NCBI GenBank assembly: GCA_965644265.1
Contig: OZ286461.1
Span: 95,666,001 to 95,730,000 of the forward strand
Direction of reading: 5' to 3'
Source of the DNA: Glycera tridactyla
Lineage: Eukaryota
DNA length: 64,000 nt
In this document: positions 1-64,000 of the stretch, piece after piece
Layout of the letters: the number at the start of each line of letters is the position of its first letter
How positions within the stretch are numbered: the stretch's first letter is position 1
Program-made: the position numbers and the translations under genes
The notes under the pieces: generated by a model
Seen by the model: only the letters and a program-made list of their open reading frames with translations
Told to the model about the DNA's origin: nothing
The model's database searches: none

Positions 1-586
1 GAACTTTGTTCACGTCTGGATCAATGGTTATTGAGTTACAAGCTCACAAGTTATGGCAGCCAAGCAGCTAACTCAGCTGCAGCAACCAAATTCCATGTAG
101 ATTGCAGCTCTGTAACTATTAATTCACAGGCACTTCATTAGAACTCACATGGGTTCCATTCATACTGCATTCTTACAACAATGATAAGATCACATCAAAA
201 ACATTAAAATTCCCATCACATTTTAAGAAGCAAAACAAAACAAGCAGTTCCTGAAGCAGCAAATATAACCAAACTGAGAATATGAAAATCCACTNNNNNN
301 NNNNNNNNNNNNNNNNNNNNNNNNNNNNNNNNNNNNNNNNNNNNNNNNNNNNNNNNNNNNNNNNNNNNNNNNNNNNNNNNNNNNNNNNNNNNNNNNNNNN
401 NNNNNNNNNNNNNNNNNNNNNNNNNNNNNNNNNNNNNNNNNNNNNNNNNNNNNNNNNNNNNNNNNNNNNNTGCACGTGCAGTATCCTCTTTCTCAGGATA
501 TTCCTGTGTATGGAAGCTATGATTCACCCCAAGGTGATTCACTTCAAATTAAAGATAACAAATCTGCATGTTGAAGCTACCTTGAA

Positions 587-764
587 ATCAGAAGGAGATC
601 TGACTTCTGAGTCAAAGTAAATAACAGCAGGATGTGTCACTTCTGAATCACTGTGCAAAATCAGCAGAATAACTCAGTTCTGAGTTAGAGTTGAGATCAG
701 CAGAACTCATTTCTGAGTCAACGTCAAAATCAGCGATCTCACTTCTGAGTCAAAGTTGAGATCA
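587..764. repeat. Degenerate minisatellite, unit about 33-37 bp, 5 copies
   Basis: Core ttctgagtca at 605, 641, 678, 711 and 743. Confidence 0.65.
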
Positions 765-3700
765 TTGTGAAATCTCTTTCCTCAGTCGAAGTAAAAATCA
801 GACATCCTCTAAACTCGTTATAACAAACAAGTACTCATTGAATAATTGCAGGTCAATGTTCATTGGAATATCCATACACTCTTCACAATCCATACAGAAA
901 TGACTTTCACATTCAACTCGGGAAATAAAAGCTCTGCAAAAGAAAATATGACAGGTATCCAAAGCAATCTCCTCAAACATCAGGAAGAGTGAAGTTTTAG
1001 CTTGAAGCCAGGAATCTGCAAATCAGGGAAAGGAAATATGTGGGAAAGAAGCTGCAGCTGTGGGAAATGTTGCAAAATAAAAATATGAATATATACATAA
1101 TCCAACGTGTTTCGAGAGATGCCTGGTACTCTTCTGTCATTTCTGATCAACTGGCCCTCATTGGTCTTCTCAACAAGTTTGCACAGTCTGCCATTTTAGT
1201 GATGACCTCATTCCAACATCATTGACAATCATTGGCAAACCTTGACTGTCAACATTATGACCTTGGTTGGACCGTTCAGATATCTGATCAAAGTCATTGA
1301 TACTGGACTAATCTTCATCCTATAACAATTGCCTGTCCTATCATCAATTCTCGTAGCACCAATATTCATCATCACCATAACCATTTTAGCTTACTTTTTG
1401 GTGTTTGGCTCATACCGACCACTGAAATTCCAAAGGAAAGTAGTCATAAGAAGGATGAGAATTTCCAAATTTGTATTTGAGCTATGCTAAACTCTTGCAG
1501 TCACAAATGAGGTTGCTGTACAATAATGGATCTTCCTATATTACTGATGACAGAACAGAGAACCTGAACATCTCTTTAAAACGAAAACAACTGATGAACT
1601 ATTCCCCTTCACAAACAGGAGTAATGACACTTCAACCCTTTCGGTCATACAGGTTTCCACTTCATATACCTGCCTGTCAGAGTACAAGTTGTAGTAGATC
1701 TCACATGAGTAAGGGGAGAGCTAGCCAGTCTGGTAGCTACCAATTCACATATTGGTCAGTTCTGATGATGATGCCATCAATATTTACTCAGTATCTCAAC
1801 CATGTTAGATGTCGTTGAAAGAAATAAGATCGCGTATAAAGAGCGATAGCTGTAGATACCACAAATGTATCACAGCTGGTATTGCAGAGGTGGTGGGGGC
1901 CATATGCCTATGTGATTCATGATCCATGTATATGTAAGGCAGTTTGGATTGCTGGAATTATCTGTTTTCAAAATATGTGATAAGTCTATAAATTGTAATG
2001 TCAGCCATATTGGTAGTAGCTAATGATTGCACCAATCAGAATGAATGGAGCGGATTCAAATCACCTGAAGACCTTCCCAATCAGGTATCAAGTCCTAAAC
2101 ATTATTACACACATTCCATCTTAAGAATTCTTTGAAAATACTGGATTCAGAGAATGGAGATGTGGACACAGTGTGACTTGATTGATATGCCATCACATAC
2201 ACAAGTGTTTAAGCATTGGTTTCAGTCGGATGGATAGGAATCTCCTGTCAACCATTTGTAGCCCAGCAATGAGATATACCCTGTTAAATATAACCAAATC
2301 TTTAGCCTAGCAGTGATGTATTTCTCCTAAAAACAATGATACCATTCAATTGAGCATTTGTAAAGGAAATTAGGTGAATGTATGCCAAATCCCCACCAAG
2401 CCTTCTGTATGTATGGTAATATACCAATGGGATCCACAGACACAAGTACAGCTTGTGAATGTTTCGGATTAGAGACTTGACTTCCTGTATTATCATTGGT
2501 AGAAGAAAATTTGGCGCCCATCAGTTCATATCATATAAGAGGATGGAGTAATTTGCTTATTGGATAACTGTTATGACAAGGCCCCGTCATTCCTATCACA
2601 ATATCCGAGATTGCAAGTCTGAGTTATTTCACACAAGGTTTTCTAACTAAATGGGAGAGACCTAGCCAAAAGGGTGAAGTAAAATCTCTGTAGTAGGCAG
2701 ACTATATCCATGAGGTACATATATGGAGAACATCCACTTAACATAGATTGTCATTATAAAAAACTTGTACACAGTTCCATCGATATAGATATTCAAACAG
2801 CCTTGGCCAATTCCCAAATATCAATCAAGTTCATGATGACTAGTTGAGATTGCTTTCCTCCTGTCTTCGCTGTGTCTCCAAAAATCTCCCACAAATAACG
2901 AGGCTGTTTGAATTCTATAAGAAGCATATTTCACTGCAGTGAAGCAAAACAAACCAATAACCTACGTCCATCTCTTCAAAAACATCCTGTAGGAAACACA
3001 TCCACAAAACAATCATGATGAAATGTCTGCTGTACACATAAAGATCACAAGTATGCAACAGCTCGGACATGACCCTAAAACTGCAATTATGTAAGTTATC
3101 GGGAATACTGCCCAGTACCTTTACCCTATATGTATGTTTGAAACTAATTCAGCCTTTGTCTAATGCAGTCGAGAAGAGAACAAACGTGATCAAGTAACAT
3201 TGCATTACACATGAAAGAAGGTATTAAATCAACTAACTAACAAAAAGTGTTCTACAATTGACCTGTGAGGGTAGGCCATCAAGAAACAAGAGCAAACATG
3301 TGTGCTGGATGAATGCTGTAGAAGAACTGCTCAGGGTGATACTGTCAATGTTTCAAAATATACGTTCATGGGATATTTATTCATCGTAAATACGTAGTGG
3401 ATGCTCAGCTGTGCACACAAATGAAACTAGATTGCCGCTCCTGAGAATTGCATCTGTGAACTCTTCAATTCCAACAGCTGTCAAGAACCATGTTCAGGAC
3501 TGATGATATTTGGAAGAGTGACTATACAGCCAACTCACAGGAGAATATCAGCAGTCATGTAAACTCTGCCTAATCCAAATGTTGCCGGTACGTTTCAGAC
3601 ACTAATTCACTGTTCTCATCCAATTTTAGTTTTAATGGCGCGATTGGAATGTATAGGTCTTCCGGCGATCATCGAACCTGCTTTCAGGCAATCTGCATTT

Positions 3701-3800
3701 CTTTGAAGAGGATACCTCATCATTCAATGCATTGCAAATCTGCCACCATTATTGGCAAATATTTTTATGTGAGACAGATGAGATATGACGGCGCCACTCA

Positions 3801-3852
3801 ATGTGAAACCAGCGTGAAATTGACATATTATGCATTCTCTGGTGAAATTTAC
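3801..3852. repeat. Dispersed repeat fragment; second copy at about 49120-49170
   Basis: tgaaaccagcgtgaaattga.atatt..gcat....ggtgaaat.taca at both sites. Confidence 0.55.
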
Positions 3853-4244
3853 AAGGGGCCCTGGTTGAGATTAGATATTTAGTACTTGAAGATGTCAACA
3901 AAACTTGTTACTGAGTCTCATTTCAGTCCAACGAACATATGCTATGCTCGAGCGAAAAACGTACCCGCCACGATCTAATATGCTAGACTTTAGTGATGTA
4001 GTCATTCTGAGCTCCACACTTTTTTCTCTTGTTCATTGAGCAGCAAGATCAATTCATGGGGGAATCAGACATGACGAGTTTGTTTACAGCATTCACTTGA
4101 TGTGGCCTCTCAATTTGAAAATCAGTGATACAATATAAAATCTAAGCTATGTCTCAGATCATAAGGCAAGTCTTTTCCAAGAAAAAATATTGTTAAATAA
4201 TAGGTTAGAAATCAAATACTGATTAGCGTAACCAGAAGACTCAC

Positions 4245-4376
4245 CCTTATATTGGTGTTGGAGGCATCGAGGACGGACTGCAGAAGTGTGATTAGACCCG
4301 ACTGTGGATTTATGTAGAAGAATTCTGCAGCACTGCCATCTCCGGTGATACGATATTCAATCTCATTATTAGGAGC
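4245..4376 (-). CDS. Cadherin exon 49 (last found in window)
   Basis: APNNEIEYRITGDGSAAEFFYINPQSGLITLLQSVLDASNTNIR|gtgagt; no following exon found in 1-4244. Confidence 0.87.
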
Positions 4377-7300
4377 CTGCATAAACAAATATTCAATTCA
4401 CTTCACCACAATTCAAATGCCTGCGGTCAGTAAATGTAGGAAAAGCACTGTTCACAAACATCTGGGGAAGCAACATTCTATGCTGAGTATTATGGGTATT
4501 GTCTCTTGAGAACAGCCAGGATGTCAAGTAAAATCTCTAATGGCACATTTGTGCCAAATGATTCTCCACCACACTCAACCTGGGCCAAGTTCAGCTGTCC
4601 AACAGTTATTGACAATCTAAGTTTCAGCAGATGACCTTTCAACAAAACTGTCAACAATTTGCATGAATACCCCTGATACACCTCCCTCTGTCGATGATGT
4701 CCCCCTACCACTACCATATAGACAAAGCGGCTGCCATGATTGACAGATAGTCATCAATTGTACATGATCACTCTCAGCTAACAATTTTGGAGCAGCCGAA
4801 ACTGGCTCTGGGATACGAATCATATCCTTCCATTGACTACTTGTATCTAATCTTGGATGATAATCATGAATACAATTTCAATACTGAGATCCTGAGATCC
4901 AACAAAACTATTTTCATCCTCACCTCATCATCGTCATCAGTTGCTGAGAGCTGGACGATACTGCTTCCTGCAGGCAGGTTATCATTGATGGAGACACGTA
5001 AATTGCTCTGTGTGAAAGTCGGCTCATTCAAGTTTCTGATCACAGTTATATCGACCACTGTCGTACTTGTCCTTGGTGGAGTTCCACCATCCGCAGCTTT
5101 CACTCTCAACTAGAGGAAAATAAGAAAGATTCTTCAGCAACATTCATTCATGCAATGACATATCCTTGAAAAGTATTCCAGAGTGTCCCACATGAACATT
5201 TCCAGATGACAATGCCTCATGTCCCTAGTCCTCATCGCGGTGCATACATGATCTCACACTTTCATTCTCATGTAACCAAAAATGAAATCATAATCACTGA
5301 AAAAAATCACAGTATCTGATATCATTATACAGAAGTCATCTACATCATGTGACCCTTATTTCAATGTTTCAAACCTATCAACTGAGACTTAACAATCACA
5401 TTAAATATGATATATGGCCATCGGATGTCCATCTCAGCATGATCAACATAGATTTATTGTGTTGATGAATGGAAAATGAATACAAGTTTATTAAATCAGG
5501 TACTAGGTGCAAGACACAGATGTATCACATATGACTTTCAAAAGAAATAAACAGTTACCGAGTATTGTGTTTGTGAATCCGTCTCCAGCCGGGCATCATT
5601 CTTCACTCGAATTGATCCCTCTTCATTGATGTCAAAAAAACTGGGTCCTGCCCCATCACCAATCAGAGATAGATCAACCTCATTGAATGGAGACTGAAAT
5701 GAGAAAGTATTGCACAAAATCAAACTTTATCATCAATCAGCAGGTGAAATAGTTGAGAGTTTGTATAAATCTGCAACCTGCCAGATTGTTTAAAGGCTGC
5801 ATATGGAGTAATTGAAATAAGTCATGATTCCTGTGGATGTGATTTACTACCAGCATTACTTAGGCCAAACTTTGAACATTGTGCTCTGCTTTCATAATAT
5901 ATCCTCACAGCCATCTACCAATTACACAATGCACAGCCTGTATTTCACCTGATAGTAAGCAAACAAGAATACCCAAGTGATTGGCTGGAAAATAGACCCG
6001 TAGCCATCTTGGAGATATCTTCCAGCCATTGTATTTTTACCCTATATTTCCCACTTGCCTGCATTTTATATATCTCTCATGATAGACCACTCTTCAAAAT
6101 AGACTTGAAGCAATTCGCAAAAGAGAAATTCCACTGAAACGAGTCAAAAAATTACCTGAGCGTCATCATCTCTGAAGCCAACTCTGAGGACTTCACTTCC
6201 TGGTGACTGTGTTTCAGTAATGGTCTCCTCATAGTTAGTTTGAGTGAATGTTGGTGTGTTCTTATTGCGATCCACAGTCACTGTTACTGTGGCACTATTC
6301 TCAGATGAAAGTGAAGGATTGCCATTGTCCTCAGCACCGATGATGACCTACAAAAGAAAGATGATAGAATTACACTCTTATCATGACTTATTCTGATGAT
6401 GAAATGAGATTTTCCTGAGACCCAACTCAAATTCTTGAACGTCTCTTGAATAGGTGGAATAATGAGAAGCCTATCATCAATGGTTACATGTTTCTTGCTA
6501 CTGAAACTGTCTCCTACAGATACATCATCAAAATGATCAATTATATGCCTACAAAATGAAATCAACCAACAGACTGCTTTCTCTGAACTCTCATGATTTA
6601 ATCCCAAATGATGATTGCTTAAATTCATTGGTGCATATTATTTCTGAGGGAAACAGTCAACACTATGAAATAAGGTGGCTTTTTGAATAACGATTGCATG
6701 GTATACAAACCGTGTACATCTCGCTGGTATCGAGGGACAGTGACTGCTTCAACAAGATGACTCCAGTCTTTTCCTGAACCATGAAGTAAGATCGAGCCAG
6801 ATCATCGCCAGCCACCGAATACCGCACCTCATTGTCTGGAGTCTGGAGGATGAAACAAATACATAATAGGACAATTTTCATAATAGGGATGGAGTTCCGA
6901 GTCAAATTCTTCAGTCACACTCGAGATCAAGTATACATGATAGAGAATCTGGCTAATATTTCTCTGTTAGCCAAACTGAATAGCCTGCAGATCTTTGTTT
7001 TATGACCAAGCATCAGATAGGATAGGGATATACATTCTCAGCAGGTTTCAGTTACTGGTACATGTTTATGAAATTGTACAATGTACTATGATTTCTGATA
7101 GAAGAAGAAAAATATTGATCTATTTTATATAAGCTGGAAATCAAATGATACGACCAGTACACATGTACAATGTCAGATCCAGCACTGAAATATTTTAATA
7201 GTTGTCATTCACAAAGAAATACTCCAATTCAACTGGAATAGCTTGGGATAGGTGATTATGTTTAGTTACATGTATAGTGAATTTTGAGATATGATGCCTC

Positions 7301-10178
7301 AATGTCATGAAATTGTTGAATAAGAGAAAATCAACCAAAATATATACACAATTACCAAACTGCAATTGGTGTTCTTGCAGTCCTACAAAAATGTTGAAAC
7401 TTACCCTCAGATCAGCATCCTCAGCAGATACTGTTTGAATGGTTTGTCCAATAGAGACGGTCTCAAGGATTCGAGTTTGGTAGTTGACAGGTTGGAATCG
7501 AGGTTTGTTGAGGTTGCGGTTGACCGTGATACTAACCACAGTTACCGTGGACCTTGGTGGTGACCCACCATCCTTGACCTGCACTCGTACCTGCAAATAC
7601 CAGAACATATGTTGTCAAGTCTAACTTTGATCCTTCCTGAAGAATAGCACAATTCAACAATGATCCACAGATTGAATTGACGAGTACAAGAGCTGCATCG
7701 GAAGAAGTAGATCCGTATGATGAAGAAACATAATGGTGTTGATATCTGATGGTGTTCAGATGTGACTGGCATGTTCCACATGCAGCGCTGTCTTTCTTCA
7801 CCGGATCTGATTCTCAGCTCTACTTGGCATAAATGAATTTTGTCAAACTTAATCCAATCATCAAACCTGATTTGAGTTCGTTTGTTTGCTTTTGAAGAGA
7901 ATTTGGTCTCATTCTATTGCTTTGCACAGCAAAACTGCCAAACTCGATGAGCTTGACCTAAAAAATGCCTCTACTAACTCAATCAATCAATGTTAGGTGC
8001 TGCAATTGAAGAGATTGAAGCATGGAAATTCATGAAGCCTTACAGCAATGTGATATCTGAATAACACAAGCTTCTTGTAGAGATTGAATGATGATCTACT
8101 GAACGTAATCCAACAAGATCCTTCAAAGTGAGAAAAAATTAGGTTCTCAACAAATGTGTCTAACATTATGTGAATAGAACTGAGGGATTATGTTCAAATG
8201 GTATTGCCTTACCTTATAAACTCTTGTTCCATCACTTTCAAGGTTATTACTGACAGTAATTGCCCCATTATTCTTGTCAATTCTGAAGAAATTTGGAGCC
8301 GCATCATCACCGATGATTGAAAACTCCAATGAATTGAATGGTTCCTGCAATCAAAAGATGGCCATCATCATTATCATCAACAATTTTTCAAGCAGGAGTG
8401 ACCAAGAAAAAAACTCCTGTGAGTGACACCATTAGTAATTGACAAATAACTTTCTTCACATTTCTGTTAGGAAATCATGCATAATCTTCATCACATGCTA
8501 TGAGCTAGTATCCATGGTTTTCAGGCCTGTATCAAGCCATGAGATACTGTGAACCGTATCCCCAAGTTCATGCAATATCCCCTGCTTCGTATTTTCTTGT
8601 GAATTCTTGCTGTATTCAGACCGTTACTGACTGGCCAATCCTGATCTGGCCGGATGACTGAGGCTAACATGACTGGCTGTGTAGATGACACTCATTGAAG
8701 AGACAGGCCTTCGTATTCTCCTTGTCCGGACATTGATCATAGACATGGCGGTCCAAACTCGCAGGATACTGTGACCTCTCTCCTTGACCTGTGTGCAACT
8801 ATACATGTATCTTCCGATCTCTGGCTTTCTTCCGAAAGACACTTTCACTATCACTCTTCATTGATAACAAACTTTGGATATCTTTATGGCTCTAAAAGAC
8901 ATATGAATGGAAAATTACTGATTATACGAATCATGGGAATGTTTAATGTATGTCAACAATACAACTCCTGATGTATCTTCTCTGTACCTCGATGACAAAA
9001 CATGAGAATGATCATGAAGTACACACAAGCACATCATTCTACCCATCACAGTTCAGCAGATAGACTGCAGATTGTTCTGCTTCTCATAGCAACTGGAAAT
9101 GAGGTGACAAATTGCTTCATTTGTCTCAAATGTGACTAGCAAAAATACATGGGTAGAGCTGCACCCATTTCTAAAAGAGGTAAATAGAGGGAATATATAT
9201 TTGAAAAGGCAGATGGACATAAAATCTGAATGTTACACTCACTCCTACAATTACTCCTACAATAGCTTTGACATCCAGGATCTTTACTCTATGAGTACCG
9301 TGAAATTTCTACTTCAAGATGATAGGAAGGTTCCAGCCTGTTCCAGGACATACTCAAAGCAGATAAGACTGAACTCACTGCTGGATCTTGGTCTGTTGCG
9401 GAGACTGTGAGGACAGTCGATCCTGGTGCAGCGTTTTGGTCGATGGTCTCACTGTAGGACTCAACAAATTGTGGAGTATACTCATTGCGAACCACATTGA
9501 TGATGACAATATTAGGTCCCGTACGTTTCACTGGAGTTCCTTCATCAACAGCATACACATTCAACTGCAAAATGAGAACAGCAGCATATAACATTGATTC
9601 CTATATGAAACAAAAATAATTCATTTTGTGAGTTTGATCCATTTATTTGATGGATCTATTCATCTACTTCGAAGTCAGATTGAGATTGATTCATATTTTG
9701 AGTTGAAGATATTGACAGCATATTTCTGTATTAAATTACTAAAATGAGAAATCATTTAGCCAGTAAAATGAGATTTTTTCATTTATATTCCCACCCTCAA
9801 TTGCCGCAGTTGAATGATGCACTAGACACATTCAACACTATATGTCTGGCAATCCACCAAAAGATGCTAGGAGTCAAAGGATTTGTTGATGACATTTCAT
9901 ACACCCGTCTATCATCATTTAGTTGGGGAAACAGTAGCATACTTATCGAAAATAGGAGAGTTGCAATGCTACTCACTCTGTATTCACGAGTTCCATCTCC
10001 TAAGAGTGATCGTTTGAGAGAGATGGTTCCTGAATCACTGATGGCAAAGTAGGTATGGTCCAACTCATACGTCACAATGTTGTTAGGATTCTGAAAATGA
10101 GACAAGATAATCAAAAAATATAGCATGATATTACATGAACAAACATAGAAAGCACCATGTGTGTGTGTGTGTGTTTGT

Positions 10179-10230
<52 letters not shown>

Positions 10231-13200
10231 ACCAGCATTTTTTGTCAAATAATGGAGAAAAACAGCACTACTTCCACTGGAATTATATTCTCATGCATGT
10301 GGGTACATGAGAAAATACTTCCAGTATGTTCACTCCACATTTACTCGCTATAAATTCGAACCTACCTTTTCATCAGCATCTGTGGCCCGAACTTGTAGGA
10401 TTGATCGACCAATAGGCTGCAGCTCGAGAATATTTGCAGTATAGTCGCTTCGCTCAAACTGTGGTGCATTCAAGTTCCTCAACACGTTGACATTCAAAAT
10501 AGCAGTGCTTTGTTTTGCCGGATTCCCACCGTCTCTAACTTGGACACGCACCTGCAAAATTAGGACAGACAATCTTGACTGTGATGCAGTTACTGTTCGT
10601 TTCATAATTTTTGGGAGGGAAATCTTGAATGATACACATGAGAGTGAGACAATGAAACCCAAAGACAGGGTATGGAAATGAAACAATTATTTTGATTATT
10701 TACAAATGAATTCCCATTACATAACTTATCTGGAGCACACAGCATTCAAATTTTTTCATCCCAAAATGACACAAATGATTTCATCAAGTACTCAATGTAG
10801 ATCCCCTGAAACAATCTGCCAAATTAACAATATTACAAGAAATATAATATGAAGGTACACTCACCTGATAGTCAATCTCATCACCAGGGGCATTTCGCAG
10901 CTCATTTTTGATCAATATTTCACCGAGTTCATTGATCTTGAAATAATTAGTGGCGCTGTCATCACCGATTATCTGATAGAAGAGCTGATTGAAGGGCTCG
11001 GTCGTGTCTGCATCCCGCGCTTCTGCTGCGAAGATGCGCTCATCAATAGGTACAGTCTGTTCAATGGTGAGGTCTGCCGGGAGATTGGTGAAGCGCGGCT
11101 CATTCTGGTTCCGCTTTATGTTTATTATTATATTTGCTGGAGATGGTGATCTCTTTGGTGGATTCCCCATATCTACGGCCTCCACTCTTATCTGTAAAAG
11201 TGAATAAACAAAAACATGTGCAGTTATGAGGGAACATATGTATGGGTTTGAATGAATCAAACTTCTAGTTATTCCATCAACATTCAATATTTCAGCTACC
11301 TGTGACTTAAAATCTTCATGATTCACAGGTTCATAAAGTTCATATACTGGCATGAATGCATATATGCATGGGCTGATGAATAAAGAAAAATGTACGAGGG
11401 GAATGATTGAATAATGGGCTAATTCCAAGATTCAACAATAATTCTTCTACTCTTACATCACTGAATAATGTTCTCTGAAATGTTAAGAAAATATGAAAAA
11501 GTATGTCTCATTGATATAAGTCAATCTTAATTCTGGTGTAAATATTTTTTCATTCTGATTGAACAAAACAAACTTAGTGGAAACAGATTCAAAGATCATG
11601 GTGGTACTATTCAATCCTGTCTTCATGCAATATGATACTGATCAAATGAAAATGGTGAAATGGTAAAATGATGTGATCTTGTGATCTCTAATGTAAGAAA
11701 ATAGCTAGGAGTTTCCCCATTACTTACCTCATGTCGCTGCGATCCATCTTCAAGTAATGACTTTTTCAATGTTATCAGTCCAGTTACTGGGTCAATCATG
11801 TAATACACATGCGACGGCGAGTCAGTCTTTATGGAATATCGAATCAAGTTGTTAGGTGCCTGTAATGAGATGAAGTATAATCTAAAGTGAAATCCAACAA
11901 ATCATCTGTCAGCATGGTGCTGGTAGACACAGAGAAATACAGATGGTAGCTTCTCATAGGTACATCCAGGGCCAAGATTGGCTGCACCATAACTGGCAAT
12001 TTGTCATTCCTATGCATGCATTGTGGAGCAAGCTGAACATAATCATGTAAAACTATTGTTTTCTCGATCAAAAAGGCAGACTCTTCTCCAATCTGAGAAA
12101 CAGATTAGGAATATGTCACTGACAAGTGCAAGTGAGGTCTGGTGGATGTCTACAGATTGTTGAGAATGATGTTTGGACAACTGAACCCAGTCCAAGGTTA
12201 TACCAGATTTCTCAAATGAGTTTTCTCAAGTGAGTTAGGGTATGCATACCTTATACCCCTGTAAACAGAGAAGTTCACAACACAATATTTCCAACATTTT
12301 ACATTTATTTTGCATTGCCCGTGATCATTCTATCCTACCCTGAAATCACAAAAATTATGCTGAAATCAACAATATGTCACAATTTTTCACCAACAAATTC
12401 ATATATTTGCAATATATAGACTGTGAAACAAGACTTTCATCCATGAAACCCATCATATTGTTATAAGATGAAACTGCACATGATTTCCTTACCACAATAT
12501 CCTGATCTGTGGCTGTAACGGTTACAATAGGATCTCCCAGAGGTAAGGTCTCGGTGACCTCCTGTTCATATCTCGTTGGCTCAAACCGAGGTTCATTCAA
12601 GTTGCGATTGACTGTGATGCTAACAGTAGCAGTGGCACTCTTTGGCGGGGTACCTCCATCTATGGCAAGTACTTTCAACTGAAAACATTTCAATTTACAA
12701 TGAAAATTCTTTTCCCTGAATTCATGCGCATCTGGCCTCTTCATCAACTATATCCTGTTGGAAGCAGACTAGTATTCTGAAAGATCTCACAAATCAGAAG
12801 TGCAGGCTCAGACAATCTTTGTTCAGCATGTACAACTCAACTGACTGAGCAAAAGAAGCAATAATCAAGCATAAGCTGTAGGCAGCTAGATTTCAAAAAT
12901 TGTACACATAAATATCAATGCATACAATGTTATGGAATCTCAAATTCTTGTGTTGACAAATATGACAACTCGGTGAATGACAATTTTTTATACTACTCAT
13001 ACAAAATCGGTAAAACATTTGACAGGCATTTTCTTACACAGTATAACTGAGCACACTTTCTGGATCTTAAGTTTCAGCAAATTTCTGCTTACATTTTCCA
13101 ATTTTTTTCACTGGAAATGGGAGTCCCTGGTCATTTTTGGTGAACATGTCTATGTGCCGAACTGACCAACTTGCTGGTGTGCCAATGCACACTTTCACAA

Positions 13201-16200
13201 CATATTTCTGGTTTTATTCTGTCTCCCTCACAACTAACACAGGGAATATGCCTGAAGAAATTAGCAACCTACCACATAGAACGTCTCATCATCTGTCTGC
13301 AGACTGGTCTTCACACGGATCTCACCATTATCCTCAGAGATGCTGAAGTACGTAGGTGCAGATTCGTCACCAATTATGGCGTACCTGATTGTGTTGAATG
13401 GAGCCTGGAATGTCAAAGTCATCAATGTAGGAACAATAACTGCATATTCATCAATATCACTGTCACAGTCTTCAACAGTTTCTACAATCATATAACCACT
13501 ACTGATGATGATGTCATTATTGAAGATCAAGACATGCAACAGTAATTTGACAATTAAGTTCAGATACCAGGACCAGAATATCTTGCTTTACAAGCAAAAT
13601 GAACACTAGCGATGGTCACAGGAGATTCCATTCAATTTACAGAGAGTATCAACAATTCAAGATAGGAAAAATCAAAAATAGGATTGTTTTCAATTTGAGA
13701 AAATTCTTACTCGCCGAATCGCAGACCTGTTGAAGAACACAGGTCTAAACTGTCCTACTTAGCATTATCGACTTGTGAAACATTCTGCAGAGCCTGAAGT
13801 TATGCTGCCTCAAAACAGTGTAAATATTGGCAGTTCCTATCGTCATGCCATAATCTCCAACAATGGGATCACATGATCAAGCACCATTGCATCCGCCATC
13901 TATCCCGAAAACAAGGCCAGATGGTTTCTGAAAGTTCCTCACTCTTCTATCACATTATGAGTAACCCTACCAATCTTCCTACTAAGAAACAAATCTTCAC
14001 CAGGCAGGGCACATTTGGAACACTATTTTTGTTTGATATTATCACCAGAATCAGAGCTTGCGTGATGCTCACCTTATTATCCCGATCTGAAGCTTGGACA
14101 TTGCGAACACGATTGTTGATGTTTAGATCGCCGTTGATATTCGCTGTGTACTGGCCATCATCTGAGAAGGTTGGTGCATATTGATTCCGATCGACTGTTA
14201 CACGGATGGTCACATTACGATTTGCATAGCAAGGTGTGGGGACACCCAGATCAAATGCTGTCACCTTGATCTGAAAACACAAAGTTGAATAAATTTTACC
14301 ATTCAGACATTGAGTGGAAGTTATCACATACATTCAAGTTCATGTGGTCACAGCCATATTCACCTTTGTGGTGATAGAATCAAACTTCAAGTTACTTACT
14401 TCAGCTCCATAAAAAACATCTCCTTCAATCTTGAAGGATCAGTCAGTAATTACTACGGAATAATATCACCAGAAAGGTATAACCTTTCAAATTTCAAACC
14501 TCCACCCTCAGCAAGTATATGGCTCTAGCAGACATTAATTGGTGGCAGTAAGTAGTTGATACACTTGGCATCATGCAGAATTTGTAATTACCTCATAGAG
14601 AGTTGCCTGTGTTGGCTCCAGTTGTACTGGCTTACGTTGGAATATAGCGCCACTCATCTCATTGATGTAGAAGTATTCTTCAGACAATGGTGTCCCAACA
14701 ATCTGGTATCGAACAACATTGAATGGGGCCTGAAAACAGATAAACAAATTGTGAATAATATATTTACTTATGGTTGTTGTGAGTTTCAGATAAGAGTGAC
14801 TTGCGTAGCTGAAAGTCTTGGTTACTCTGATGTTATGGGAATTCACTACTAGAAGTATGGAGTAAGAGCAGACCCTCACAGCTGACAGCCACAAAATACC
14901 ACAAATAATTAAACACCATTCAAGAGTGACCACTGTATTTATCAAGCTATTACGAAGGTTTCATCAGTAACTGCTGATCAAGTACCTGTGAGCATATTAT
15001 CCAGAATAATGAATAGCCTGTTTCTGTGCAGTTCTCCTGCATGTCCCGAGGTGGGCAAATTGCTCCTAGATGCTTGGGAGTGCCTGGCAGAAATCAGACT
15101 ACCACAGAAGTGACTTTCATTTTGCCTCCCCCATTCTCAAATAGGATAGCCGTATATTCATATGATACCCTGAACCCAACAGTCATGATCTGAACAATGG
15201 TACATCTCGGCTAGAAATTAGCATATCCTCACCTGTACATCACCATCTTCAGCCTTGACGAATGCCACCTGGCTCGCGATGTTGAATGTTTCCATGATCG
15301 TGACTGAGGAATCACCATTGACCCAACTGGGGCACCTTAGGTTACGGTTTACATCCACATTAACAGTTGTAACATTCTGTTTCGGGGGCACACCATTATC
15401 ATAAGCACGGACACGTACCTAAATCAAAAATGCAGTCATGGTTGATGAAGATGTTGAGTGATAATTTCACTTTTCACATTTTATAGATCTGAGTACTGTC
15501 ATACTCTTCCTGGACTATGGGCAACCTGTTTGTTGACATCGCTTTTTTGACCATTCATTTTGATCTAAATTGGACAGTTCTTCATGAAGATTTCAGTCAA
15601 TCACGTGAGCCTTGTTTCAGTCTAGAATATGCTGCTGTCTCATGAGTATGTTACTGGTTCAAATACTGATATCTGGAATTATCACTGACATCTTTGAAGT
15701 GAACATTCAGTTTGATGAATTGATATGAAAGAGATGTCTTTCTTTTACAATTATTTCTTTGAAATGAAGGACAATCAAACATTCATGTGATAAATCAAAA
15801 CTTTGGATTCTTAACATGTTCATCATGAAATTGAAAATAGAACATCATGATGCTCCGATCTGAGAAAAAAAACATATGGACACTTGAGAGAATCATGTTG
15901 AAACTGGATCAATACCACTGAATCATTCTTGTTGTCAAATACCTACTGGCGTCACACCCAGGTAAACTTATAAAAGATCTGCAGGATATGTGGCCAGGGA
16001 ATAGAACGTTGATCAATATATGTCACGAATAGACTAATTGAAAACAACTGGGGGGTATCACTGTGATGACTGTTTGAGCCTTTGTATTGTTTTACATAGC
16101 CAGTTCAGAAACTCACCAGGTATTCTGTGAGGGTGTCAGTTGTGAGATCAGCACCAACTGTCAGGAGACCAGACTGGGGATTGATACGGAAATACGTAGC

Positions 16201-19200
16201 TCCGGCACCATCTCCAATAATCTCAAAAGCCACAGAGTTATATGTATCCTGCAAGCAGATAAATTATCACTATGATTCGTCATACTGTTGTTGATATCCC
16301 AGTAGTATGAGGAGGGATACTAATAAACAAATGTGATAGTGAAAGGGCATGTGCACACACATGCAAAACCACACACACATGCACACGACTGATCAGAGGG
16401 GAGAACGAAAGCAACAGAGAGGATGAAGGTATTTTGGGGCTGAATCATGGAAGGGAACATAATAGACAAGAAGACAGTCAGAAAGATGGTTGGATCCAGG
16501 GGACAGACAGACAGACTGACACACGAACNNNNNNNNNNNNNNNNNNNNNNNNNNNNNNNNNNNNNNNNNNNNNNNNNNNNNNNNNNNNNNNNNNNNNNNN
16601 NNNNNNNNNNNNNNNNNNNNNNNNNNNNNNNNNNNNNNNNNNNNNNNNNNNNNNNNNACAGACAAGCGAAAAGACATTATCAAATATATTACCTCAGGGT
16701 CAGCATCTGTGGCAGATAGGGAGGCAACTCGATTACCAAAGCCGAGATCCTGCCTGATGGTCGCTGTATAAGAGGCCTCGCTGAAGATTGGGTAGTGGTT
16801 ATTACGAATCACATTCACTGTGATTGTTGCTTGCTGCTCACTGTACAATGCAGGGAAGCCACCATCACGAGCTCGAACCAACAACTGCAAACAACAGTAA
16901 AAATATTGACATAAATGAAAATCAAGATGATCAATATTGATCCAAAGTCAATGGGATAGATTAAAATTCATCCACATATTCATATTCTTCTGAATTTCAA
17001 AAAAGAAACTCGTGAGAAAATATATGCTTTATAATTTCAATGCAGTAAGTGGATCGTGGGTGAGCAACTTCAAATTGAATCCCAGAAGTTTTCTTTATAA
17101 GATTATTCAATGAGCTCATTGGGTATCGAAAAAAGTCATCCAGCATGAATGTTACATGTATCATATGCTCATCTGGGTCTGATTTTAGGATCTGGCACCC
17201 TTAGTCATCAAGAGGAGTGTTTAGATATTCTAAGAGTTCTAATCCTTGTGAGAAGTAATCATATCAAATATCAAAAAGTAAAAGCTTATAAAGGCTGAAG
17301 AGTCTGGCACAGCTAATCTTAGTATCAACGGAAACAAGATCATAGAAAAGAGGCCAGATTCTAATATTGCACCATTTTTGCACTTGTTTGTGGTAAAATA
17401 ATCTCATATGATGGCTAAGTTGTAAGTGTGTGGTGAAATCTGCCCTACCGTGTAGACCTCTGATTTCAATGGATCTTGTAACAGAGATGCCTTCAACTTG
17501 ATCTCTCCATTAGTAGCTCCGATCAAGAAGAAGTTCGCTGCTTGTGCGTCACCAGCCAGCTCATAGGATACTCTATTGTATGGCACCTGCAGAATGAAGA
17601 TACATAAAATACAGACAAATCTGTTTAAGAGATCACATCTATCAACAGGTCAGCTGCCCATAAAGGCCATCCTGAGATGCAACTGGAATAGTATTTTTAT
17701 GTCAAACAGCCTCTCTCTCACCTGTCGTACCGGCTACATTTTGATGCATGTGGTCTTTGTAGAAAGATTTGATTCTGCATCACATCTGACAAAGAATCAC
17801 TATGATGATATATAGCACAAGTACATACTGACTTCTTCAACATATCTCTCACAAATATCACAGTTTTATCTTTCGAAAATCCCATCCTATAGATTTTGAG
17901 GGAGTGCATAAGAAGATATATCTTCGGTAGTTTTTGATGATCATTGATATGCCTCACAGGAAGAGGATATTTCAGGGAAAATTGTACAAGGGACTGGGAT
18001 TCTACTTTGAAATACATGTGCATTGTTGGCTATTTACAAATATAAACATTTTGACTTTCATGATCCATGTCACACTCATACTCAAACTACTTTGCCACCA
18101 TATACTGCTCTGTTTTAGGCTTATCAACTATGGAGTATTTGTACCAAGAAAGCTAGCCTTATGGCAAAGAAGTTCTCAAATCAAGTGATAATTGACTCAT
18201 CTACACTGCAATAGATACAAAGGGGCAGTTTGACATGATGTTTGTGGACAGGAAAAAAAGGAAGTAATGGCCTTACCCTCAAATCAGCATCTGTGGCCTC
18301 CACACGATACAACACTCTGGAAAAGCTCTCCGTCTCTTTAATTTCAATCTCTGCCTGTGACTGGGTGAAGACTGGCCTATTGAGGTTACGGTTCACAGTC
18401 ACGGTGATGATAGTTGTGACCTGACATGGTGGAGAATCCCCGTCACTCGCCTGCACACGAATCTGTGAAATATAATGATAATGGCAATCACTGGACACTG
18501 TGAAACAGGTTTATCTAGGAGTGGTCAAATTATCAGGCATAAATAACTGATCAGAAGAATTCTGTGAGTTTCTGCATGTAGGCAAGTGTGTGTATGTGTG
18601 TGTGCTTGTGTGCATAGGTCCATGCCAGCAGAGGGTGAAATATATTGCCAGTGCTAGCCTCATAGCTGCTCACGGAGCTTCCTCTTTTTCTTAAGGGTAA
18701 GGAGTGTTGACAATGTGTTGCTAGCAGTGTGCTCCTCACACACAGGTTGTGGGGTTGACCCCTAAACATGGCATTGGGAATTTGACATACATGTATTTCA
18801 TGGACCTGTTGCCCATGCATCATGACAGTGACATGAAAGTATTTTCCTTAAGTTAAATATATAACCAAATGAATGTTTGTATGTGTGAGTCTGTGTCTGT
18901 ATGAAAACATGGATGTATGAGTGTGTATGAGTCTGCATATATGTATGGAGGTATGCATGCACGATAACTGTTGAGTGGGTAAATATGCGCAGATCCATGT
19001 CCACGAATATGTGTAACTTGAAGATTCAACATACCTTATACACTTCCGTGCTGTCATCATTCAGTGAGCGTTTAATTCGCACATTACCATCCTCGGCATT
19101 GATCTCAAAGTATGTTGGAGCATTGTCATCCCCAATGATGGCGTAACTCACTTGATTGTAAGGCGGCTAAAAAACAAACTCAGTTTTTATCATGACTGAA

Positions 19201-22200
19201 ATATGGATGAATCAGGCGGAATCAATCAGGTTATTATATTACAGGGAGTAGACATCCATAGCAAATAGGTGACAAAGTCTATTGAGGAGGCGACCAGCAG
19301 CTTGTTCAGTTACGCAAACAGGAGCTAACGTTCATTGGATTCTTGCTGTATTTCCGTCACATTCGCAAACAGAACTGATGAAAAACGTATCTTGTATTTT
19401 GTATGTTGAACACCACCTGACCGATTCTAAACAGCATTGACATGTTTGTTAGGCGTGCATGATAGAGTCACAGGACACTCAAGCGAATGTTTGCCATTGA
19501 ACGATGTCCAGTTAGTAAGCGAACGTTAGCAGGTAAAAATGGCGAATGTTAGCTTCTGTTTGTGTAACTGAACACCCTGCAGGTGAAATTCAACCTACAG
19601 ATTCACTGCTCACAAATGAGGCATTGCGAAGTGAAGTTGGGTGCTCTCAAATGTAGTACAACTCTGTCTACCCTGTTAATGATGGGGTACCGGTATATAA
19701 GCTATGATCACAATTGTATAGTGATAATTCCAAGAAATCAACTCTATGGTCTGGAAATGTTGAGAAATGCTTGATCTTAGAAAGAGGTTTACCAGAGATG
19801 AACTGCAAACTACAAAAGTCTTTGGATATAATGGTACGGGGATACATGAAAGACAGTGAAATTGTCACCAGAATATAGTGGATGAAACTGTGTTTCACGA
19901 TACACCATTGAAATGTACAAATTACATTTTGAGAAATCATCCGATTTCTTGTGGATTTGAACCTGGGACCTCCAGCATGGCACCAACCGCCTAGCCTGTG
20001 GAGGAGCTCGCTGACTTACACGCTGAGCTTTGGGGACTACCTCAAAAAAGTGGCCTCACAGCACAGCCAAGTGCATGCTACACTCCCAACACAGACACCC
20101 AGAGAACCCAGTTGGAGATGTAAGATGATCAGATGAAACTGTGTTTCACGATACACCATTGAAATGTACAAATTACATTTTGAGAAATCATCCGATTTCT
20201 TGTGGATTTGAACCTGGGACCTGCAGAATATAGTATTTCATAGACTAGATGAATATGTGAGAATCGCTGGATGTTTTTTTCAAGGCCATCAAGTGTTTCT
20301 AGGTAGTCTGTTCAACATGATCAGGAATTCCATTTCTATTATGGATGCTTAGTGGACATGAGTTGCAACTGCAACTGATATCAGTTTCAGTGGGCTCCTG
20401 GTGATGTCAACAAATAAACAATTGATTTGAACAAATGTTTGCAACTCTGAATAGACTTCTGAGAAGATGGGACAGTTCATTGGACTCACCTTTTGGTCAC
20501 TATCTCTGGCCTGCACCTGCTTCACAATGAAGCCAGCTTCTTCATCTCGATTGACAGTCGCTGTGTATGGTGTGCCCTCAAACCGAGGACATTGAAGGTT
20601 CCTGGCGACGTTGATTGTGACCCGTGCATTCTGGTTGCTGTTTAAAGCCGGGTCACCACCATCACGAGCTTGAATGGTCAACTACAAACATAATCCATGC
20701 CAGAGATGTTCTCACTATTATATCAGCAGCATCCTGGCACCTGAATCGCAATTCCAGTTTCTGAAATATTCTGAATGAGACCAATACCAGAGGCATGAGT
20801 ACCCTGTTCAAACTCAAACTTGAAATGCAACACTTTCTGTTGTAAGCATCACAGATCAGGTTTCTACATTGACTTTTCTCTTCTGCTGTCCTTCAGGCAG
20901 GTGAAGTGTGATTTTTACCTGCCCTCCCTGCCATTTTCACCTGCCCTCCTCCATATAATCATAGCCCAAGTTATGGTTGGCTACCTGCCCATTGGGCAGG
21001 CAGACTGATAGAATCACCTGCCCTTACAACAAATCTGCCGGCCTGTGCCAGTAGGGCAACCCTTAGTGTAGAGGCCTGCAGATCAGCTTTACAGAGGTGT
21101 TGAGGTCTACATCATATTTTTAAGATATCATCACTGTTTGGCTCAACAGGGATTCAATACTTTTGGTTGATACTGGACATTTTCAAGGAAAATTTCATGA
21201 TAACAGCCAATGAAGCAAACCCATCAAATGAAACTCTACAGAATCCTGCAGTTCTTGTCAAGGAATAGTCTTTTGCACTTTTAACTGCTTGCATGGGAAT
21301 GATCAGAAACAATATTGTGCAGGGTATAAAGGAGGAGATACTTTGTTTCAATCTGATTAACACTGAAATTTTAGTGAATTTTCTGTGAACATCATCACAA
21401 GGTAGAAGCTGACTGATAACCAATGAAATCTGGTCAAATAAAGGTTTGACTCCAAAAGAAGTTCCCTCATTCATGAAGACGCTATGAAAGGTCCAATCTT
21501 TGTGAAAGATTCAAAATCCCCTCCTCAATCAGGCCCAAGAATGACAAACCATGTGAAGGAACATGGAACCAGAGACATATCAATTATGTAAGCTTTGGGT
21601 GAATGTGCCTATCAGCCCTTCAGGGTCAAATGACTTCTATCCATCTGATTGCCAAATTCTATCAAGAAAGAATCTAGTAGAATTACTGTTGATGCAAGGG
21701 CAAACTTGTTTTAACCATATGCTAGCGATCATGATTTTAGCTGAGATTGACACAAAAAGTATGCAACATTCAGATATTAAAATGATGGCTCTCTTTCAAT
21801 TCAGCGGCAAATGCCTTGATGGAAAATCGCAAGAGGAATGGGCTTAGCCCGAGGATAGCTGCACTGGTATCAAATCCCAAGCTGGGTTCCCACTACTCTG
21901 CAGTATATCGCAGCAACAATGGCTAAAAGCACATATTTATCCCAAGCAACAACAGAAAGCTTTCCGCATATTAGTTTGTTTTCTCAAAAGATATCCTAAT
22001 CCTTATTAAATTTTCTTATACATCCAAACAATTTCATGCAAAATTTAGCATTTTGAATTATGTGACAGAAACTTGATCATTCAAATCATAGCGACCTACA
22101 AAGTTTTGATTGTCTTTGATGTAATCCAGTAGTAAATTGCTGCATCCTCTATGTAGATTGCAGCACACTGAATTCCCCTCCATATATGATAAAATATTCA

Positions 22201-25200
22201 TCTCTCTCTTTGTTCGTGATAAGCTTGTACCTGATTACATGATGTGTTCGATGCAAACAGCCAGGTGTATTGGTTGTGTCAAAATATGGATTTTCTGGAG
22301 GAAAAGTAAGACGTTTTGGGGATGGTTGATACCTGAATTTAGGTAACATCTGTGTAATTTTCACTGATATCTAATGATGTGATGCATTGTTATTCTTCCT
22401 AACCACTTAATGCGCTCACACCTAATGAAGTATTTTGAGGTAATTACTTCAACTTTCAGCTCGTATAATCAGACACAAATCCAAAATGGACATATTTAAC
22501 TATATTTTATCAATGGTAACTCCCACTAAGATAAACATAATCTTACGCAAACAAGGCAACTTCCCTCTAGTACTCATAAAGATATGATAATATAACTATT
22601 AACGATCTACGTATAAACACAAGTTGAGCTGGTAATTTCAAAGCAAACAAAATCATCCAAAAAACAATAAATGAAGACAAACATCGAAATGCACAAGGGA
22701 AGTATGCGATCTATAGGCAGAAGAGAATGCTGACCACATCGGCCACAGAAAAAGCATGAACTGAGATGTAAAATTCAGCACTGATGCAGGGGCATTTGAG
22801 GACTGATTCAATTCAACAACATTTAGTAGAAGATTGATTGATTGAGTTATGTTCAATGTCTCTTCAACCCAAGCTGGATCATATGAGACTTAGTGGAAGG
22901 ATCTGCAAGGTGGGAGCAAAGGATAAATGATATTCAGCATCTTGAAGGAAGGAATAAATGAAAACTACAATTGGAAATATACTTAAACATCCCAATGCAT
23001 ATGTTTCAATGAATTCTGTAACATTGTTATCACAGATACTTACTAAGAAACCCTCTCACAAAAAAAAAATCTCTAATTCGATGCATGGGCATTGGAGGAA
23101 TCTCTAATACCACCATTGTCATGTTTAAAAAAAGATAACATGAGTGTGTTATACATATGGTCATTTCTGAATGTAATTCTGAATTTTATTCATGTGATAT
23201 TCCTTAATATGTGTCATACATATTTACTACATTGAATTGGATAAGAAACTTCAGTTTTAGAGGAATTTTCGCTGATTCATAAATCTTGACACAGTCACTA
23301 ATTATCCTGGGCCATATACCAAGCAACTTGACTTAGATTTCTGGGCGAAATGAATGATCACAAAATTAGTAGTACAATATTTCCCTTATATATATCCAGA
23401 AGTGGTAGCACCCATTCTCAGTGATAGTTGTGTCATTATGATTAGAAAACACCAAAATTTTATATATCTTATTTAGAACTGAGATATTGCCTGAAGTTCT
23501 CTATCTATTTGCTTCATGGCCATTCTGCACACATATCAGTTGAGATATTCTGCGGTGCGATGATATTTTTCCCACAAGACCAAGCCAATGAGAAGTATGG
23601 ACTTTGGGGCAGTGTCATGAAAACCTTCATCAAAACGAGCACACAGCTGAAGAAGAAAAACTTGTATACAATATAAGAAAAACATAATATTCTGGATCCT
23701 TCAACATTTCTACCGATGGTGTTCTCAGCTGCAAGGGTCACATTTAATGGTGATCTACTTACCACATGATTTACCTAAGAAAGAAATTAGACCAAATTAC
23801 TGAACACTATGGGGAGAAGGTGAGAGTGATTATTGTTGTTGAGCTGAAATGATGTTGTGCTCAAATTGATGTATATGAGCAATTACATGAAATGGCCAAA
23901 TCTTCAATTCGGTGTTTCAAACTTGGTAAAAATATCTGACTATATTTTCCCATTATACTTAGGTACACTGAGTCAATACCCATATGACAAACGACCGCTG
24001 TATAACTAAACTTGACAGAATGAAACATAGTAGAAAAAATAATAAAACTACATATAGAGAAAACAAGTACAGTCATATTAAAGAGAAGAGAAGAATTTAA
24101 CTATGGCAAATTCAAAAATGCAGTAGACACAAGGCAGCTGTTCAAAGATTGTTAAAAACCAACCAAAATTCCATGAAAATGACTGAAATTAACTACAACA
24201 CCATACTGATTTTCATGAGCAAAAAATACAATATCAAAATCCTGATAGTATTTGTAGTGTTAGATCTGTGAAAAAAAGGAAATCCGGATTTCTTCGCATG
24301 ACATCAGCAAAGGTGAATGATCATGAGCCACTTTTGCTGGACACACTTTTCACTTAATTTGTGCGCATGATTAATATTTTTGTTTGCGGATCAATAGGAT
24401 AATTTCACTCTCATAACTTCTCAGGTCAATGCTTACTTACTTGCCACAAAGTTCAAATATTGAATGAGGTGGATGTGGATTTGAAGGTGGTCTTACTACC
24501 AACATCCATTCGTGAAATACTGCAATTTATGTAAGCACTGATGCACTTCCAAAATCTTAGTGGAATATGAACTTATGTCAATTGACGAATTGAAGTCAAT
24601 TCTCACAGAATGTTGGTGGTTTACAAGGACACCACTTACAGTTGAGAGCATGGGGTAGCCATGATCTCGCGCTTCTACTGTTAGCTGAAAATTGGGCATG
24701 ACACAACACATAGAAAAGCCGAGAAAAACATACATGGATACACATACTAAAGTAAATGTGTAACATTACACATACTACAGTTATATGTGTATACTGTGCT
24801 AATGACAAAAAATCTTACTGAGAAAGAGTATGGACTCATGTATACTATCAGTGAAGATTATGCATGAAGCCCAATGAGCTACAGTACTTGTATAAAATAA
24901 AACACATAGCATATTAAATATATAAATATCTTGGTAGCATAGAGAGAAGAAACTGACAAAATATCTGCATGTAGCAGAGTTCAGGATCCCAGCTGAGTAA
25001 TTCAGAATCATAGGCACCCAAAAGAAGATTAAAAACTCATAGATGGATAGGAAAGAAATATAATGGTCAATAAACACTCCTCGGGAATTGCCATGTATAA
25101 TATATTGACTATCTTATCATGGTTATTAAAAGTTGATATTCACCGGATGTCATGAGGAACTAATGAGTTCTTATGACCTCCGAAATGTCCAGTTTGAAAT

Positions 25201-28200
25201 GTTTGGTAATCAACATGAGCAATCAATCACCAGTTTGATGACATCATTTTTCTCTGAACTGCATGGTAACGTCATCCAGGTAGAACATTTTGAACCTCCC
25301 AATCAATTTTTGAGAAATCATTTGAGGAGCTCATCATTATCATTTTTTCTCAAGTTCTCATTTATATTAGGATACTAGAGAAAAATATGTCATCCAGAAG
25401 TATCATGGTTCAACAATCTTGATGACTTTCATTCTATCAGAAGAAGTTTGGTGTTTATGTTGAACACTCATTTAAGGATCTTGTACACTATCCTTGCGAA
25501 TGTTACTAGCCCAAATCCACCCACTTACACAGGGTTCGAATCTAGATCTCTAAGACGGTATCAATCAATCAGGCAGTGGATCATCCACTAAGCCATACCC
25601 CTAACTAGAGATGTCTTTTCTCCACAGGCGAAAAAGACCATACAGCTCTTCATATGAATTCATTATTTATCATCGAATGTATTGTCCCACCAGTGCAAAA
25701 AAGGTCTGTTTGGCTGTTTCAGTCAAAGGTCCTTTCAATCTTACTGGATTATATTGGACTGAAAAAGTGCAATGAGTTGATGATAGCTGGTTCCAATGCT
25801 GCAGCTTTCGACACCAAGTCTACATCTTCCACAGGTATATTTTTCAGGAAAAATCATGATGGTAACTCACCACATATCTAGTGTTGGTGTCTGTGGCGAG
25901 ATCCTTCCGGACAGAAACTTCACCAGTGTCTTCATCGACCATGAAGAATTGCTGTGCCAAACTGTCACCGATCAGATAATAGGTAACCTGTGGAATAAAA
26001 TATCACAAGTACATCAAGAATTGATGACATCAATTATTCAGCTGGCAGCTTGATCATCAAATTACAAGAGATGATTGACTTTGAGAAATAAATCAACACA
26101 ATGATCACGAATCGAAACCAAAATACATTTACTATCAAACCATCCTTTTGCAGCCACTGATGGTAATTATACAGGCAATACTTTGGCCAAGATCAGCTGT
26201 CTAACAATTGTTGGCAATGATAATCTGAGGTTCAGATGAAAGCCTTGTTGATAGACTATCCACAATCTGTGATCATACCCCAAGTTTGTCTTTGTCTATC
26301 AATGAGGTCAGCCTTATCCCACCATCTTCATTGATCAATTGTCAGAGATTTCCCATCAAGAATGTTGAGCTGGTGAATTCAAAACCATGCACAGGATTAT
26401 CAGAGTATTGACAATTTCAAGGTAGCTGAATGTAAATGAGTGATGGCATTTTTCAGTGACAAACTTTCCCTAAGCACCATGAATAAAGGTAAGGCATTTT
26501 CTTCATTCAAATCTTAGTTGACTCATTCATGAGAGTATGTAAATCTGATGGATAATAAAGTCACTCATTTTTAAGTGTTCAGAGATTGATACATATCTGC
26601 AAATGCAGTATGATTCACTGTGGAGAAACTGCAATGTAGCCTAGGTGCAGAAATAATGCTCACCAAGTTGAATGGCTCCTGCTCATCTGAATCTGTGGCT
26701 TCAACCTGGGCAATTGGTACACCCAGTTCTTGGCTGTATAAAATACTCTGCTCAATGTTGGTGTTGGAGAAGCGTGGCGCATTCAAGTTACGATTCACAG
26801 AAACAACGACGACTACAACATCACTCTTGGCTGGGGTTCCATTGTCATAGGCCATCACACGGATATGGTATTCAGTCTTTGTGTCTTGTGCCAGGCTGGA
26901 TTTCAGTGTGATATCTCCTGATATGCGATCAATGGCAAAATAGGTGGTCGCTGAATCATCACCTATAAGGGTGTACTCCACAACACCAAACTGATCCTGT
27001 ATGACAAGAGAGACAAAATAATTATATTTCAACTTATATATTACTGCTGAAGCGGGTATCACCAACCACTCTGGGAATGACAATAATGCAATGTTCATTG
27101 CTGATTTAATGAAGCTGAGACCTGCTTTTTCCATTCTGACACTGAAATTTTGTAGATCATATTTTGTGATGGTGCAATTGCCCTTTCTCCACCAACTAGA
27201 TGACTCAGTGAGTGTGAATGCCCCGCTGAGTGCATGCTTGTCACAGGAAGATTGAACAAAAGTAATCGGAAACCATTTTGACCTTTCTGCACTTAGTGAA
27301 CTTGGAATTCAATTGAAATCCAAAATCAATAGGTGTCTCACCCGACCCTAGGGGAGTCTGCACACCAAATTCGAGAAGGGTAGCCCTGAAACTTATCAAG
27401 TTATTGGTAGGAAACCGTTTTGACCTTTTTGCACTCAGTGACTTTGAAATTCAAGATGGCCGCCCCAATATCAATAGGTTTCTCATTAGACCCTAGGGAA
27501 GTCTGTACACCAAGTTTGAGAAGGCTCGCCCTGAAACTTTTTATGTTATTGGTTGGAAATCATTTTGACCTTTTTGCACTTGGTGACCTTGAAATTCAAA
27601 ATAGCCCCTCCAAACCATCATTCACCCACCCAGTCACACATCCAGCCACACACCCAGCCACATCGGGGTCAATTAGAAAACATAATGTTACACACCGCGG
27701 GGCATGAAAATCATTCTGAACCGATGCATAAAACATACTTATTTTCCTTATCTCATATTGGAAAAAGCATGATCGAGAACACCGATCAGAATCTTATGAT
27801 CAATATTGCAAACAAGGGTAGCAAATGAAATCACCGAGCAAAAGAGAGAACGTCAAACAATATAGTTGCTTTCTTATCTTCCAAGGCAATATCAGGAAAT
27901 GAAAAGCATGCCTGGGATGTTTGTTGGAATAGCCAACAAGATGAGCTCAATCAGAGAAAAGTAGTAGTCATGACTCTATCATAATATAGGGATACTAACT
28001 GAAGGATCTGCATCAGTTGCCCGGACCGAGGTGACACGTTGACCAGTGCCCTGGTTTTGGTTGATTGAGACAGTGTATTGCTCATTCTCAAATCTCGGCG
28101 CATTATCATTACGGATGACAGCAATATTGATCATGGCGTCATCGCTGCTCAGCGATGGTGTGCCGAGATCGTGAGCCTTGATGGTGAAGTGGTACGTCTC

Positions 28201-31200
28201 AGTCGGATCAGTCAGCAGGGACCTCTGTACCGACACATCCCCAGTTTCCTTGTCAACTTCGAAGAATCCAAGTGCTGTCTCATCCCCTGTTGCTTCAAAT
28301 ATGAAGTCATTATTTGGAGCCTGCAACAACAAAAAATCATACATTCAAGTATCTCATCCAAAAACCGTACAATCTTCGCACACTTTTCTCACAAACCTCA
28401 TTTTGCTCAATTCTACCTGCTCAAATGGCATTCATAAGTTCCATCCCTCTTTTTCCTCCTACCCCACATCCTCCAATCACTCTGACAAGTTAGTGAGATA
28501 TGTAATTTCCATTATCATTACACAAGAACAATGATTTATGATGCGAACTCATCCCATTCACCTCTGATTAAGAAAAGGGACCGGATGGTTCCCTGAAAGC
28601 TCCCATTATAAACTTTCAACTACACTGCAAGTACCGAGAATTATTCTTCATTATGATTTATGATAGTTTACATTTCTTCTTGTATAGTAAAATATCAACA
28701 CCCATGATACTTATGGAATATGTAAGTGAGAATTACACACCGCGGCATCTCTGTCATTTGCTGTGACTCTCATGAAAGGCACACCAAGAAACTGCGTCTC
28801 CTGTATCCTGACATTCATGTTCGTCTGTACCCATGTTGGCGCATAGAAGTTCCTCAGTACAGTCACATACACAATTGCAGTCGCACTTCGAGGTGGATTA
28901 CCATTATCAAATGCCACCACTCGCACCTGAAAACACATCATGTAGATGAAAATCAAATCAAAAATATTTCAATGATACTTATAGTTATAGTATTTAATCA
29001 ATACTACCTTATAGTATTATGTACTATGTGATATTCATAATTATCTACAAATTCATCTACAAAATCCTTCAAGAATTACCCAAAAACACACATAGCCCAC
29101 AATGACCAGGTTTATCAACAGGATGCAATCATTCATTAGGTAATATTTTTCAGAAATAGTGTAATGGGCAAAGCAATGCAAATTCATATGCATTGGGAAA
29201 CCAGTCAATCTTGCCTCTATAAATGAAGGCAATTTACTTGCAATATCAAGAGAGAGAATCTCATGGCATTATCAGAAATACTTCTACAACCAATCTTGAC
29301 AATCTTCTTGTCTCTCAAAAGGTTATCTGAAGACCCAATGTCCCCATCCCCCTCAGCCTATTCCTATGAATCACATATATTTCCCAATTAGCAGATTCAG
29401 CATATTACGTTCATTCAATAAAGAGCTAATCTGATTGATCTCATATTCTGGCTGGTTATTTATGATGCAGACTGATGAGCCTACAACGGATTCAATATGG
29501 TAAACTTCTTAGGATTGCATACCCTATAAAGTTCATTAGTATCCGATGTTAAAGATGTCACTGTTGTGATCTGTCCTGTTTCGTCGTTGATCCTGAAGTA
29601 TGTTGGTGCACTGTCATCTCCAATGATGCCATAGTTAACCATTCGGAAGTCCTCCTGCAAATGATATACAAGATGTATCACATACATGCACTTGGAATCT
29701 CCTTCTTGAAGCTACTTTTGAAGCAATGTATATCATTTGGAGTGTAACCTGCTTCAGACCACCTCTGTCTAAAGGACACTTGCATACAGAGACTAGCCTA
29801 ATGGATGACTGTAATAGAACTTTATCACAGTAAATGGCCTGTCCAGACACCACCTCCCTACAAAGACCACTTATTCATGCAGTCAGAGGTGGTCTTTTAG
29901 ATAGATTCAACTGTAAATAGCACTGCATCATCAAGAGGAATCCTTGCTCCGAGGGCAGCCACCTGCCCTAAGCAGCCACTTTTAAATTTAGCGCTGGAGG
30001 TTTTTACCACTGTAATTCACCTAGTCTAAGCAGCCACCTGTCCTAAGCAGCCACTTTTTGCCTTCCAGAAGGGTGGCTGCTTAGAATAGGTTCGATTTTA
30101 TACACTGCCACTGTATCTGCAATTTTGTGTGAACACATATAATTTGAAAATACAGTTGCAATGTCATTTGTTGAATCCATGATTAGGCAGCTAGAGCATC
30201 TGGAAGAAAGAGCATTGATCTTTGATTTGAAGTGAACTTACAGCAGTGTCTGAATCCTGTGCCTGTACGGTAATGACACTGAATCCATTGGGGGCATCCT
30301 GTCTGATGGAGGCATAGTATGAAGTGTTGAAGAAGATTGGAGCATTCTCATTCCGGACGACGTTTACAGTGACTGATGCTCGATTTGTGGCCTGCTTTGA
30401 TACTGGCAAGCCTCGATCTCTCGCAGAAATCACAGGCTGAAATAAAATATTCATGAAAAATTAGTTCTAACTCATGGCTGAATGTGATGTGATTTTTCAT
30501 GTTTTTTGTGATGCAGATAAAGAGAGGTGAACAGAACTGGTAGGTCAACTGTAAGATGAATAACTGTATTTCCCGACTATCACATCAAACCAGTATAGTG
30601 AATGATATGATATGATGATCCTTCGTTTACCTCATTGTAATGAAGTATTTACAAAATATGCACTAGCCCAGCTCTTCATGGCATTCATGAGAAATAAACC
30701 TAAAATCCTTGAAAAATAATCAATCAAAGGTTCAATGCTGAATCATGTTCATATCCCTAACATGTGACTTAATTGCAGCTATCTGATATCACGGCAAGGA
30801 TATCATATCAAAACAGTATCATGAATCTGAGAATTGATTCACCAATGGTTTCAAGGTGAATCACATTCCTATTCCAAACATGTAAGTTAATAAGTTTGAA
30901 CATCTGACACTTATAGACTCAAGGATGATTTTGAGTCCAAGAGAAGGTTACCTACCTGATAGCGAGTATTTCTGCTGGGATCAAGAGCCACTGATTTTTT
31001 CAGACTGAGATATCCTGTGTCCTCATCCACCATGAAGTATTCCATGGCCAATGCATCACCGGACATCGAATAAATAATCTGATTGTGTGGAGTCTGGAAG
31101 AGGAAAAATCACAAGACCGAGATGAGCAACAATTACCAACAGCAGGGCCTCCATTTGCTGATGACATAAACCTACATCCACTATCTTCTCATAGAATGAA

Positions 31201-34200
31201 CACAACTGCCAATCATTTTGGAGACACTTTGAATAACAAAAATAGCAAAGATTTTCCTGAAGGACTCTAGTTGCAGATTGATGAAGGTAGTACATATCTA
31301 CTGAACTGATCATGCACTTGAAAGTGAATTGGACAGTTCCACTTGTCTTTGAAAGTTTCTCTCATTACAATCATGACAATGCAACCAATTCATCAATGTT
31401 TTCATCATTAATGTCTTCGTGCCTTACAATAAGCAACAGACTGTGAAAACTGTATGGCAATACATTGCAACTGGCAATTTGCAAAACAGTCATGAGTAAT
31501 TTTCCATGTTGAGCAAGATTCTCTCAAGATAAATACACATCTCTTCTGCTCCATCATTTTCGATGTAAGTGTCCTTGTATAGCAGAAGAATTGTTTACCT
31601 GTGATTTGGTGGGGATGAAAGAAGAATGAAACAAGCACATATAGCTCCGAAAATTGAGGGGAACCAGCATTACCAGCTCAGATATCCTGGAGTTCAGGCA
31701 GACTTGCATCACACTAGATTGTTGGAAAATTCAAAATTGGCAAATCTGGTCTGATGTAGGTGGATGATTTACAGCGTCTGCGGTATGCCGTGTTCCAAAG
31801 AATATCAGTTTGAGCTCATTCACCCTTCCAACCCCCTTCCCAGTGCCCCAGTTGTCACATCTCATACCTCAAAATCAAGAGGATGGTGTGTTGCTGATTT
31901 AAATGTCCATATATAACAGGAAATTATTCATACCTGAATATCATTATCAATAGCAGTGACACGAAGGAGAGATGATGCCAATCCTTCGTTGTCTTGAATT
32001 GTGACTTGATAAACATCAGGATCAAATGAAGGTGCGTGTAAGTTGCGATTAACTGTGATTGTGACTAGACCTTCGGCGCTTCTATCTCCGCCATCAGTGG
32101 CCAGAATTCGAACCTGAAAGAAGAGAAAAAATGCATTTCAGAATCCTGATTTTGTTTCCTGATAAAGTGTATGATTGTGAAAGAAGCATAAAGCCTCAAC
32201 TGGGACAATTCTGAAAAACTCAATTCGTGTTCAAATGAAAAAAGAAAAAGAAATGTATACACCTAATGATGTACATAATTTATTGTCCCTTTATCTCTCA
32301 TCTTGGCTAATGGCTTTCTTGACTAATTGTTACCAATCTACAGACAGACATACCCCTAGATTTGCCTCTGCCTGTCATGCACAACACTTTCACAGATCAG
32401 TCTATGATCAGCCATCTTTATCTGAAATCAGTTTACAATTTCTACATAAAGACTTCCAGCTAGTACTTCTACAATGCATGTATAGGATCAACAACCTGCC
32501 AAATAAGGCCTTGTACTTACCACATAGACGAGGTCACTATCTTCTTGCAGATTACGAGCAATGGAGACGAGTCCGGTTTCTGGGTGGACCTTGAAGAACC
32601 GTGTCGCTTTTCCATCTCCAGAAAGTGAGAATGAAATCCTACTGAATAATTCCTATGAACAGAGAAACAAATGTATCAGAATCCAATATGACGATGCATC
32701 TTCAACTGATCATAAGACATTGCTTTTGAATACCTGGAAATTTGGATGAGATGAAAAATTAATTAACTACAATTCACAATGCACCTCTGGAATGGAAAAT
32801 ATACATTGATAGGAGTCATCAGAATTCTTGTTTTGGATCTGATCCCAGATTCAAATTCTCAAACATAGAGGTGACTCAATCCTTTCTGAAATGCACTTCA
32901 GGCTAAGTGTGTTTCTTCACAAGATGCAATTTTTTTAAATGTTTAATGAAATTCACAAACTGAAAAGGGCAATAAAATGAATGGGGTAAGATTTCAAGAA
33001 GTGCATTTCATAGCAATCTCTCCATCATAGTGATGCTACCTATAGATGTGGCAAAGAAATCAGCGCTCTGACTTTTAGAAATTCTACAGCAGTCTCACAT
33101 TACGAGTTAAGTAGATAGATTTTATCAAACAAAAGACATGAGATCAGAGGGGTCACATTTCATGCAAATGTTAAAAAGACGATGAGTGACAAAGATGAAT
33201 TTCTTCCAAAAAAATACTCACATCAGTATCATCATCTCTGACGGTGACCTGCTCAACTGGCTCATCAACACCAAGTGTGAAGTCAATATTCTGAGCATAT
33301 TGCGCAGGTGTGAACACTGGTGCAAAGTTGTTGCGGACGATATTGACGGAAACCTGAGATGTGGAGCTCAGCACTGGACTTCCCATGTCTTTTGCAGCCA
33401 CTGTAATCTGTTAAACAAAATCAACACAGGTATGATATTAACATATACATATCCCAGAGAGCAGATAATAAGAAAAAAATCCAGACGAATTCCAAAACAT
33501 AATGAGAGATCATTGATTAGGCATAAAGGTGCAAAATTGGTGAAAATAATAAGCTGGACAAATAAAGGTAATCACACAAGAATGTGCGATGAATTAGTCA
33601 AGAGATTGCGAATGACATGGAGAAATTAGAAAGAACAGCTATAAATGTCTGTCAGAATGTCCAGGAGACTGCCTGCCTGACTGATTGACAGNNNNNNNNN
33701 NNNNNNNNNNNNNNNNNNNNNNNNNNNNNNNNNNNNNNNNNNNNNNNNNNNNNNNNNNNNNNNNNNNNNNNNNNNNNNNNNNNNNNNNNNNNNNNNNNNN
33801 NNNNNNNNNNNNNNNNNNNNNNATAAACGCATGAATGAAAAAAACTCACAGTATATCGGGATGTTTCCCGGTCCTCATCCAGTGGTTGGCTGACATCAAT
33901 ACGTCCAAGATCAGGGAAAATGTAGAAGAAATTAGATCCCGAGCTTGGACTAACTGACATGATCTCGTAGCGGATGTCACTGTTGGGACCTTCCGGATCC
34001 TGGTCCAAGGCTTTCACAGTGATGATTGGTGTTCCGATTGGTGCAGTCTCTCTTATATTCGGTGCTGTATACACAGCCTTCTCAAAAGCTGGTGTGAAGT
34101 CATTCTCATCCTGTAGATAAATAAAACATTTATTCAAAATGACACGCTTATCATATTTGTCTATGGCTACATCAAAGCAACTGACATAAAGAGATCATTC

Positions 34201-34410
34201 CGTGATCTTCCCCTTCTAGTTTCATGATCATGCTGGAGCTCATAATCAGCGATGTTTCTAGCCCAAAAATTGAGCGGGCCAATGGCCCGCTTTGCAGAAA
34301 AACAGTGGGCCATTTTCAGGATTCAATGGGCCATTTTCGAAATTTTGTGAGCCATTTCCTGGTTCGTGAAAACAACTGTTCATGACACACCCACTACCAA
34401 CCACCACGCA

Positions 34411-34490
<80 letters not shown>

Positions 34491-37400
34491 CACACAAAGG
34501 AATGGCATCAAAATTATCTACCTGCCTGGTTAGCAGTTACATTTTCAGATCTACCTGCCTCTTCAGAATTCAGGATGCCTTCATTATGTGTTCATTAAAT
34601 TCATTATCATTTTCCACCTGTCCACTGAGCAGGTAGGTTTCAAAATAATTCTGTCAACCTTGGAAATCTACCTGCAAGGGCCAGTTGGGAGGCCATCTCA
34701 AGCAAACACATGGACCCCATCTGGTCACCCCAGGATTACCCCCTCATCAGGCAAGGGTGAACAGGAACTGTCTGTTGATGTTGTGGTATTATCCCAGTCA
34801 TCAGCCGGTAGGGGGTCATTAAGAGGGATTACTTTCTTTGACCCTGTAGAATGCCCCTCCCAACAAATGTTGTCTTTGAGTATAGTCACTGTTAGTTTAT
34901 TGACGAAATTACTGGCAATTACTGGCGCGCCCAGGGGGGCCCATGGAGCTATTTGTTAGTGCGCCCATATCATTATGTAAGACGCCAATGGCGCGATGGC
35001 GCTGCAAATAAACTTCACTGCATAATTATTCCCCAAAAACATTTTTCGAGTCATATTTCAGGCAATATATGCATTTTGAAGGACAGTAATGATGAGAGTG
35101 AATATTCAGATCTGATTTGAGTTGCAGAACTAGGGTAGACCCACCATCTGAGTTGTCATGCAATTACATGAACAAAGCATGACATTGGAGAAAAGAGATT
35201 GATGTGTGATGGTGTGGAGGTAGGATAAGCTCTTTCTCGGTGATACTATCTGATTTTGAACATCTTTCACAGTACCTAGTCAGGAATGAAAGTGATTCTG
35301 GCAGGCATTGAATAGCTTCTCTCTTTCACTTGGCATCATATCATGGTGTTTGATTCCTCTTGACTGACCACAACCACTTTTGTTACCCACATTAAACAGG
35401 ATATAGATCATGCCTTGCATGGAAGACATTTCTTTGAAGTTATCAGTAAACTCATAAGGGATCCATGACAAGCTGATCCCAATCTCGAGATTGACATTCG
35501 AATTCATTACTTTGAACTGCATGTGCCTAACATTGACAGGAGCAATGGCAAACAGTGAAAAGTGATAAATACTCACCATGACTGTGATGGCAATGGAAGC
35601 TGAGAACTGTGGATTATTCTGTCCATTGGCATCCCGGGTGGAGACTGTGACCTCATATTCTCTCTGACGTTCATAATCCAGAGGTTGGATTGTTGTCAGA
35701 CGACCTGACACCTCGTCTAATCGGAATCTACCCGTGTCACCTCGAGTTATCACATATGCAATTGATTTTGTCTGATCCATGTCCACAGCCTGAATACATG
35801 AAGGAAACCATTGAAATAAGAGCTAAAAAACATCTAAAACAAGATATACATGAGCAAGGATGTATTTGAGCTTGTGAAGGAGGTGCACATCTTAATATAT
35901 GCATGAGATCACATAAAGATAAATAGAGATTGATAAATATTCATGATCAGGGTCCTTGTTTTTATGACTTACTAGACAAATCAATGTGATCTAATTGATA
36001 TATAACAGTCAAACAATGATAAAGTGAAACCTGTAACAAGAAACCCCTGATGAGAGACCACCTCTTATGGAAGACCACATCTGCAGGGCTGCTTTCTCAT
36101 TTGACTCAGTCAAATATACATCCAATGAGAGACCACCTCTTTTGAGACCACTTTTTGGTGACATAGAGGGTCATAGGTTTCACTGTAATAACGGAATGAT
36201 AGAAGAGAAAATAGTGACAATATTGATGACAGTACTAGTTCAATGGACAAGGGATGAGAAATGGAAGCCCACCTCAACCGTTGTGATGAGGTAGCCCTGT
36301 TCATTCTCAGGTACATAAGCTGTATAGAGGTTCTCTGGGAAGATGGGAATCATGTCCTCCATGTCTTCAACATTGATGGTAACCTTCAGCACACTTTCTC
36401 GTCTGTCTACTGCGCTGTCGTAGGCAGTCACAAGCAGGATGTGCTGGCTGGACGTCTCATAATCCAGTGGGGCCGATGTTCGGATCTGACCAGACTCAGC
36501 ATCGATGACAAAGAAACTGAAACATCAAGATGAATGTATGATTCTCCGGTTCTTATGTCAGCTGTATTAAGCTCAGTCAGGGATCAACTTCAATGGTCTG
36601 ACAATTTTCAAAATAAAATGCAGGTCAAAAATGATCAAAAAACCTGAGCACTATTGACAAAACCAATGATAAGGACTACATTTTCATGGCGGGACCAGAT
36701 GGTATCCTAATAAACTCCCCGGTAAGAATTACCAAATGTGACTGAGGGTTTATCAAGCACAATGGGATGTTTTGACCTGACAATGAAAATGGATTAGTTT
36801 CCTCTTATCATATATGATAATCAATATAGTTTCCTCCACAAAGATCAGGACACCTGTCATCAAATTCGATTGCGTTGTGAAATTGGCAATTGAGAGAAAC
36901 GCAATATTCAAATCTCCAGGATAATGCACAATATTATAATATGAGATGAGATGAGATGAGATGAGAAACGTTTATTTATCCATTCACGGGTACATGGTCA
37001 TATATGTTAGGTATACATGATGTTCGGTGCAACCGTGACAGAAATACCAGAAGCGATCAGATGATTAAATACATTTCACAAGTAAACATCACTGTAGTAT
37101 CAACAATGTCTTAGGACGTTCCTTCAGTGAAACAGTTCGGTTTCTAACGTTCTACTCTGTAAAGCCAGAATTAATTTCTTGTAAAAATCAAATCAGGTTC
37201 TGCAACCAGTTTATGGACTCATTACAATCATAATAAAATACTTCTTGTTACTGCTCAAGTGTTGGTCAGGTACTATTTTTATGCTCATACACATGCACGT
37301 CCGATACACTTCTTGGTTCACTACTGGTTCCCTTGCTGAGTCACAAAGATCATCGATACCAAAATTTACCCTGCAACATAGATATAAGAGCAGAATTATC

Positions 37401-40400
37401 TAGAGCAGATCCACTCCCTTATATGGGCTTTGAACGTTTTTGGTTCAACGTTTTGTTTCAGTTTTAATTCTTGTGGCAGTGAATTCCACTGTTTTGGTCC
37501 AAAGTAGGAGAAGGATCTCTGGGCATTGCTCGACCTTCTTAGGGGCAATTCAAAATCTCCAGTGGCTGAACCCCTTGTTTCATGTGCGTGGGTGTCACAT
37601 AAAGGGATTAGAAGGTCATTGATATACGGTGGGCAGCGTCCCTTTATGCTTTTATACATAAAAGCGAAAAGGTGCAACTCTCTTTCTTCTGAGAGGCGCA
37701 GAAGATCTGTATCGATGTGAAGCTCATCGGTATGGGCCCAGCAATTTCTCATGAGAATGATTCGTAACGCCTTATTTTGAAGTAGTTGCAGTTGGTATGA
37801 ATCTCTTTGAGAAATCGAGAAGAATACTATGTCACAGTAAGAAAAAAGTGGCAATATCAGTGATCTATATAGTTTGAGTGCCGCTTTCTGTGTGATGAAT
37901 TCTCTGGCCTTAGAGAGCATAAATAGACGCTGGGAGATCTTCCCTGCAATATAATCAATATGTGTTGTGAAAGAGAGTAGTGGATCTAGTTTAACACCAA
38001 GATACTTAAACTGCTCCACTCTTTCTACTAACTGTCCTGCAATGCTGATCGGAGAGAACACTCTGGTTGACAGGGTATGTCTTGTCCCAAAGATCATCAA
38101 TTTCGTCTTTGAAACATTTAAGAACAGCTTATTTGTGTTCAACCATCTTTCAACAATATGAAGATCATTTTGTATCGTGTCTATCAACTCTGATGGATCA
38201 CTGCTACTATAATGTATGGCTGTATCATCAGCATATAAAGAGCTGTTGCATTCCTTCAAAATCTCCGTGATATCATTTATGTATATTATGAACAGTGGTG
38301 GTCCAAGGGTGGACCCCTGGGGAACGCCACAGGTAATCGTTTCAGGGTTGGAAGGCACACCATTTATTTGTGTACGTTGGGATCTGTGTGTTAGAAATGA
38401 CCTAAGCCACTCAAGCTCTGTACCCTTCACTCCAATTTTACATAATTTCCATAATAATCTCTCGTGGTTCACCGTATCAAACGCTTTCTTAAAATCTAAG
38501 AAAGCTATAGCGGTATTATTTCCAATATCCATCTGTTTAAGGATAGTATCAGTCAGGTGTATCAGAGCTGTTTCTGTGGAGAAAGATGGGCGAAAACCAG
38601 ATTGAGATTTGTTTAGAATATTGTTGACTGTAAGAAAATCATATAATTGCTCATGCACCATCTTTTCTACACATTTTGAGACGAAAGGTAAGATACTGAT
38701 AGGTCTGTAATTGGACGGATCTGATCTATCTCCTTCTTTGTGCAGAGGGGTTACCTGCGACGTTTTCCAGGATTGAGGAACAATACCAGATGTCAGAGAC
38801 AAACATATCATATCATGCAATAATGGTGATAATATATCAGATGCGTCCTGAAGAAATCTAGCATATATCCCCGGAAATCCAGTGGATTTACCAATTTTCA
38901 TATCCTTGAGAAATTTGACAATTTCATTTTGTTCAGGAAGTTCAAACTTGAAAGCACTGGTCGAGGTATGAAAAGCAGGTTCTTGTTCTAACAAATCGCC
39001 AGTGATCCTTGATGTCAATTTTTCCCCAATTTCAGTATTGAATTTGTTAAAGATATCAGCCATACCCTTTGGATCAGTGGTACCCTGAAGTTCCTGAATA
39101 TTGCTGCTCTTGTTTGAGCTTGAAAGCAGTTGCGAGAAAACTTTCCATAGTTTTTTTGAGTCTTTTTCATATTCATTCAATTTGTCGAGAAAAAAGCTTT
39201 TTTTCAGAAATTTTGCAGCATTGTTTTTCTGATTTCTCAAGGTATGGGCTCTAATGATGTCTTCTTCCAGACCAGATCTTCTTGATTTTTCTCACCCACC
39301 TTCGGTGGGTGAGAGGTGGGTGAGATAGGCTGATCTCATGACAGGTGGGTGAGATAAGGTTTTTTTAGGTAAGTTGTACATGATTGGCCATATCTGTGAA
39401 GGACTGAAATTCATAGCCAATGGGAATGCTTCTTACATTGATGAAAGTAGCCCATGACCAAATATGGAAAGTAGTTCCTTGACCATGTTCCCGGAACTAC
39501 TTACCAGACTTCAGATTCATGAATGAGAATTCAGTACTACAATGAAATACTATGAAATCTTGAAAGTAGTTCCGAACCCAATATCAGAAAGAGGCCTTGT
39601 AGTTCCAGTGCCAGAAAGAGGCTGTGCAGCAGATCTTTGTTTATCTTGGAGCTGTCAAGATGTTGCCTTTACTAAAAGTTGGCGAAAAAGTAAAGTACAA
39701 GGGTTGCTTGGCTGTTGTCGAGAAGATTGAATCACCCCTAGGATTTCGGGAGTTCACCATTAGACTTGAGAGTGGAATAGTACGCATCTGTGCAAGATAC
39801 CTGTTGGAAAAGTTGGAGTACTCAGATAATGACCAACCAGGAGTGGACTTGGATAGTGTTGCTGAGCCTTCATCAGAGGTGAGTGAAGTGGAAATGGACA
39901 GTGAGGATGACGAGTTGCTTGTGATAGCTGCTACACAAGCAGAGAGTGAACAAGTTGACATTCAAGTTGAATCGCCGGAGTCCAACACTGAAAGTACATC
40001 AAAATGTGATCAGCCACACAGATTTGTTGATATGACTGTGCCAGTAGACGATTTCATTGAGTCTAATCAAAATAAACAGACTGTTCGGAAGACGAGAGGT
40101 CACATCGAGCTTTTGAAGTCATACTTTCTCACAATAGGAGAATCGCGAGAAGTGGAAGACATACCCCCATTAGAGCTGAGAGACCTGCTTAGCAAATTCT
40201 TCTTATGTGTTCGTACCAAAAAAGGCGCCGAGTATGAGCCAGTCACCCTTAGAAGCATGCTTGGTTCGTTCAATCGCTATCTATGCCAGAAGGACTATTC
40301 TGAGTCGCTCATCGAGGGCAGTACCTTCAAGAAAATGAGGGAAGCCCTCAAAAGCAAACAGGACTTGAAAAAGCAGGGGAAGGGAAATGGGCCGATGCAG

Positions 40401-43400
40401 GCGGGTGAATTGACTGATGCGGAAATAGACCAACTCTATGAAAAGAAGCAGTTAGGGTGCCACAGTCCAACGAGCCTGCTAAATACCATGTGGTTTATGA
40501 TGTGTGTTCATTTTGGGAGGAGAGGAGGATGTGAGGAGCATCGGAACATCAGCTGGGGTGATGTCACCTTGAGTTACGACAGAGTGAAAAATAAGGAATG
40601 CCTCAAATTCCAGGAACGCACAAGTAAAACAAGGACTGGAGCCGACCCAAGGGATATGCTACGTGTGACTCCGACAGTTTGGGAACGTCCTGATGAACCA
40701 GATCGTTGCCCCGTACGTGCTTACAAACTGTATGCCAAGAAGAGGCCAGCCACATACTCCAATCCAACAGACCCCTTCTATATCGGTGTAAACACAGCAG
40801 ACAAGTGCCCTCCTTTGAACTCCCGGTGGTTTATATCGCAACCAGTAGGACGTCATAAGTTGGCATCCATTATGAAGAACATGGTTAAAGAAGCGGACAT
40901 GGAGAGCGACAAACGACTTACAAATCACTCTGCACGTAAATATTTGGTACAGAAGCTATCCGCAAGCAATGTTCCACCCAATTTAATCATGCAGGTTACT
41001 GGACACAAGAACGTTAACTCCCTGAACAACTACAGCAAGCTGACTGGCCATCAACATCACCAGATATCAAGCATCCTTGGCGACACACACAACAGTGAAG
41101 TAGCTCGTCCCCCACAACCTGGATGTTCCTCATGGATAGAACCTGGAAATAACCCGCCTAATGCATTGCATGGAAGCCACCATCATGCCGGGACAGGAAG
41201 CCACCATCATGTCGGGACTGGAAGCCAAGTATTGAATCACTTTGTCCCCCGCCCAGCATCAGCCCAGAATGATATGTTGCCACCGCAGAGTTTGGCACTT
41301 CCAACGAACCAAGTCATCTCGTCTTCACAAATGTGCCAGACCAGCACTGTGGCTGTTACTGACAGTCGAGGTGAGATGTCGAACTGTGACGGCTCAATGG
41401 GGAGTATGTTTCGCGGGTGTAACATACAGAAGGTTGTTGTAAATTACAACACGTACAACAACATGCCCCGTCAGTACAACCGGGTCAAGCGGCTGGTGTA
41501 CTCCGATTCATCGGAGTCCAGCCAAAGCCAGTAACTAGTAGCTGGACAATGTGTACATAGCTGTATATAGACGTGATTGCTGTACAGGAAACCTGACGCC
41601 ATGTTGATTCATAGCCCAAGAACCTAATCTGTCTGTCAATGATTTGCTGATTGATGAACACCAAGTAACTGTCCAAGCACTGTGCACGAAACTGGGATAA
41701 GGAGTGGAAACAATATTCAGGGAAGGACAACTTGTGGTGAGTATCAGTTAAATATCTATTCTGTTATCAGTTCGACAAGGTTATATTTATCATGTTTTTG
41801 CACTGTTTACTGTAACACCACAGCAACTCAATGGGCCCATTCGACTGGTACTTCACGAAAAATAGTTACTTCACGATCGTGAAGAAGTTACTGCCCGGAG
41901 AAAATCGGCCGTGGAGTAATGCTTCCAGTCGAATGCAAAAGTTAGTTCACGATTTTTCGTGAAGCACGAAACCGCCCAGTCGAATGGGCCCTATGCTTGA
42001 TTCTGTTTTTACCATAATCACCTATCACCCAGACAGCTCTAACCAATCATGTACAACCTCATTCAAGGAAATTTATCTCATCCACCAGGTATCAGGGTAT
42101 GAGATGAGAGAGAGAGGGGGGGGGGGGGGGGTAAACTTGGAGCCCTGGCTATCAGTTGTCTGAAGGGAATCAACTACAGTGAAACCTGTCTTAAGTGAAA
42201 AGTCACGGGACCAAATTTTTCTTTCACTTAAGACAGGATTTTGCTTAGCGCAGGACAATTATAGTGAGAAAAAAACAACCGGGCCGATTGTGGGGTATGT
42301 GCTTAAGACAGGATTTTGCCTAGCGCAGGTTTACTCTCGAGCAGGTTTCACTGTAGCTCAAAGTTATTCCTCCTCATTTTGCCAATTTTCCTAGGACTGG
42401 CCCTATTTGAATTGAATTGAATTGTGTGTGTGTGTGGGGGGGGGGCTATTTCAAGCCCTGGCTATAGGATCAGCTGGGTTGGTATTTCATCATGTTTTAA
42501 TGAAATCACCTTCAATAACCTGGTCATAACTTCTCAAACTGCATATCCAACGAAAGAAAACATCAAAATCTCGCTTCATATGAGCTAGCTCGAAGTGATT
42601 CCTCCTCATTTCGCCATTATACATATTTTTCGACTTTTAAAGCAGCATGAAGAAATTCGCGACCGCCATCTTGGTATTTCTACAATCGAATTATCAGACG
42701 ACGGAATTCGCCTCCAACAAAGAAATAGACTGGTTATCACCTCTCAAACTGCGTATATAACGAAAGAAAACATCGAAATCTCGGCCCACATGTAGTAACT
42801 AGAAGTGATTCCTCCTCATTTCGCCATTATACGTATTTTTCGACTTGTAAAGCAGCATGAAGAAATTCGCGACCGCCATCTTGGTATTTCTACAATCGAA
42901 TTATCAGACGACGGAATTCGCCTCCAACAAAGAAATAGACTGGTTATCACCTCTCAAACTGCGTATATAACGAAAGAAAACATCGAAATCTCGGCCCACG
43001 TGTAGTAACTAGAAGTGATTCCTCCTCATTTCGCCATTATACGTATTTTTCGACTTGTAAAGCAGCATGAAGAAATTAGCGACCGCCATCTTGGTATTTC
43101 TACAATCGAATTATCAGACGACGGAATTCGCCTCCAACAAAGAAATAGACTGGTTATCACCTCTCAAACTGCGTATATAACGAAAGAAAACATCGAAATC
43201 TCGGCCCGCGTGTAGTAACTAGAAGTGATTCCTCCTCATTTCGCCATTATATGTATTTTTCGACTTGTAAAGCAGCATGAAGAAACTCGCGATCGCCATC
43301 TTGGTATTTCTACAATCGAATCATATGATGACGGAATTCGCCTCCAACAAAGAAATAGACTGGTTATCACCTCTCAAACTGCGTATATAACGAAAGAAAA

Positions 43401-46400
43401 CATCGAAATCTCGGCCCACGTGAGCTAGCTCGAAGTGATTCCCCCTCATTTCGCCATTAAACGTATTTTTCTTCATGTAAAGCAACTCGGAGATGATTGC
43501 GATCGCCATTTTCGATGGAACTTCTTCATCGTTGACAAGCCCCGGAAATCGCGCGAATATGATGACAAAACGACCTGTCATCTCGAAATCTGCATGTAAA
43601 ACGAAAGATAAGAGCACGATCTCTCCAAATATTGGCCGGTTGGTGTCTTATATGCACCATTTTTCATGAAAAACGTGCGGTTTCCACCATGTCTACATGG
43701 AGAAATTACCAAGGTGATCCCTTTCGCCATCTTGGTAACTTCTTTTTCCGAGTTGACAAGCCACGGAAATCGCTCTCAAAATACGTTTTTAGTCACTGTC
43801 ACATGCCATACCCCATGTAAAACGAAAGATGATTACTACAACTGGAGTTAGAATTCACCATTTCTTCATATTTTCATTGAAAAACGTGTTTTTTCGCGAA
43901 TGTGAGCGTCTGCAAAACAATTTGAGGTCCCCATTCTGACTTGGCCGGGGGGTGGCGCGAAAAAGTAATCCGTCTCAAATATACGTTAACTGTTCGATAT
44001 TTTGCATTATTCCTAGTCATATTGTAATTTATGATCGTTTTCGTGACTTTTTGGCGACGAAAAAGCATATAAATGGCCCCAAAAGAGATGGTGAAATTTG
44101 GAACTACATTTTGAGCGCGTAGTGTCTTCACTACGGACCACGGCGACTACGCGGTTCCCATTGGGCTCCATGTAAAAGTCGGTAGGCGTAGTGATATGGT
44201 GAATTGATGGTGTTTTGATACATCAAATCCAGCATCAAAATGGCGGAGATTTCGGCGATCTCTGCTCGATTCAAGCAATAAAAGATCGTTTTTGACACTT
44301 GAGGTGGGTGAGAAAAAGAATCTCTACCGGTGCCCCGGGTGAGACAGGCCAGCCACCTTCGGAGCGGCATTTTTTTTGTCTCAGGCCTTGGCAAGCCTCG
44401 GCCTGAGACAAAAAATGCCGCACCTCGGGTGGCTGGCCTGTCTCACCCGGGGCACCGGTAGAGATCCTATATATCCTGCGCATCCTTAAAATCATGCATC
44501 AATGATATGTACTCATCCGTAAGCCATGGAACATTTTCTACTCTTACATGCATTACCTTGTATGGTGCAACTTCATCACATACATGAGTCAGAATTGACA
44601 ATAGTAAATCAAAATTCTCCTGTAGGTTTCCTGTTGCATGAAATAGAGTAGTCAACCTTGCTTGGAGTGTTGTTCTGAAGTGATCCTTGTCATAATGCTT
44701 GAACGTTCTGGCCTCAATGGTCTTTTTCACTTTACTTGTTTTTGCACATTTCCTTACAGTCATCACCATGTCATGATCACTAAGACCAGAAGAGATCACC
44801 ATTGAGGATAGATATAGATCATGTCTGCTAACCATGATAATATCAATAAGCGAGCTTTTGGTTAGAGATATTCTGGTAGGTCTTGTGATGAGTTGTCTAA
44901 GACATTGCGATTTCTCCAGGTTTTTCAATAATTTCCTGTTGGGATTATTAACCAGGTAGTCAATGTTAATATCCCCTAGTATATGATCTAGTGAATTCAG
45001 GAGGACCGAGATCTGCTGAAAACATTCAAATGGGTCTCCATCAGGAGGCCTATATACATTCAGTATATAAGTGTCTCTGGTCCCAGGCAATATTAATTTC
45101 AGACCCTGGCATTCCAGGTTGCATGTGCAGCATGACAGTTCTGGAAGAGATTGGAGGTTAAATTTTGATTTATAATAGCAGAGAAGTCCTCCACCTCTCT
45201 TTGGTGGCATTAAATTTCTATCTTGCCGATGTAAATTAAAGCCAGGTATTTCCAGTTGGAAATTCCTTATTTTTGATGTTAGCCAGGTTTCCGATATTGT
45301 TAAAATGTGTACATCATTTGAAGCAATAGAAAATTTCAACTGGTCAAGCTTTAGAACAATGCTGCATATATTCTGATGTGATATTCTAATTCCTCTGTGC
45401 TTTGGGAAATCGTTATGTTCATAGAAAAGACTATCTTCTGGTCCTGGGTTCATCTCCACATCCCCAGCAAGTAGAAGCAAATCGTGGTGTGTATTCATAG
45501 CACAAGCAGGTATCTGGGTGAGCATATCATTAGTGAACATTTGTATAGAATTGAGAAGATAAAGTTGCCATCAACATCTAAAAACCTGTACATGTCAGGT
45601 TAATTCATTTCAAGTACAATACATAAATATATAAACTCCATGAATGCCTTTCATTATATACATTTGAAAATCTGATAATTACTTGTCGAGTGCTTGGTTG
45701 GGCATGGTACAACAGCAGGTATTGAAGAAGCTCGATTATTCAAAGTGTCATATGATAAATATAGAGGGCTGTCAATGAGAAAACAACCAATTTTGTGGCC
45801 ATGGGAGCAAATTTCAGCTAGAAGGGCTCCTTTTTTCATATGGGCATGGCACAACAGCAGGTATTGAAGAAACTCGATTTTTCAAAAAGTCATATGATAA
45901 ATATAGAAGACTGTCAATGAGAAACCAACCAGTTTTGTGACCATGGTAGCAAGTTTCAACTAGAGAGGCTCCTTTATTTGTATGTTCCATTGAGGAAGGT
46001 AGAATTTGTGATAAGCTATGAGCTTTTTCCGGACTGCATCTCCATATATTGCAACTTATTAACCTGGAAAATAAAAGAACAAATGTCCTTAGCATGTCAT
46101 ATCTGTATTGGATATACCTTTTTTGTTTTCATGGTATTATACTGAGGAAAAAACTGCATTGATGACCTATTGTGTCATTTTTGAGGCATTAAAATGAGCT
46201 TCCATGTTTTGAACTGACTGTGATAAAGATTTCAACATTTGTTGCTGAGATGCGATTGGATCCGCTGGGCCCACTGGCATTATGTCTCTAGGTGGAGAGG
46301 TATTCACGATCGCCTGTAGATGTTCGAAGGATTTCACAGTAATCGGTTGTCCGCCTTTCTGGATTGCTACCTTGATCTCACCATCCTGAGACCATTGGCT

Positions 46401-49400
46401 TGCCAAAAGACCGGCCCTGCGATATTTACGCGCCTCAAACATCAACGATGCTCTCGCTGGTGTGAGAAATTCGCGAATGAAAATTTTCAGATCAAGTTTC
46501 GCTAGTTTCATTCTTGACTGAAAAATCAGTTGACGTATACTCAATCTGTTGAAGTTCACAAGTATTGGTCTAGTCTTATTTGGCTCAATCTTCCCCATTC
46601 TTCTTGCGAAATCGATGTCGTTATTAGTGACCATTACTTGGAGCGGCTGTTGGGCGAATCTAATAATACCCGAGGCTAGATCTTCGTTTAGTTCTTCTTT
46701 AATTCCATCAAATATGAGCATATTGCCTCTGTTCATCTGCTCACATGAGTCCATACGGAATTCCAGTTCACTGAGTCTCTTGTCTTGGATGACATTATTT
46801 GTAGATAGGTTTTCAACGCGTGAAGTCAGCACTGCCTGTGACTCTTCAAAAATGCCCTTAAGCATTTGTCTGACATTTTGGTCACTGAGCATGCGGATGT
46901 ATTGCTCAGTTGCTGGATCTTGAGGCTCGCCAGTTTGCTGCTGCATCATTGTTTCATTTATTGATGAGTGATTTTCTATGAAACTCCCACCGATGAATGA
47001 TTGGAAATCTGGTTCCAAATATCTGGCAGCAGGTGTGCTTTGAACAGGGGTGCTTATTGCTAGTTTTTTGAACTTGTCAGGTGAATTTGGATCCGATATC
47101 AGACTAGTGTTGAGTGCCTTTCTCTTTGTAGAAGCTGGTTCAGTATTAAACATATCCGGAACCCACGGCTGGAATCTTGATGCTCTCATGGATAGAGCAC
47201 CTTCCAATCATAAATAGGTATAGAATAATTCCCAACCCGACTTTCCAGTGTTTCACGGGTTTTACGGTTAGTATGGATGGCACTCGACAATCTCCTGTTG
47301 ACTTTGCAACTATTGTTTTAGCACACACACATTCTGAGCATGTTCATGCTCACAGATGTAAAAATTTCTGTTTCTTATCTGGACTTTCAATCATCTGAGA
47401 GTACGGGCTTTCCAGTGTTTCACCTTATTTGAGGCGTCGTAGGGAACAATCCGACTCGACAGTGTTTCACGGATTCACTTTCCCAATATTCAACCCGACT
47501 GGAGTGTGTTTCACGGGTCTAGATGCGAAGAACAACTCGAATTCGTTACAAACACGGACTTTCCAGTGTTTCACCGTGTATACAATCCGGTTGCCATGCT
47601 AGACAATGGTGTTTATTTACGTTGAAAGCGGTGACGTCATCAATAACTGATGCACAGAAAACCGGTCCTCGGCCAATCAGCGATCCCCTTATATATCTAC
47701 ATCAGGAGTTTCCGCATTCGGCCAATCAGAATGCTCGACGGCCTCTTCGTCCCCAAAAGTTGGTCACGTGGTCAGGAATTGGCCTTTCGATCACGATTTG
47801 GCTTGGTATGAATTAAATCGAATTATAGGCACATAAGTTCCATATCAAATTTTGGCGCGGAGCAGGATTGGAGGAATGACTATCAATAGGCTTGTCAGTG
47901 TTAATTCTGCGGGAGAGATGGTGGTATCAAGGATGTGATTTACGCTTTTGCGATACCATAAATTTCAATTGACTTCGTAGATACAATATTACATCCGGGT
48001 TGTTGTTTGCTTGGCTCAGCCAATCATATTGTTCCTTAGTCAGAATGTGGGTTAGAGGAAGCAGTGCAGCCAATCAGAGCACGAGACGGCCTGTTCGGTC
48101 TCAATTATGCAAATTAGACTGTTGCAGTAAAGAAGTGCTCTCCAAACTGCGGTAACCAGAGTGACACGTGTGAGGTCTGGCAGATCGTTTCGTGTGTATC
48201 CGCCAACAAGAAATAAACCTACCGCTGGGGATAGTTTAGTCCGATATATTTCCAGGTAATAGTCAATTGGATTTGGTTCTGACTGTATCATTATTCCGTT
48301 GACTGTTCCAAAGCACTCGACTCGTTATTATAACAAATTGAGAATCCCGTGAAATCCAACATCATTCGTCGCCATTTTCAAGACCTGCGGTAAAGCCTGT
48401 CAAATCAACTAATCTTCCGTTGTATTCGTATACTGCAAGCCAATCGTTGTATCCATTGTGTGCTATGATATCTAAACTACGTATGCCAGCATCCGATACA
48501 TTCCCTGACCTGCTCCCTCCGGGGGAAAGAGAGAAATCGGGGCAAAGCCCCGGAACCCCTTCTTTACTCCATGGCGCAGTAATCCAGCCTCAATATGCAT
48601 GGCTGCATCATCCTGACATGCCATCAATGATCAAAATTCACCAGACACATATCAACCTCAGGATTATTCTATTATCAAAAGTACAAATTGAAAGTAATCA
48701 ATGAGATAGGTTTGCAAGGCTCACTGACCTGTTATCTGGTACTGCATATAGTACATGTCCGTTGTCTCCTTGATCAACATCTGTGGCCTGAAATAAAGTG
48801 AGTATGTGATGGGAGTTATATTTGACTCACACATATAGCAGACTCATGCTCTTGAACTCTGAGAGGTGGAATACTTTGTCAAATCGAAACATGGTGAGTA
48901 CATTCCCCAAACTGTTCCACCATTTCCCAACAGATTTCAGTTTTGATGTCTCATTTTTTTTTGTATAACCTCTGGTGATCATTGGGTCAGGTTCCAGATG
49001 CTTTGCTTGCCTTAGAAGTGGACGTGCTCTCATTTCATTGCATTTTGATGGCGAATTAGCTCACATTATCAGCAAATCCTTGCATGTGAAAGAGTGGAGA
49101 TTCGGCTGCCGCAATTGCCATGAAACCAGCGTGAAATTGATATATTTGGCATGCTAAGGTGAAATATACAAATGAATGTTTCCATGACAAAGTCTGTGAG
49201 TGAGTCTTGTTTCAATCTGATGCTAGATTGAAAAATGCATCAGTCNNNNNNNNNNNNNNNNNNNNNNNNNNNNNNNNNNNNNNNNNNNNNNNNNNNNNNN
49301 NNNNNNNNNNNNNNNNNNNNNNNNNNNNNNNNNNNNNNNNNNNNNNNNNNNNNNNNNNNNNNNNNNNNNNNNNNNNNNNNNNNNNNNNNNNNNNNNNNNN

Positions 49401-52400
49401 NNNGGTTACCTGTACAGTTCCGATGAACTCATTGTTCTGATTCTCCCGGACAGTGAAGACGACATCTGGTGGTGTAGTGAACACTGGGCTGTTGTCATTG
49501 ATGTCGGTCACTACAATTGATAGTGTGGTGGTAGCAGACTGAAAAAAGAAAGCAACCAATCTCACATGTGATCATTAGAGCCTGTAAAATACCTGCAGAC
49601 AGAATGGGACAACAAATATGAATGTGTATATTCTCTCCTAAAATCCCCTGCCAAAGTTCAAAGACAGAGGGAGTATGTCAATTCGAGAAATAAATGACAG
49701 GATGTATCTTGTGAGAATAATCAATACATTTGCCAATCCCGCAAAACTTCTATTCTGATCAGATTCCAAAATATGCAAATACAGAACGACTAAAATGGGA
49801 AGATATGAGTTCCATCAATCTTGATCATTTCTTGAATGTCCTCGGATATATTGTAGACATAGTTAGAGGAAGGTACTTACCCTTGATGAGTCCTGGTCTG
49901 TGGCTTTCAGTTTGAGAGTGTAGTGGTCCCTAGTTTCTCGGTCAAGATAGTTTGCAATTGTGATGATACCTGTATTCTGCCCGACGGCAAACACATCATC
50001 TGGGTTCCCATCAGTGATGAAGAACTGTAACGGATCTTGCTCTGGATCAGTTGCCTGGTAAAATCAAATGTGAATCATGGGATTGGGAACAACAGTGATA
50101 TTCAACCATTAAACATGACACAGGTACATATCTTGAGACCAGCTGTGTTGACACTCACTTGCATAAGTGAAATTCTCACTCATCTTTGACATACTGAATG
50201 TTGAGGAAGAATAGTTGAGACCTGCTGACTATGTTCTTTGTTCAATGAACTGATCACCCTCTTGAATGAATGCACTGATACCATATAGGATATCCAGTTG
50301 CAGCTCAGCTAATGTTTGCAATCCTTTTGTGAAGGAAAAGGGTAAACCTTTTTTTCTCTGACACACTCACGATGAAGAGTACATTGTTGGCAAATGTGAT
50401 CTCTTTCCACCGAACCCAACAGCCTGCAAGTTTAGGTATGAAAATCAGAAGATAAAACTTAAACAAAATGAATTTGATCTATCATCAGTCTGTTTCTAGA
50501 AGATGCTAGATAAAAATGTCATATGAAACTGTGTTTCACGATGAAAATGTACTTCACAATAGAAATTGATTGTACAAAGTGTATCAGCGTATCATCCCAT
50601 GGAATCCATACTCATATCCTTCTTTGAATTGTACTCATTTCACAAAGGATATACATCAGAGATCAACAGATGGAATTCATTAAGAAATACATCAGAGATT
50701 GACAGATGGAATTCACTTACTGGTACTGTGAAGACATCTGAATTCAGCAGCACACCTTCACTTAACGTCAGTGAGTATTGTGGAGCAGGTATAATTGGCC
50801 CAAGGTTCTGATCCAGAACAACTATCACGTTCACAATTGTCAGTGACTCCCTGCAGAGAGAACAACGAAAACATGTGGATTTCAATTCTTATCAACATCT
50901 TATACATTTTGTAATGCCATTCAAGTAGCCTGATTTCATTAAAATCCACAATTTCAAGCTAGGCTACTGATTAGCAAGCCAGTCTGCTGCATATCATGAG
51001 ATACCACGCATACATAGATGAATGAAAGGATGGATGAATGCCTTGAAATTATGGTAAGATGGCTGAGTCAGTGGATAAAGGGATAGATGGATTGTGGATG
51101 AAATACACCGATGACATTTGGGCAAAGCAGCAAATTGATATAAGTGAAGCAGCAATTTGCTATATTGTATTCCGCTCAGGAGTTAGCAGGAGGTTGTAGG
51201 TGGCAGGGTGTGAAAGCACAGCACCACACATCCATCACATGATGGAAGCCACGTGTAGAGTGGTAAAAATGTCGTGAAATCGTCTTCAAATTCGTTCCAA
51301 AGTAAGTGAAAATACCTTTGATTATGGATCATCTTGAAACCAAGAACAATATATTTACAACTGTTCAATGATATTATATTGTAAAATATAGTGGAAATAT
51401 GCTATAGAGTTAAACACAAAAGGTAAGCAAAGTTCCTTTGGTCATACCTCTGGCTGGAAGGAGGAGCACCATCCCTGGCCTCCACTGTGATCAGGTATGT
51501 TTCATCTCGATCCACCAGATTAGTGACATAGATCTGTCCTGTGTTGGAATCGATGTCAAATTTGCTGCTACCATCATTAGAGACACTGCGGATACTGTAA
51601 GTCACCTGGCCATAGGAACCACTATCTGCATCAGTAGCCTCAACCTGTAAAAAGAGGAAGTCAGGCTCAAAGGACTGGAAATAACATTTGTAGTAAGTTC
51701 TAAATAGTTTTAATACCATCATTTCTTCAACAATGATACCGATCAGTGATGTGGAAATTTCGAATTGACGATTTCAAAGTAATCACTTGTCATAAAAATC
51801 TTTATGTATCCAAAGTACATTCCTGTCCATCAATAAGAAACTAACATATTCATTCCGAGGTAATTATTAATACAATGAAACCTGTCTTGGGGGACCACCC
51901 TCCAATGGGAGACCGCTCTTTATGGGCTCTTCTCTATTTGACACAGTCAAATATACCTCCAATGAGAGACCACTTTTCGTTGGCATTTGGGGCGGTCTCC
52001 TAAGACAGGTTTTACTGTACCAGCTATCTTGCAATTTCCAACGACATGCTGATACTGTGGGCATGTGAACCTTATCCCACTTTTGGGTCACATGACCAAG
52101 CAGCAGCGCAGTAGGCGGTGCGCTGAAGAAGGACAAATCAAGATAGATGTCCAGAAGCTTCCCAACAAGAACCTCACAGTAATTACTGTGAAATATTTGG
52201 GTTGATTCACATAAAAGTTGCGATTATCTATTCATCAAATGAATGAGGTGACAGTTATCAACTTCGTGTAGGATATCTTCCCTCCATTATTCGCTAAGAG
52301 AAATGAGAAAATATGATGTTGTGAAGCCATGAGTGACCATCATCTTACCTGGACAACTGGCCGTCTTCCCTCACCCTCCTTGAGTGTGACGATGTAGCCC

Positions 52401-55400
52401 GACGGTGGGAACTCCGGCGAGTTATCATTCATGTCTTGCACTTTGACGGAGATATCAGCACTGCTTGAACGAGGATTGTCAACCCCTGTTTCTGTGACAA
52501 TCACCTGAGAAGAATACAGTGAGTGATGATGCAACATATCTATTATTTCATCCAAAACAAATGTTTTAGCATTTCGTATACGAAATATTCAGTACAAAAG
52601 ATTTTGACTCATACATATGGGTGATCTTATCTGGGGTGATTAATGATCAAATCTCTGCGAAGGAAAGATGGCCTGATAAGCTATTCCCCACACCATGCTG
52701 AGAGAAGTTGTTTCCATACATTGTTGAATATTTCCCATTCCTACTTGTATCAGTCAGCAGAAAATTCAGTATTAAAACATTCTTCATTCCGAAACCAATA
52801 TAGGAAATAATACCCCACATAACACGCTGAATTCAGCACCACCATCAATTCTGAAACTTGATTTGCATGTAAAATTCATAATAAAGCAAGAATTCATGTA
52901 CACAATAACTTACCTTGAAATTGACTTCTTTTGTTGTTTCATAATCGAGATCATTGACATTGAGAACAACAAATCCATCGGTTGTTACACCAAATATTCC
53001 AGTGCCATCCACACGGTATGTGAATTGTGTTTCCTCATCATCTTCAGTCTGGATAAAAACCATACCAAAATCTAAATGAGAACCTAATATGTTGATTAGG
53101 ATGAAATGGATGAAGTCGATGATTATCACATCATTTCCGACTTCTGTGATCCATTGCACAGTGCCCATTTTATCTGAAATCAATCCACCAGTGATTGGCA
53201 TGACCAATACCAGTCAAACAGTCCCTTTTGACCACGAAAAGCGAAATTGACATATCAAGAGTGACATCAGGAGGGGAAAATGAGAATGAATAATGGGTGC
53301 ATTATGATATTTGAAATCACTTCTGATCTTGTGTGTGCGTGTGTGTGTGTGCATATGCGTGTGCGCGTGTGCGTGTGGGTGTGTGCGTGTGCATGTGTGT
53401 ATTGTTACATTCTCATCTGTTGGCATTAGCAAGTAATAGAACTGCCTGGGGTTGCATGTCTTGCCCAATAAATATTCTGAAATCAGAATCAAAATCACAG
53501 AAAAACCAACAGATACATTGTTGGGCAAAGCTGTCTCAAGAGATTGTTTTAAACAGTAACCAATAAAGCTATACCAAGGGGGTATCATGAATCTTCCTCC
53601 CAAAATCATTAATGCCACATTGGCTGCACGTAGTAACAAAATAGAAGATTAGATGATAGTTTGAGAGGGCTTCCTGTCACAAACACAAGTGAATATCTCT
53701 AGTTATTCAAGAACATATGGTTCATTGCTGAGACATTTCATATAAAATGGAAAATTATTTTCTTCAATATTTTTCACATCAAACACTCACTGCATATCTT
53801 GAAGGCTGGTAGTGCATTTTGCAAATCTACTCTACCAAGGATGGGGATTTTCTTTTATCTAATCTGGAACACTCAAGTTCACATTCATAATTTCTCAAAT
53901 GATGTAAATATTACTTATGTTCTAATAAATGTATTGGTTGAATTTTATCTCCCTGCATGGCAGGATATCACTCACACAAATTGTGGAAGAGACTGATGAT
54001 GATGAGTTCATTTTCCACGATAAGTTCACAGAGATGACAGAAGAGGTGGACCTACCTGATCTGGGTCTGAAGGTATGAGCCGTAGATGGGTTGTGCCTTG
54101 GGCATTGCTGACAAAGGTGTTCCGTCCTGAGTTCTCATATATGTAGCCAGTCAAATCCACAATAGTACTTGAAATCTCTGGTGGATACTCATTGGTGGAT
54201 GTTATATGAACTGTCAGAGTGGAGGTGGTGAATCTCCGGATCTCAGATACTTCCTCAGCCTATAAGACAAAACCAAATACAGTTGAGACAATCACTCATT
54301 GCTATGCATGCATTGTGAAGATATTCATGTGAAATTGTAGATAATTTGTTGATCATGATGCAGCCCTTTTCACATCATCAACAGGCAAAGATAGGCTTGG
54401 GGTTGTGACCACAGGACACTACAATTTGTCAACATGGTCAATCGTTGACAATTCTTGGACAGCAGAATTTGGGCCAGGTAGTAACTATGAGTCTATCTTG
54501 TTTTTACATAAGTTGCTGTCTAATGTCTGCAAAACTGCAGATCTGGTTTTTATGAGATGTCATCATGGATACCAGCATCACCTCTTCTGGAGCTACCATA
54601 TAGATGAGGTGTACTTGTAGGGGTGCCACAAGTATTGGTGACTGTGTGATAAGAATTCCGAGACTCCTTGATAATAATGTCTATTAGATGGTTTGCAGAA
54701 TGCTGTTTTCACATTTCTAAAGTAGACAAAATCAATCAAGTGACGCTGTGATTTTATAAAGTAAATTAATTCAATCTCTTAAATCACGCTTAGTAGATAT
54801 GATCTAATTAAAGCCTGGAACTCCAGCAATTCGCAAAAGGACATCTGTTGGACCTGAATGAATGTCAGGATAGTCAATGTAGATTCTTCACACTGTTGAA
54901 TGTGGACTAAACATACTCATCCTGCAAGGACATCAGGGTTACAGGATATGGACTTGAGGTAGCTGAGCACATTTTGAGACTTTCTTTGGGCTCAGTAGTC
55001 ACCGTCAGCAGTATACGGTCCTTTTACAAGTAGGCAGACTTACCTTGACAACCATCACAATCTCCCGATATTGCTGTCTGTCGATGCCCTGGTGTTGAAG
55101 AACTAAACCACTATTGCTGTCAATACTGAAGTACTCATCATAGTTGTCAGGAGTGCCTGGAAATCCGGAATCAAATCCAAATATCATTCATAGAACAGAA
55201 TCAATTATATGGCCCATACTAGCACGAGAAATCACTTCAAGCTGAAGGACTACTCAACAATCAGTATCTCTGCACAGCGGGGTCTATAATGAGCACGCCT
55301 GTGATAAGCATTCACCTGTCATTTGCAAACATGTTTTCTCAAAGAAAATGTCTGATTCCTTTTGAATTTACCTGCAATCATCAAGCAGCCTGTCTTGAAG

Positions 55401-58400
55401 CAGCGAAATTTGACTATTAGACTGATTGATCAGTACTTGTTATGAAATTTAAACAATGGGTCAAATCTCAATCATATTGTCCAAACCATACTCAGAGATT
55501 TTAGGTGGTTCCTCATCACAGCGTTTGCTGTAATTTCTTCCCATGAGTGTAGTCAGGTTGAATCAAAACCAAAAAAAGACAGGGTTTTAAGACAGGCAAC
55601 CTCTGACTTATAAGGATATTTAGCATGCAGACTTCTCTGCCATGCAGTCTTATCAAGAGTACAAAGCCTTTATGCAAGGTACTCTCTTTGTAAATTAGAA
55701 GTGCTCAGTGAATGTGGATGCTCAGTGAAGTGCATCCTGGTCACAGAAGTAGTAAATGGCAAAATTAGAATAGGTAAACTTTTTGCACTCAGTGATGTTG
55801 AGGATCAAAACATTCACTCCTGATTCAATTGGACTCTTGCCATACTTGTGTGCCAAATTTGAGATGTCCCGCCCTTGAGAGTTGCTTTCTGCAGACCTTA
55901 AAATTCAAGATGGCTGGCCCAAAATATTTAAGCACCATGCAACAGCTGACATGAGTCTACCAATAAATTTGATGAATCTTATCCATTCAGAGTTATCATC
56001 CAGAAACCAAGGGGACACCCACATTACATTGGGGTTGATTCAAAAACATAATGTCCCTGGTATATATATGACAAAAGCTACAAAACCAAATCTGACTCAC
56101 CTCCAAGCAGGCTGTACTGTATAGGATAGTTGAGGGTATCCCGGTCTTCAGCTTTGATTGGCTCAGGTCCAATAGTCAACTGACCAACCTGAAAATCATT
56201 AGATCACACTTGTGTGAATTGCTAATATAAGTACAACCACTCATCATGCTAATGTGCTCACCGTTAATGCTTCAAAATAACACTACCTTGAGCAGATATG
56301 ATATGATGTTATTTTTCCTGAGAAAGATATTTTTATTTGAGAAAACTTCCAAAATTACCAGAATGTTCAGTTGCAGTTAATATTTGGTTATATCCACCAA
56401 TTTTGAATAATTGAAATGCAATTCCTAACCTTTTTGTTCAACTTCCCGTGGGGAATGCATGGTAGGGATTTGGCTGATGTTTGCTCAGTTTGCAAAACTG
56501 AACACCCCCAGGTACCCTTTGTTGATTTATTTCAATTCTATAAGCTTCCAAACTAAATTTTGTGATGTACGATCTGCTCATGCTTTGGTCTGATTTGAAC
56601 TCAATATCCAAAAAATAGTGCTCAATTCAAATTTAATTCTGAGAATATACTCTTCCCTATCATTGAACATTCTGAAAATTATAATGGAATTTTTACTTTA
56701 TTTTTGGGTACTCATATATAGACTTGCAACAATGTACATTGTTTAGGTGCTGGCACATGTATTCATATGATTATCCATTACATAGACTCATAATCTTTGT
56801 TCAAAACTCACTGAAAAAATATAAGTATTTGGGTTGAATTTCTGAACAGGTGATCAGGTGAAAAATATGATACTTTTTGCAAAAAAATGGTTCTCGGCCC
56901 CAAAGTGATCCATGATGAATTAAGATTCATGATCATCCATTGTATCATTAGGACTGCTAACTGAGTCATTGTGAATTATAACAAGGAAATGGATCCAGAG
57001 TGAGTCAAAATGCATTTATTGTGTACTAGTGATGTTTAGTAATATATTATCAGTATAAACATGTTGAAAACCCAGCTACATATCTGTAATATGGTTACAT
57101 ATACTGTACATATCTAGGGAGGGTTTGACCAAACAGATTGGTAGTTCTAGGACTAAAAGCAAGATACTATCTTCAAATTGTGTGGTGATCTCCCTTTATT
57201 GGTTCTTATATTTCAGTTCTGATGATGTATGATACAAGTTGAGAAAACCCAGAACAACAGACCATTATTCAATATCTCCGCCAATATGAAGTTTCAACAG
57301 TTTATTTTGATTGCAGTCAGAAATATTATATAGATTGATTTGTGTTGAGTTATGATGAATCTGTGCTAGAATTGATATGACCCTCGTTCAACAATTTCAC
57401 AATCAAACTTAATGACAGATTCAGCCGAAATCTGTTGAAATGAAAATCTGAAGCGAACACTGAATAATCCAATTTTAAAATAAATAAATTATAACACTAT
57501 TGATAAGCATGCTGAACTGGGAAGCATAATGAATGAATTGATTTGGGCTGTAAAACAAAATACAATTTATGACAGAAATGATTGAGAAACAAAAGCAAAC
57601 AACAATCAACTAGATAAATTGTCTAGATGTTGTTAAAAACCAAGACAAACAACACTAATGGCAACGAAGCACATACACACATTCAATGTAGAAGTCTACT
57701 GTCGGGAACAGATGATAATGTTGAACATGAATACAAGGAATATATACAAACTAAAAGATAAGTTAAATATTTGACACTCTTCAATAAGATATCACAATGG
57801 AGATATGACGGAATCAATAATTTTTTTCGATCAAATTTCACATAGATTGTTTACTTTAAAAAGCATATGAATTGATTCACGTTCATAAACCTGCTCTAAA
57901 TATGGAAAAATTTTACCTACTAGACAGTAACTTCACTTGAAACCTAACACATACATGTTCATCAAAAACTACATTTGCCATTTTATTCATATCTATTCAA
58001 TGATATGATATGGAATCAAGCAGAACTGTTCACTTTTATTCTACATCACTACCTAACTACCTGAGTATGATAGTGGGAGTGCTGATGGTGGTATCAAGAA
58101 ATTATGGCATTACGGGACATTCAGGGAATCATACCTGCCGACTTTTACTGTCAAAAAGGCAACAATTTATGACCAGGTAAAATAGTTTTCCACCATCTAC
58201 ACTACAAGTATCCATCGCTTTCCCAAAAAAAGTTAGGATAATGGCGGCAATGACAATGACAATAGAAAGAAGGGGTTTAATCAGCTCACACTACCAGCAC
58301 ACTGCACGGACTTTTCAGATGAATCAACCAATCTCTATGTACACATGATCAGGAGTTTTTTATTAATATCATGACAAATATTACACATCTAGGGTTCAGC

Positions 58401-61400
58401 ATAATGAGAAAGAGAACTTCCCCTCTGACTGAGGAGAAAATCACATACAGGTTTTTTTTTGCAGAGACCACTTATCAGATTTCATGATTGTTCGAAAGCC
58501 CTAGACATTTCAAGAAATGCATTGTCAATTGTATGAAAAAATTAGGTTATTTTGATATTCAATATTTCCACAAATATGATGATATCAGCAGCTTCAATCA
58601 CTGCAGTCATCAGGAAATATCCAAATATTTCTCTCCGCCTTCCCAATGAATTTCATGACAAGGTCAAATAATGACAATAAGATTAAATATTTCTTTCACA
58701 TTGGTTTTATGAATGTATGTGTCCATGAAATTTTGCAGTTGGGGCAATAGGTCAAGAAATGGAACAGAAGATGATCAAGCAACAGCAAATATGCAGTAGC
58801 CCTTGGTTGAGAAAAGAATGCGGATGCGTTCTGAAAGCTTCCACGTCTGGATCTTTCCACTGTGACTACCATGAATTCTTACCTCCCCCCAAAAAGTTCC
58901 TGATTGTGATTGTTCATTATAAATTTTATTGAATGAAGCAGATTGATTCTATTGCGACCTTGCTAAACATGGCAAACAAACCAAGAAAACAAAACAGCTA
59001 TGACAGGCATCTGGGGCAGTGCTTTCACACAATGTTTGAAGTACTTACACGGCCATTTCGGCCAACAGCCTGTGGTAAAGAAAACAATCAAGTGCAGTTT
59101 CATCAACTGAAAGTGAACCCTGTGCTACACAAAAACTGTCATTGTGACCAAGTGTGACATCGATGAATATACTACTTCATTTGCCCACATGCTCATGCAT
59201 ACAGTGAAACCTGTGGAGAGACCACACAATGAGAAACCAACTACGAAGAGAACACTTTTTCAGGGCAGATATTCTCAACCGAGAGGCCGCATTTGTTGAC
59301 ATTTAGGGTAGTCACTGGTCACNNNNNNNNNNNNNNNNNNNNNNNNNNNNNNNNNNNNNNNNNNNNNNNNNNNNNNNNNNNNNNNNNNNNNNNNNNNNNN
59401 NNNNNNNNNNNNNNNNNNNNNNNNNNNNNNNNNNNNNNNNNNNNNNNNNNNNNNNNNNNNNNNNNNNNNNNNNNNNNNNNNNNNNNNNNNNNNNNNNNNN
59501 NNNNNNNNNNNNNNNNNNNNNNNNNNNNNNNNNNNNNNNNNAGAACTAGGTCACACATGCCATTACTCACTCGACCAGTGTTTCCTATAGCCTGCATTTA
59601 ACATTCATATTATTCAATACATCTCTGAAATAGTAATTTCAATACTTTCTGAATCACCATTTGGGACATGAAACCTTTCAAAAATTTACCCCTAAATATT
59701 CAGCCATATCAAATAATTGCATCTAGGTCTTATTCCAATTCATTATGGAAAACTTCCAAGTTTACATTCTTACAATCTATATGCATGACTTAGAAATATA
59801 TTGCTGAATATGATCAACTGTTGAAATGCCATTTCACCAGCACTTCATGTAGTCAGTAGGCTACTAGCAGTCAAGATAAAGGCTCAATCATTGTTTCAAA
59901 TATTTCCTAATTGTGACAGATTTCAACCAGATATAAAAGTTAGCAATAATATGAACTGTGCTTTATTTTTCACAAGATGAACATCTGAAGACTGGTTGAT
60001 GGCCAAAAACTCATTTAATCTCACCGTTAGATTATCAAACTCACAGAACTGGTAAATGACTGAATATCATGATGATGGAGAATATTCTCATTGCATTAGA
60101 TTTTACCATGGCACCTACAGAAAATGATTTGTCAAAGAAAAGAGCATTGTGAACCATCTCAGAAAATGGTAATTTCAACAAGAGGTGGACAGAATCCATT
60201 CCTAATAGGACCAGGAGAACATCATAAATGAATCAAGTGCTTTATTACAAGTGACTTGGTTCCCTCAGAAACAGTCGTAGCTTATCTCAGATTTTATAGC
60301 ACACATATCTAATTTGCATCACAAAACCAGGTTTATGAAATGGGTAGCATCATTCTTAGGGGATTGCCCTTCAACATTTAAGTGACAGGGATGACTTACA
60401 AGTTACTAGTTTATACTAGAATATGATTGAAGAGGGTTTCAAATGAGCATGCTTTCTCTTGTGTTCAACGATATATTAATTGATGAATCAGTAGATCAAC
60501 TTACAATCATTTAAGTTTCTCTTTCTAACAATGTACAAATTATTATATTTTATGGTAATGGGCAGGCTTTGAGACAGCTGGTATCTGGATTCAATAAACC
60601 TTGAAAAGTGACTTAATGTCTTAAATACTATATATCTATCATTTGCAAACTGCAGTCCTTGAGAAACTTTGATTGATAAGCCCAATTCTGAAAAAGAAAA
60701 CTCAGTCAATTTGGAAAACAATGTCGATGGAGTATAGTGAAATTCAATACTTACAACAGAATTACTTGGGACTGATGCATAGTACTGGGGGTCAATGCAT
60801 CCCCCAAGATATGTATAACAACCGTTATATTTGAACGTGGGCCCCTGATCATCTCCGTCTGTAATCGTCACCCTCATTGTTGTGTATGATGTCCTCCGTG
60901 GAAATTCATAACTGTCATCCTATAAAGAGAATCAGAGAAACATGATGTGGGAACAAATTTCAGTATTGCAAGCATATGCAAATGATAAAGCCTCTCATGG
61001 ACCCAAGCTGCATACTCTCCAAATCAAGTGATTGGATCGGAGGAAGCATCCCCTTCCAAAGCTGCCATCAGACCGTCCAACAGATCATCATTTTCATATT
61101 CACCCATTTTTACAAGTTGAATATCACCTCTGCGAGATCACAGATTTAGCTTGCTCTACAATGATGTTTGGTTAATGGAATACCTGCTACCGCAGAGATG
61201 GCCAGGATTGCCTGAACACAATTTTCTTCATGTTTTATGTCATGGAAATTTACTGAATAACTACTTCCTGACAGACCAGCCGATTGGAGTCTGGCACTTG
61301 ATGCATTACACTCGACTTGACCTCACATGACCTGTGAAGGCACTGCTCAAGCCTTCACATCTGAGCCCTCCACTAATTCAACTCTCGGGAAAATATGAAG

Positions 61401-63670
61401 ACTATCCAACCCTCAAGGCCTATGTGATCCAGGGGGGGGGGGACTAAAAGGGCAACATTCCACTTTGCATACAACCAAAAGGTGACAAATTAACACATCT
61501 CAGGTCAAGCCCATAGATTCTCTATACAGTTCCCATAGAAGTCACTTACATTGGCGGAGATGTTGAGTGTGTAATATGTGCGGCCAGCCTCTTGAAGAGA
61601 TTCATAATCCAACTGTGATGACACACTGATCTCACCCAACCTTGGAAGCACGATACGAAACTTGGTCGAACCATCAAACTGGAAAAATAAAACATCACAC
61701 TTGGAAACAAAAATTGAATCTTAACAAGGCACTTGAGGAGTAATTCGCACACCTGAACATTTCAAACATTTCCACACATCATAGTCCATGTTTGGTTGAT
61801 TTACAGGATTATTTCGGTTCAAGATGATAGTTGTTGGGGTGGAGTGCATGCATGCATATGTATGTAATCATGAGCCTGAATGATCAAGATCTGTGCATGC
61901 GACACTGGAGCCAGATCATGATTTCATTCCACTGGCCGCCATTACTGACATGCCACATGAAAAAGGTTAACCTAAATACACACTGACATTTGACCTAGCT
62001 GATGACCTTCATAGTAAGTCAGTTTTCCTGCATGTCCCTCTCTCTTCTTGGGACCATTAAGTACTGGACCACATGCCTGGAGGCCACATTTGAGACATCA
62101 CCTTGAGGGGATCATCAGTCATGCTGGATAGTGCCCCTGTAGTCATCCAAATGTCTTGGATATCATGACATTGTGGCCAGTGATTTATCATGTATTATTG
62201 CTCAGATAAAAGCTGTCTTTTGATGTGGATTATTACATATGTATGTGTACAAATAGTCATTTTCACTAGCTACATTCCTTGTTATGAAACCTGATCTGCT
62301 GATACAGTGAAACCTGTCACGAGCGACCCCCGACGAGCGACCACCTCTCTTGAATGACCATTTTTCCTGCCAAAATTCCAAATACTTCTAAAATGACCTC
62401 TTACAAGCGACCAGCTCTCTAACGCGACCAGCGACCGGCATGAATAGTACTGATTACCTGCGACGAACGACCACTCGAGGCGAATAGATGTATTGATTAG
62501 GGTTGTGATGGCCGATGATCCCGTGATTGGACAAACGACATCTACTCGCCACTGCTCACTCATGCTTCACTGAATAAGGACAAAGCCTATTGTCCGGTCG
62601 TTCGAGCCCGATGGACTAATCTCTCACAAAGACATACCGGGGGACATGCTGATACTGTGATAACAGGTCTACAGAACGATTTACTCGCGAAATGTCCATT
62701 GTTTATTGCGTTGAAAGCAGCAGTTTCACCGAACACATGACGAAACTCACGGGCCCAAAAGGAGAATGAAGAAAAATGGCGGGATTCAAAATCGTCTCCA
62801 CCGGCTTCAGAAACACATATTTCTTATTAATAAAGACATTTCAAAGGACAGTTTATGATAATCTCAATTTCTATGATGATATTTCTTTGCGTATTCAACG
62901 TTTCGATCACAGATTCGTTATTTTTAATGCTGTTGGGAACCGGGGATACCCGCATAAATTATGTTGATGAGGGCTTCCCTTGAAGAACATGATGGTTTCA
63001 CTCAGTAAGTTTGATGCGGCCGAAAGCGCACAAATTTTACTGTTTCTGGCGAATAATGGCGGTATTTCCTCATGGAGATGTTGGCATTTGTCAACAGTGG
63101 AGTGTTTTACGCCTCTTTCGTGCCATTTGCGTGTGTTTTGCAAAATATCCGGCAAATGTCGATGTTAATTCCGCAAAAGGTTAGTTGTTGTTGTTGGGCG
63201 ATATTGGGAGTATTTGGTATGGATACATGTGTTCGCGGCTGGGTCCAGCTGATCGAACCTGCGACGAACGACCACCTGTCTTGAACGACCACTTTTTCTT
63301 GCTTTTTAGGGTGGTCGCTCGTCACAGGTTTTACTGCACATCAGCACAGAGATTCACTGACTCCAATCGAAAATCATGACCCTCTCAACTGTTTGTGGCT
63401 GTTCATCTGTGTATTGTGTGTATCATGTCTGGATGTGTGTGCACACGCATGTGTATCAGCATGTATTCATCCATAAATCAATATGTTTGCACAGATAAAA
63501 AGATGCACATAATATACAAAAAATAGCAAATGATCACTGGATAAGAGTCAGATACTTACAACATTTGGCTCAGGGGATGGAACAATGTTGAAATCGATAT
63601 CTCGATGACGACCAGCATCAAGATCCGTCGCTAACAATCCTTGGAAGATCACTAACCCTACAGGAGTATT
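4245..63670 (-). CDS. Giant multi-exon cadherin-repeat protein, partial at both ends (49 exons, about 2760 aa, about 26 EC domains); Fat-like in size, N-terminal part PCDH15/Cad99C-like
   Basis: All 49 exons have AG/GT boundaries, compatible phases and cadherin motifs (DxD, LDYE/LDRE, AxDxGxP, DxNDNxP or RNxxxP). Summed length is 8280 nt with no stop. No signal peptide, TM or cytoplasmic exon lies in the window. Confidence 0.93.
4924..5109 (-). CDS. Cadherin exon 48
   Basis: LRVKAADGGTPPRTSTTVVDITVIRNLNEPTF...LSATDDDDE. Confidence 0.9.
5559..5693 (-). CDS. Cadherin exon 47
   Basis: SPFNEVDLSLIGDGAGPSFFDINEEGSIRVKNDARLETDSQTQYS. Confidence 0.88.
6156..6347 (-). CDS. Cadherin exon 46
   Basis: VIIGAEDNGNPSLSSENSATVTVTVDRNKNTPTF...VGFRDDDAQ. 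Confidence 0.89.
6711..6842 (-). CDS. Cadherin exon 45
   Basis: TPDNEVRYSVAGDDLARSYFMVQEKTGVILLKQSLSLDTSEMYT. Confidence 0.88.
7405..7590 (-). CDS. Cadherin exon 44
   Basis: VRVQVKDGGSPPRSTVTVVSITVNRNLNKPRF...VSAEDADLR. Confidence 0.9.
8213..8344 (-). CDS. Cadherin exon 43
   Basis: EPFNSLEFSIIGDDAAPNFFRIDKNNGAITVSNNLESDGTRVYK. Confidence 0.9.
9379..9564 (-). CDS. Cadherin exon 42
   Basis: LNVYAVDEGTPVKRTGPNIVIINVVRNEYTPQF...VSATDQDPA. Confidence 0.9.
9977..10090 (-). CDS. Cadherin exon 41
   Basis: NPNNIVTYELDHTYFAISDSGTISLKRSLLGDGTREYR. Confidence 0.87.
10158..10229. repeat. (TG)n microsatellite
   Basis: Direct observation. Confidence 0.95.
10366..10551 (-). CDS. Cadherin exon 40
   Basis: VRVQVRDGGNPAKQSTAILNVNVLRNLNAPQF...VRATDADEK. 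Confidence 0.9.
10865..11191 (-). CDS. Cadherin exon 39 (fused double exon)
   Basis: IRVEAVDMGNPPKRSPSPANIIINIKRNQNEPRF...ARDADTTEPFNQLFYQIIGDDSATNYF...EIDYQ. Confidence 0.9.
11728..11859 (-). CDS. Cadherin exon 38
   Basis: APNNLIRYSIKTDSPSHVYYMIDPVTGLITLKKSLLEDGSQRHE. Confidence 0.88.
12493..12678 (-). CDS. Cadherin exon 37
   Basis: LKVLAIDGGTPPKSATATVSITVNRNLNEPRF...VTATDQDIV. Confidence 0.9.
13273..13404 (-). CDS. Cadherin exon 36
   Basis: APFNTIRYAIIGDESAPTYFSISEDNGEIRVKTSLQTDDETFYV. Confidence 0.9.
14073..14270 (-). CDS. Cadherin exon 35
   Basis: IKVTAFDLGVPTPCYANRNVTIRVTVDRNQYAPTF...VQASDRDNK. Confidence 0.9.
14592..14729 (-). CDS. Cadherin exon 34
   Basis: APFNVVRYQIVGTPLSEEYFYINEMSGAIFQRKPVQLEPTQATLYE. 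Confidence 0.89.
15233..15418 (-). CDS. Cadherin exon 33
   Basis: VRVRAYDNGVPPKQNVTTVNVDVNRNLRCPSW...VKAEDGDVQ. Confidence 0.89.
16117..16248 (-). CDS. Cadherin exon 32
   Basis: DTYNSVAFEIIGDGAGATYFRINPQSGLLTVGADLTTDTLTEYL. Confidence 0.88.
16693..16884 (-). CDS. Cadherin exon 31
   Basis: LLVRARDGGFPALYSEQQATITVNVIRNNHYPIF...LSATDADPE. Confidence 0.9.
17449..17586 (-). CDS. Cadherin exon 30
   Basis: VPYNRVSYELAGDAQAANFFLIGATNGEIKLKASLLQDPLKSEVYT. Confidence 0.89.
18277..18462 (-). CDS. Cadherin exon 29
   Basis: IRVQASDGDSPPCQVTTIITVTVNRNLNRPVF...VEATDADLR. Confidence 0.9.
19035..19166 (-). CDS. Cadherin exon 28
   Basis: PPYNQVSYAIIGDDNAPTYFEINAEDGNVRIKRSLNDDSTEVYK. Confidence 0.89.
19298..19579. 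mobile_element. MITE-like element with an inverted repeat of about 31-36 bp
   Basis: tgttcagttacgcaaacaggagctaacgttc versus the reverse complement of gaatgttagcttctgtttgtgtaactgaaca (28/31); CAG...CTG ends; no TSD seen. Confidence 0.55.
19880..20223 (-). mobile_element. tRNA-related SINE-like retroposon with an 11-bp TSD and partial tandem duplication
   Basis: cagaatatagt at 19869-19879 and 20224-20234; B-box-like GGTTCAAATCC on the minus strand; about 91-bp segment duplicated at 19881 and 20132 (251-bp period). Confidence 0.65.
20490..20681 (-). CDS. Cadherin exon 27
   Basis: LTIQARDGGDPALNSNQNARVTINVARNLQCPRF...VQARDSDQK. Confidence 0.9.
24640..24684 (-). CDS. Orphan or alternative cadherin exon inside the intron between exons 26 and 27
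   Basis: ttttcag|LTVEARDHGYPMLST|gtaagt; phase 0, paralogous to the start of exon 27 (LTIQARDGGDP). Confidence 0.5.
25871..25987 (-). CDS. Cadherin exon 26
   Basis: VTYYLIGDSLAQQFFMVDEDTGEVSVRKDLATDTNTRYV. Confidence 0.88.
26664..26996 (-). CDS. Cadherin exon 25 (fused double exon, shifted donor)
   Basis: DQFGVVEYTLIGDDSATTYF...AYDNGTPAKS...RNLNAPRF...EATDSDEQEPFNL|gtgagc. Confidence 0.9.
27194..27710 (-). mobile_element. Non-autonomous Helentron-like element (HINE/DINE-1-type architecture)
   Basis: On the minus strand: TTTT-CATGCCCCGC 5' end, (CCCA/CACA)-like microsatellite, about 2.3 internal tandem units of about 145 bp, inverted GCGGGGCAT, short ACTCA-C-TGAGT hairpin, CTAGTT end. Confidence 0.65.
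28000..28320 (-). CDS. Cadherin exon 24 (fused double exon)
   Basis: APNNDFIFEATGDETALGFFEV...AHDLGTPSLSSDDAMINIAVIRNDNAPRF...RATDADPS. Confidence 0.9.
28741..28926 (-). CDS. Cadherin exon 23
   Basis: VRVVAFDNGNPPRSATAIVYVTVLRNFYAPTW...VTANDRDAA. Confidence 0.88.
29523..29654 (-). CDS. Cadherin exon 22
   Basis: EDFRMVNYGIIGDDSAPTYFRINDETGQITTVTSLTSDTNELYR. Confidence 0.88.
29740..30094. mobile_element. Two adjacent degenerate MITE remnants of related type
   Basis: gagtgtaacctg...gattcaactg|ta (29740-29913), then repeated taagcagccac motifs with an inverted gtggctgctta (29953-30094). Confidence 0.5.
30242..30436 (-). CDS. Cadherin exon 21
   Basis: PVISARDRGLPVSKQATNRASVTVNVVRNENAPIF...VQAQDSDTA. 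Confidence 0.88.
30956..31093 (-). CDS. Cadherin exon 20
   Basis: TPHNQIIYSMSGDALAMEYFMVDEDTGYLSLKKSVALDPSRNTRYQ. Confidence 0.88.
31934..32113 (-). CDS. Cadherin exon 19
   Basis: VRILATDGGDRSAEGLVTITVNRNLHAPSF...VTAIDNDIQ. Confidence 0.88.
32521..32652 (-). CDS. Cadherin exon 18
   Basis: ELFSRISFSLSGDGKATRFFKVHPETGLVSIARNLQEDSDLVYV. Confidence 0.87.
33222..33407 (-). CDS. Cadherin exon 17 (first RNxxxP linker)
   Basis: ITVAAKDMGSPVLSSTSQVSVNIVRNNFAPVF...VTVRDDDTD. Confidence 0.9.
33850..34110 (-). CDS. Cadherin exon 16
   Basis: DENDFTPAFEKAVY...IRETAPIG...ALDQDPEGPNSDIRY...PLDEDRETSRYT. Confidence 0.9.
34409..34488. repeat. (CA)n microsatellite
   Basis: Direct observation. Confidence 0.95.
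35577..35789 (-). CDS. Cadherin exon 15
   Basis: AVDMDQTKSIAYVITRGDTGRFRLDEVSGRLTTIQPLDYERQREY...IAITVM. Confidence 0.9.
36022..36185. mobile_element. TA-flanked MITE, same TIR family
   Basis: TA|AAGTGAAACCTG...TAGGTTTCACTG|TA; internal gagaccacc motifs. Confidence 0.7.
36273..36516 (-). CDS. Cadherin exon 14
   Basis: (S)FFVIDAESGQIRTSAPLDYE...INVEDMEDMIPIF...VPENEQGYLITTVE. Confidence 0.9.
37396..39290 (-). CDS. LINE ORF2 3' part: reverse transcriptase and C-terminal domain
   Basis: NYRPISILP, QSGFRP, FLDFKKAFDTVNH, GVPQGSTLGP, YADDT, FKYLGV, SFSYFGPKQWNSLP; frame stays open back to the insertion junction at 39290. Confidence 0.92.
39660..41534 (+). CDS. Crypton-type DUF3504 tyrosine recombinase (KIAA1958/KCTD1-related family), intronless
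   Basis: EYEPVTL, KQGKG, FGRRG (R), SKTRTG (K), CPVRAY, TNHSARK (HxxR), VTGHK (H), SLNNY (Y); first ATG at 39660, while the ORF track starts at GTG 39624. Confidence 0.88.
   Translation: MLPLLKVGEKVKYKGCLAVVEKIESPLGFREFTIRLESGIVRICARYLLEKLEYSDNDQPGVDLDSVAEPSSEVSEVEMDSEDDELLVIAATQAESEQVDIQVESPESNTESTSKCDQPHRFVDMTVPVDDFIESNQNKQTVRKTRGHIELLKSYFLTIGESREVEDIPPLELRDLLSKFFLCVRTKKGAEYEPVTLRSMLGSFNRYLCQKDYSESLIEGSTFKKMREALKSKQDLKKQGKGNGPMQAGELTDAEIDQLYEKKQLGCHSPTSLLNTMWFMMCVHFGRRGGCEEHRNISWGDVTLSYDRVKNKECLKFQERTSKTRTGADPRDMLRVTPTVWERPDEPDRCPVRAYKLYAKKRPATYSNPTDPFYIGVNTADKCPPLNSRWFISQPVGRHKLASIMKNMVKEADMESDKRLTNHSARKYLVQKLSASNVPPNLIMQVTGHKNVNSLNNYSKLTGHQHHQISSILGDTHNSEVARPPQPGCSSWIEPGNNPPNALHGSHHHAGTGSHHHVGTGSQVLNHFVPRPASAQNDMLPPQSLALPTNQVISSSQMCQTSTVAVTDSRGEMSNCDGSMGSMFRGCNIQKVVVNYNTYNNMPRQYNRVKRLVYSDSSESSQSQ
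41833..41991. mobile_element. 159-bp inverted-repeat element (MITE-like)
   Basis: Perfect 16-bp inverted repeat GGGCCCATTCGACTGG / CCAGTCGAATGGGCCC; no clear TSD. Confidence 0.6.
42177..42353. mobile_element. Tc1/mariner-pogo-type MITE nested in the YR element
   Basis: TA|CAGTGAAACCTG...CAGGTTTCACTG|TA. Confidence 0.8.
42520..43480. repeat. 210-bp tandem repeat array, about 4.6 copies
   Basis: Anchor gaagtgattcc at 42592, 42802, 43012, 43222 and 43432; internal units near-identical. Confidence 0.95.
44320..44465. repeat. About 146-bp subterminal palindrome
   Basis: Perfect 38-bp outer arms at 44320-44357 and 44428-44465, plus an inner stem of about 22 bp. Confidence 0.93.
44475..45540 (-). 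CDS. LINE ORF2 5' part: 2A-like peptide plus APE endonuclease (interrupted)
   Basis: LLLLAGDVEMNPGP, HQNICS, ISETWL, LGDINID, TRPTR, LIDII, GLSDHDMV, PWLTDE. Confidence 0.9.
45703..45986. repeat. 142-bp tandem duplication in the LINE inter-ORF spacer
   Basis: catggtacaacagcaggtattgaagaa at 45703 and catggcacaacagcaggtattgaagaa at 45845. Confidence 0.85.
46167..47207 (-). CDS. LINE ORF1p (coiled coil plus RRM/CTD, L1/Transposase_22-like)
   Basis: EQMNRGNMLIFDGIKE, DIDFARRMGK...KTRPILVNF, IFIREFLTPARASL...W.QDGEI; open 346 aa. Confidence 0.82.
   Translation of the reverse strand: MEGALSMRASRFQPWVPDMFNTEPASTKRKALNTSLISDPNSPDKFKKLAISTPVQSTPAARYLEPDFQSFIGGSFIENHSSINETMMQQQTGEPQDPATEQYIRMLSDQNVRQMLKGIFEESQAVLTSRVENLSTNNVIQDKRLSELEFRMDSCEQMNRGNMLIFDGIKEELNEDLASGIIRFAQQPLQVMVTNNDIDFARRMGKIEPNKTRPILVNFNRLSIRQLIFQSRMKLAKLDLKIFIREFLTPARASLMFEARKYRRAGLLASQWSQDGEIKVAIQKGGQPITVKSFEHLQAIVNTSPPRDIMPVGPADPIASQQQMLKSLSQSVQNMEAHFNASKMTQ
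47236..47576. repeat. Five dispersed copies of an about 22-bp motif in the LINE 5' UTR
   Basis: c(c)gactttccagtgtttcac(g) variants at 47236, 47404, 47451, 47494 and 47555. Confidence 0.75.
47670..48450. promoter_or_regulatory. CpG-enriched cluster of CCAAT boxes plus an E-box upstream of the LINE
   Basis: GCCAATC at about 47672, 47721, 48019, 48069 and 48439; CACGTG at about 47765. Confidence 0.3.
48729..48787 (-). CDS. Cadherin exon 13
   Basis: ATDVDQGDNGHVLYAVPDN(S); ends phase 2, matching exon 14 across the 12.2-kb intron. Confidence 0.87.
49410..49538 (-). CDS. Cadherin exon 12
   Basis: SATTTLSIVVTDINDNSPVFTTPPDVVFTVRENQNNEFIGTVQ. Confidence 0.9.
49881..50054 (-). CDS. Cadherin exon 11
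   Basis: ATDPEQDPLQFFITDGNPDDVFAVGQNTGIITIANYLDRETRDHYTLKLKATDQDSSR. Confidence 0.9.
50721..50850 (-). CDS. Cadherin exon 10
   Basis: Starts phase 2; (R)ESLTIVNVIVVLDQNLGPIIPAPQYSLTLSEGVLLNSDVFTVP. Confidence 0.85.
51448..51644 (-). CDS. Cadherin exon 9
   Basis: VEATDADSGSYGQVTYSI...VDRDETYLITVEARDGAPPSSQ(R); ends phase 2. Confidence 0.9.
51873..52017. mobile_element. TA-flanked MITE, same TIR family
   Basis: TA|CAATGAAACCTGTCT...AGACAGGTTTTACTG|TA. Confidence 0.75.
52349..52504 (-). CDS. Cadherin exon 8
   Basis: VIVTETGVDNPRSSSADISVKVQDMNDNSPEFPPSGYIVTLKEGEGRRPVVQ. Confidence 0.9.
52914..53048 (-). CDS. Cadherin exon 7
   Basis: TEDDEETQFTYRVDGTGIFGVTTDGFVVLNVNDLDYETTKEVNFK. Confidence 0.88.
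54056..54259 (-). CDS. Cadherin exon 6
   Basis: AEEVSEIRRFTTSTLTVHITSTNEYPPEISS...YENSG...LIPSDPDQ. Confidence 0.87.
55044..55156 (-). CDS. Cadherin exon 5
   Basis: Starts phase 1; (G)TPDNYDEYFSIDSNSGLVLQHQGIDRQQYREIVMVVK. Confidence 0.87.
55690..56070. repeat. Degenerate relative of the 27.2-kb element
   Basis: Shares tttttgcactcagtga, aaattcaagatggc and aaaacataatg motifs in the same order. Confidence 0.4.
56101..56188 (-). CDS. Cadherin exon 4
   Basis: VGQLTIGPEPIKAEDRDTLNYPIQYSLLG(G); ends phase 1 at gtgagt. Confidence 0.85.
59202..59290. mobile_element. Left part of a CAGTGAAACCTG-family MITE
   Basis: TA|CAGTGAAACCTGT with gagaccac motifs; right end not seen (N gap follows). Confidence 0.5.
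60755..60919 (-). CDS. Cadherin exon 3
   Basis: DDSYEFPRRTSYTTMRVTITDGDDQGPTFKYNGCYTYLGGCIDPQYYASVPSNSV; resembles the PCDH15 DGDDLGPMF..C..C..Y linker. Confidence 0.88.
61550..61678 (-). CDS. Cadherin exon 2
   Basis: ttccag|...|gtaagt; FDGSTKFRIVLPRLGEISVSSQLDYESLQEAGRTYYTLNISAN. Confidence 0.88.
62305..63336. mobile_element. 1032-bp non-autonomous Tc1/mariner-pogo-type element
   Basis: TA|CAGTGAAACCTGTCACGAGCGACC ... GGTCGCTCGTCACAGGTTTTACTG|CA; about 27-bp TIR, repeated acgaccac motifs, no transposase ORF. Confidence 0.75.
63560..63670 (-). CDS. Cadherin exon 1 (in-window numbering)
   Basis: tag|...|gtaagt; NTPVGLVIFQGLLATDLDAGRHRDIDFNIVPSPEPNV. Confidence 0.85.
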
Positions 63671-64000
63671 CTATAATGGGAAAATGACAGCAAATTTTAG
63701 TCTCATCTGGTAGAACATGCATGATTTCCTGAGGTTATGTAAAGAGGGGGAGAAGCCACTTGCAGTGGTGGATCCAGGATCTTCAGAGTGAGGGGGTGAA
63801 GTCTCACATGGGGGTGTGGGGCAGGCCAACAAGCAGCCCTCCCTTCCTGAGTGGATGCTCAGATCTGGGGTTGCATAAGAAGGGGGCACAAGCTGGGTGC
63901 CTCTCCCCCTCCTATGACCACCATGTTAGCAAAAGACAAATATCTAAATACACAAAGCAGACAATCTGGTGGATCTTTCTGGTGTATGCTTGTAGTAGAT

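What the first reader, a model, noticed from the sequence alone, without database searches (positions are those of the whole stretch)
4245..63670. A PCDH15/Cad99C-like cadherin with a massively extended ectodomain
Seen: at least 26 EC domains and still no membrane-proximal or TM exon. The first domains carry DGDDQGPTF..GC....GC..P.YYA, PEPIKAEDRDTLNYPIQYS, GTPDNYDEYFSID and AEEVSEIRRFTTSTL. From memory these match the EC2-EC4 region of PCDH15 and Cad99C. Known: PCDH15 and Cad99C have 11 EC repeats and act in tip links and microvilli. Inference: a lineage-specific giant version (more than twice the length) that could form long inter-microvillar or ciliary links; automated pipelines would probably mislabel it Fat-like.
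Basis: partly seen in the sequence, partly recalled or inferred. Interest (0 to 1): 0.7.

Follow-up and report, generated by a model that had tools for sequence, protein, structure and literature searches.

The report
Giant protocadherin-15-like cadherin, front part
This stretch holds the first 26 repeats of one very long, transcribed cell-surface cadherin of a lophotrochozoan invertebrate: its tip is the counterpart of protocadherin-15/Cad99C (the hair-cell tip-link and microvillus cadherin), but after the ninth repeat it runs into a long stalk built with unusual arginine-asparagine joints instead of calcium joints.

Summary
On the minus strand, 49 exons (63670 down to 4245) all have AG/GT borders. 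Joined locally, they give an open frame of 2,756 codons with no stop, covering 26 cadherin repeats (EC2 to EC27). No membrane-proximal or membrane-spanning exon lies in the window. All four assembly gaps lie in introns, and spliced RNA contigs from four runs bridge the critical gap (33692-33822).

The head (EC2-EC9) belongs to the PCDH15/Cad99C clade:
- It aligns in one piece with fish PCDH15 (32.5% identity, 311 bits), against 195 bits or less for CELSR, CDH23 and Fat.
- In the tree the clade has SH-aLRT 100 and follows the species tree.
- AU tests reject grouping with Fat or CDH23.

Eighteen "RN" joints follow, starting exactly at the conserved calcium-free 9/10 hinge of PCDH15/Cad99C. The same head-to-array junction occurs in a nemertean genome and in four mollusc gene models. 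NCBI names the heads "cadherin-99C-like" and the array pieces "Fat-like" or "cadherin-23-like".

The scan had already flagged the array on neighbouring DNA; the identity of the head is new.

Still open: the far (membrane) end, whether a canonical 11-repeat orthologue also exists, and the function.

The parts
63560..63670 (-). Exon E1: start of EC2 (first cadherin exon in the window; EC1 lies beyond 64000)
   Evidence: AG/GT borders; best HSP on fish PCDH15 179-215 and Tubulanus Cad99C-like 187-211
61550..61678 (-). Exon E2: EC2 core
   Evidence: tblastn with P0016 222-261, 48% identity; AG/GT
60758..60919 (-). Exon E3: end of EC2, DGDD 2/3 joint, two-cysteine loop at start of EC3
   Evidence: All PDB matches at E<=0.001 are PCDH15, residues 222-265; P0016 274-333
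56101..56179 (-). Exon E4: EC3 (ends in phase 1)
   Evidence: GTGAGT donor after one base of a Gly codon; P0016 323-349
55044..55156 (-). Exon E5: EC3 (GTPDNY motif)
   Evidence: Fish PCDH15 348-384, copepod PCDH15 242-278; splice borders
54056..54259 (-). Exon E6: end of EC3, non-canonical 3/4 joint, start of EC4
   Evidence: Query of the library-wide HMMER search; named hits are 'cadherin-99C-like' of Tubulanus and Gigantopelta at their residues 387-460
52914..53048 (-). Exon E7: EC4
   Evidence: P0016 460-505; AG/GT
52349..52504 (-). Exon E8: end of EC4, canonical DMNDNSP 4/5 joint, start of EC5
   Evidence: P0016 475-557
51448..51644 (-). Exon E9: EC5 (ends in phase 2)
   Evidence: Pfam Cadherin 3e-12; P0016 555-623; donor
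50721..50850 (-). Exon E10: non-canonical 5/6 joint (first conserved PCDH15/Cad99C hinge), start of EC6
   Evidence: Fish PCDH15 617-648; hinge 5/6 described in PMC2171266
49881..50054 (-). Exon E11: EC6
   Evidence: Pfam Cadherin 2.7e-11; fish PCDH15 659-711, 43% identity
49410..49538 (-). Exon E12: canonical DINDNSP 6/7 joint, start of EC7; donor 6 nt before gap 49246-49403
   Evidence: Fish PCDH15 717-759, 44%; GTAACC donor read directly
48729..48787 (-). Exon E13: EC7 (ends in phase 2)
   Evidence: Splice borders; colinear with Haliotis P0033
36273..36516 (-). Exon E14: end of EC7, 7/8 joint, start of EC8
   Evidence: RNA contig pieces 36272-36519 spliced to 35788; fish PCDH15 782-850, 44%
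35577..35789 (-). Exon E15: EC8
   Evidence: RNA contigs, CT..AC joints on both sides; Pfam Cadherin 3.6e-13
33850..34110 (-). Exon E16: canonical DENDFTP 8/9 joint and EC9
   Evidence: RNA contigs; single-stretch PDB matches to PCDH15 chains 6c13, 4xhz, 6eet and 5kj4 (54.7 bits to 6c13), which I read from memory of those entries as the EC8/9 joint plus EC9, against about 21 bits for any single CELSR1 repeat
33222..33407 (-). Exon B1: end of EC9, first RN joint (at the 9/10 hinge), start of EC10
   Evidence: Spliced to 33850 across gap 33692-33822 in four runs; fish PCDH15 1029-1065
32521..32652 (-). Exon A1: EC10 core
   Evidence: RNA contigs; AG/GT, phase 0
31934..32113 (-). Exon B2: RN joint 10/11
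   Evidence: RNA contigs
30956..31093 (-). Exon A2: EC11 core
   Evidence: AG/GT, phase 0
30242..30436 (-). Exon B3: RN joint
29523..29654 (-). Exon A3
28741..28926 (-). Exon B4: RN joint
28000..28320 (-). Fused exon A4+B5: EC core plus RN joint
   Evidence: Pfam Cadherin 5.8e-12; PDB hits generic (CELSR1, protocadherins), not PCDH15-specific
26664..26996 (-). Fused exon A5+B6 (runs five codons into the next repeat)
   Evidence: Pfam Cadherin 3.5e-11; borders
25871..25987 (-). Exon A6
24547..24684 (-). Doubtful exon 'B7?': 46-codon B-type half-domain without an RN joint and without a partner A exon; probably a relic, left out of the 49-exon model
   Evidence: AG/GT and phase 0, but breaks the A/B alternation; no A-type ORF between 24547 and 20681
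20490..20681 (-). Exon B8: RN joint
19035..19166 (-). Exon A8
18277..18462 (-). Exon B9: RN joint
17449..17586 (-). Exon A9
16693..16884 (-). Exon B10: RN joint; gap 16529-16657 lies in the intron after it
16117..16248 (-). Exon A10
15233..15418 (-). Exon B11: RN joint
14592..14729 (-). Exon A11
14073..14270 (-). Exon B12: RN joint
13273..13404 (-). Exon A12
12493..12678 (-). Exon B13: RN joint
11728..11859 (-). Exon A13
10865..11191 (-). Fused exon B14+A14
10366..10551 (-). Exon B15: RN joint
9977..10090 (-). Exon A15 (short)
9379..9564 (-). Exon B16: RN joint
8213..8344 (-). Exon A16
7405..7590 (-). Exon B17: RN joint
6711..6842 (-). Exon A17
6156..6347 (-). Exon B18: RN joint
5559..5693 (-). 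Exon A18
4924..5109 (-). Exon B19: RN joint
4245..4376 (-). Exon A19: core of EC27, last cadherin exon seen in the window
   Evidence: no further cadherin-like ORF in 1-4244
36517..48728 (-). 12.2-kb intron between E13 and E14, filled with mobile elements; no cadherin exon in it
   Evidence: ORF scan; Pfam RVT_1, endonuclease and Phage_integrase on its long ORFs; transcript contig length fits the absence of hidden exons

Best explanation
The window holds the 5' part of one very large, transcribed cadherin gene on the minus strand: 49 exons and 2,756 codons, covering repeats EC2 to EC27.

Its head, repeats 1-9, is the lophotrochozoan member of the PCDH15/Cad99C lineage. The head keeps the lineage's marks:
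- the DGDD joint and two-cysteine loop between EC2 and EC3;
- a non-canonical 5/6 joint;
- a non-canonical 9/10 joint.

PCDH15 and Cad99C have a calcium-free hinge at 9/10, followed by two more repeats and the membrane. In this gene the 9/10 position instead opens a long run of repeats. Each is joined by an 'x-R-N-x-N-x-P-x-F' motif that lacks both aspartates of the calcium motif DxNDN. The repeats are coded by alternating phase-0 half-domain exons.

Shown here: the gene structure; the splicing of head exons onto array exons; the family placement of the head; and the same architecture in a nemertean and in molluscs.

Inferred: the protein is an apical surface filament. A PCDH15-type tip would bind a partner (by analogy a CDH23-like cadherin, or itself). 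That tip would sit on a long spacer that depends little on calcium, about 117 nm for the 26 repeats seen here at 4.5 nm each, and several times that if earlier scan notes of about 76 repeats are right. It would link or space microvilli, cilia or the cuticle of epithelial or sensory cells.
For: Gene model: all 49 exons have AG/GT borders and give one open frame of 8,268 nt. It has 18 RN joints and 4 canonical joints.

One transcript: contigs of four runs skip the introns at CT..AC borders and join 36519-36273 | 35789-35577 | 34110-33850 | 33407-33222 | 32652-32521 | 32113-31934. Single contigs (X3 record 9, X1 record 1) cross the head/array junction and the assembly gap.

Head is PCDH15/Cad99C:
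- Exon E3's only PDB matches at E<=0.001 are PCDH15, at the 2/3 joint.
- Nemertean orthologue P0016 aligns to PCDH15 chain 11iy_C in one 611-residue stretch (218 bits, total E 7e-69), ahead of all other cadherins.
- Exon E16 matches chains of the later part of PCDH15 (6c13, 4xhz, 6eet, 5kj4) in single stretches, 54.7 bits to 6c13; I read these as the 8/9 joint plus EC9.
- The local EC2-EC9 model aligns end to end with fish PCDH15 179-1058 (32.5%, 311 bits). CELSR, CDH23, Fat and ft score 195 bits or less.
- The tree gives (vertebrate PCDH15,(arthropod,(lophotrochozoan + window))) with SH-aLRT 100/97/89.
- AU tests reject a clade with Fat/ft (p 2e-66) or with CDH23 (p 1e-11).
- NCBI calls the orthologues 'cadherin-99C-like'.

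Conserved junction: the first RN joint follows EC9 in the gap-free Tubulanus genome locus L001 and in Haliotis P0033, Bulinus P0036 and Potamilus P0035. Gigantopelta P0037 also joins a Cad99C-like head to an RN array, though that model passes from EC4 straight into the array.

Hinges 5/6 and 9/10 are conserved features of Cad99C/PCDH15 (PMC2171266).
Against: - The membrane end (EC10-11-type repeats, MAD12/PF23206, TM, PDZ-binding tail) was not seen in the window or in any orthologue fragment. A PCDH15-type anchor is therefore unproven.
- EC1 is outside the window. Pfam's PCDH15 EC1 model (PF18432) does not recognise EC1 of the orthologues.
- Exon-level searches of the EC7-EC8 exons do not discriminate between cadherin families.
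- The comparison panel lacked Dachsous and used partial outgroup proteins.
- The runs are only guessed to be RNA, although intron-skipping contigs can hardly be anything else.
- RNA was laid on 31850-36600 only. The rest of the model rests on splice signals, the open frame, orthologue colinearity and contig lengths.
- The function is inference only.
Confidence: 0.78

Rival explanations
1. The head is a lophotrochozoan paralogue of PCDH15/Cad99C, formed by duplication and then fused to or extended by an RN array. A normal 11-repeat orthologue with MAD12 and TM would exist elsewhere in these genomes.
For: Gigantopelta has two 'cadherin-99C-like' heads on one chromosome (P0023, P0037), so heads do duplicate. 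My searches could not see proteins longer than 1.75 times the query, and the MAD12 search was swamped by fish PCDH15, so absence was not shown. Pfam's PCDH15 EC1 model does not hit the lophotrochozoan EC1.
Against: The tree places the lophotrochozoan heads where the species tree predicts for an orthologue, sister to arthropods and then vertebrates. Every lophotrochozoan head whose model or locus is long enough runs into RN joints (window, L001, P0033, P0035, P0036, P0037). The library-wide HMMER search with exon E6 had no length limit. It found no longer lophotrochozoan protein carrying this region.
Confidence: 0.17
2. Two neighbouring genes, or a scaffolding misjoin at the gap 33692-33822, imitate one giant gene.
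For: The change of repeat type falls right next to an assembly gap. NCBI pipelines split the homologous loci into several gene models.
Against: Spliced contigs in four runs join 33850 to 33407 with canonical borders, and single contigs run from EC7 exons into array exons. The junction completes EC9 in frame. The same order is found without any gap in Tubulanus L001 and inside single mollusc gene models.
Confidence: 0.02
3. The gene is really a Fat, Dachsous or CDH23-type giant cadherin, and the likeness of its head to PCDH15 is generic cadherin similarity.
For: Array exons hit CELSR, Fat and protocadherins better than PCDH15. NCBI labels array pieces Fat-like or cadherin-23-like.
Against: The AU tests reject head + Fat/ft and head + CDH23. 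The in-register alignment to PCDH15 scores over 110 bits more than any alignment to Fat, CDH23 or CELSR. The PCDH15-specific 2/3 joint and Cys loop are present. Dachsous-1 chains (PDB 'Protocadherin-16') score 86 bits against 236 for PCDH15. The RN joints are unlike the canonical joints of Fat, Dachsous and CDH23.
Confidence: 0.03

Closest known systems
Protocadherin-15 (PCDH15), vertebrate tip-link cadherin
   Same: The head aligns in register from EC2 to the end of EC9 (32.5% identity over 874 positions). The DGDD 2/3 joint with a two-cysteine loop is shared. The 5/6 and 9/10 joints are non-canonical in both. The two group together in the tree.
   Different: PCDH15 has 11 repeats, then MAD12, TM and a tail. 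This gene has at least 27 repeats with no end in sight. After EC9 it carries RN joints in place of PCDH15's EC10-EC11. EC1 and the anchor were not seen.
Cad99C (Drosophila), the microvillus-length cadherin and PCDH15 orthologue
   Same: Same clade: arthropod PCDH15-like proteins are the sister group of the lophotrochozoan heads. NCBI names the orthologous heads 'cadherin-99C-like'. Identity is about as high as the 30% that supported Cad99C/PCDH15 orthology, against 24% for the runner-up Fat3 (PMC2171266).
   Different: Cad99C has 11 cadherin domains and a PDZ-binding C-terminus. No true Drosophila Cad99C sequence was in my panel, only a copepod 'PCDH15' and an unnamed beetle protein.
Cadherin-23, Fat and Dachsous (long cadherins of 27-34 repeats)
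   Same: Very long ectodomains made of many cadherin repeats. Automated names of the array fragments point to them.
   Different: Their heads do not group with this one. As far as I know their joints are mostly canonical DxNDN calcium sites, whereas all 18 array joints here are RN type.
RN/arginine-joint giant cadherin arrays of molluscs, and of this genome's neighbouring windows in earlier scan notes
   Same: Same joint motif and same half-domain organisation: Babylonia P0269 has 13 RN joints, Haliotis P0270 has 9, Saccostrea P0271 has 10. Earlier notes s1-340422, s1-333383 and s1-340411 describe the continuation of this gene.
   Different: Those fragments and notes cover only the stalk. Here the stalk is tied to a PCDH15/Cad99C-type head. 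I found no paper describing either.

Membership tests
PCDH15/Cad99C | Ectodomain best and colinearly similar to PCDH15/Cad99C, above all other cadherins | tested here: met
   311 bits and 32.5% over EC2-EC9 to fish PCDH15, against 195 or less for others. One 611-residue stretch of P0016 on PDB PCDH15. Clade SH-aLRT 100. AU tests against Fat and CDH23.
PCDH15/Cad99C | DGDD-type 2/3 joint followed by a two-cysteine loop at the start of EC3 | tested here: met
   Exon 60758-60919. The only PDB matches at E<=0.001 are PCDH15 residues 222-265. The feature is also present in all orthologues.
PCDH15/Cad99C | No calcium consensus at joints 5/6 and 9/10 (PMC2171266) | tested here: met
   The 5/6 joint in exon 50721-50850 lacks DxNDN. 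The 9/10 joint in exon 33222-33407 is RN type and aligns with the vertebrate and arthropod non-canonical 9/10 joints.
PCDH15/Cad99C | Eleven cadherin repeats | tested here: not met
   26 repeats (EC2-EC27) in the window alone.
PCDH15/Cad99C | PCDH15-type EC1 (Pfam ECD, PF18432) | tested here: inconclusive
   EC1 is outside the window. PF18432 hits fish PCDH15 but not EC1 of four lophotrochozoan orthologues at E up to 1. The phmmer alignment to PCDH15 does cover the second half of EC1.
PCDH15/Cad99C | Membrane-adjacent MAD12 domain (PF23206), single TM, C-terminal PDZ-binding motif | not testable with these tools
   The 3' end of the gene lies far outside the window. No orthologue fragment found carries it.
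Fat / Dachsous / CDH23 | Head repeats group with the family | tested here: not met
   Tree and AU tests. PDB scores to Fat4, Dachsous-1 (listed in PDB as Protocadherin-16) and CDH23 are 82-97 bits, against 236 for PCDH15. No Dachsous sequence was in the tree.
Fat / Dachsous / CDH23 | Canonical calcium joints along most of the rod (from general knowledge) | tested here: not met
   18 of 18 array joints are RN type, with both Asp of DxNDN absent.
RN-joint giant cadherins of Lophotrochozoa (defined only by this scan) | Tandem repeats joined by R-N-x-N-x-P-x-F and coded by alternating phase-0 half-domain exons, with relatives in molluscs | tested here: met
   for the window. for the mollusc fragments.

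The most novel reading that the evidence does not exclude
Annelids, nemerteans and molluscs have no ordinary 11-repeat PCDH15/Cad99C. In this reading their single orthologue of the tip-link/microvillus cadherin is a protein of about 76 repeats and about 8,000 residues. The conserved calcium-free 9/10 hinge was multiplied into a calcium-independent arginine-joint stalk, inserted between the ancestral EC1-9 head and an ancestral EC10-11/MAD12/TM anchor. That would give a surface link several hundred nanometres long.
Probability: 0.35. Interest if true: 0.8.

Novelty: new variant of a known kind. Interest (0 to 1): 0.62.

Why it matters
PCDH15/Cad99C is a textbook case of a cadherin whose length and hinge positions are thought to be tuned to its job in tip links and microvilli. 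It has kept 11 repeats from flies to humans. A whole superphylum in which the same head sits on a stalk several times longer, built with joints that cannot bind calcium in the usual way, would have three consequences:
- The head and the stalk of this family could be seen to evolve separately.
- It would be a natural experiment on how rod length and calcium-free joints affect a force-bearing or spacing link.
- It would correct current annotation, which cuts the gene into pieces named Cad99C-like, Fat-like and cadherin-23-like. Comparative studies that use 'Pcdh15' as a marker in annelids (for example Platynereis epidermis and ciliary bands, PMC5913682 and PMC8445025) may be looking at this kind of gene.

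Tried and rejected
1. Library-wide HMMER search with exon E6. It found only 26 hits, mostly exon-sized fragments. Two named proteins gave the lead, but no full-length giant appeared.

2. Word search with the MAD12 region of fish PCDH15. The 120 rows shown were all fish PCDH15, so it says nothing about invertebrates.

3. Word search with the array part of Gigantopelta P0037. It found array fragments only, with no TM and no PF23206.

4. Following the Haliotis rubra locus. The array, with near-identical duplicated exons, runs on to the end of the DNA fetched, and the end of the gene was not reached. Walking along the Tubulanus locus was given up, because each step needs the exact sequence of a gene model.

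5. Exon-level PDB searches of the EC7/EC8 exons and of an array exon. The hits were generic cadherins. Total scores favour chains with many repeats, so I compared single-stretch scores instead.

6. Pfam ECD on the orthologues' EC1. No hit.

7. Origin of the array. HMMs built from the window's A and B exons do not pick out one PCDH15 repeat. The only stand-out is 42 bits on what the alignment indicates is the EC9 core of a beetle PCDH15-like protein, and the copepod also has Arg at the aligned 9/10 position. This is a lead, not a result.

8. Literature searches for a giant Cad99C/PCDH15-like cadherin in lophotrochozoans found nothing.

Nothing was found.
Full report
**What is there.** So the gene reads from high to low coordinates. 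Stop-to-stop frames of the minus strand show a long series of cadherin-like pieces, and Pfam's Cadherin model hits those tested.

I mapped 49 exons between 63670 and 4245, using three guides: alignment of the repeated exon types, the splice signals and colinearity with orthologues. Every exon has an AG acceptor and a GT donor. Joined in a local script, they give 8,268 nt = 2,756 codons without a stop.

The first 16 exons code for EC2 to EC9. Three of their introns (E4/E5, E9/E10, E13/E14) split codons. The other 33 exons are phase-0 'half-domain' exons of two alternating kinds. 'A' exons code the repeat core. 'B' exons code the end of one repeat, the joint and the start of the next. Three exons are fusions of an A and a B.

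No membrane-proximal or TM exon was seen, and nothing cadherin-like lies in 1-4244 or 63671-64000. EC1 and the signal peptide must lie beyond the window's end.

**The gaps.** The program asked that continuity across the N runs be tested first.

- Gap 33692-33822 sits exactly where the repeat type changes, so it mattered most. The exon before it ends at 33850 with a GTGAGT donor.
- Four public runs hold about 21-24% of the sampled words of 31850-36600, close to my estimate of the exon share. Their contigs lie on the exons only.
- Those contigs skip the introns at CT..AC borders (GT..AG on the gene's strand). They join 36519-36273, 35789-35577, 34110-33850, 33407-33222, 32652-32521 and 32113-31934. 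Single contigs cross the gap (X3 record 9, X1 record 1).
- The runs are only guessed to be RNA, but intron-skipping contigs are spliced RNA for practical purposes.
- One contig (X4 record 14) continues 2,520 nt upstream of 36519. The head exons upstream in the window sum to 1,778 nt, which leaves about 740 nt. That fits EC1, the signal peptide and a 5' UTR, so no hidden exons need be assumed. Another contig (X4 record 13, 6,250 nt) continues 5,768 nt downstream, slightly more than the 5,274 nt of the remaining array exons. These two are consistency checks, not mappings.
- Gap 49246-49403 begins six bases after an intact donor.
- Gaps 59323-59541 and 16529-16657 lie between exons that follow each other with no residues missing against orthologues, or without breaking the A/B alternation.

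**What the head is.**

- Exon E3 (60758-60919) matches, at E<=0.001, only PCDH15 chains in the PDB, at the EC2/EC3 joint with its DGDD motif and cysteine loop.
- A search of 1.8 billion representative proteins with exon E6 gave 26 hits. The only two named ones are 'cadherin-99C-like' of the nemertean Tubulanus polymorphus (P0016) and the gastropod Gigantopelta aegis (P0023). Both match at the position expected for EC3/EC4.
- The window's head exons are colinear with both proteins.
- P0016 aligns with PCDH15 chain 11iy_C in a single 611-residue stretch (218 bits). This is the best PDB match and runs in register from EC1 to EC6.
- Exon E16 matches chains of the later part of PCDH15 (6c13, 4xhz, 6eet, 5kj4) in single stretches, 54.7 bits to 6c13, against about 21 bits for any one CELSR1 repeat. 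From memory of which repeats those chains hold, I read the matched positions as the EC8/EC9 joint plus EC9.
- A word search with P0023 brought more mollusc 'cadherin-99C-like' models, then PCDH15 of fishes, birds and mammals at 28-31% identity and about 85% coverage. Fat, CDH23 and CELSR fragments came in at about 24%.
- In a local script the window's EC2-EC9 model aligns end to end with fish PCDH15 179-1058 (32.5%, 311 bits). A bird PCDH15 gives 296 bits, a copepod 'PCDH15' 262 and an unnamed beetle protein 407. The best non-family proteins reach 195. This margin resembles the one used to call Cad99C the orthologue of PCDH15: 30% identity, against 24% for Fat3 (PMC2171266).
- A maximum-likelihood tree of 25 rows gives (vertebrate PCDH15, (arthropod, (lophotrochozoan heads + window))), with SH-aLRT 100, 97 and 89. 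That is the species tree.
- Forcing the heads together with Fat/ft or with CDH23 costs 154 and 158 log-likelihood units (AU p 2e-66 and 1e-11). The CELSR test did not finish in time.

Limits of these tests: outgroup segments were picked by best local alignment; several are partial proteins; Dachsous was not in the tree; and the tree search was the quick kind. Dachsous-1 chains (listed in the PDB as Protocadherin-16) score 86 bits, against 236 for PCDH15, with P0016 as query.

**Where the head ends and the stalk begins.** The joints read as follows:

| Joint | Motif | Type |
|---|---|---|
| 2/3 | DGDDQGP | PCDH15-like |
| 3/4 | - | non-canonical |
| 4/5 | DMNDNSP | canonical |
| 5/6 | - | non-canonical |
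| 6/7 | DINDNSP | canonical |
| 7/8 | DMEDMIP | near-canonical |
| 8/9 | DENDFTP | canonical |
| 9/10 onward (18 joints) | x-R-N-x-N-x-P-x-F/W | RN type |

D'Alterio et al. noted that Cad99C and PCDH15 share missing calcium sites at exactly 5/6 and 9/10. So the stalk starts at the second conserved hinge.

Aligned from the P-x-F end, the RN motif keeps the two Asn of DxNDN, loses both Asp, and puts Arg at the 'x' after the first Asp. This agrees with earlier scan notes on neighbouring windows, which I only partly re-tested.

Array exons are generic in database searches: CELSR, protocadherins and Fat score better than PCDH15. HMMs made from them do not point to one PCDH15 repeat as the source. 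The only hints are weak: 42 bits on a beetle segment that the alignment places in the EC9 core, and an Arg at the aligned 9/10 position in the copepod.

**Conservation.** In the Tubulanus genome locus L001, which has no gaps and short introns, the same exons follow each other on one strand: head, EC7, EC8, a canonical 8/9 joint, EC9, then RN joints. NCBI cuts this into models of 746, 400 and 438+ residues.

Single gene models of Haliotis cracherodii (P0033), Bulinus (P0036) and Potamilus (P0035) run from the head through EC9 into RN joints. A second Gigantopelta model (P0037) joins a head to an RN array.

Array fragments of Babylonia, Haliotis rubra, Saccostrea, Littorina, Solemya and Mya carry 5-13 RN joints and no canonical ones. 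NCBI names five of them 'protocadherin Fat 1-like', 'Fat 4-like', 'FAT4-like', 'cadherin-23-like' or 'cadherin-related tumor suppressor-like'; the Solemya fragment is only 'hypothetical protein'. The giant form belongs to a wide group of animals, not to one species.

**What stays open.**

- I could not reach the membrane end. Whether the anchor is PCDH15-like (MAD12, TM, PDZ-binding end) is therefore unknown.
- I could not exclude a separate canonical PCDH15/Cad99C in these genomes. The tree topology, and the fact that all six sufficiently long lophotrochozoan heads run into RN joints, speak for orthology at about 4:1.
- Pfam's PCDH15 EC1 model does not see the orthologues' EC1.
- One 46-codon piece (24547-24684) has good splice signals and phase but breaks the A/B alternation and lacks a joint. 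I treat it as a relic.
- Earlier scan notes say the genome is an annelid's and the gene has about 76-79 repeats. I did not verify either. In my tree the window is nearest to the nemertean.

**Mechanism.** Shown here: one transcript, a PCDH15/Cad99C-type head with both family hinges, and a stalk of RN-jointed repeats. Inferred: a long apical filament whose tip binds a partner as PCDH15 does. The stalk would place that tip 100 nm or more from the membrane and would depend little on calcium at its joints.

Platynereis papers use a gene called Pcdh15 as a marker of epidermal cells and ciliary bands (PMC5913682 and PMC8445025). Whether that is this gene's orthologue is not known.

**Novelty.** I found no paper describing a giant PCDH15/Cad99C-like cadherin or RN joints. 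The scan had already reported the stalk on neighbouring DNA. What this report adds is the identity of the head, the exact junction at the 9/10 hinge, and its conservation.

Noticed in passing
window 37399-47207 (intron between E13 and E14): Pieces of a non-LTR retrotransposon lie on the minus strand: reverse transcriptase at 37399-39240 (RVT_1, 3e-41), endonuclease at 44470-45540, and a 346-codon ORF with no Pfam hit at 46170-47207. They are interrupted by a plus-strand element coding a tyrosine recombinase (39624-41531; DUF3504 plus Phage_integrase). That element also holds a 210-bp tandem repeat of 4.6 copies at 42520-43484.
   Followed up: partly
window 24547-24684: A 46-codon B-type half-domain has an AG acceptor, a GT donor and phase 0, but no RN joint and no partner A exon within the 5.2-kb intron. 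It is a possible relic of a lost repeat or a rare cassette exon.
   Followed up: partly
window 34235-35029 and 35984-36301: Intronic stretches are covered by many short contigs at very high depth, up to about 6,800 against 4-10 on the cadherin exons, with many loose ends. They are probably repeats transcribed elsewhere in the genome.
   Followed up: no
L001 10001-29525 (Tubulanus polymorphus, OZ123229.1): NCBI annotation cuts what looks like one colinear cadherin gene into consecutive same-strand models of 746, 400 and 438+ residues. The 746-residue model ends in read-through intron sequence.
   Followed up: partly
P0023 and P0037 (Gigantopelta aegis, same 81.6-Mb contig): Two different 'cadherin-99C-like' heads (34% identical) lie on one chromosome. 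The second model passes from EC4 directly into RN-jointed repeats, so either there is a paralogue with a shorter head or the model skips exons.
   Followed up: no
L002 44433-44726, 58138-58353, 66624-66875 (Haliotis rubra QXJH01000468.1): Three near-identical copies of one B-type exon lie 8-14 kb apart. This points to recent segmental duplication of blocks of several repeats inside a mollusc RN array.
   Followed up: no
P0043 715-758 and P0056 about 960 (arthropod PCDH15-like proteins): The HMM of the window's array core exons scores 42 bits on a segment of a beetle PCDH15-like protein that the alignment places in its EC9 core. The next best score anywhere in the panel is 19. The copepod protein has Arg at the position aligned with the RN arginine in the 9/10 joint. 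This is a lead that the stalk arose by multiplying the EC9/hinge unit.
   Followed up: partly
window 34405-34496; also around 10100-10290, 18550-19060, 53270-53400: A (CA)n microsatellite (46 copies), and further CA/TG-rich tracts seen as His-Thr or Cys-Val runs in translated introns.
   Followed up: no

Follow-up and report, generated by a model that had tools for sequence, protein, structure and literature searches.

Marked by DUF3504 are CryptonA and its domesticated relatives, and the overlap region of classical tyrosine recombinases (YRs) is 6-8 bp. A Crypton is expected to encode a YR with the catalytic set R-K-H-R-H/W-Y, to leave as a circle and to integrate by site-specific recombination, and a HINE is expected to share its termini, at high identity, with an element of its genome that encodes Rep/Hel. 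For the Cryptons of animals, terminal repeats, direct or inverted, are not reported and the termini are undescribed (PMC3212892, PMC13465315), and work on fungal CryptonA in 2026 could not define the boundaries (PMC13465315). Terminal direct repeats of 4-6 bp are carried by fungal and algal Cryptons (PMC9977147). In autonomous HLE2 copies a fusion of Rep (HUH) and a Pif1-type helicase is encoded, an AP endonuclease being optional, and Rep/Hel is tied to Helitron2/Helentron ends by phylogeny and shared termini (PMC3627910, PMC4067079, PMC11417382). Some non-autonomous Helitron2 elements carry an intact foreign gene, Fanzor (PMC3627910), and no autonomous Helentron could be linked to the oyster HINEs by their authors (PMC7492417).

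The window, the whole 64-kb stretch of DNA analysed, contains an insert of 5184 bp (39291-44474; 3 x 1728 nt) that interrupts the ORF2 of a LINE. The left flank (37396..39290, minus strand) is the RT part of ORF2 (ORF 37396-39240; RVT_1, 3e-41), whose frame runs on across the deletion, and the right flank (44475..45540, minus strand) is the endonuclease part (ORF 44467-45540), which joins in frame and whose match to Exo_endo_phos_2 (5e-4, 20.3 bits) is a weak hint under Pfam's 27.4-bit cut-off. Computational deletion of the insert brought LINE ORF2 in frame, with the minus strand reading PWLTDEYISLMHDFKDAQEKSRRSGLEEDIIRAHTLRN across the junction. Moving the deletion by -1 or +1 left the product unchanged, and moving it by -2 altered one residue, so the slide is confined to the TC common to both junctions (39290-39291 and 44474-44475). 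An earlier note on this DNA had claimed that deleting 39291-44474 rejoins LINE ORF2 in frame with a slide over TC only, and the shifted deletions bear this out. The insertion site is TTTT^TC, the LINE frame is exactly restored without target duplication, and the element entered the LINE as a single piece. The T-run at the left junction (39286..39290, plus strand) may be flank or element: no second copy of the interrupted LINE, usable as an empty site, lies within the 64-kb window, so either 0 or 3 of the five flanking T may be element-borne with the frame intact.

The only ORF of more than 110 aa in 39291-44474 encodes a YR of 624 aa (39660..41534, plus strand; ATG at 39660, ORF opening at GTG 39624), which matched DUF3504 (PF12012; 2.5e-28) and Phage_integrase (7e-9). 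The PF12012 region was found in all 10 YR homologs, across which R320, K323, H423, R426, H449 and Y458 (R, K, H-x-x-R, H, Y) are invariant; judged by its sequence, the window YR is catalytically complete and of the DUF3504 type. The structure model of the YR resembles Cre, its best structural match, over about 355 aa (TM 0.65-0.73), with both DNA-binding domains present. IntI (2a3v) is one structural match among many, and QRICH1 is the nearest solved chain by sequence. No Rep/Hel was found in the 64-kb window, where the sole unaccounted ORF of at least 200 aa is 10784-11428. The ORF and profile searches agree with the earlier claim that an intact YR is the only long ORF and that Rep/Hel is missing.

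The 5' end of the insert carries an asymmetric terminal inverted repeat (ATIR) of 11 nt, TCTCACCCACC (39290..39300, plus strand), followed by three inverted copies (39304..39354; starting at 39304, 39315 and 39344), the first of which pairs with the terminus as a 5' hairpin (fold z = -6). A further inverted copy lies at 44303 and a plus-strand copy with one mismatch at 42076; matches to TCTCACCCACC in the window number 7, against 0.72 expected. The 3' ATIR, AGGTGGGTGAGAAAAA (44302..44317, plus strand), is complementary to 39286-39301 at 16 of 16 positions, including the TTTTT that had been given to the LINE in the earlier note, the T-run facing the A-run of the 3' repeat. It adjoins, on the upstream side, a 146-nt hairpin (44320..44465; dG -84.5 kcal/mol, z = -16) whose tip, GGCAAGCCTCG, is conserved and whose internal loops are of the TC/TC type; the 64 kb contain no other inverted repeat of such size. 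The element closes with an unpaired, AT-rich 3' tail of 9 nt, CCTATATAT (44466..44474), as read from the sequence and the junction analysis. Motif search and folds are in line with the description given before, of a 5' end that folds on itself and recurs inverted at 44303, followed by a large hairpin.

The element is like CryptonA (Kojima and Jurka 2011, PMC3212892) in its lone, catalytically complete YR gene with DUF3504 and in the lack of a reverse transcriptase, a DDE transposase and a target duplication; non-autonomous derivatives are also known for CryptonA. It is unlike CryptonA in its covarying, asymmetric inverted repeats of 9-16 nt and its conserved hairpin of about 150 nt, and its junctions have 2-4 nt in common, whereas fungal and algal Cryptons carry 4-6-bp direct repeats (PMC9977147). 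The elaborate ends depart from the published description of Cryptons, not from their enzyme-based definition.

The ends had been called Helitron2/Helentron-like, which fits the published definitions (PMC3627910, PMC4067079, PMC11417382). As in Helitron2/Helentron and HINE/DINE-1 elements, the 5' repeat is 0-4 nt away from the terminus and forms a 5' hairpin (here 39290-39314), the 3' repeat adjoins, upstream, a 3' stem-loop with only a few nt between it and the element end, a T-run marks the boundary, insertion occurs after T(TTT) and before T/C without duplication, and both a microsatellite and a central tandem array occur. Unlike those elements, no copy seen contains Rep/Hel, the YR being the sole enzyme; the hairpin measures about 150 nt, against published palindromes of 5-10 bp; the distance from the 3' repeat to the element end is 160-175 nt instead of 20-60 nt; and the hairpin tip and TC/TC bubbles are kept across families.

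New here is that this layout of ends and YR recurs around homologous YR genes in several lineages. A T-run with the 5' repeat, the YR, the inverted repeat, a hairpin of about 150 nt and a TATAT-type tail were found around YR genes of 33-46% identity in Saccostrea echinata, Mytilus edulis and two ENA assemblies. The units measure 2.2-3.6 kb and contain no second ORF, and those of 2.2-2.7 kb contain the YR gene alone. The full layout was present in two 2.54-kb copies, 98% identical, from one assembly (L001 and L002), in the Saccostrea (L003) and Mytilus (L004) loci and in a further locus (L006); the Littorina saxatilis locus (L005) showed the hairpin only, and a sea-anemone YR homolog (L007) had no such hairpin. 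In these four other lineages (L001/L002, L003, L004 and L006), the 5' repeat on one side and the 3' repeat with its hairpin on the other enclose the YR directly and nothing else, and the orientation of the gene relative to the ends is identical in all related loci. None of the five autonomous-looking units contains Rep/Hel, and the YR gene is intronless in 4 of 5 lineages. The L001 and L002 YRs gave a dN/dS of 0.91, i.e. neutral divergence, so selection on the YR is read solely from conservation between lineages. Upstream of the window ORF, three copies of GGAACTACTT (39469..39573, plus strand; two inverted, one direct) are probably a promoter or 5'UTR element. An exact GGAACTACTT was found in the equivalent place 5' of the YR ORF in L001, L002 and L004, with one mismatch in L006 and one deletion in L003, and none was found in 245 kb of loci bearing non-autonomous copies.

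The sequence of the terminal repeat varies by lineage, and its 5' and 3' copies covary. The exact inverted terminal match is 16 nt in the window copy and 14, 14, 11 and 9 nt in other elements; of 2000 shuffles, 0, 0, 0, 14 and 65, respectively, gave a match as long. Compensatory changes occurred at 48 of the 64 hairpin pairs across lineages, and the tip is invariant. Each hairpin has symmetric 2x2 loops (C-TC-G/C-TC-G bubbles), with CTCG in both arms on the strand of the gene, and YTCG occurs 3-6 times per hairpin against 0-1 times for its complement, a strand asymmetry. Such retention of mismatches is not expected of a plain duplex palindrome. The tails of the related elements read CTCTATAT, CTCTATTT, CCTATACATAT and ACTTATA. 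A T-run opens all related elements (L001/L002, L003, L004, L006 and the non-autonomous families); the insertion sites are TTCAT^TC for L001 and TTGT^TC for L002, and the left flanks of non-autonomous families A and B end in T. At most 2-4 nt are common to both junctions in the window copy, L001/L002 and the non-autonomous copies.

A pattern scan identified about 25 true hairpins in the JGI samples Ga0224511 and Ga0224510, which are part of elements of about 0.8 and 1 kb whose terminal repeats match (families A and B); the pattern demanded the tip and bubble motifs, whose presence there is not independent evidence. In one JGI sample, such short copies of about 0.8-1 kb that lack both YR and Rep/Hel are common. 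By tblastn, none of the approximately 25 short copies contained a YR, nor was a large ORF found inside them; none had an adjoining Rep/Hel, and the few neighbouring ORFs scanned resemble host genes (HSP70, SH2, PAN). The YR-less copies are short, deletion-type derivatives of the YR element, not a separate element.

The window copy is an enlarged, atypical version, possibly a composite. A 63-nt inverted repeat (39335..39397 with 42033-42095; 71% complementary, in two strong blocks) brackets its YR gene and has no counterpart in L001, L003 or L004. Three features lie in the right arm and the sequence beyond it (42033..42127, plus strand): TTTATCTCATCCACC (42072-42086), which resembles the 5' end and is the second such sequence on the plus strand; a complementary repeat of 7 nt; and a (GA)n(G)n microsatellite. 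Their layout is that of a HINE left module (PMC7492417). Inverted-repeat analysis revealed a MITE-like insert (41833..41991) bounded by 16-nt terminal inverted repeats, GGGCCCATTCGACTGG, and another (42174..42356) whose 15-nt terminal inverted repeats are perfect. A tandem array of 210-bp units follows (42520..43900, plus strand; 210 bp x 4.6 with 94% matches at 42520-43484 by TRF, then about two degenerate units). Compared with the published elements (PMC7492417), 42072-44474 shows all HINE modules: left (subTIR, complementary repeat and microsatellite), central (tandem repeats) and right (subTIR and palindrome). Because of the second 5'-like end, the microsatellite, the two MITE-like inserts and the tandem array, the 3' half may have arisen by fusion of a non-autonomous module.

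Since the YR sits directly between the ends in four lineages, ends and YR as one unit are favoured, and on sequence grounds they are conserved together as a single unit rather than the product of a Crypton landing in an unrelated Helentron. Two readings had been offered in the earlier note, and the relatives favour a YR class with structured ends over a Helentron with a Crypton gene as cargo. The scenario named there as refuting, with the ends common without the YR and the YR in its own boundaries elsewhere, was not seen in the four other lineages. Two points call for adjustment: YR-less copies do exist, as deletion-type derivatives, and the window copy is atypical.

The insert is probably a copy of a DNA transposon family that is known to date from molluscs and encodes a single enzyme, a CryptonA-type (DUF3504) YR, which moves the unit. 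The anatomy with its conservation and covariation was observed, as were the intact catalytic residues and the YR-less derivatives; we infer in addition that the YR is the transposase of the unit and that its substrate is single-stranded or cruciform DNA. The YR would mobilise both the unit and its short non-autonomous derivatives, with the ends acting as folded DNA. At the 5' end, which consists of a T-run and a 9-16-nt repeat, the repeat can fold back on the nearby inverted copies, and the element enters after a T or T-run without target duplication, its first bases (TC here) recurring just past the 3' end. The two terminal repeats would pair, with the hairpin stacked beside them, bringing both junctions together. 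The mismatched bubbles and the hairpin tip may be features for protein recognition, by analogy with integron integrases on folded attC sites. These sites are bacterial, 60-140 nt long, and their single-strand recombination is proven. The attC/IntI system (2a3v) likewise combines a YR with an imperfect palindrome whose structure is kept while the sequence drifts, conserved mismatches that give strand specificity and little common sequence at the crossover; the likeness is pure analogy, and single-stranded DNA is here a putative substrate. Subterminal hairpins, insertion beside a short fixed sequence and no duplication are also found in IS200/IS605 elements such as IS608, and the pairing of the 3' repeat with the flanking T-run recalls the guide sequences at the foot of their hairpins. 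In IS608 the guides are 4 nt long and the transposase is a HUH Y1 enzyme, which is missing from the element here. Tentatively, and with the odds somewhat against it, animal CryptonA recombinases in general might act on folded, strand-specific hairpin ends that are convergent on Helitron2.

A different reading, which we consider unlikely, is that the ends are true Helentron/Helitron2 ends served by Rep/Hel in trans, with the YR a long-kept passenger that might, for instance, resolve or integrate circles or might play no part in movement. We know of no bench test of Rep/Hel on Helitron2/Helentron ends. The end architecture agrees with that published for HLE2 in every feature (PMC3627910, PMC4067079, PMC11417382), Helitron2 non-autonomous elements with Fanzor provide a precedent (PMC3627910), and the second 5'-like end at 42072 with a single 3' end has a head-to-tail look that resembles rolling-circle terminator read-through. 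The 2-4 nt shared by the junctions, less than the 4-6 bp of fungal and algal Cryptons and far less than a 6-8-bp overlap, speak against movement by the YR, as do the neutral divergence of L001 and L002 and the lack of such a hairpin at the sea-anemone locus. However, Rep/Hel was found neither in the window, nor in the five autonomous units, nor beside the approximately 25 non-autonomous copies, and the oyster HINEs were likewise not linkable to autonomous Helentrons (PMC7492417). The hairpin of about 150 nt, with its invariant tip and TC/TC bubbles, accompanies the YR across lineages at 33-46% protein identity, and a passenger lineage would have to last that long without the enzyme that it requires.

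It is very improbable that an ordinary Crypton, bounded by the 63-nt inverted repeats (39335-39397 and 42033-42095), is simply nested inside an unrelated non-autonomous Helentron. That repeat does bracket the YR gene in the window copy, and the 3' half alone resembles a complete HINE, but the repeat includes the terminal motif of the element and therefore derives from the same element, and in L001/L002, L003, L004 and L006 the YR lies between terminal repeat and hairpin without inner boundaries. That the YR belongs to the host, as an ordinary gene or a domesticated Crypton derivative such as QRICH1 or ZMYM, with unrelated repeats on its flanks, is scarcely credible: QRICH1 is the nearest solved relative by sequence and database names include 'KIAA1958 homolog', but the unit precisely interrupts a LINE ORF, is present in more than one copy, 98% identical, in another assembly, keeps every catalytic residue and is intronless in 4 of 5 lineages.

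Movement by the YR itself is the reading that we prefer. Such an end structure was previously undescribed for animal Cryptons, and it raises the question of which enzyme moves these elements. If animal CryptonA recombinases do act on folded hairpin ends, eukaryotes would have their own counterpart of attC-type or single-strand recombination, and a YR instead of Rep/Hel would mobilise part of the mollusc elements annotated as 'Helitron-N', HINE or pearl, which are the main carriers of satellite-like arrays in molluscs.

Deletion of positions 39291-44474 (5184 nt, a multiple of three) from the minus-strand LINE that contains them rejoined LINE ORF2 in frame, and the breakpoint could be slid only over the TC common to both junctions, which confirmed the insert boundaries proposed in an earlier note made from the sequence alone. 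The upstream part of ORF2 (44467-45540, minus strand) gave a weak, sub-threshold match to an endonuclease family, and the downstream part (37396-39240, minus strand) contains the reverse transcriptase. Upstream of ORF2, a 346-aa ORF without a Pfam match (46167-47207, minus strand) is presumably LINE ORF1. Neither the LINE junction nor the element recurs within the window, and the T-run at the junction can be counted either as flank or as element.

The 5' terminus of the insert, TCTCACCCACC, is followed by three inverted copies of itself within the next 65 nt, the first of which pairs with the terminus to form a 5' hairpin. A further inverted copy lies at 44303, and 39286-39301 is complementary to 44302-44317 at 16 of 16 positions, T-run and A-run included. 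Two bases past this 3' repeat starts a 146-nt hairpin (44320-44465; dG -84.5 kcal/mol, z = -16), unmatched in size by any other inverted repeat of the 64 kb, and after it the element ends with the 9-nt tail CCTATATAT. The sole long ORF within the insert (39660-41534) encodes a tyrosine recombinase (YR) with intact catalytic residues, and no gene for the HUH Rep and helicase (Rep/Hel) of Helitron2/Helentron elements was found in the insert or the rest of the 64-kb window. The interior also contains a (GA)n(G)n microsatellite, a tandem array of 210-bp units and two MITE-like inserts, one of 159 bp (41833-41991) with 16-nt terminal inverted repeats GGGCCCATTCGACTGG and one of 183 bp (42174-42356) with 15-nt terminal inverted repeats CTACAGTGAAACCTG. 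The self-folding 5' end, its inverted recurrence, the large hairpin and the presence of a YR without Rep/Hel had all been reported in the earlier note, whose observations proved right on every point examined.

The YR ORF matched the DUF3504 (2.5e-28) and Phage_integrase (7e-9) profiles. Alignment with nine homologs showed that the catalytic residues R320, K323, H423-x-x-R426, H449 and Y458 were invariant and that a small N-terminal domain and a C-terminal F.GC.I...SDSD motif were also kept. The AlphaFold model was confident at residues 1-55 and about 125-475, and ~355 residues superposed on Cre-loxP complexes (TM 0.65-0.73), with weaker structural matches to Xer recombinases, integron integrase and Tn1549 integrase. 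The nearest solved relative by sequence was human QRICH1, which is Crypton-derived, and the best database homologs, 33-46% identical, came from molluscs or from assemblies such as ERZ25069853. Judged from its predicted protein, the window element is of the CryptonA type. In its disordered C-terminal part, the protein has a His-rich duplication, GSHHH.GTGSHHH.GTG, which stems from a 24-bp tandem repeat (41172-41227); it was considered as a hidden HUH motif and rejected because the repeat is missing from the homologs.

We compared the DNA around six YR homologs for ends. Assembly ERZ25069853 contained two copies, 98% identical over 2.54 kb (L001:5834-8370 and L002:65-2611), both of which start with (T)TCTCCCAC, carry the inverse GTGGGAGAA at the foot of a ~160-nt hairpin and end with CTCTAT(A/T)T. 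The YR genes of these two copies have 22 differences with a dN/dS of 0.91, which is neutral decay since insertion and says nothing on selection. The Saccostrea echinata locus (L003) has its gene at 5001-6506, between TTTATCCTGCAACT at 4859 and an exact inverted copy at 6861 with a 149-nt hairpin after it, and in Mytilus edulis (L004), TTTATACTGCACTC at 4660 is matched by GATTGCAGTATAAA at 8082 and then a 158-nt hairpin. Scaffold L006 has TTTTCTCAGATACCT at 54 and AGGTATCTGAGAAA at 2604, followed by a rising hairpin arm at whose tip the contig ends. In Littorina saxatilis (L005), a 178-nt hairpin module occurs twice 3' of the YR gene, where the 930-bp stretch of the 3' hairpin module is duplicated in tandem (8203-10447), and a ~342-bp satellite-like array lies directly 5' of the gene (1693-4553); a 5' repeat was sought at this locus and none was found. 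At the locus of a sea-anemone homolog (L007), the only inverted match was AT-rich and 13 nt long, and a large hairpin was absent. At all positive loci the gene had the same orientation to the ends, and the unit was 2.2-3.6 kb with nothing else inside. Inverted matches of 16, 14, 14, 11 and 9 nt were equalled in 0, 0, 0, 14 and 65 of 2000 shuffles, respectively. The terminal repeats vary among lineages, and the 5' and 3' copies of one element covary. These comparisons indicate a conserved family of transposons whose coding capacity is of the Crypton type and whose ends are of the Helitron2 type.

In five lineages, a (CC)GGAACTACTT motif lies just 5' of the YR ORF or where it begins (window 39469-39573; L001:6011; L002:254; L004:4778; L006:243; L003:~4972), and two of the three copies in the window form an inverted pair 14 nt apart. 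The motif did not occur in 245 kb of loci holding non-autonomous copies, and it is probably a signal in the promoter or 5'UTR rather than a cis site used in transposition. Another upstream motif, CCGTAGCAGACGACT, is common to the Littorina locus and L006.

Alignment of seven hairpins revealed compensatory change in 48 of the 64 consensus pairs and a nearly invariant tip, CTCG-GCAAGCC-TCG. Every hairpin folds with two or three symmetric 2x2 internal loops, both arms of which read C-TC-G on the gene-bearing strand, and YTCG occurs 3-6 times per hairpin versus 0-1 for its complement. Since the same mismatches are kept in bivalves and a gastropod, unlike in a palindrome that acts only as a duplex, the hairpin is likely to work as a folded strand or cruciform. 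A second exact match to the 11-nt tip motif GGCAAGCCTCG lies at 30405-30415 of the window (~0.03 expected by chance in 128 kb, both strands); it was rejected as another hairpin, as a large inverted repeat is absent there. Contigs L006, L019, L030, L038 and many more stop within ~40 nt of the hairpin tip. Such palindromes seem to break short-read assemblies, so that draft genomes may under-represent or truncate the elements.

JGI metagenome contigs were scanned for the tip flanked by two CTCG motifs, which returned more than 120 loci, ~25 of them genuine hairpins of the window type and nearly all of these from Ga0224511 and Ga0224510. None of the ~25 copies contained a YR or a large internal ORF, and the few ORFs found beside the hairpins and scanned were animal-like genes (HSP70, SH2 and PAN). 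Family A (~800 bp) has TTTATCCTACCAT at the 5' end, then ATGGTAGGATAAA, the hairpin and CTCTATRT; family B (~1 kb) has TTTTCTTGCATAT and then ATATGCAAGAAAAAG with the hairpin; and a third family, C, has a 3' repeat similar to that of the window. The tip and internal loops of these copies are not independent evidence, since the scan pattern demanded them; the independent evidence is that many short copies with matching terminal repeats exist. In the Mytilus edulis YR gene, an annotated 'intron' (L004:6083-6600) contains a 155-176-bp tandem repeat with ATATCCTGC-type motifs, similar to the Saccostrea family's terminal repeat, and with a fragment like the falling hairpin arm. This repeat may be a nested non-autonomous relative.

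The window copy has twice the length of its relatives. Its YR gene lies between the arms of a 63-nt inverted repeat (71%; 39335-39397 and 42033-42095) that includes the terminal motif and occurs in no relative; the repeat may have arisen by inverted duplication or by fusion of two elements. As a consequence of this repeat, a second plus-strand 5'-end-like sequence, TTTATCTCATCCACC, is present at 42072-42086, and downstream of it follow a short complementary repeat, the microsatellite, the tandem array and the single 3' end. The 3' half has the complete layout of a HINE (non-autonomous Helentron). It could have arisen by internal rearrangement, or when a non-autonomous relative became joined to the 3' side of an autonomous copy that had lost its own 3' end. 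All 5184 bp entered the LINE as one piece.

The left flanks of all copies end in T or a T-run, and the bases past the 3' end tend to repeat the first bases of the element. These were TC in the window and L002, TCTC in L001, N-TC(T) in 16 of 19 family B copies and AT in 10 of 12 family A copies, whose 5' end is TTT-ATCC. Because the empty site in the LINE has a single TC, the TC repeat is not a target duplication. ATACTT flanks both sides of one copy, L037, and no other, and was taken as chance. One nick site could be reused at donor and target, as HUH enzymes do; alternatively, recombination could occur at a very short common core, as proposed for Cryptons, and the end of CryptonF-1_cRei is CACCG and its target CAYCG (PMC9977147). 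The junction pattern fits both. When the ends were read by eye for a symmetric loxP-like core at the inferred circle junction, no convincing inverted symmetry was seen around TC. Complementarity to the 3' repeat extends to the T-run that lies outside the 5' repeat and that is, at least in part, LINE sequence in the window; the 3' repeat might therefore help to select T-rich targets.

Published definitions of Helitron2/Helentron ends include a hairpin-forming 5' repeat 0-2 nt from the end, a 3' repeat just 5' of a stem-loop and insertion between TTTT and T/C without duplication (PMC3627910), and Helentron-type elements have 12-15-bp subterminal repeats, a copy-variable T-run and central repeats (PMC4067079, PMC7492417, PMC11417382). 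The ends of the window element agree with these definitions point for point, and the earlier note had called them Helitron2-style, but the element departs from them in hairpin size, hairpin conservation and the lack of Rep/Hel. For animal Cryptons, published accounts report that no terminal repeats were found (PMC3212892), and a 2026 study of fungal DUF3504 elements was unable to define boundaries (PMC13465315). The authors who described oyster HINEs could not link them to any autonomous Helentron (PMC7492417). No description of a YR with such ends was found in the literature, a search that did not cover Repbase entries, and a full-text search for the end and hairpin motifs returned unrelated primer matches only. 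We know of no description of animal Crypton ends since 2011.

The earlier note had left two readings, a Helentron with a Crypton gene as cargo and a YR-mobilised class with structured ends. The ends and the YR stand as one unit, and we lean towards the YR as its transposase. The 3' structure and the gene have been kept together even where protein identity has fallen to 33-46%, the units are compact and complete, and short derivatives without the YR share the ends, the same logic by which HINEs are paired with Helentrons. Mobilisation of the ends by a trans-acting Rep/Hel, the YR being carried along as a passenger, appears less probable. In its favour, the ends belong to a class tied to Rep/Hel and the junction homology is minimal for a YR; against it, the passenger lineage would need to outlive many turnovers of the enzyme it required. 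The simple-nesting reading, in which a Crypton lies within an unrelated Helentron and for which the earlier note had looked to ends without the YR and a YR with its own boundaries elsewhere, is contradicted by the related loci, where the same ends surround the same YR gene, and the copies without the YR are short derivatives.

Without known ends, the mechanism, copy number and non-autonomous relatives of animal Cryptons were beyond study. This family supplies defined, testable ends and a compact natural unit of ~2.5 kb for excision and integration assays. To our knowledge, annotation tools and curators assign an element to the Helentron derivatives whenever it combines short asymmetric inverted repeats with a 3' stem-loop and T-T insertion. 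If the YR does drive some such elements, Helitron counts in mollusc genomes would need revision, as would the rolling-circle origin proposed for their dispersed satellite arrays. A bubble-bearing hairpin read by a Cre-like enzyme would represent a new kind of recombination site for eukaryotes.
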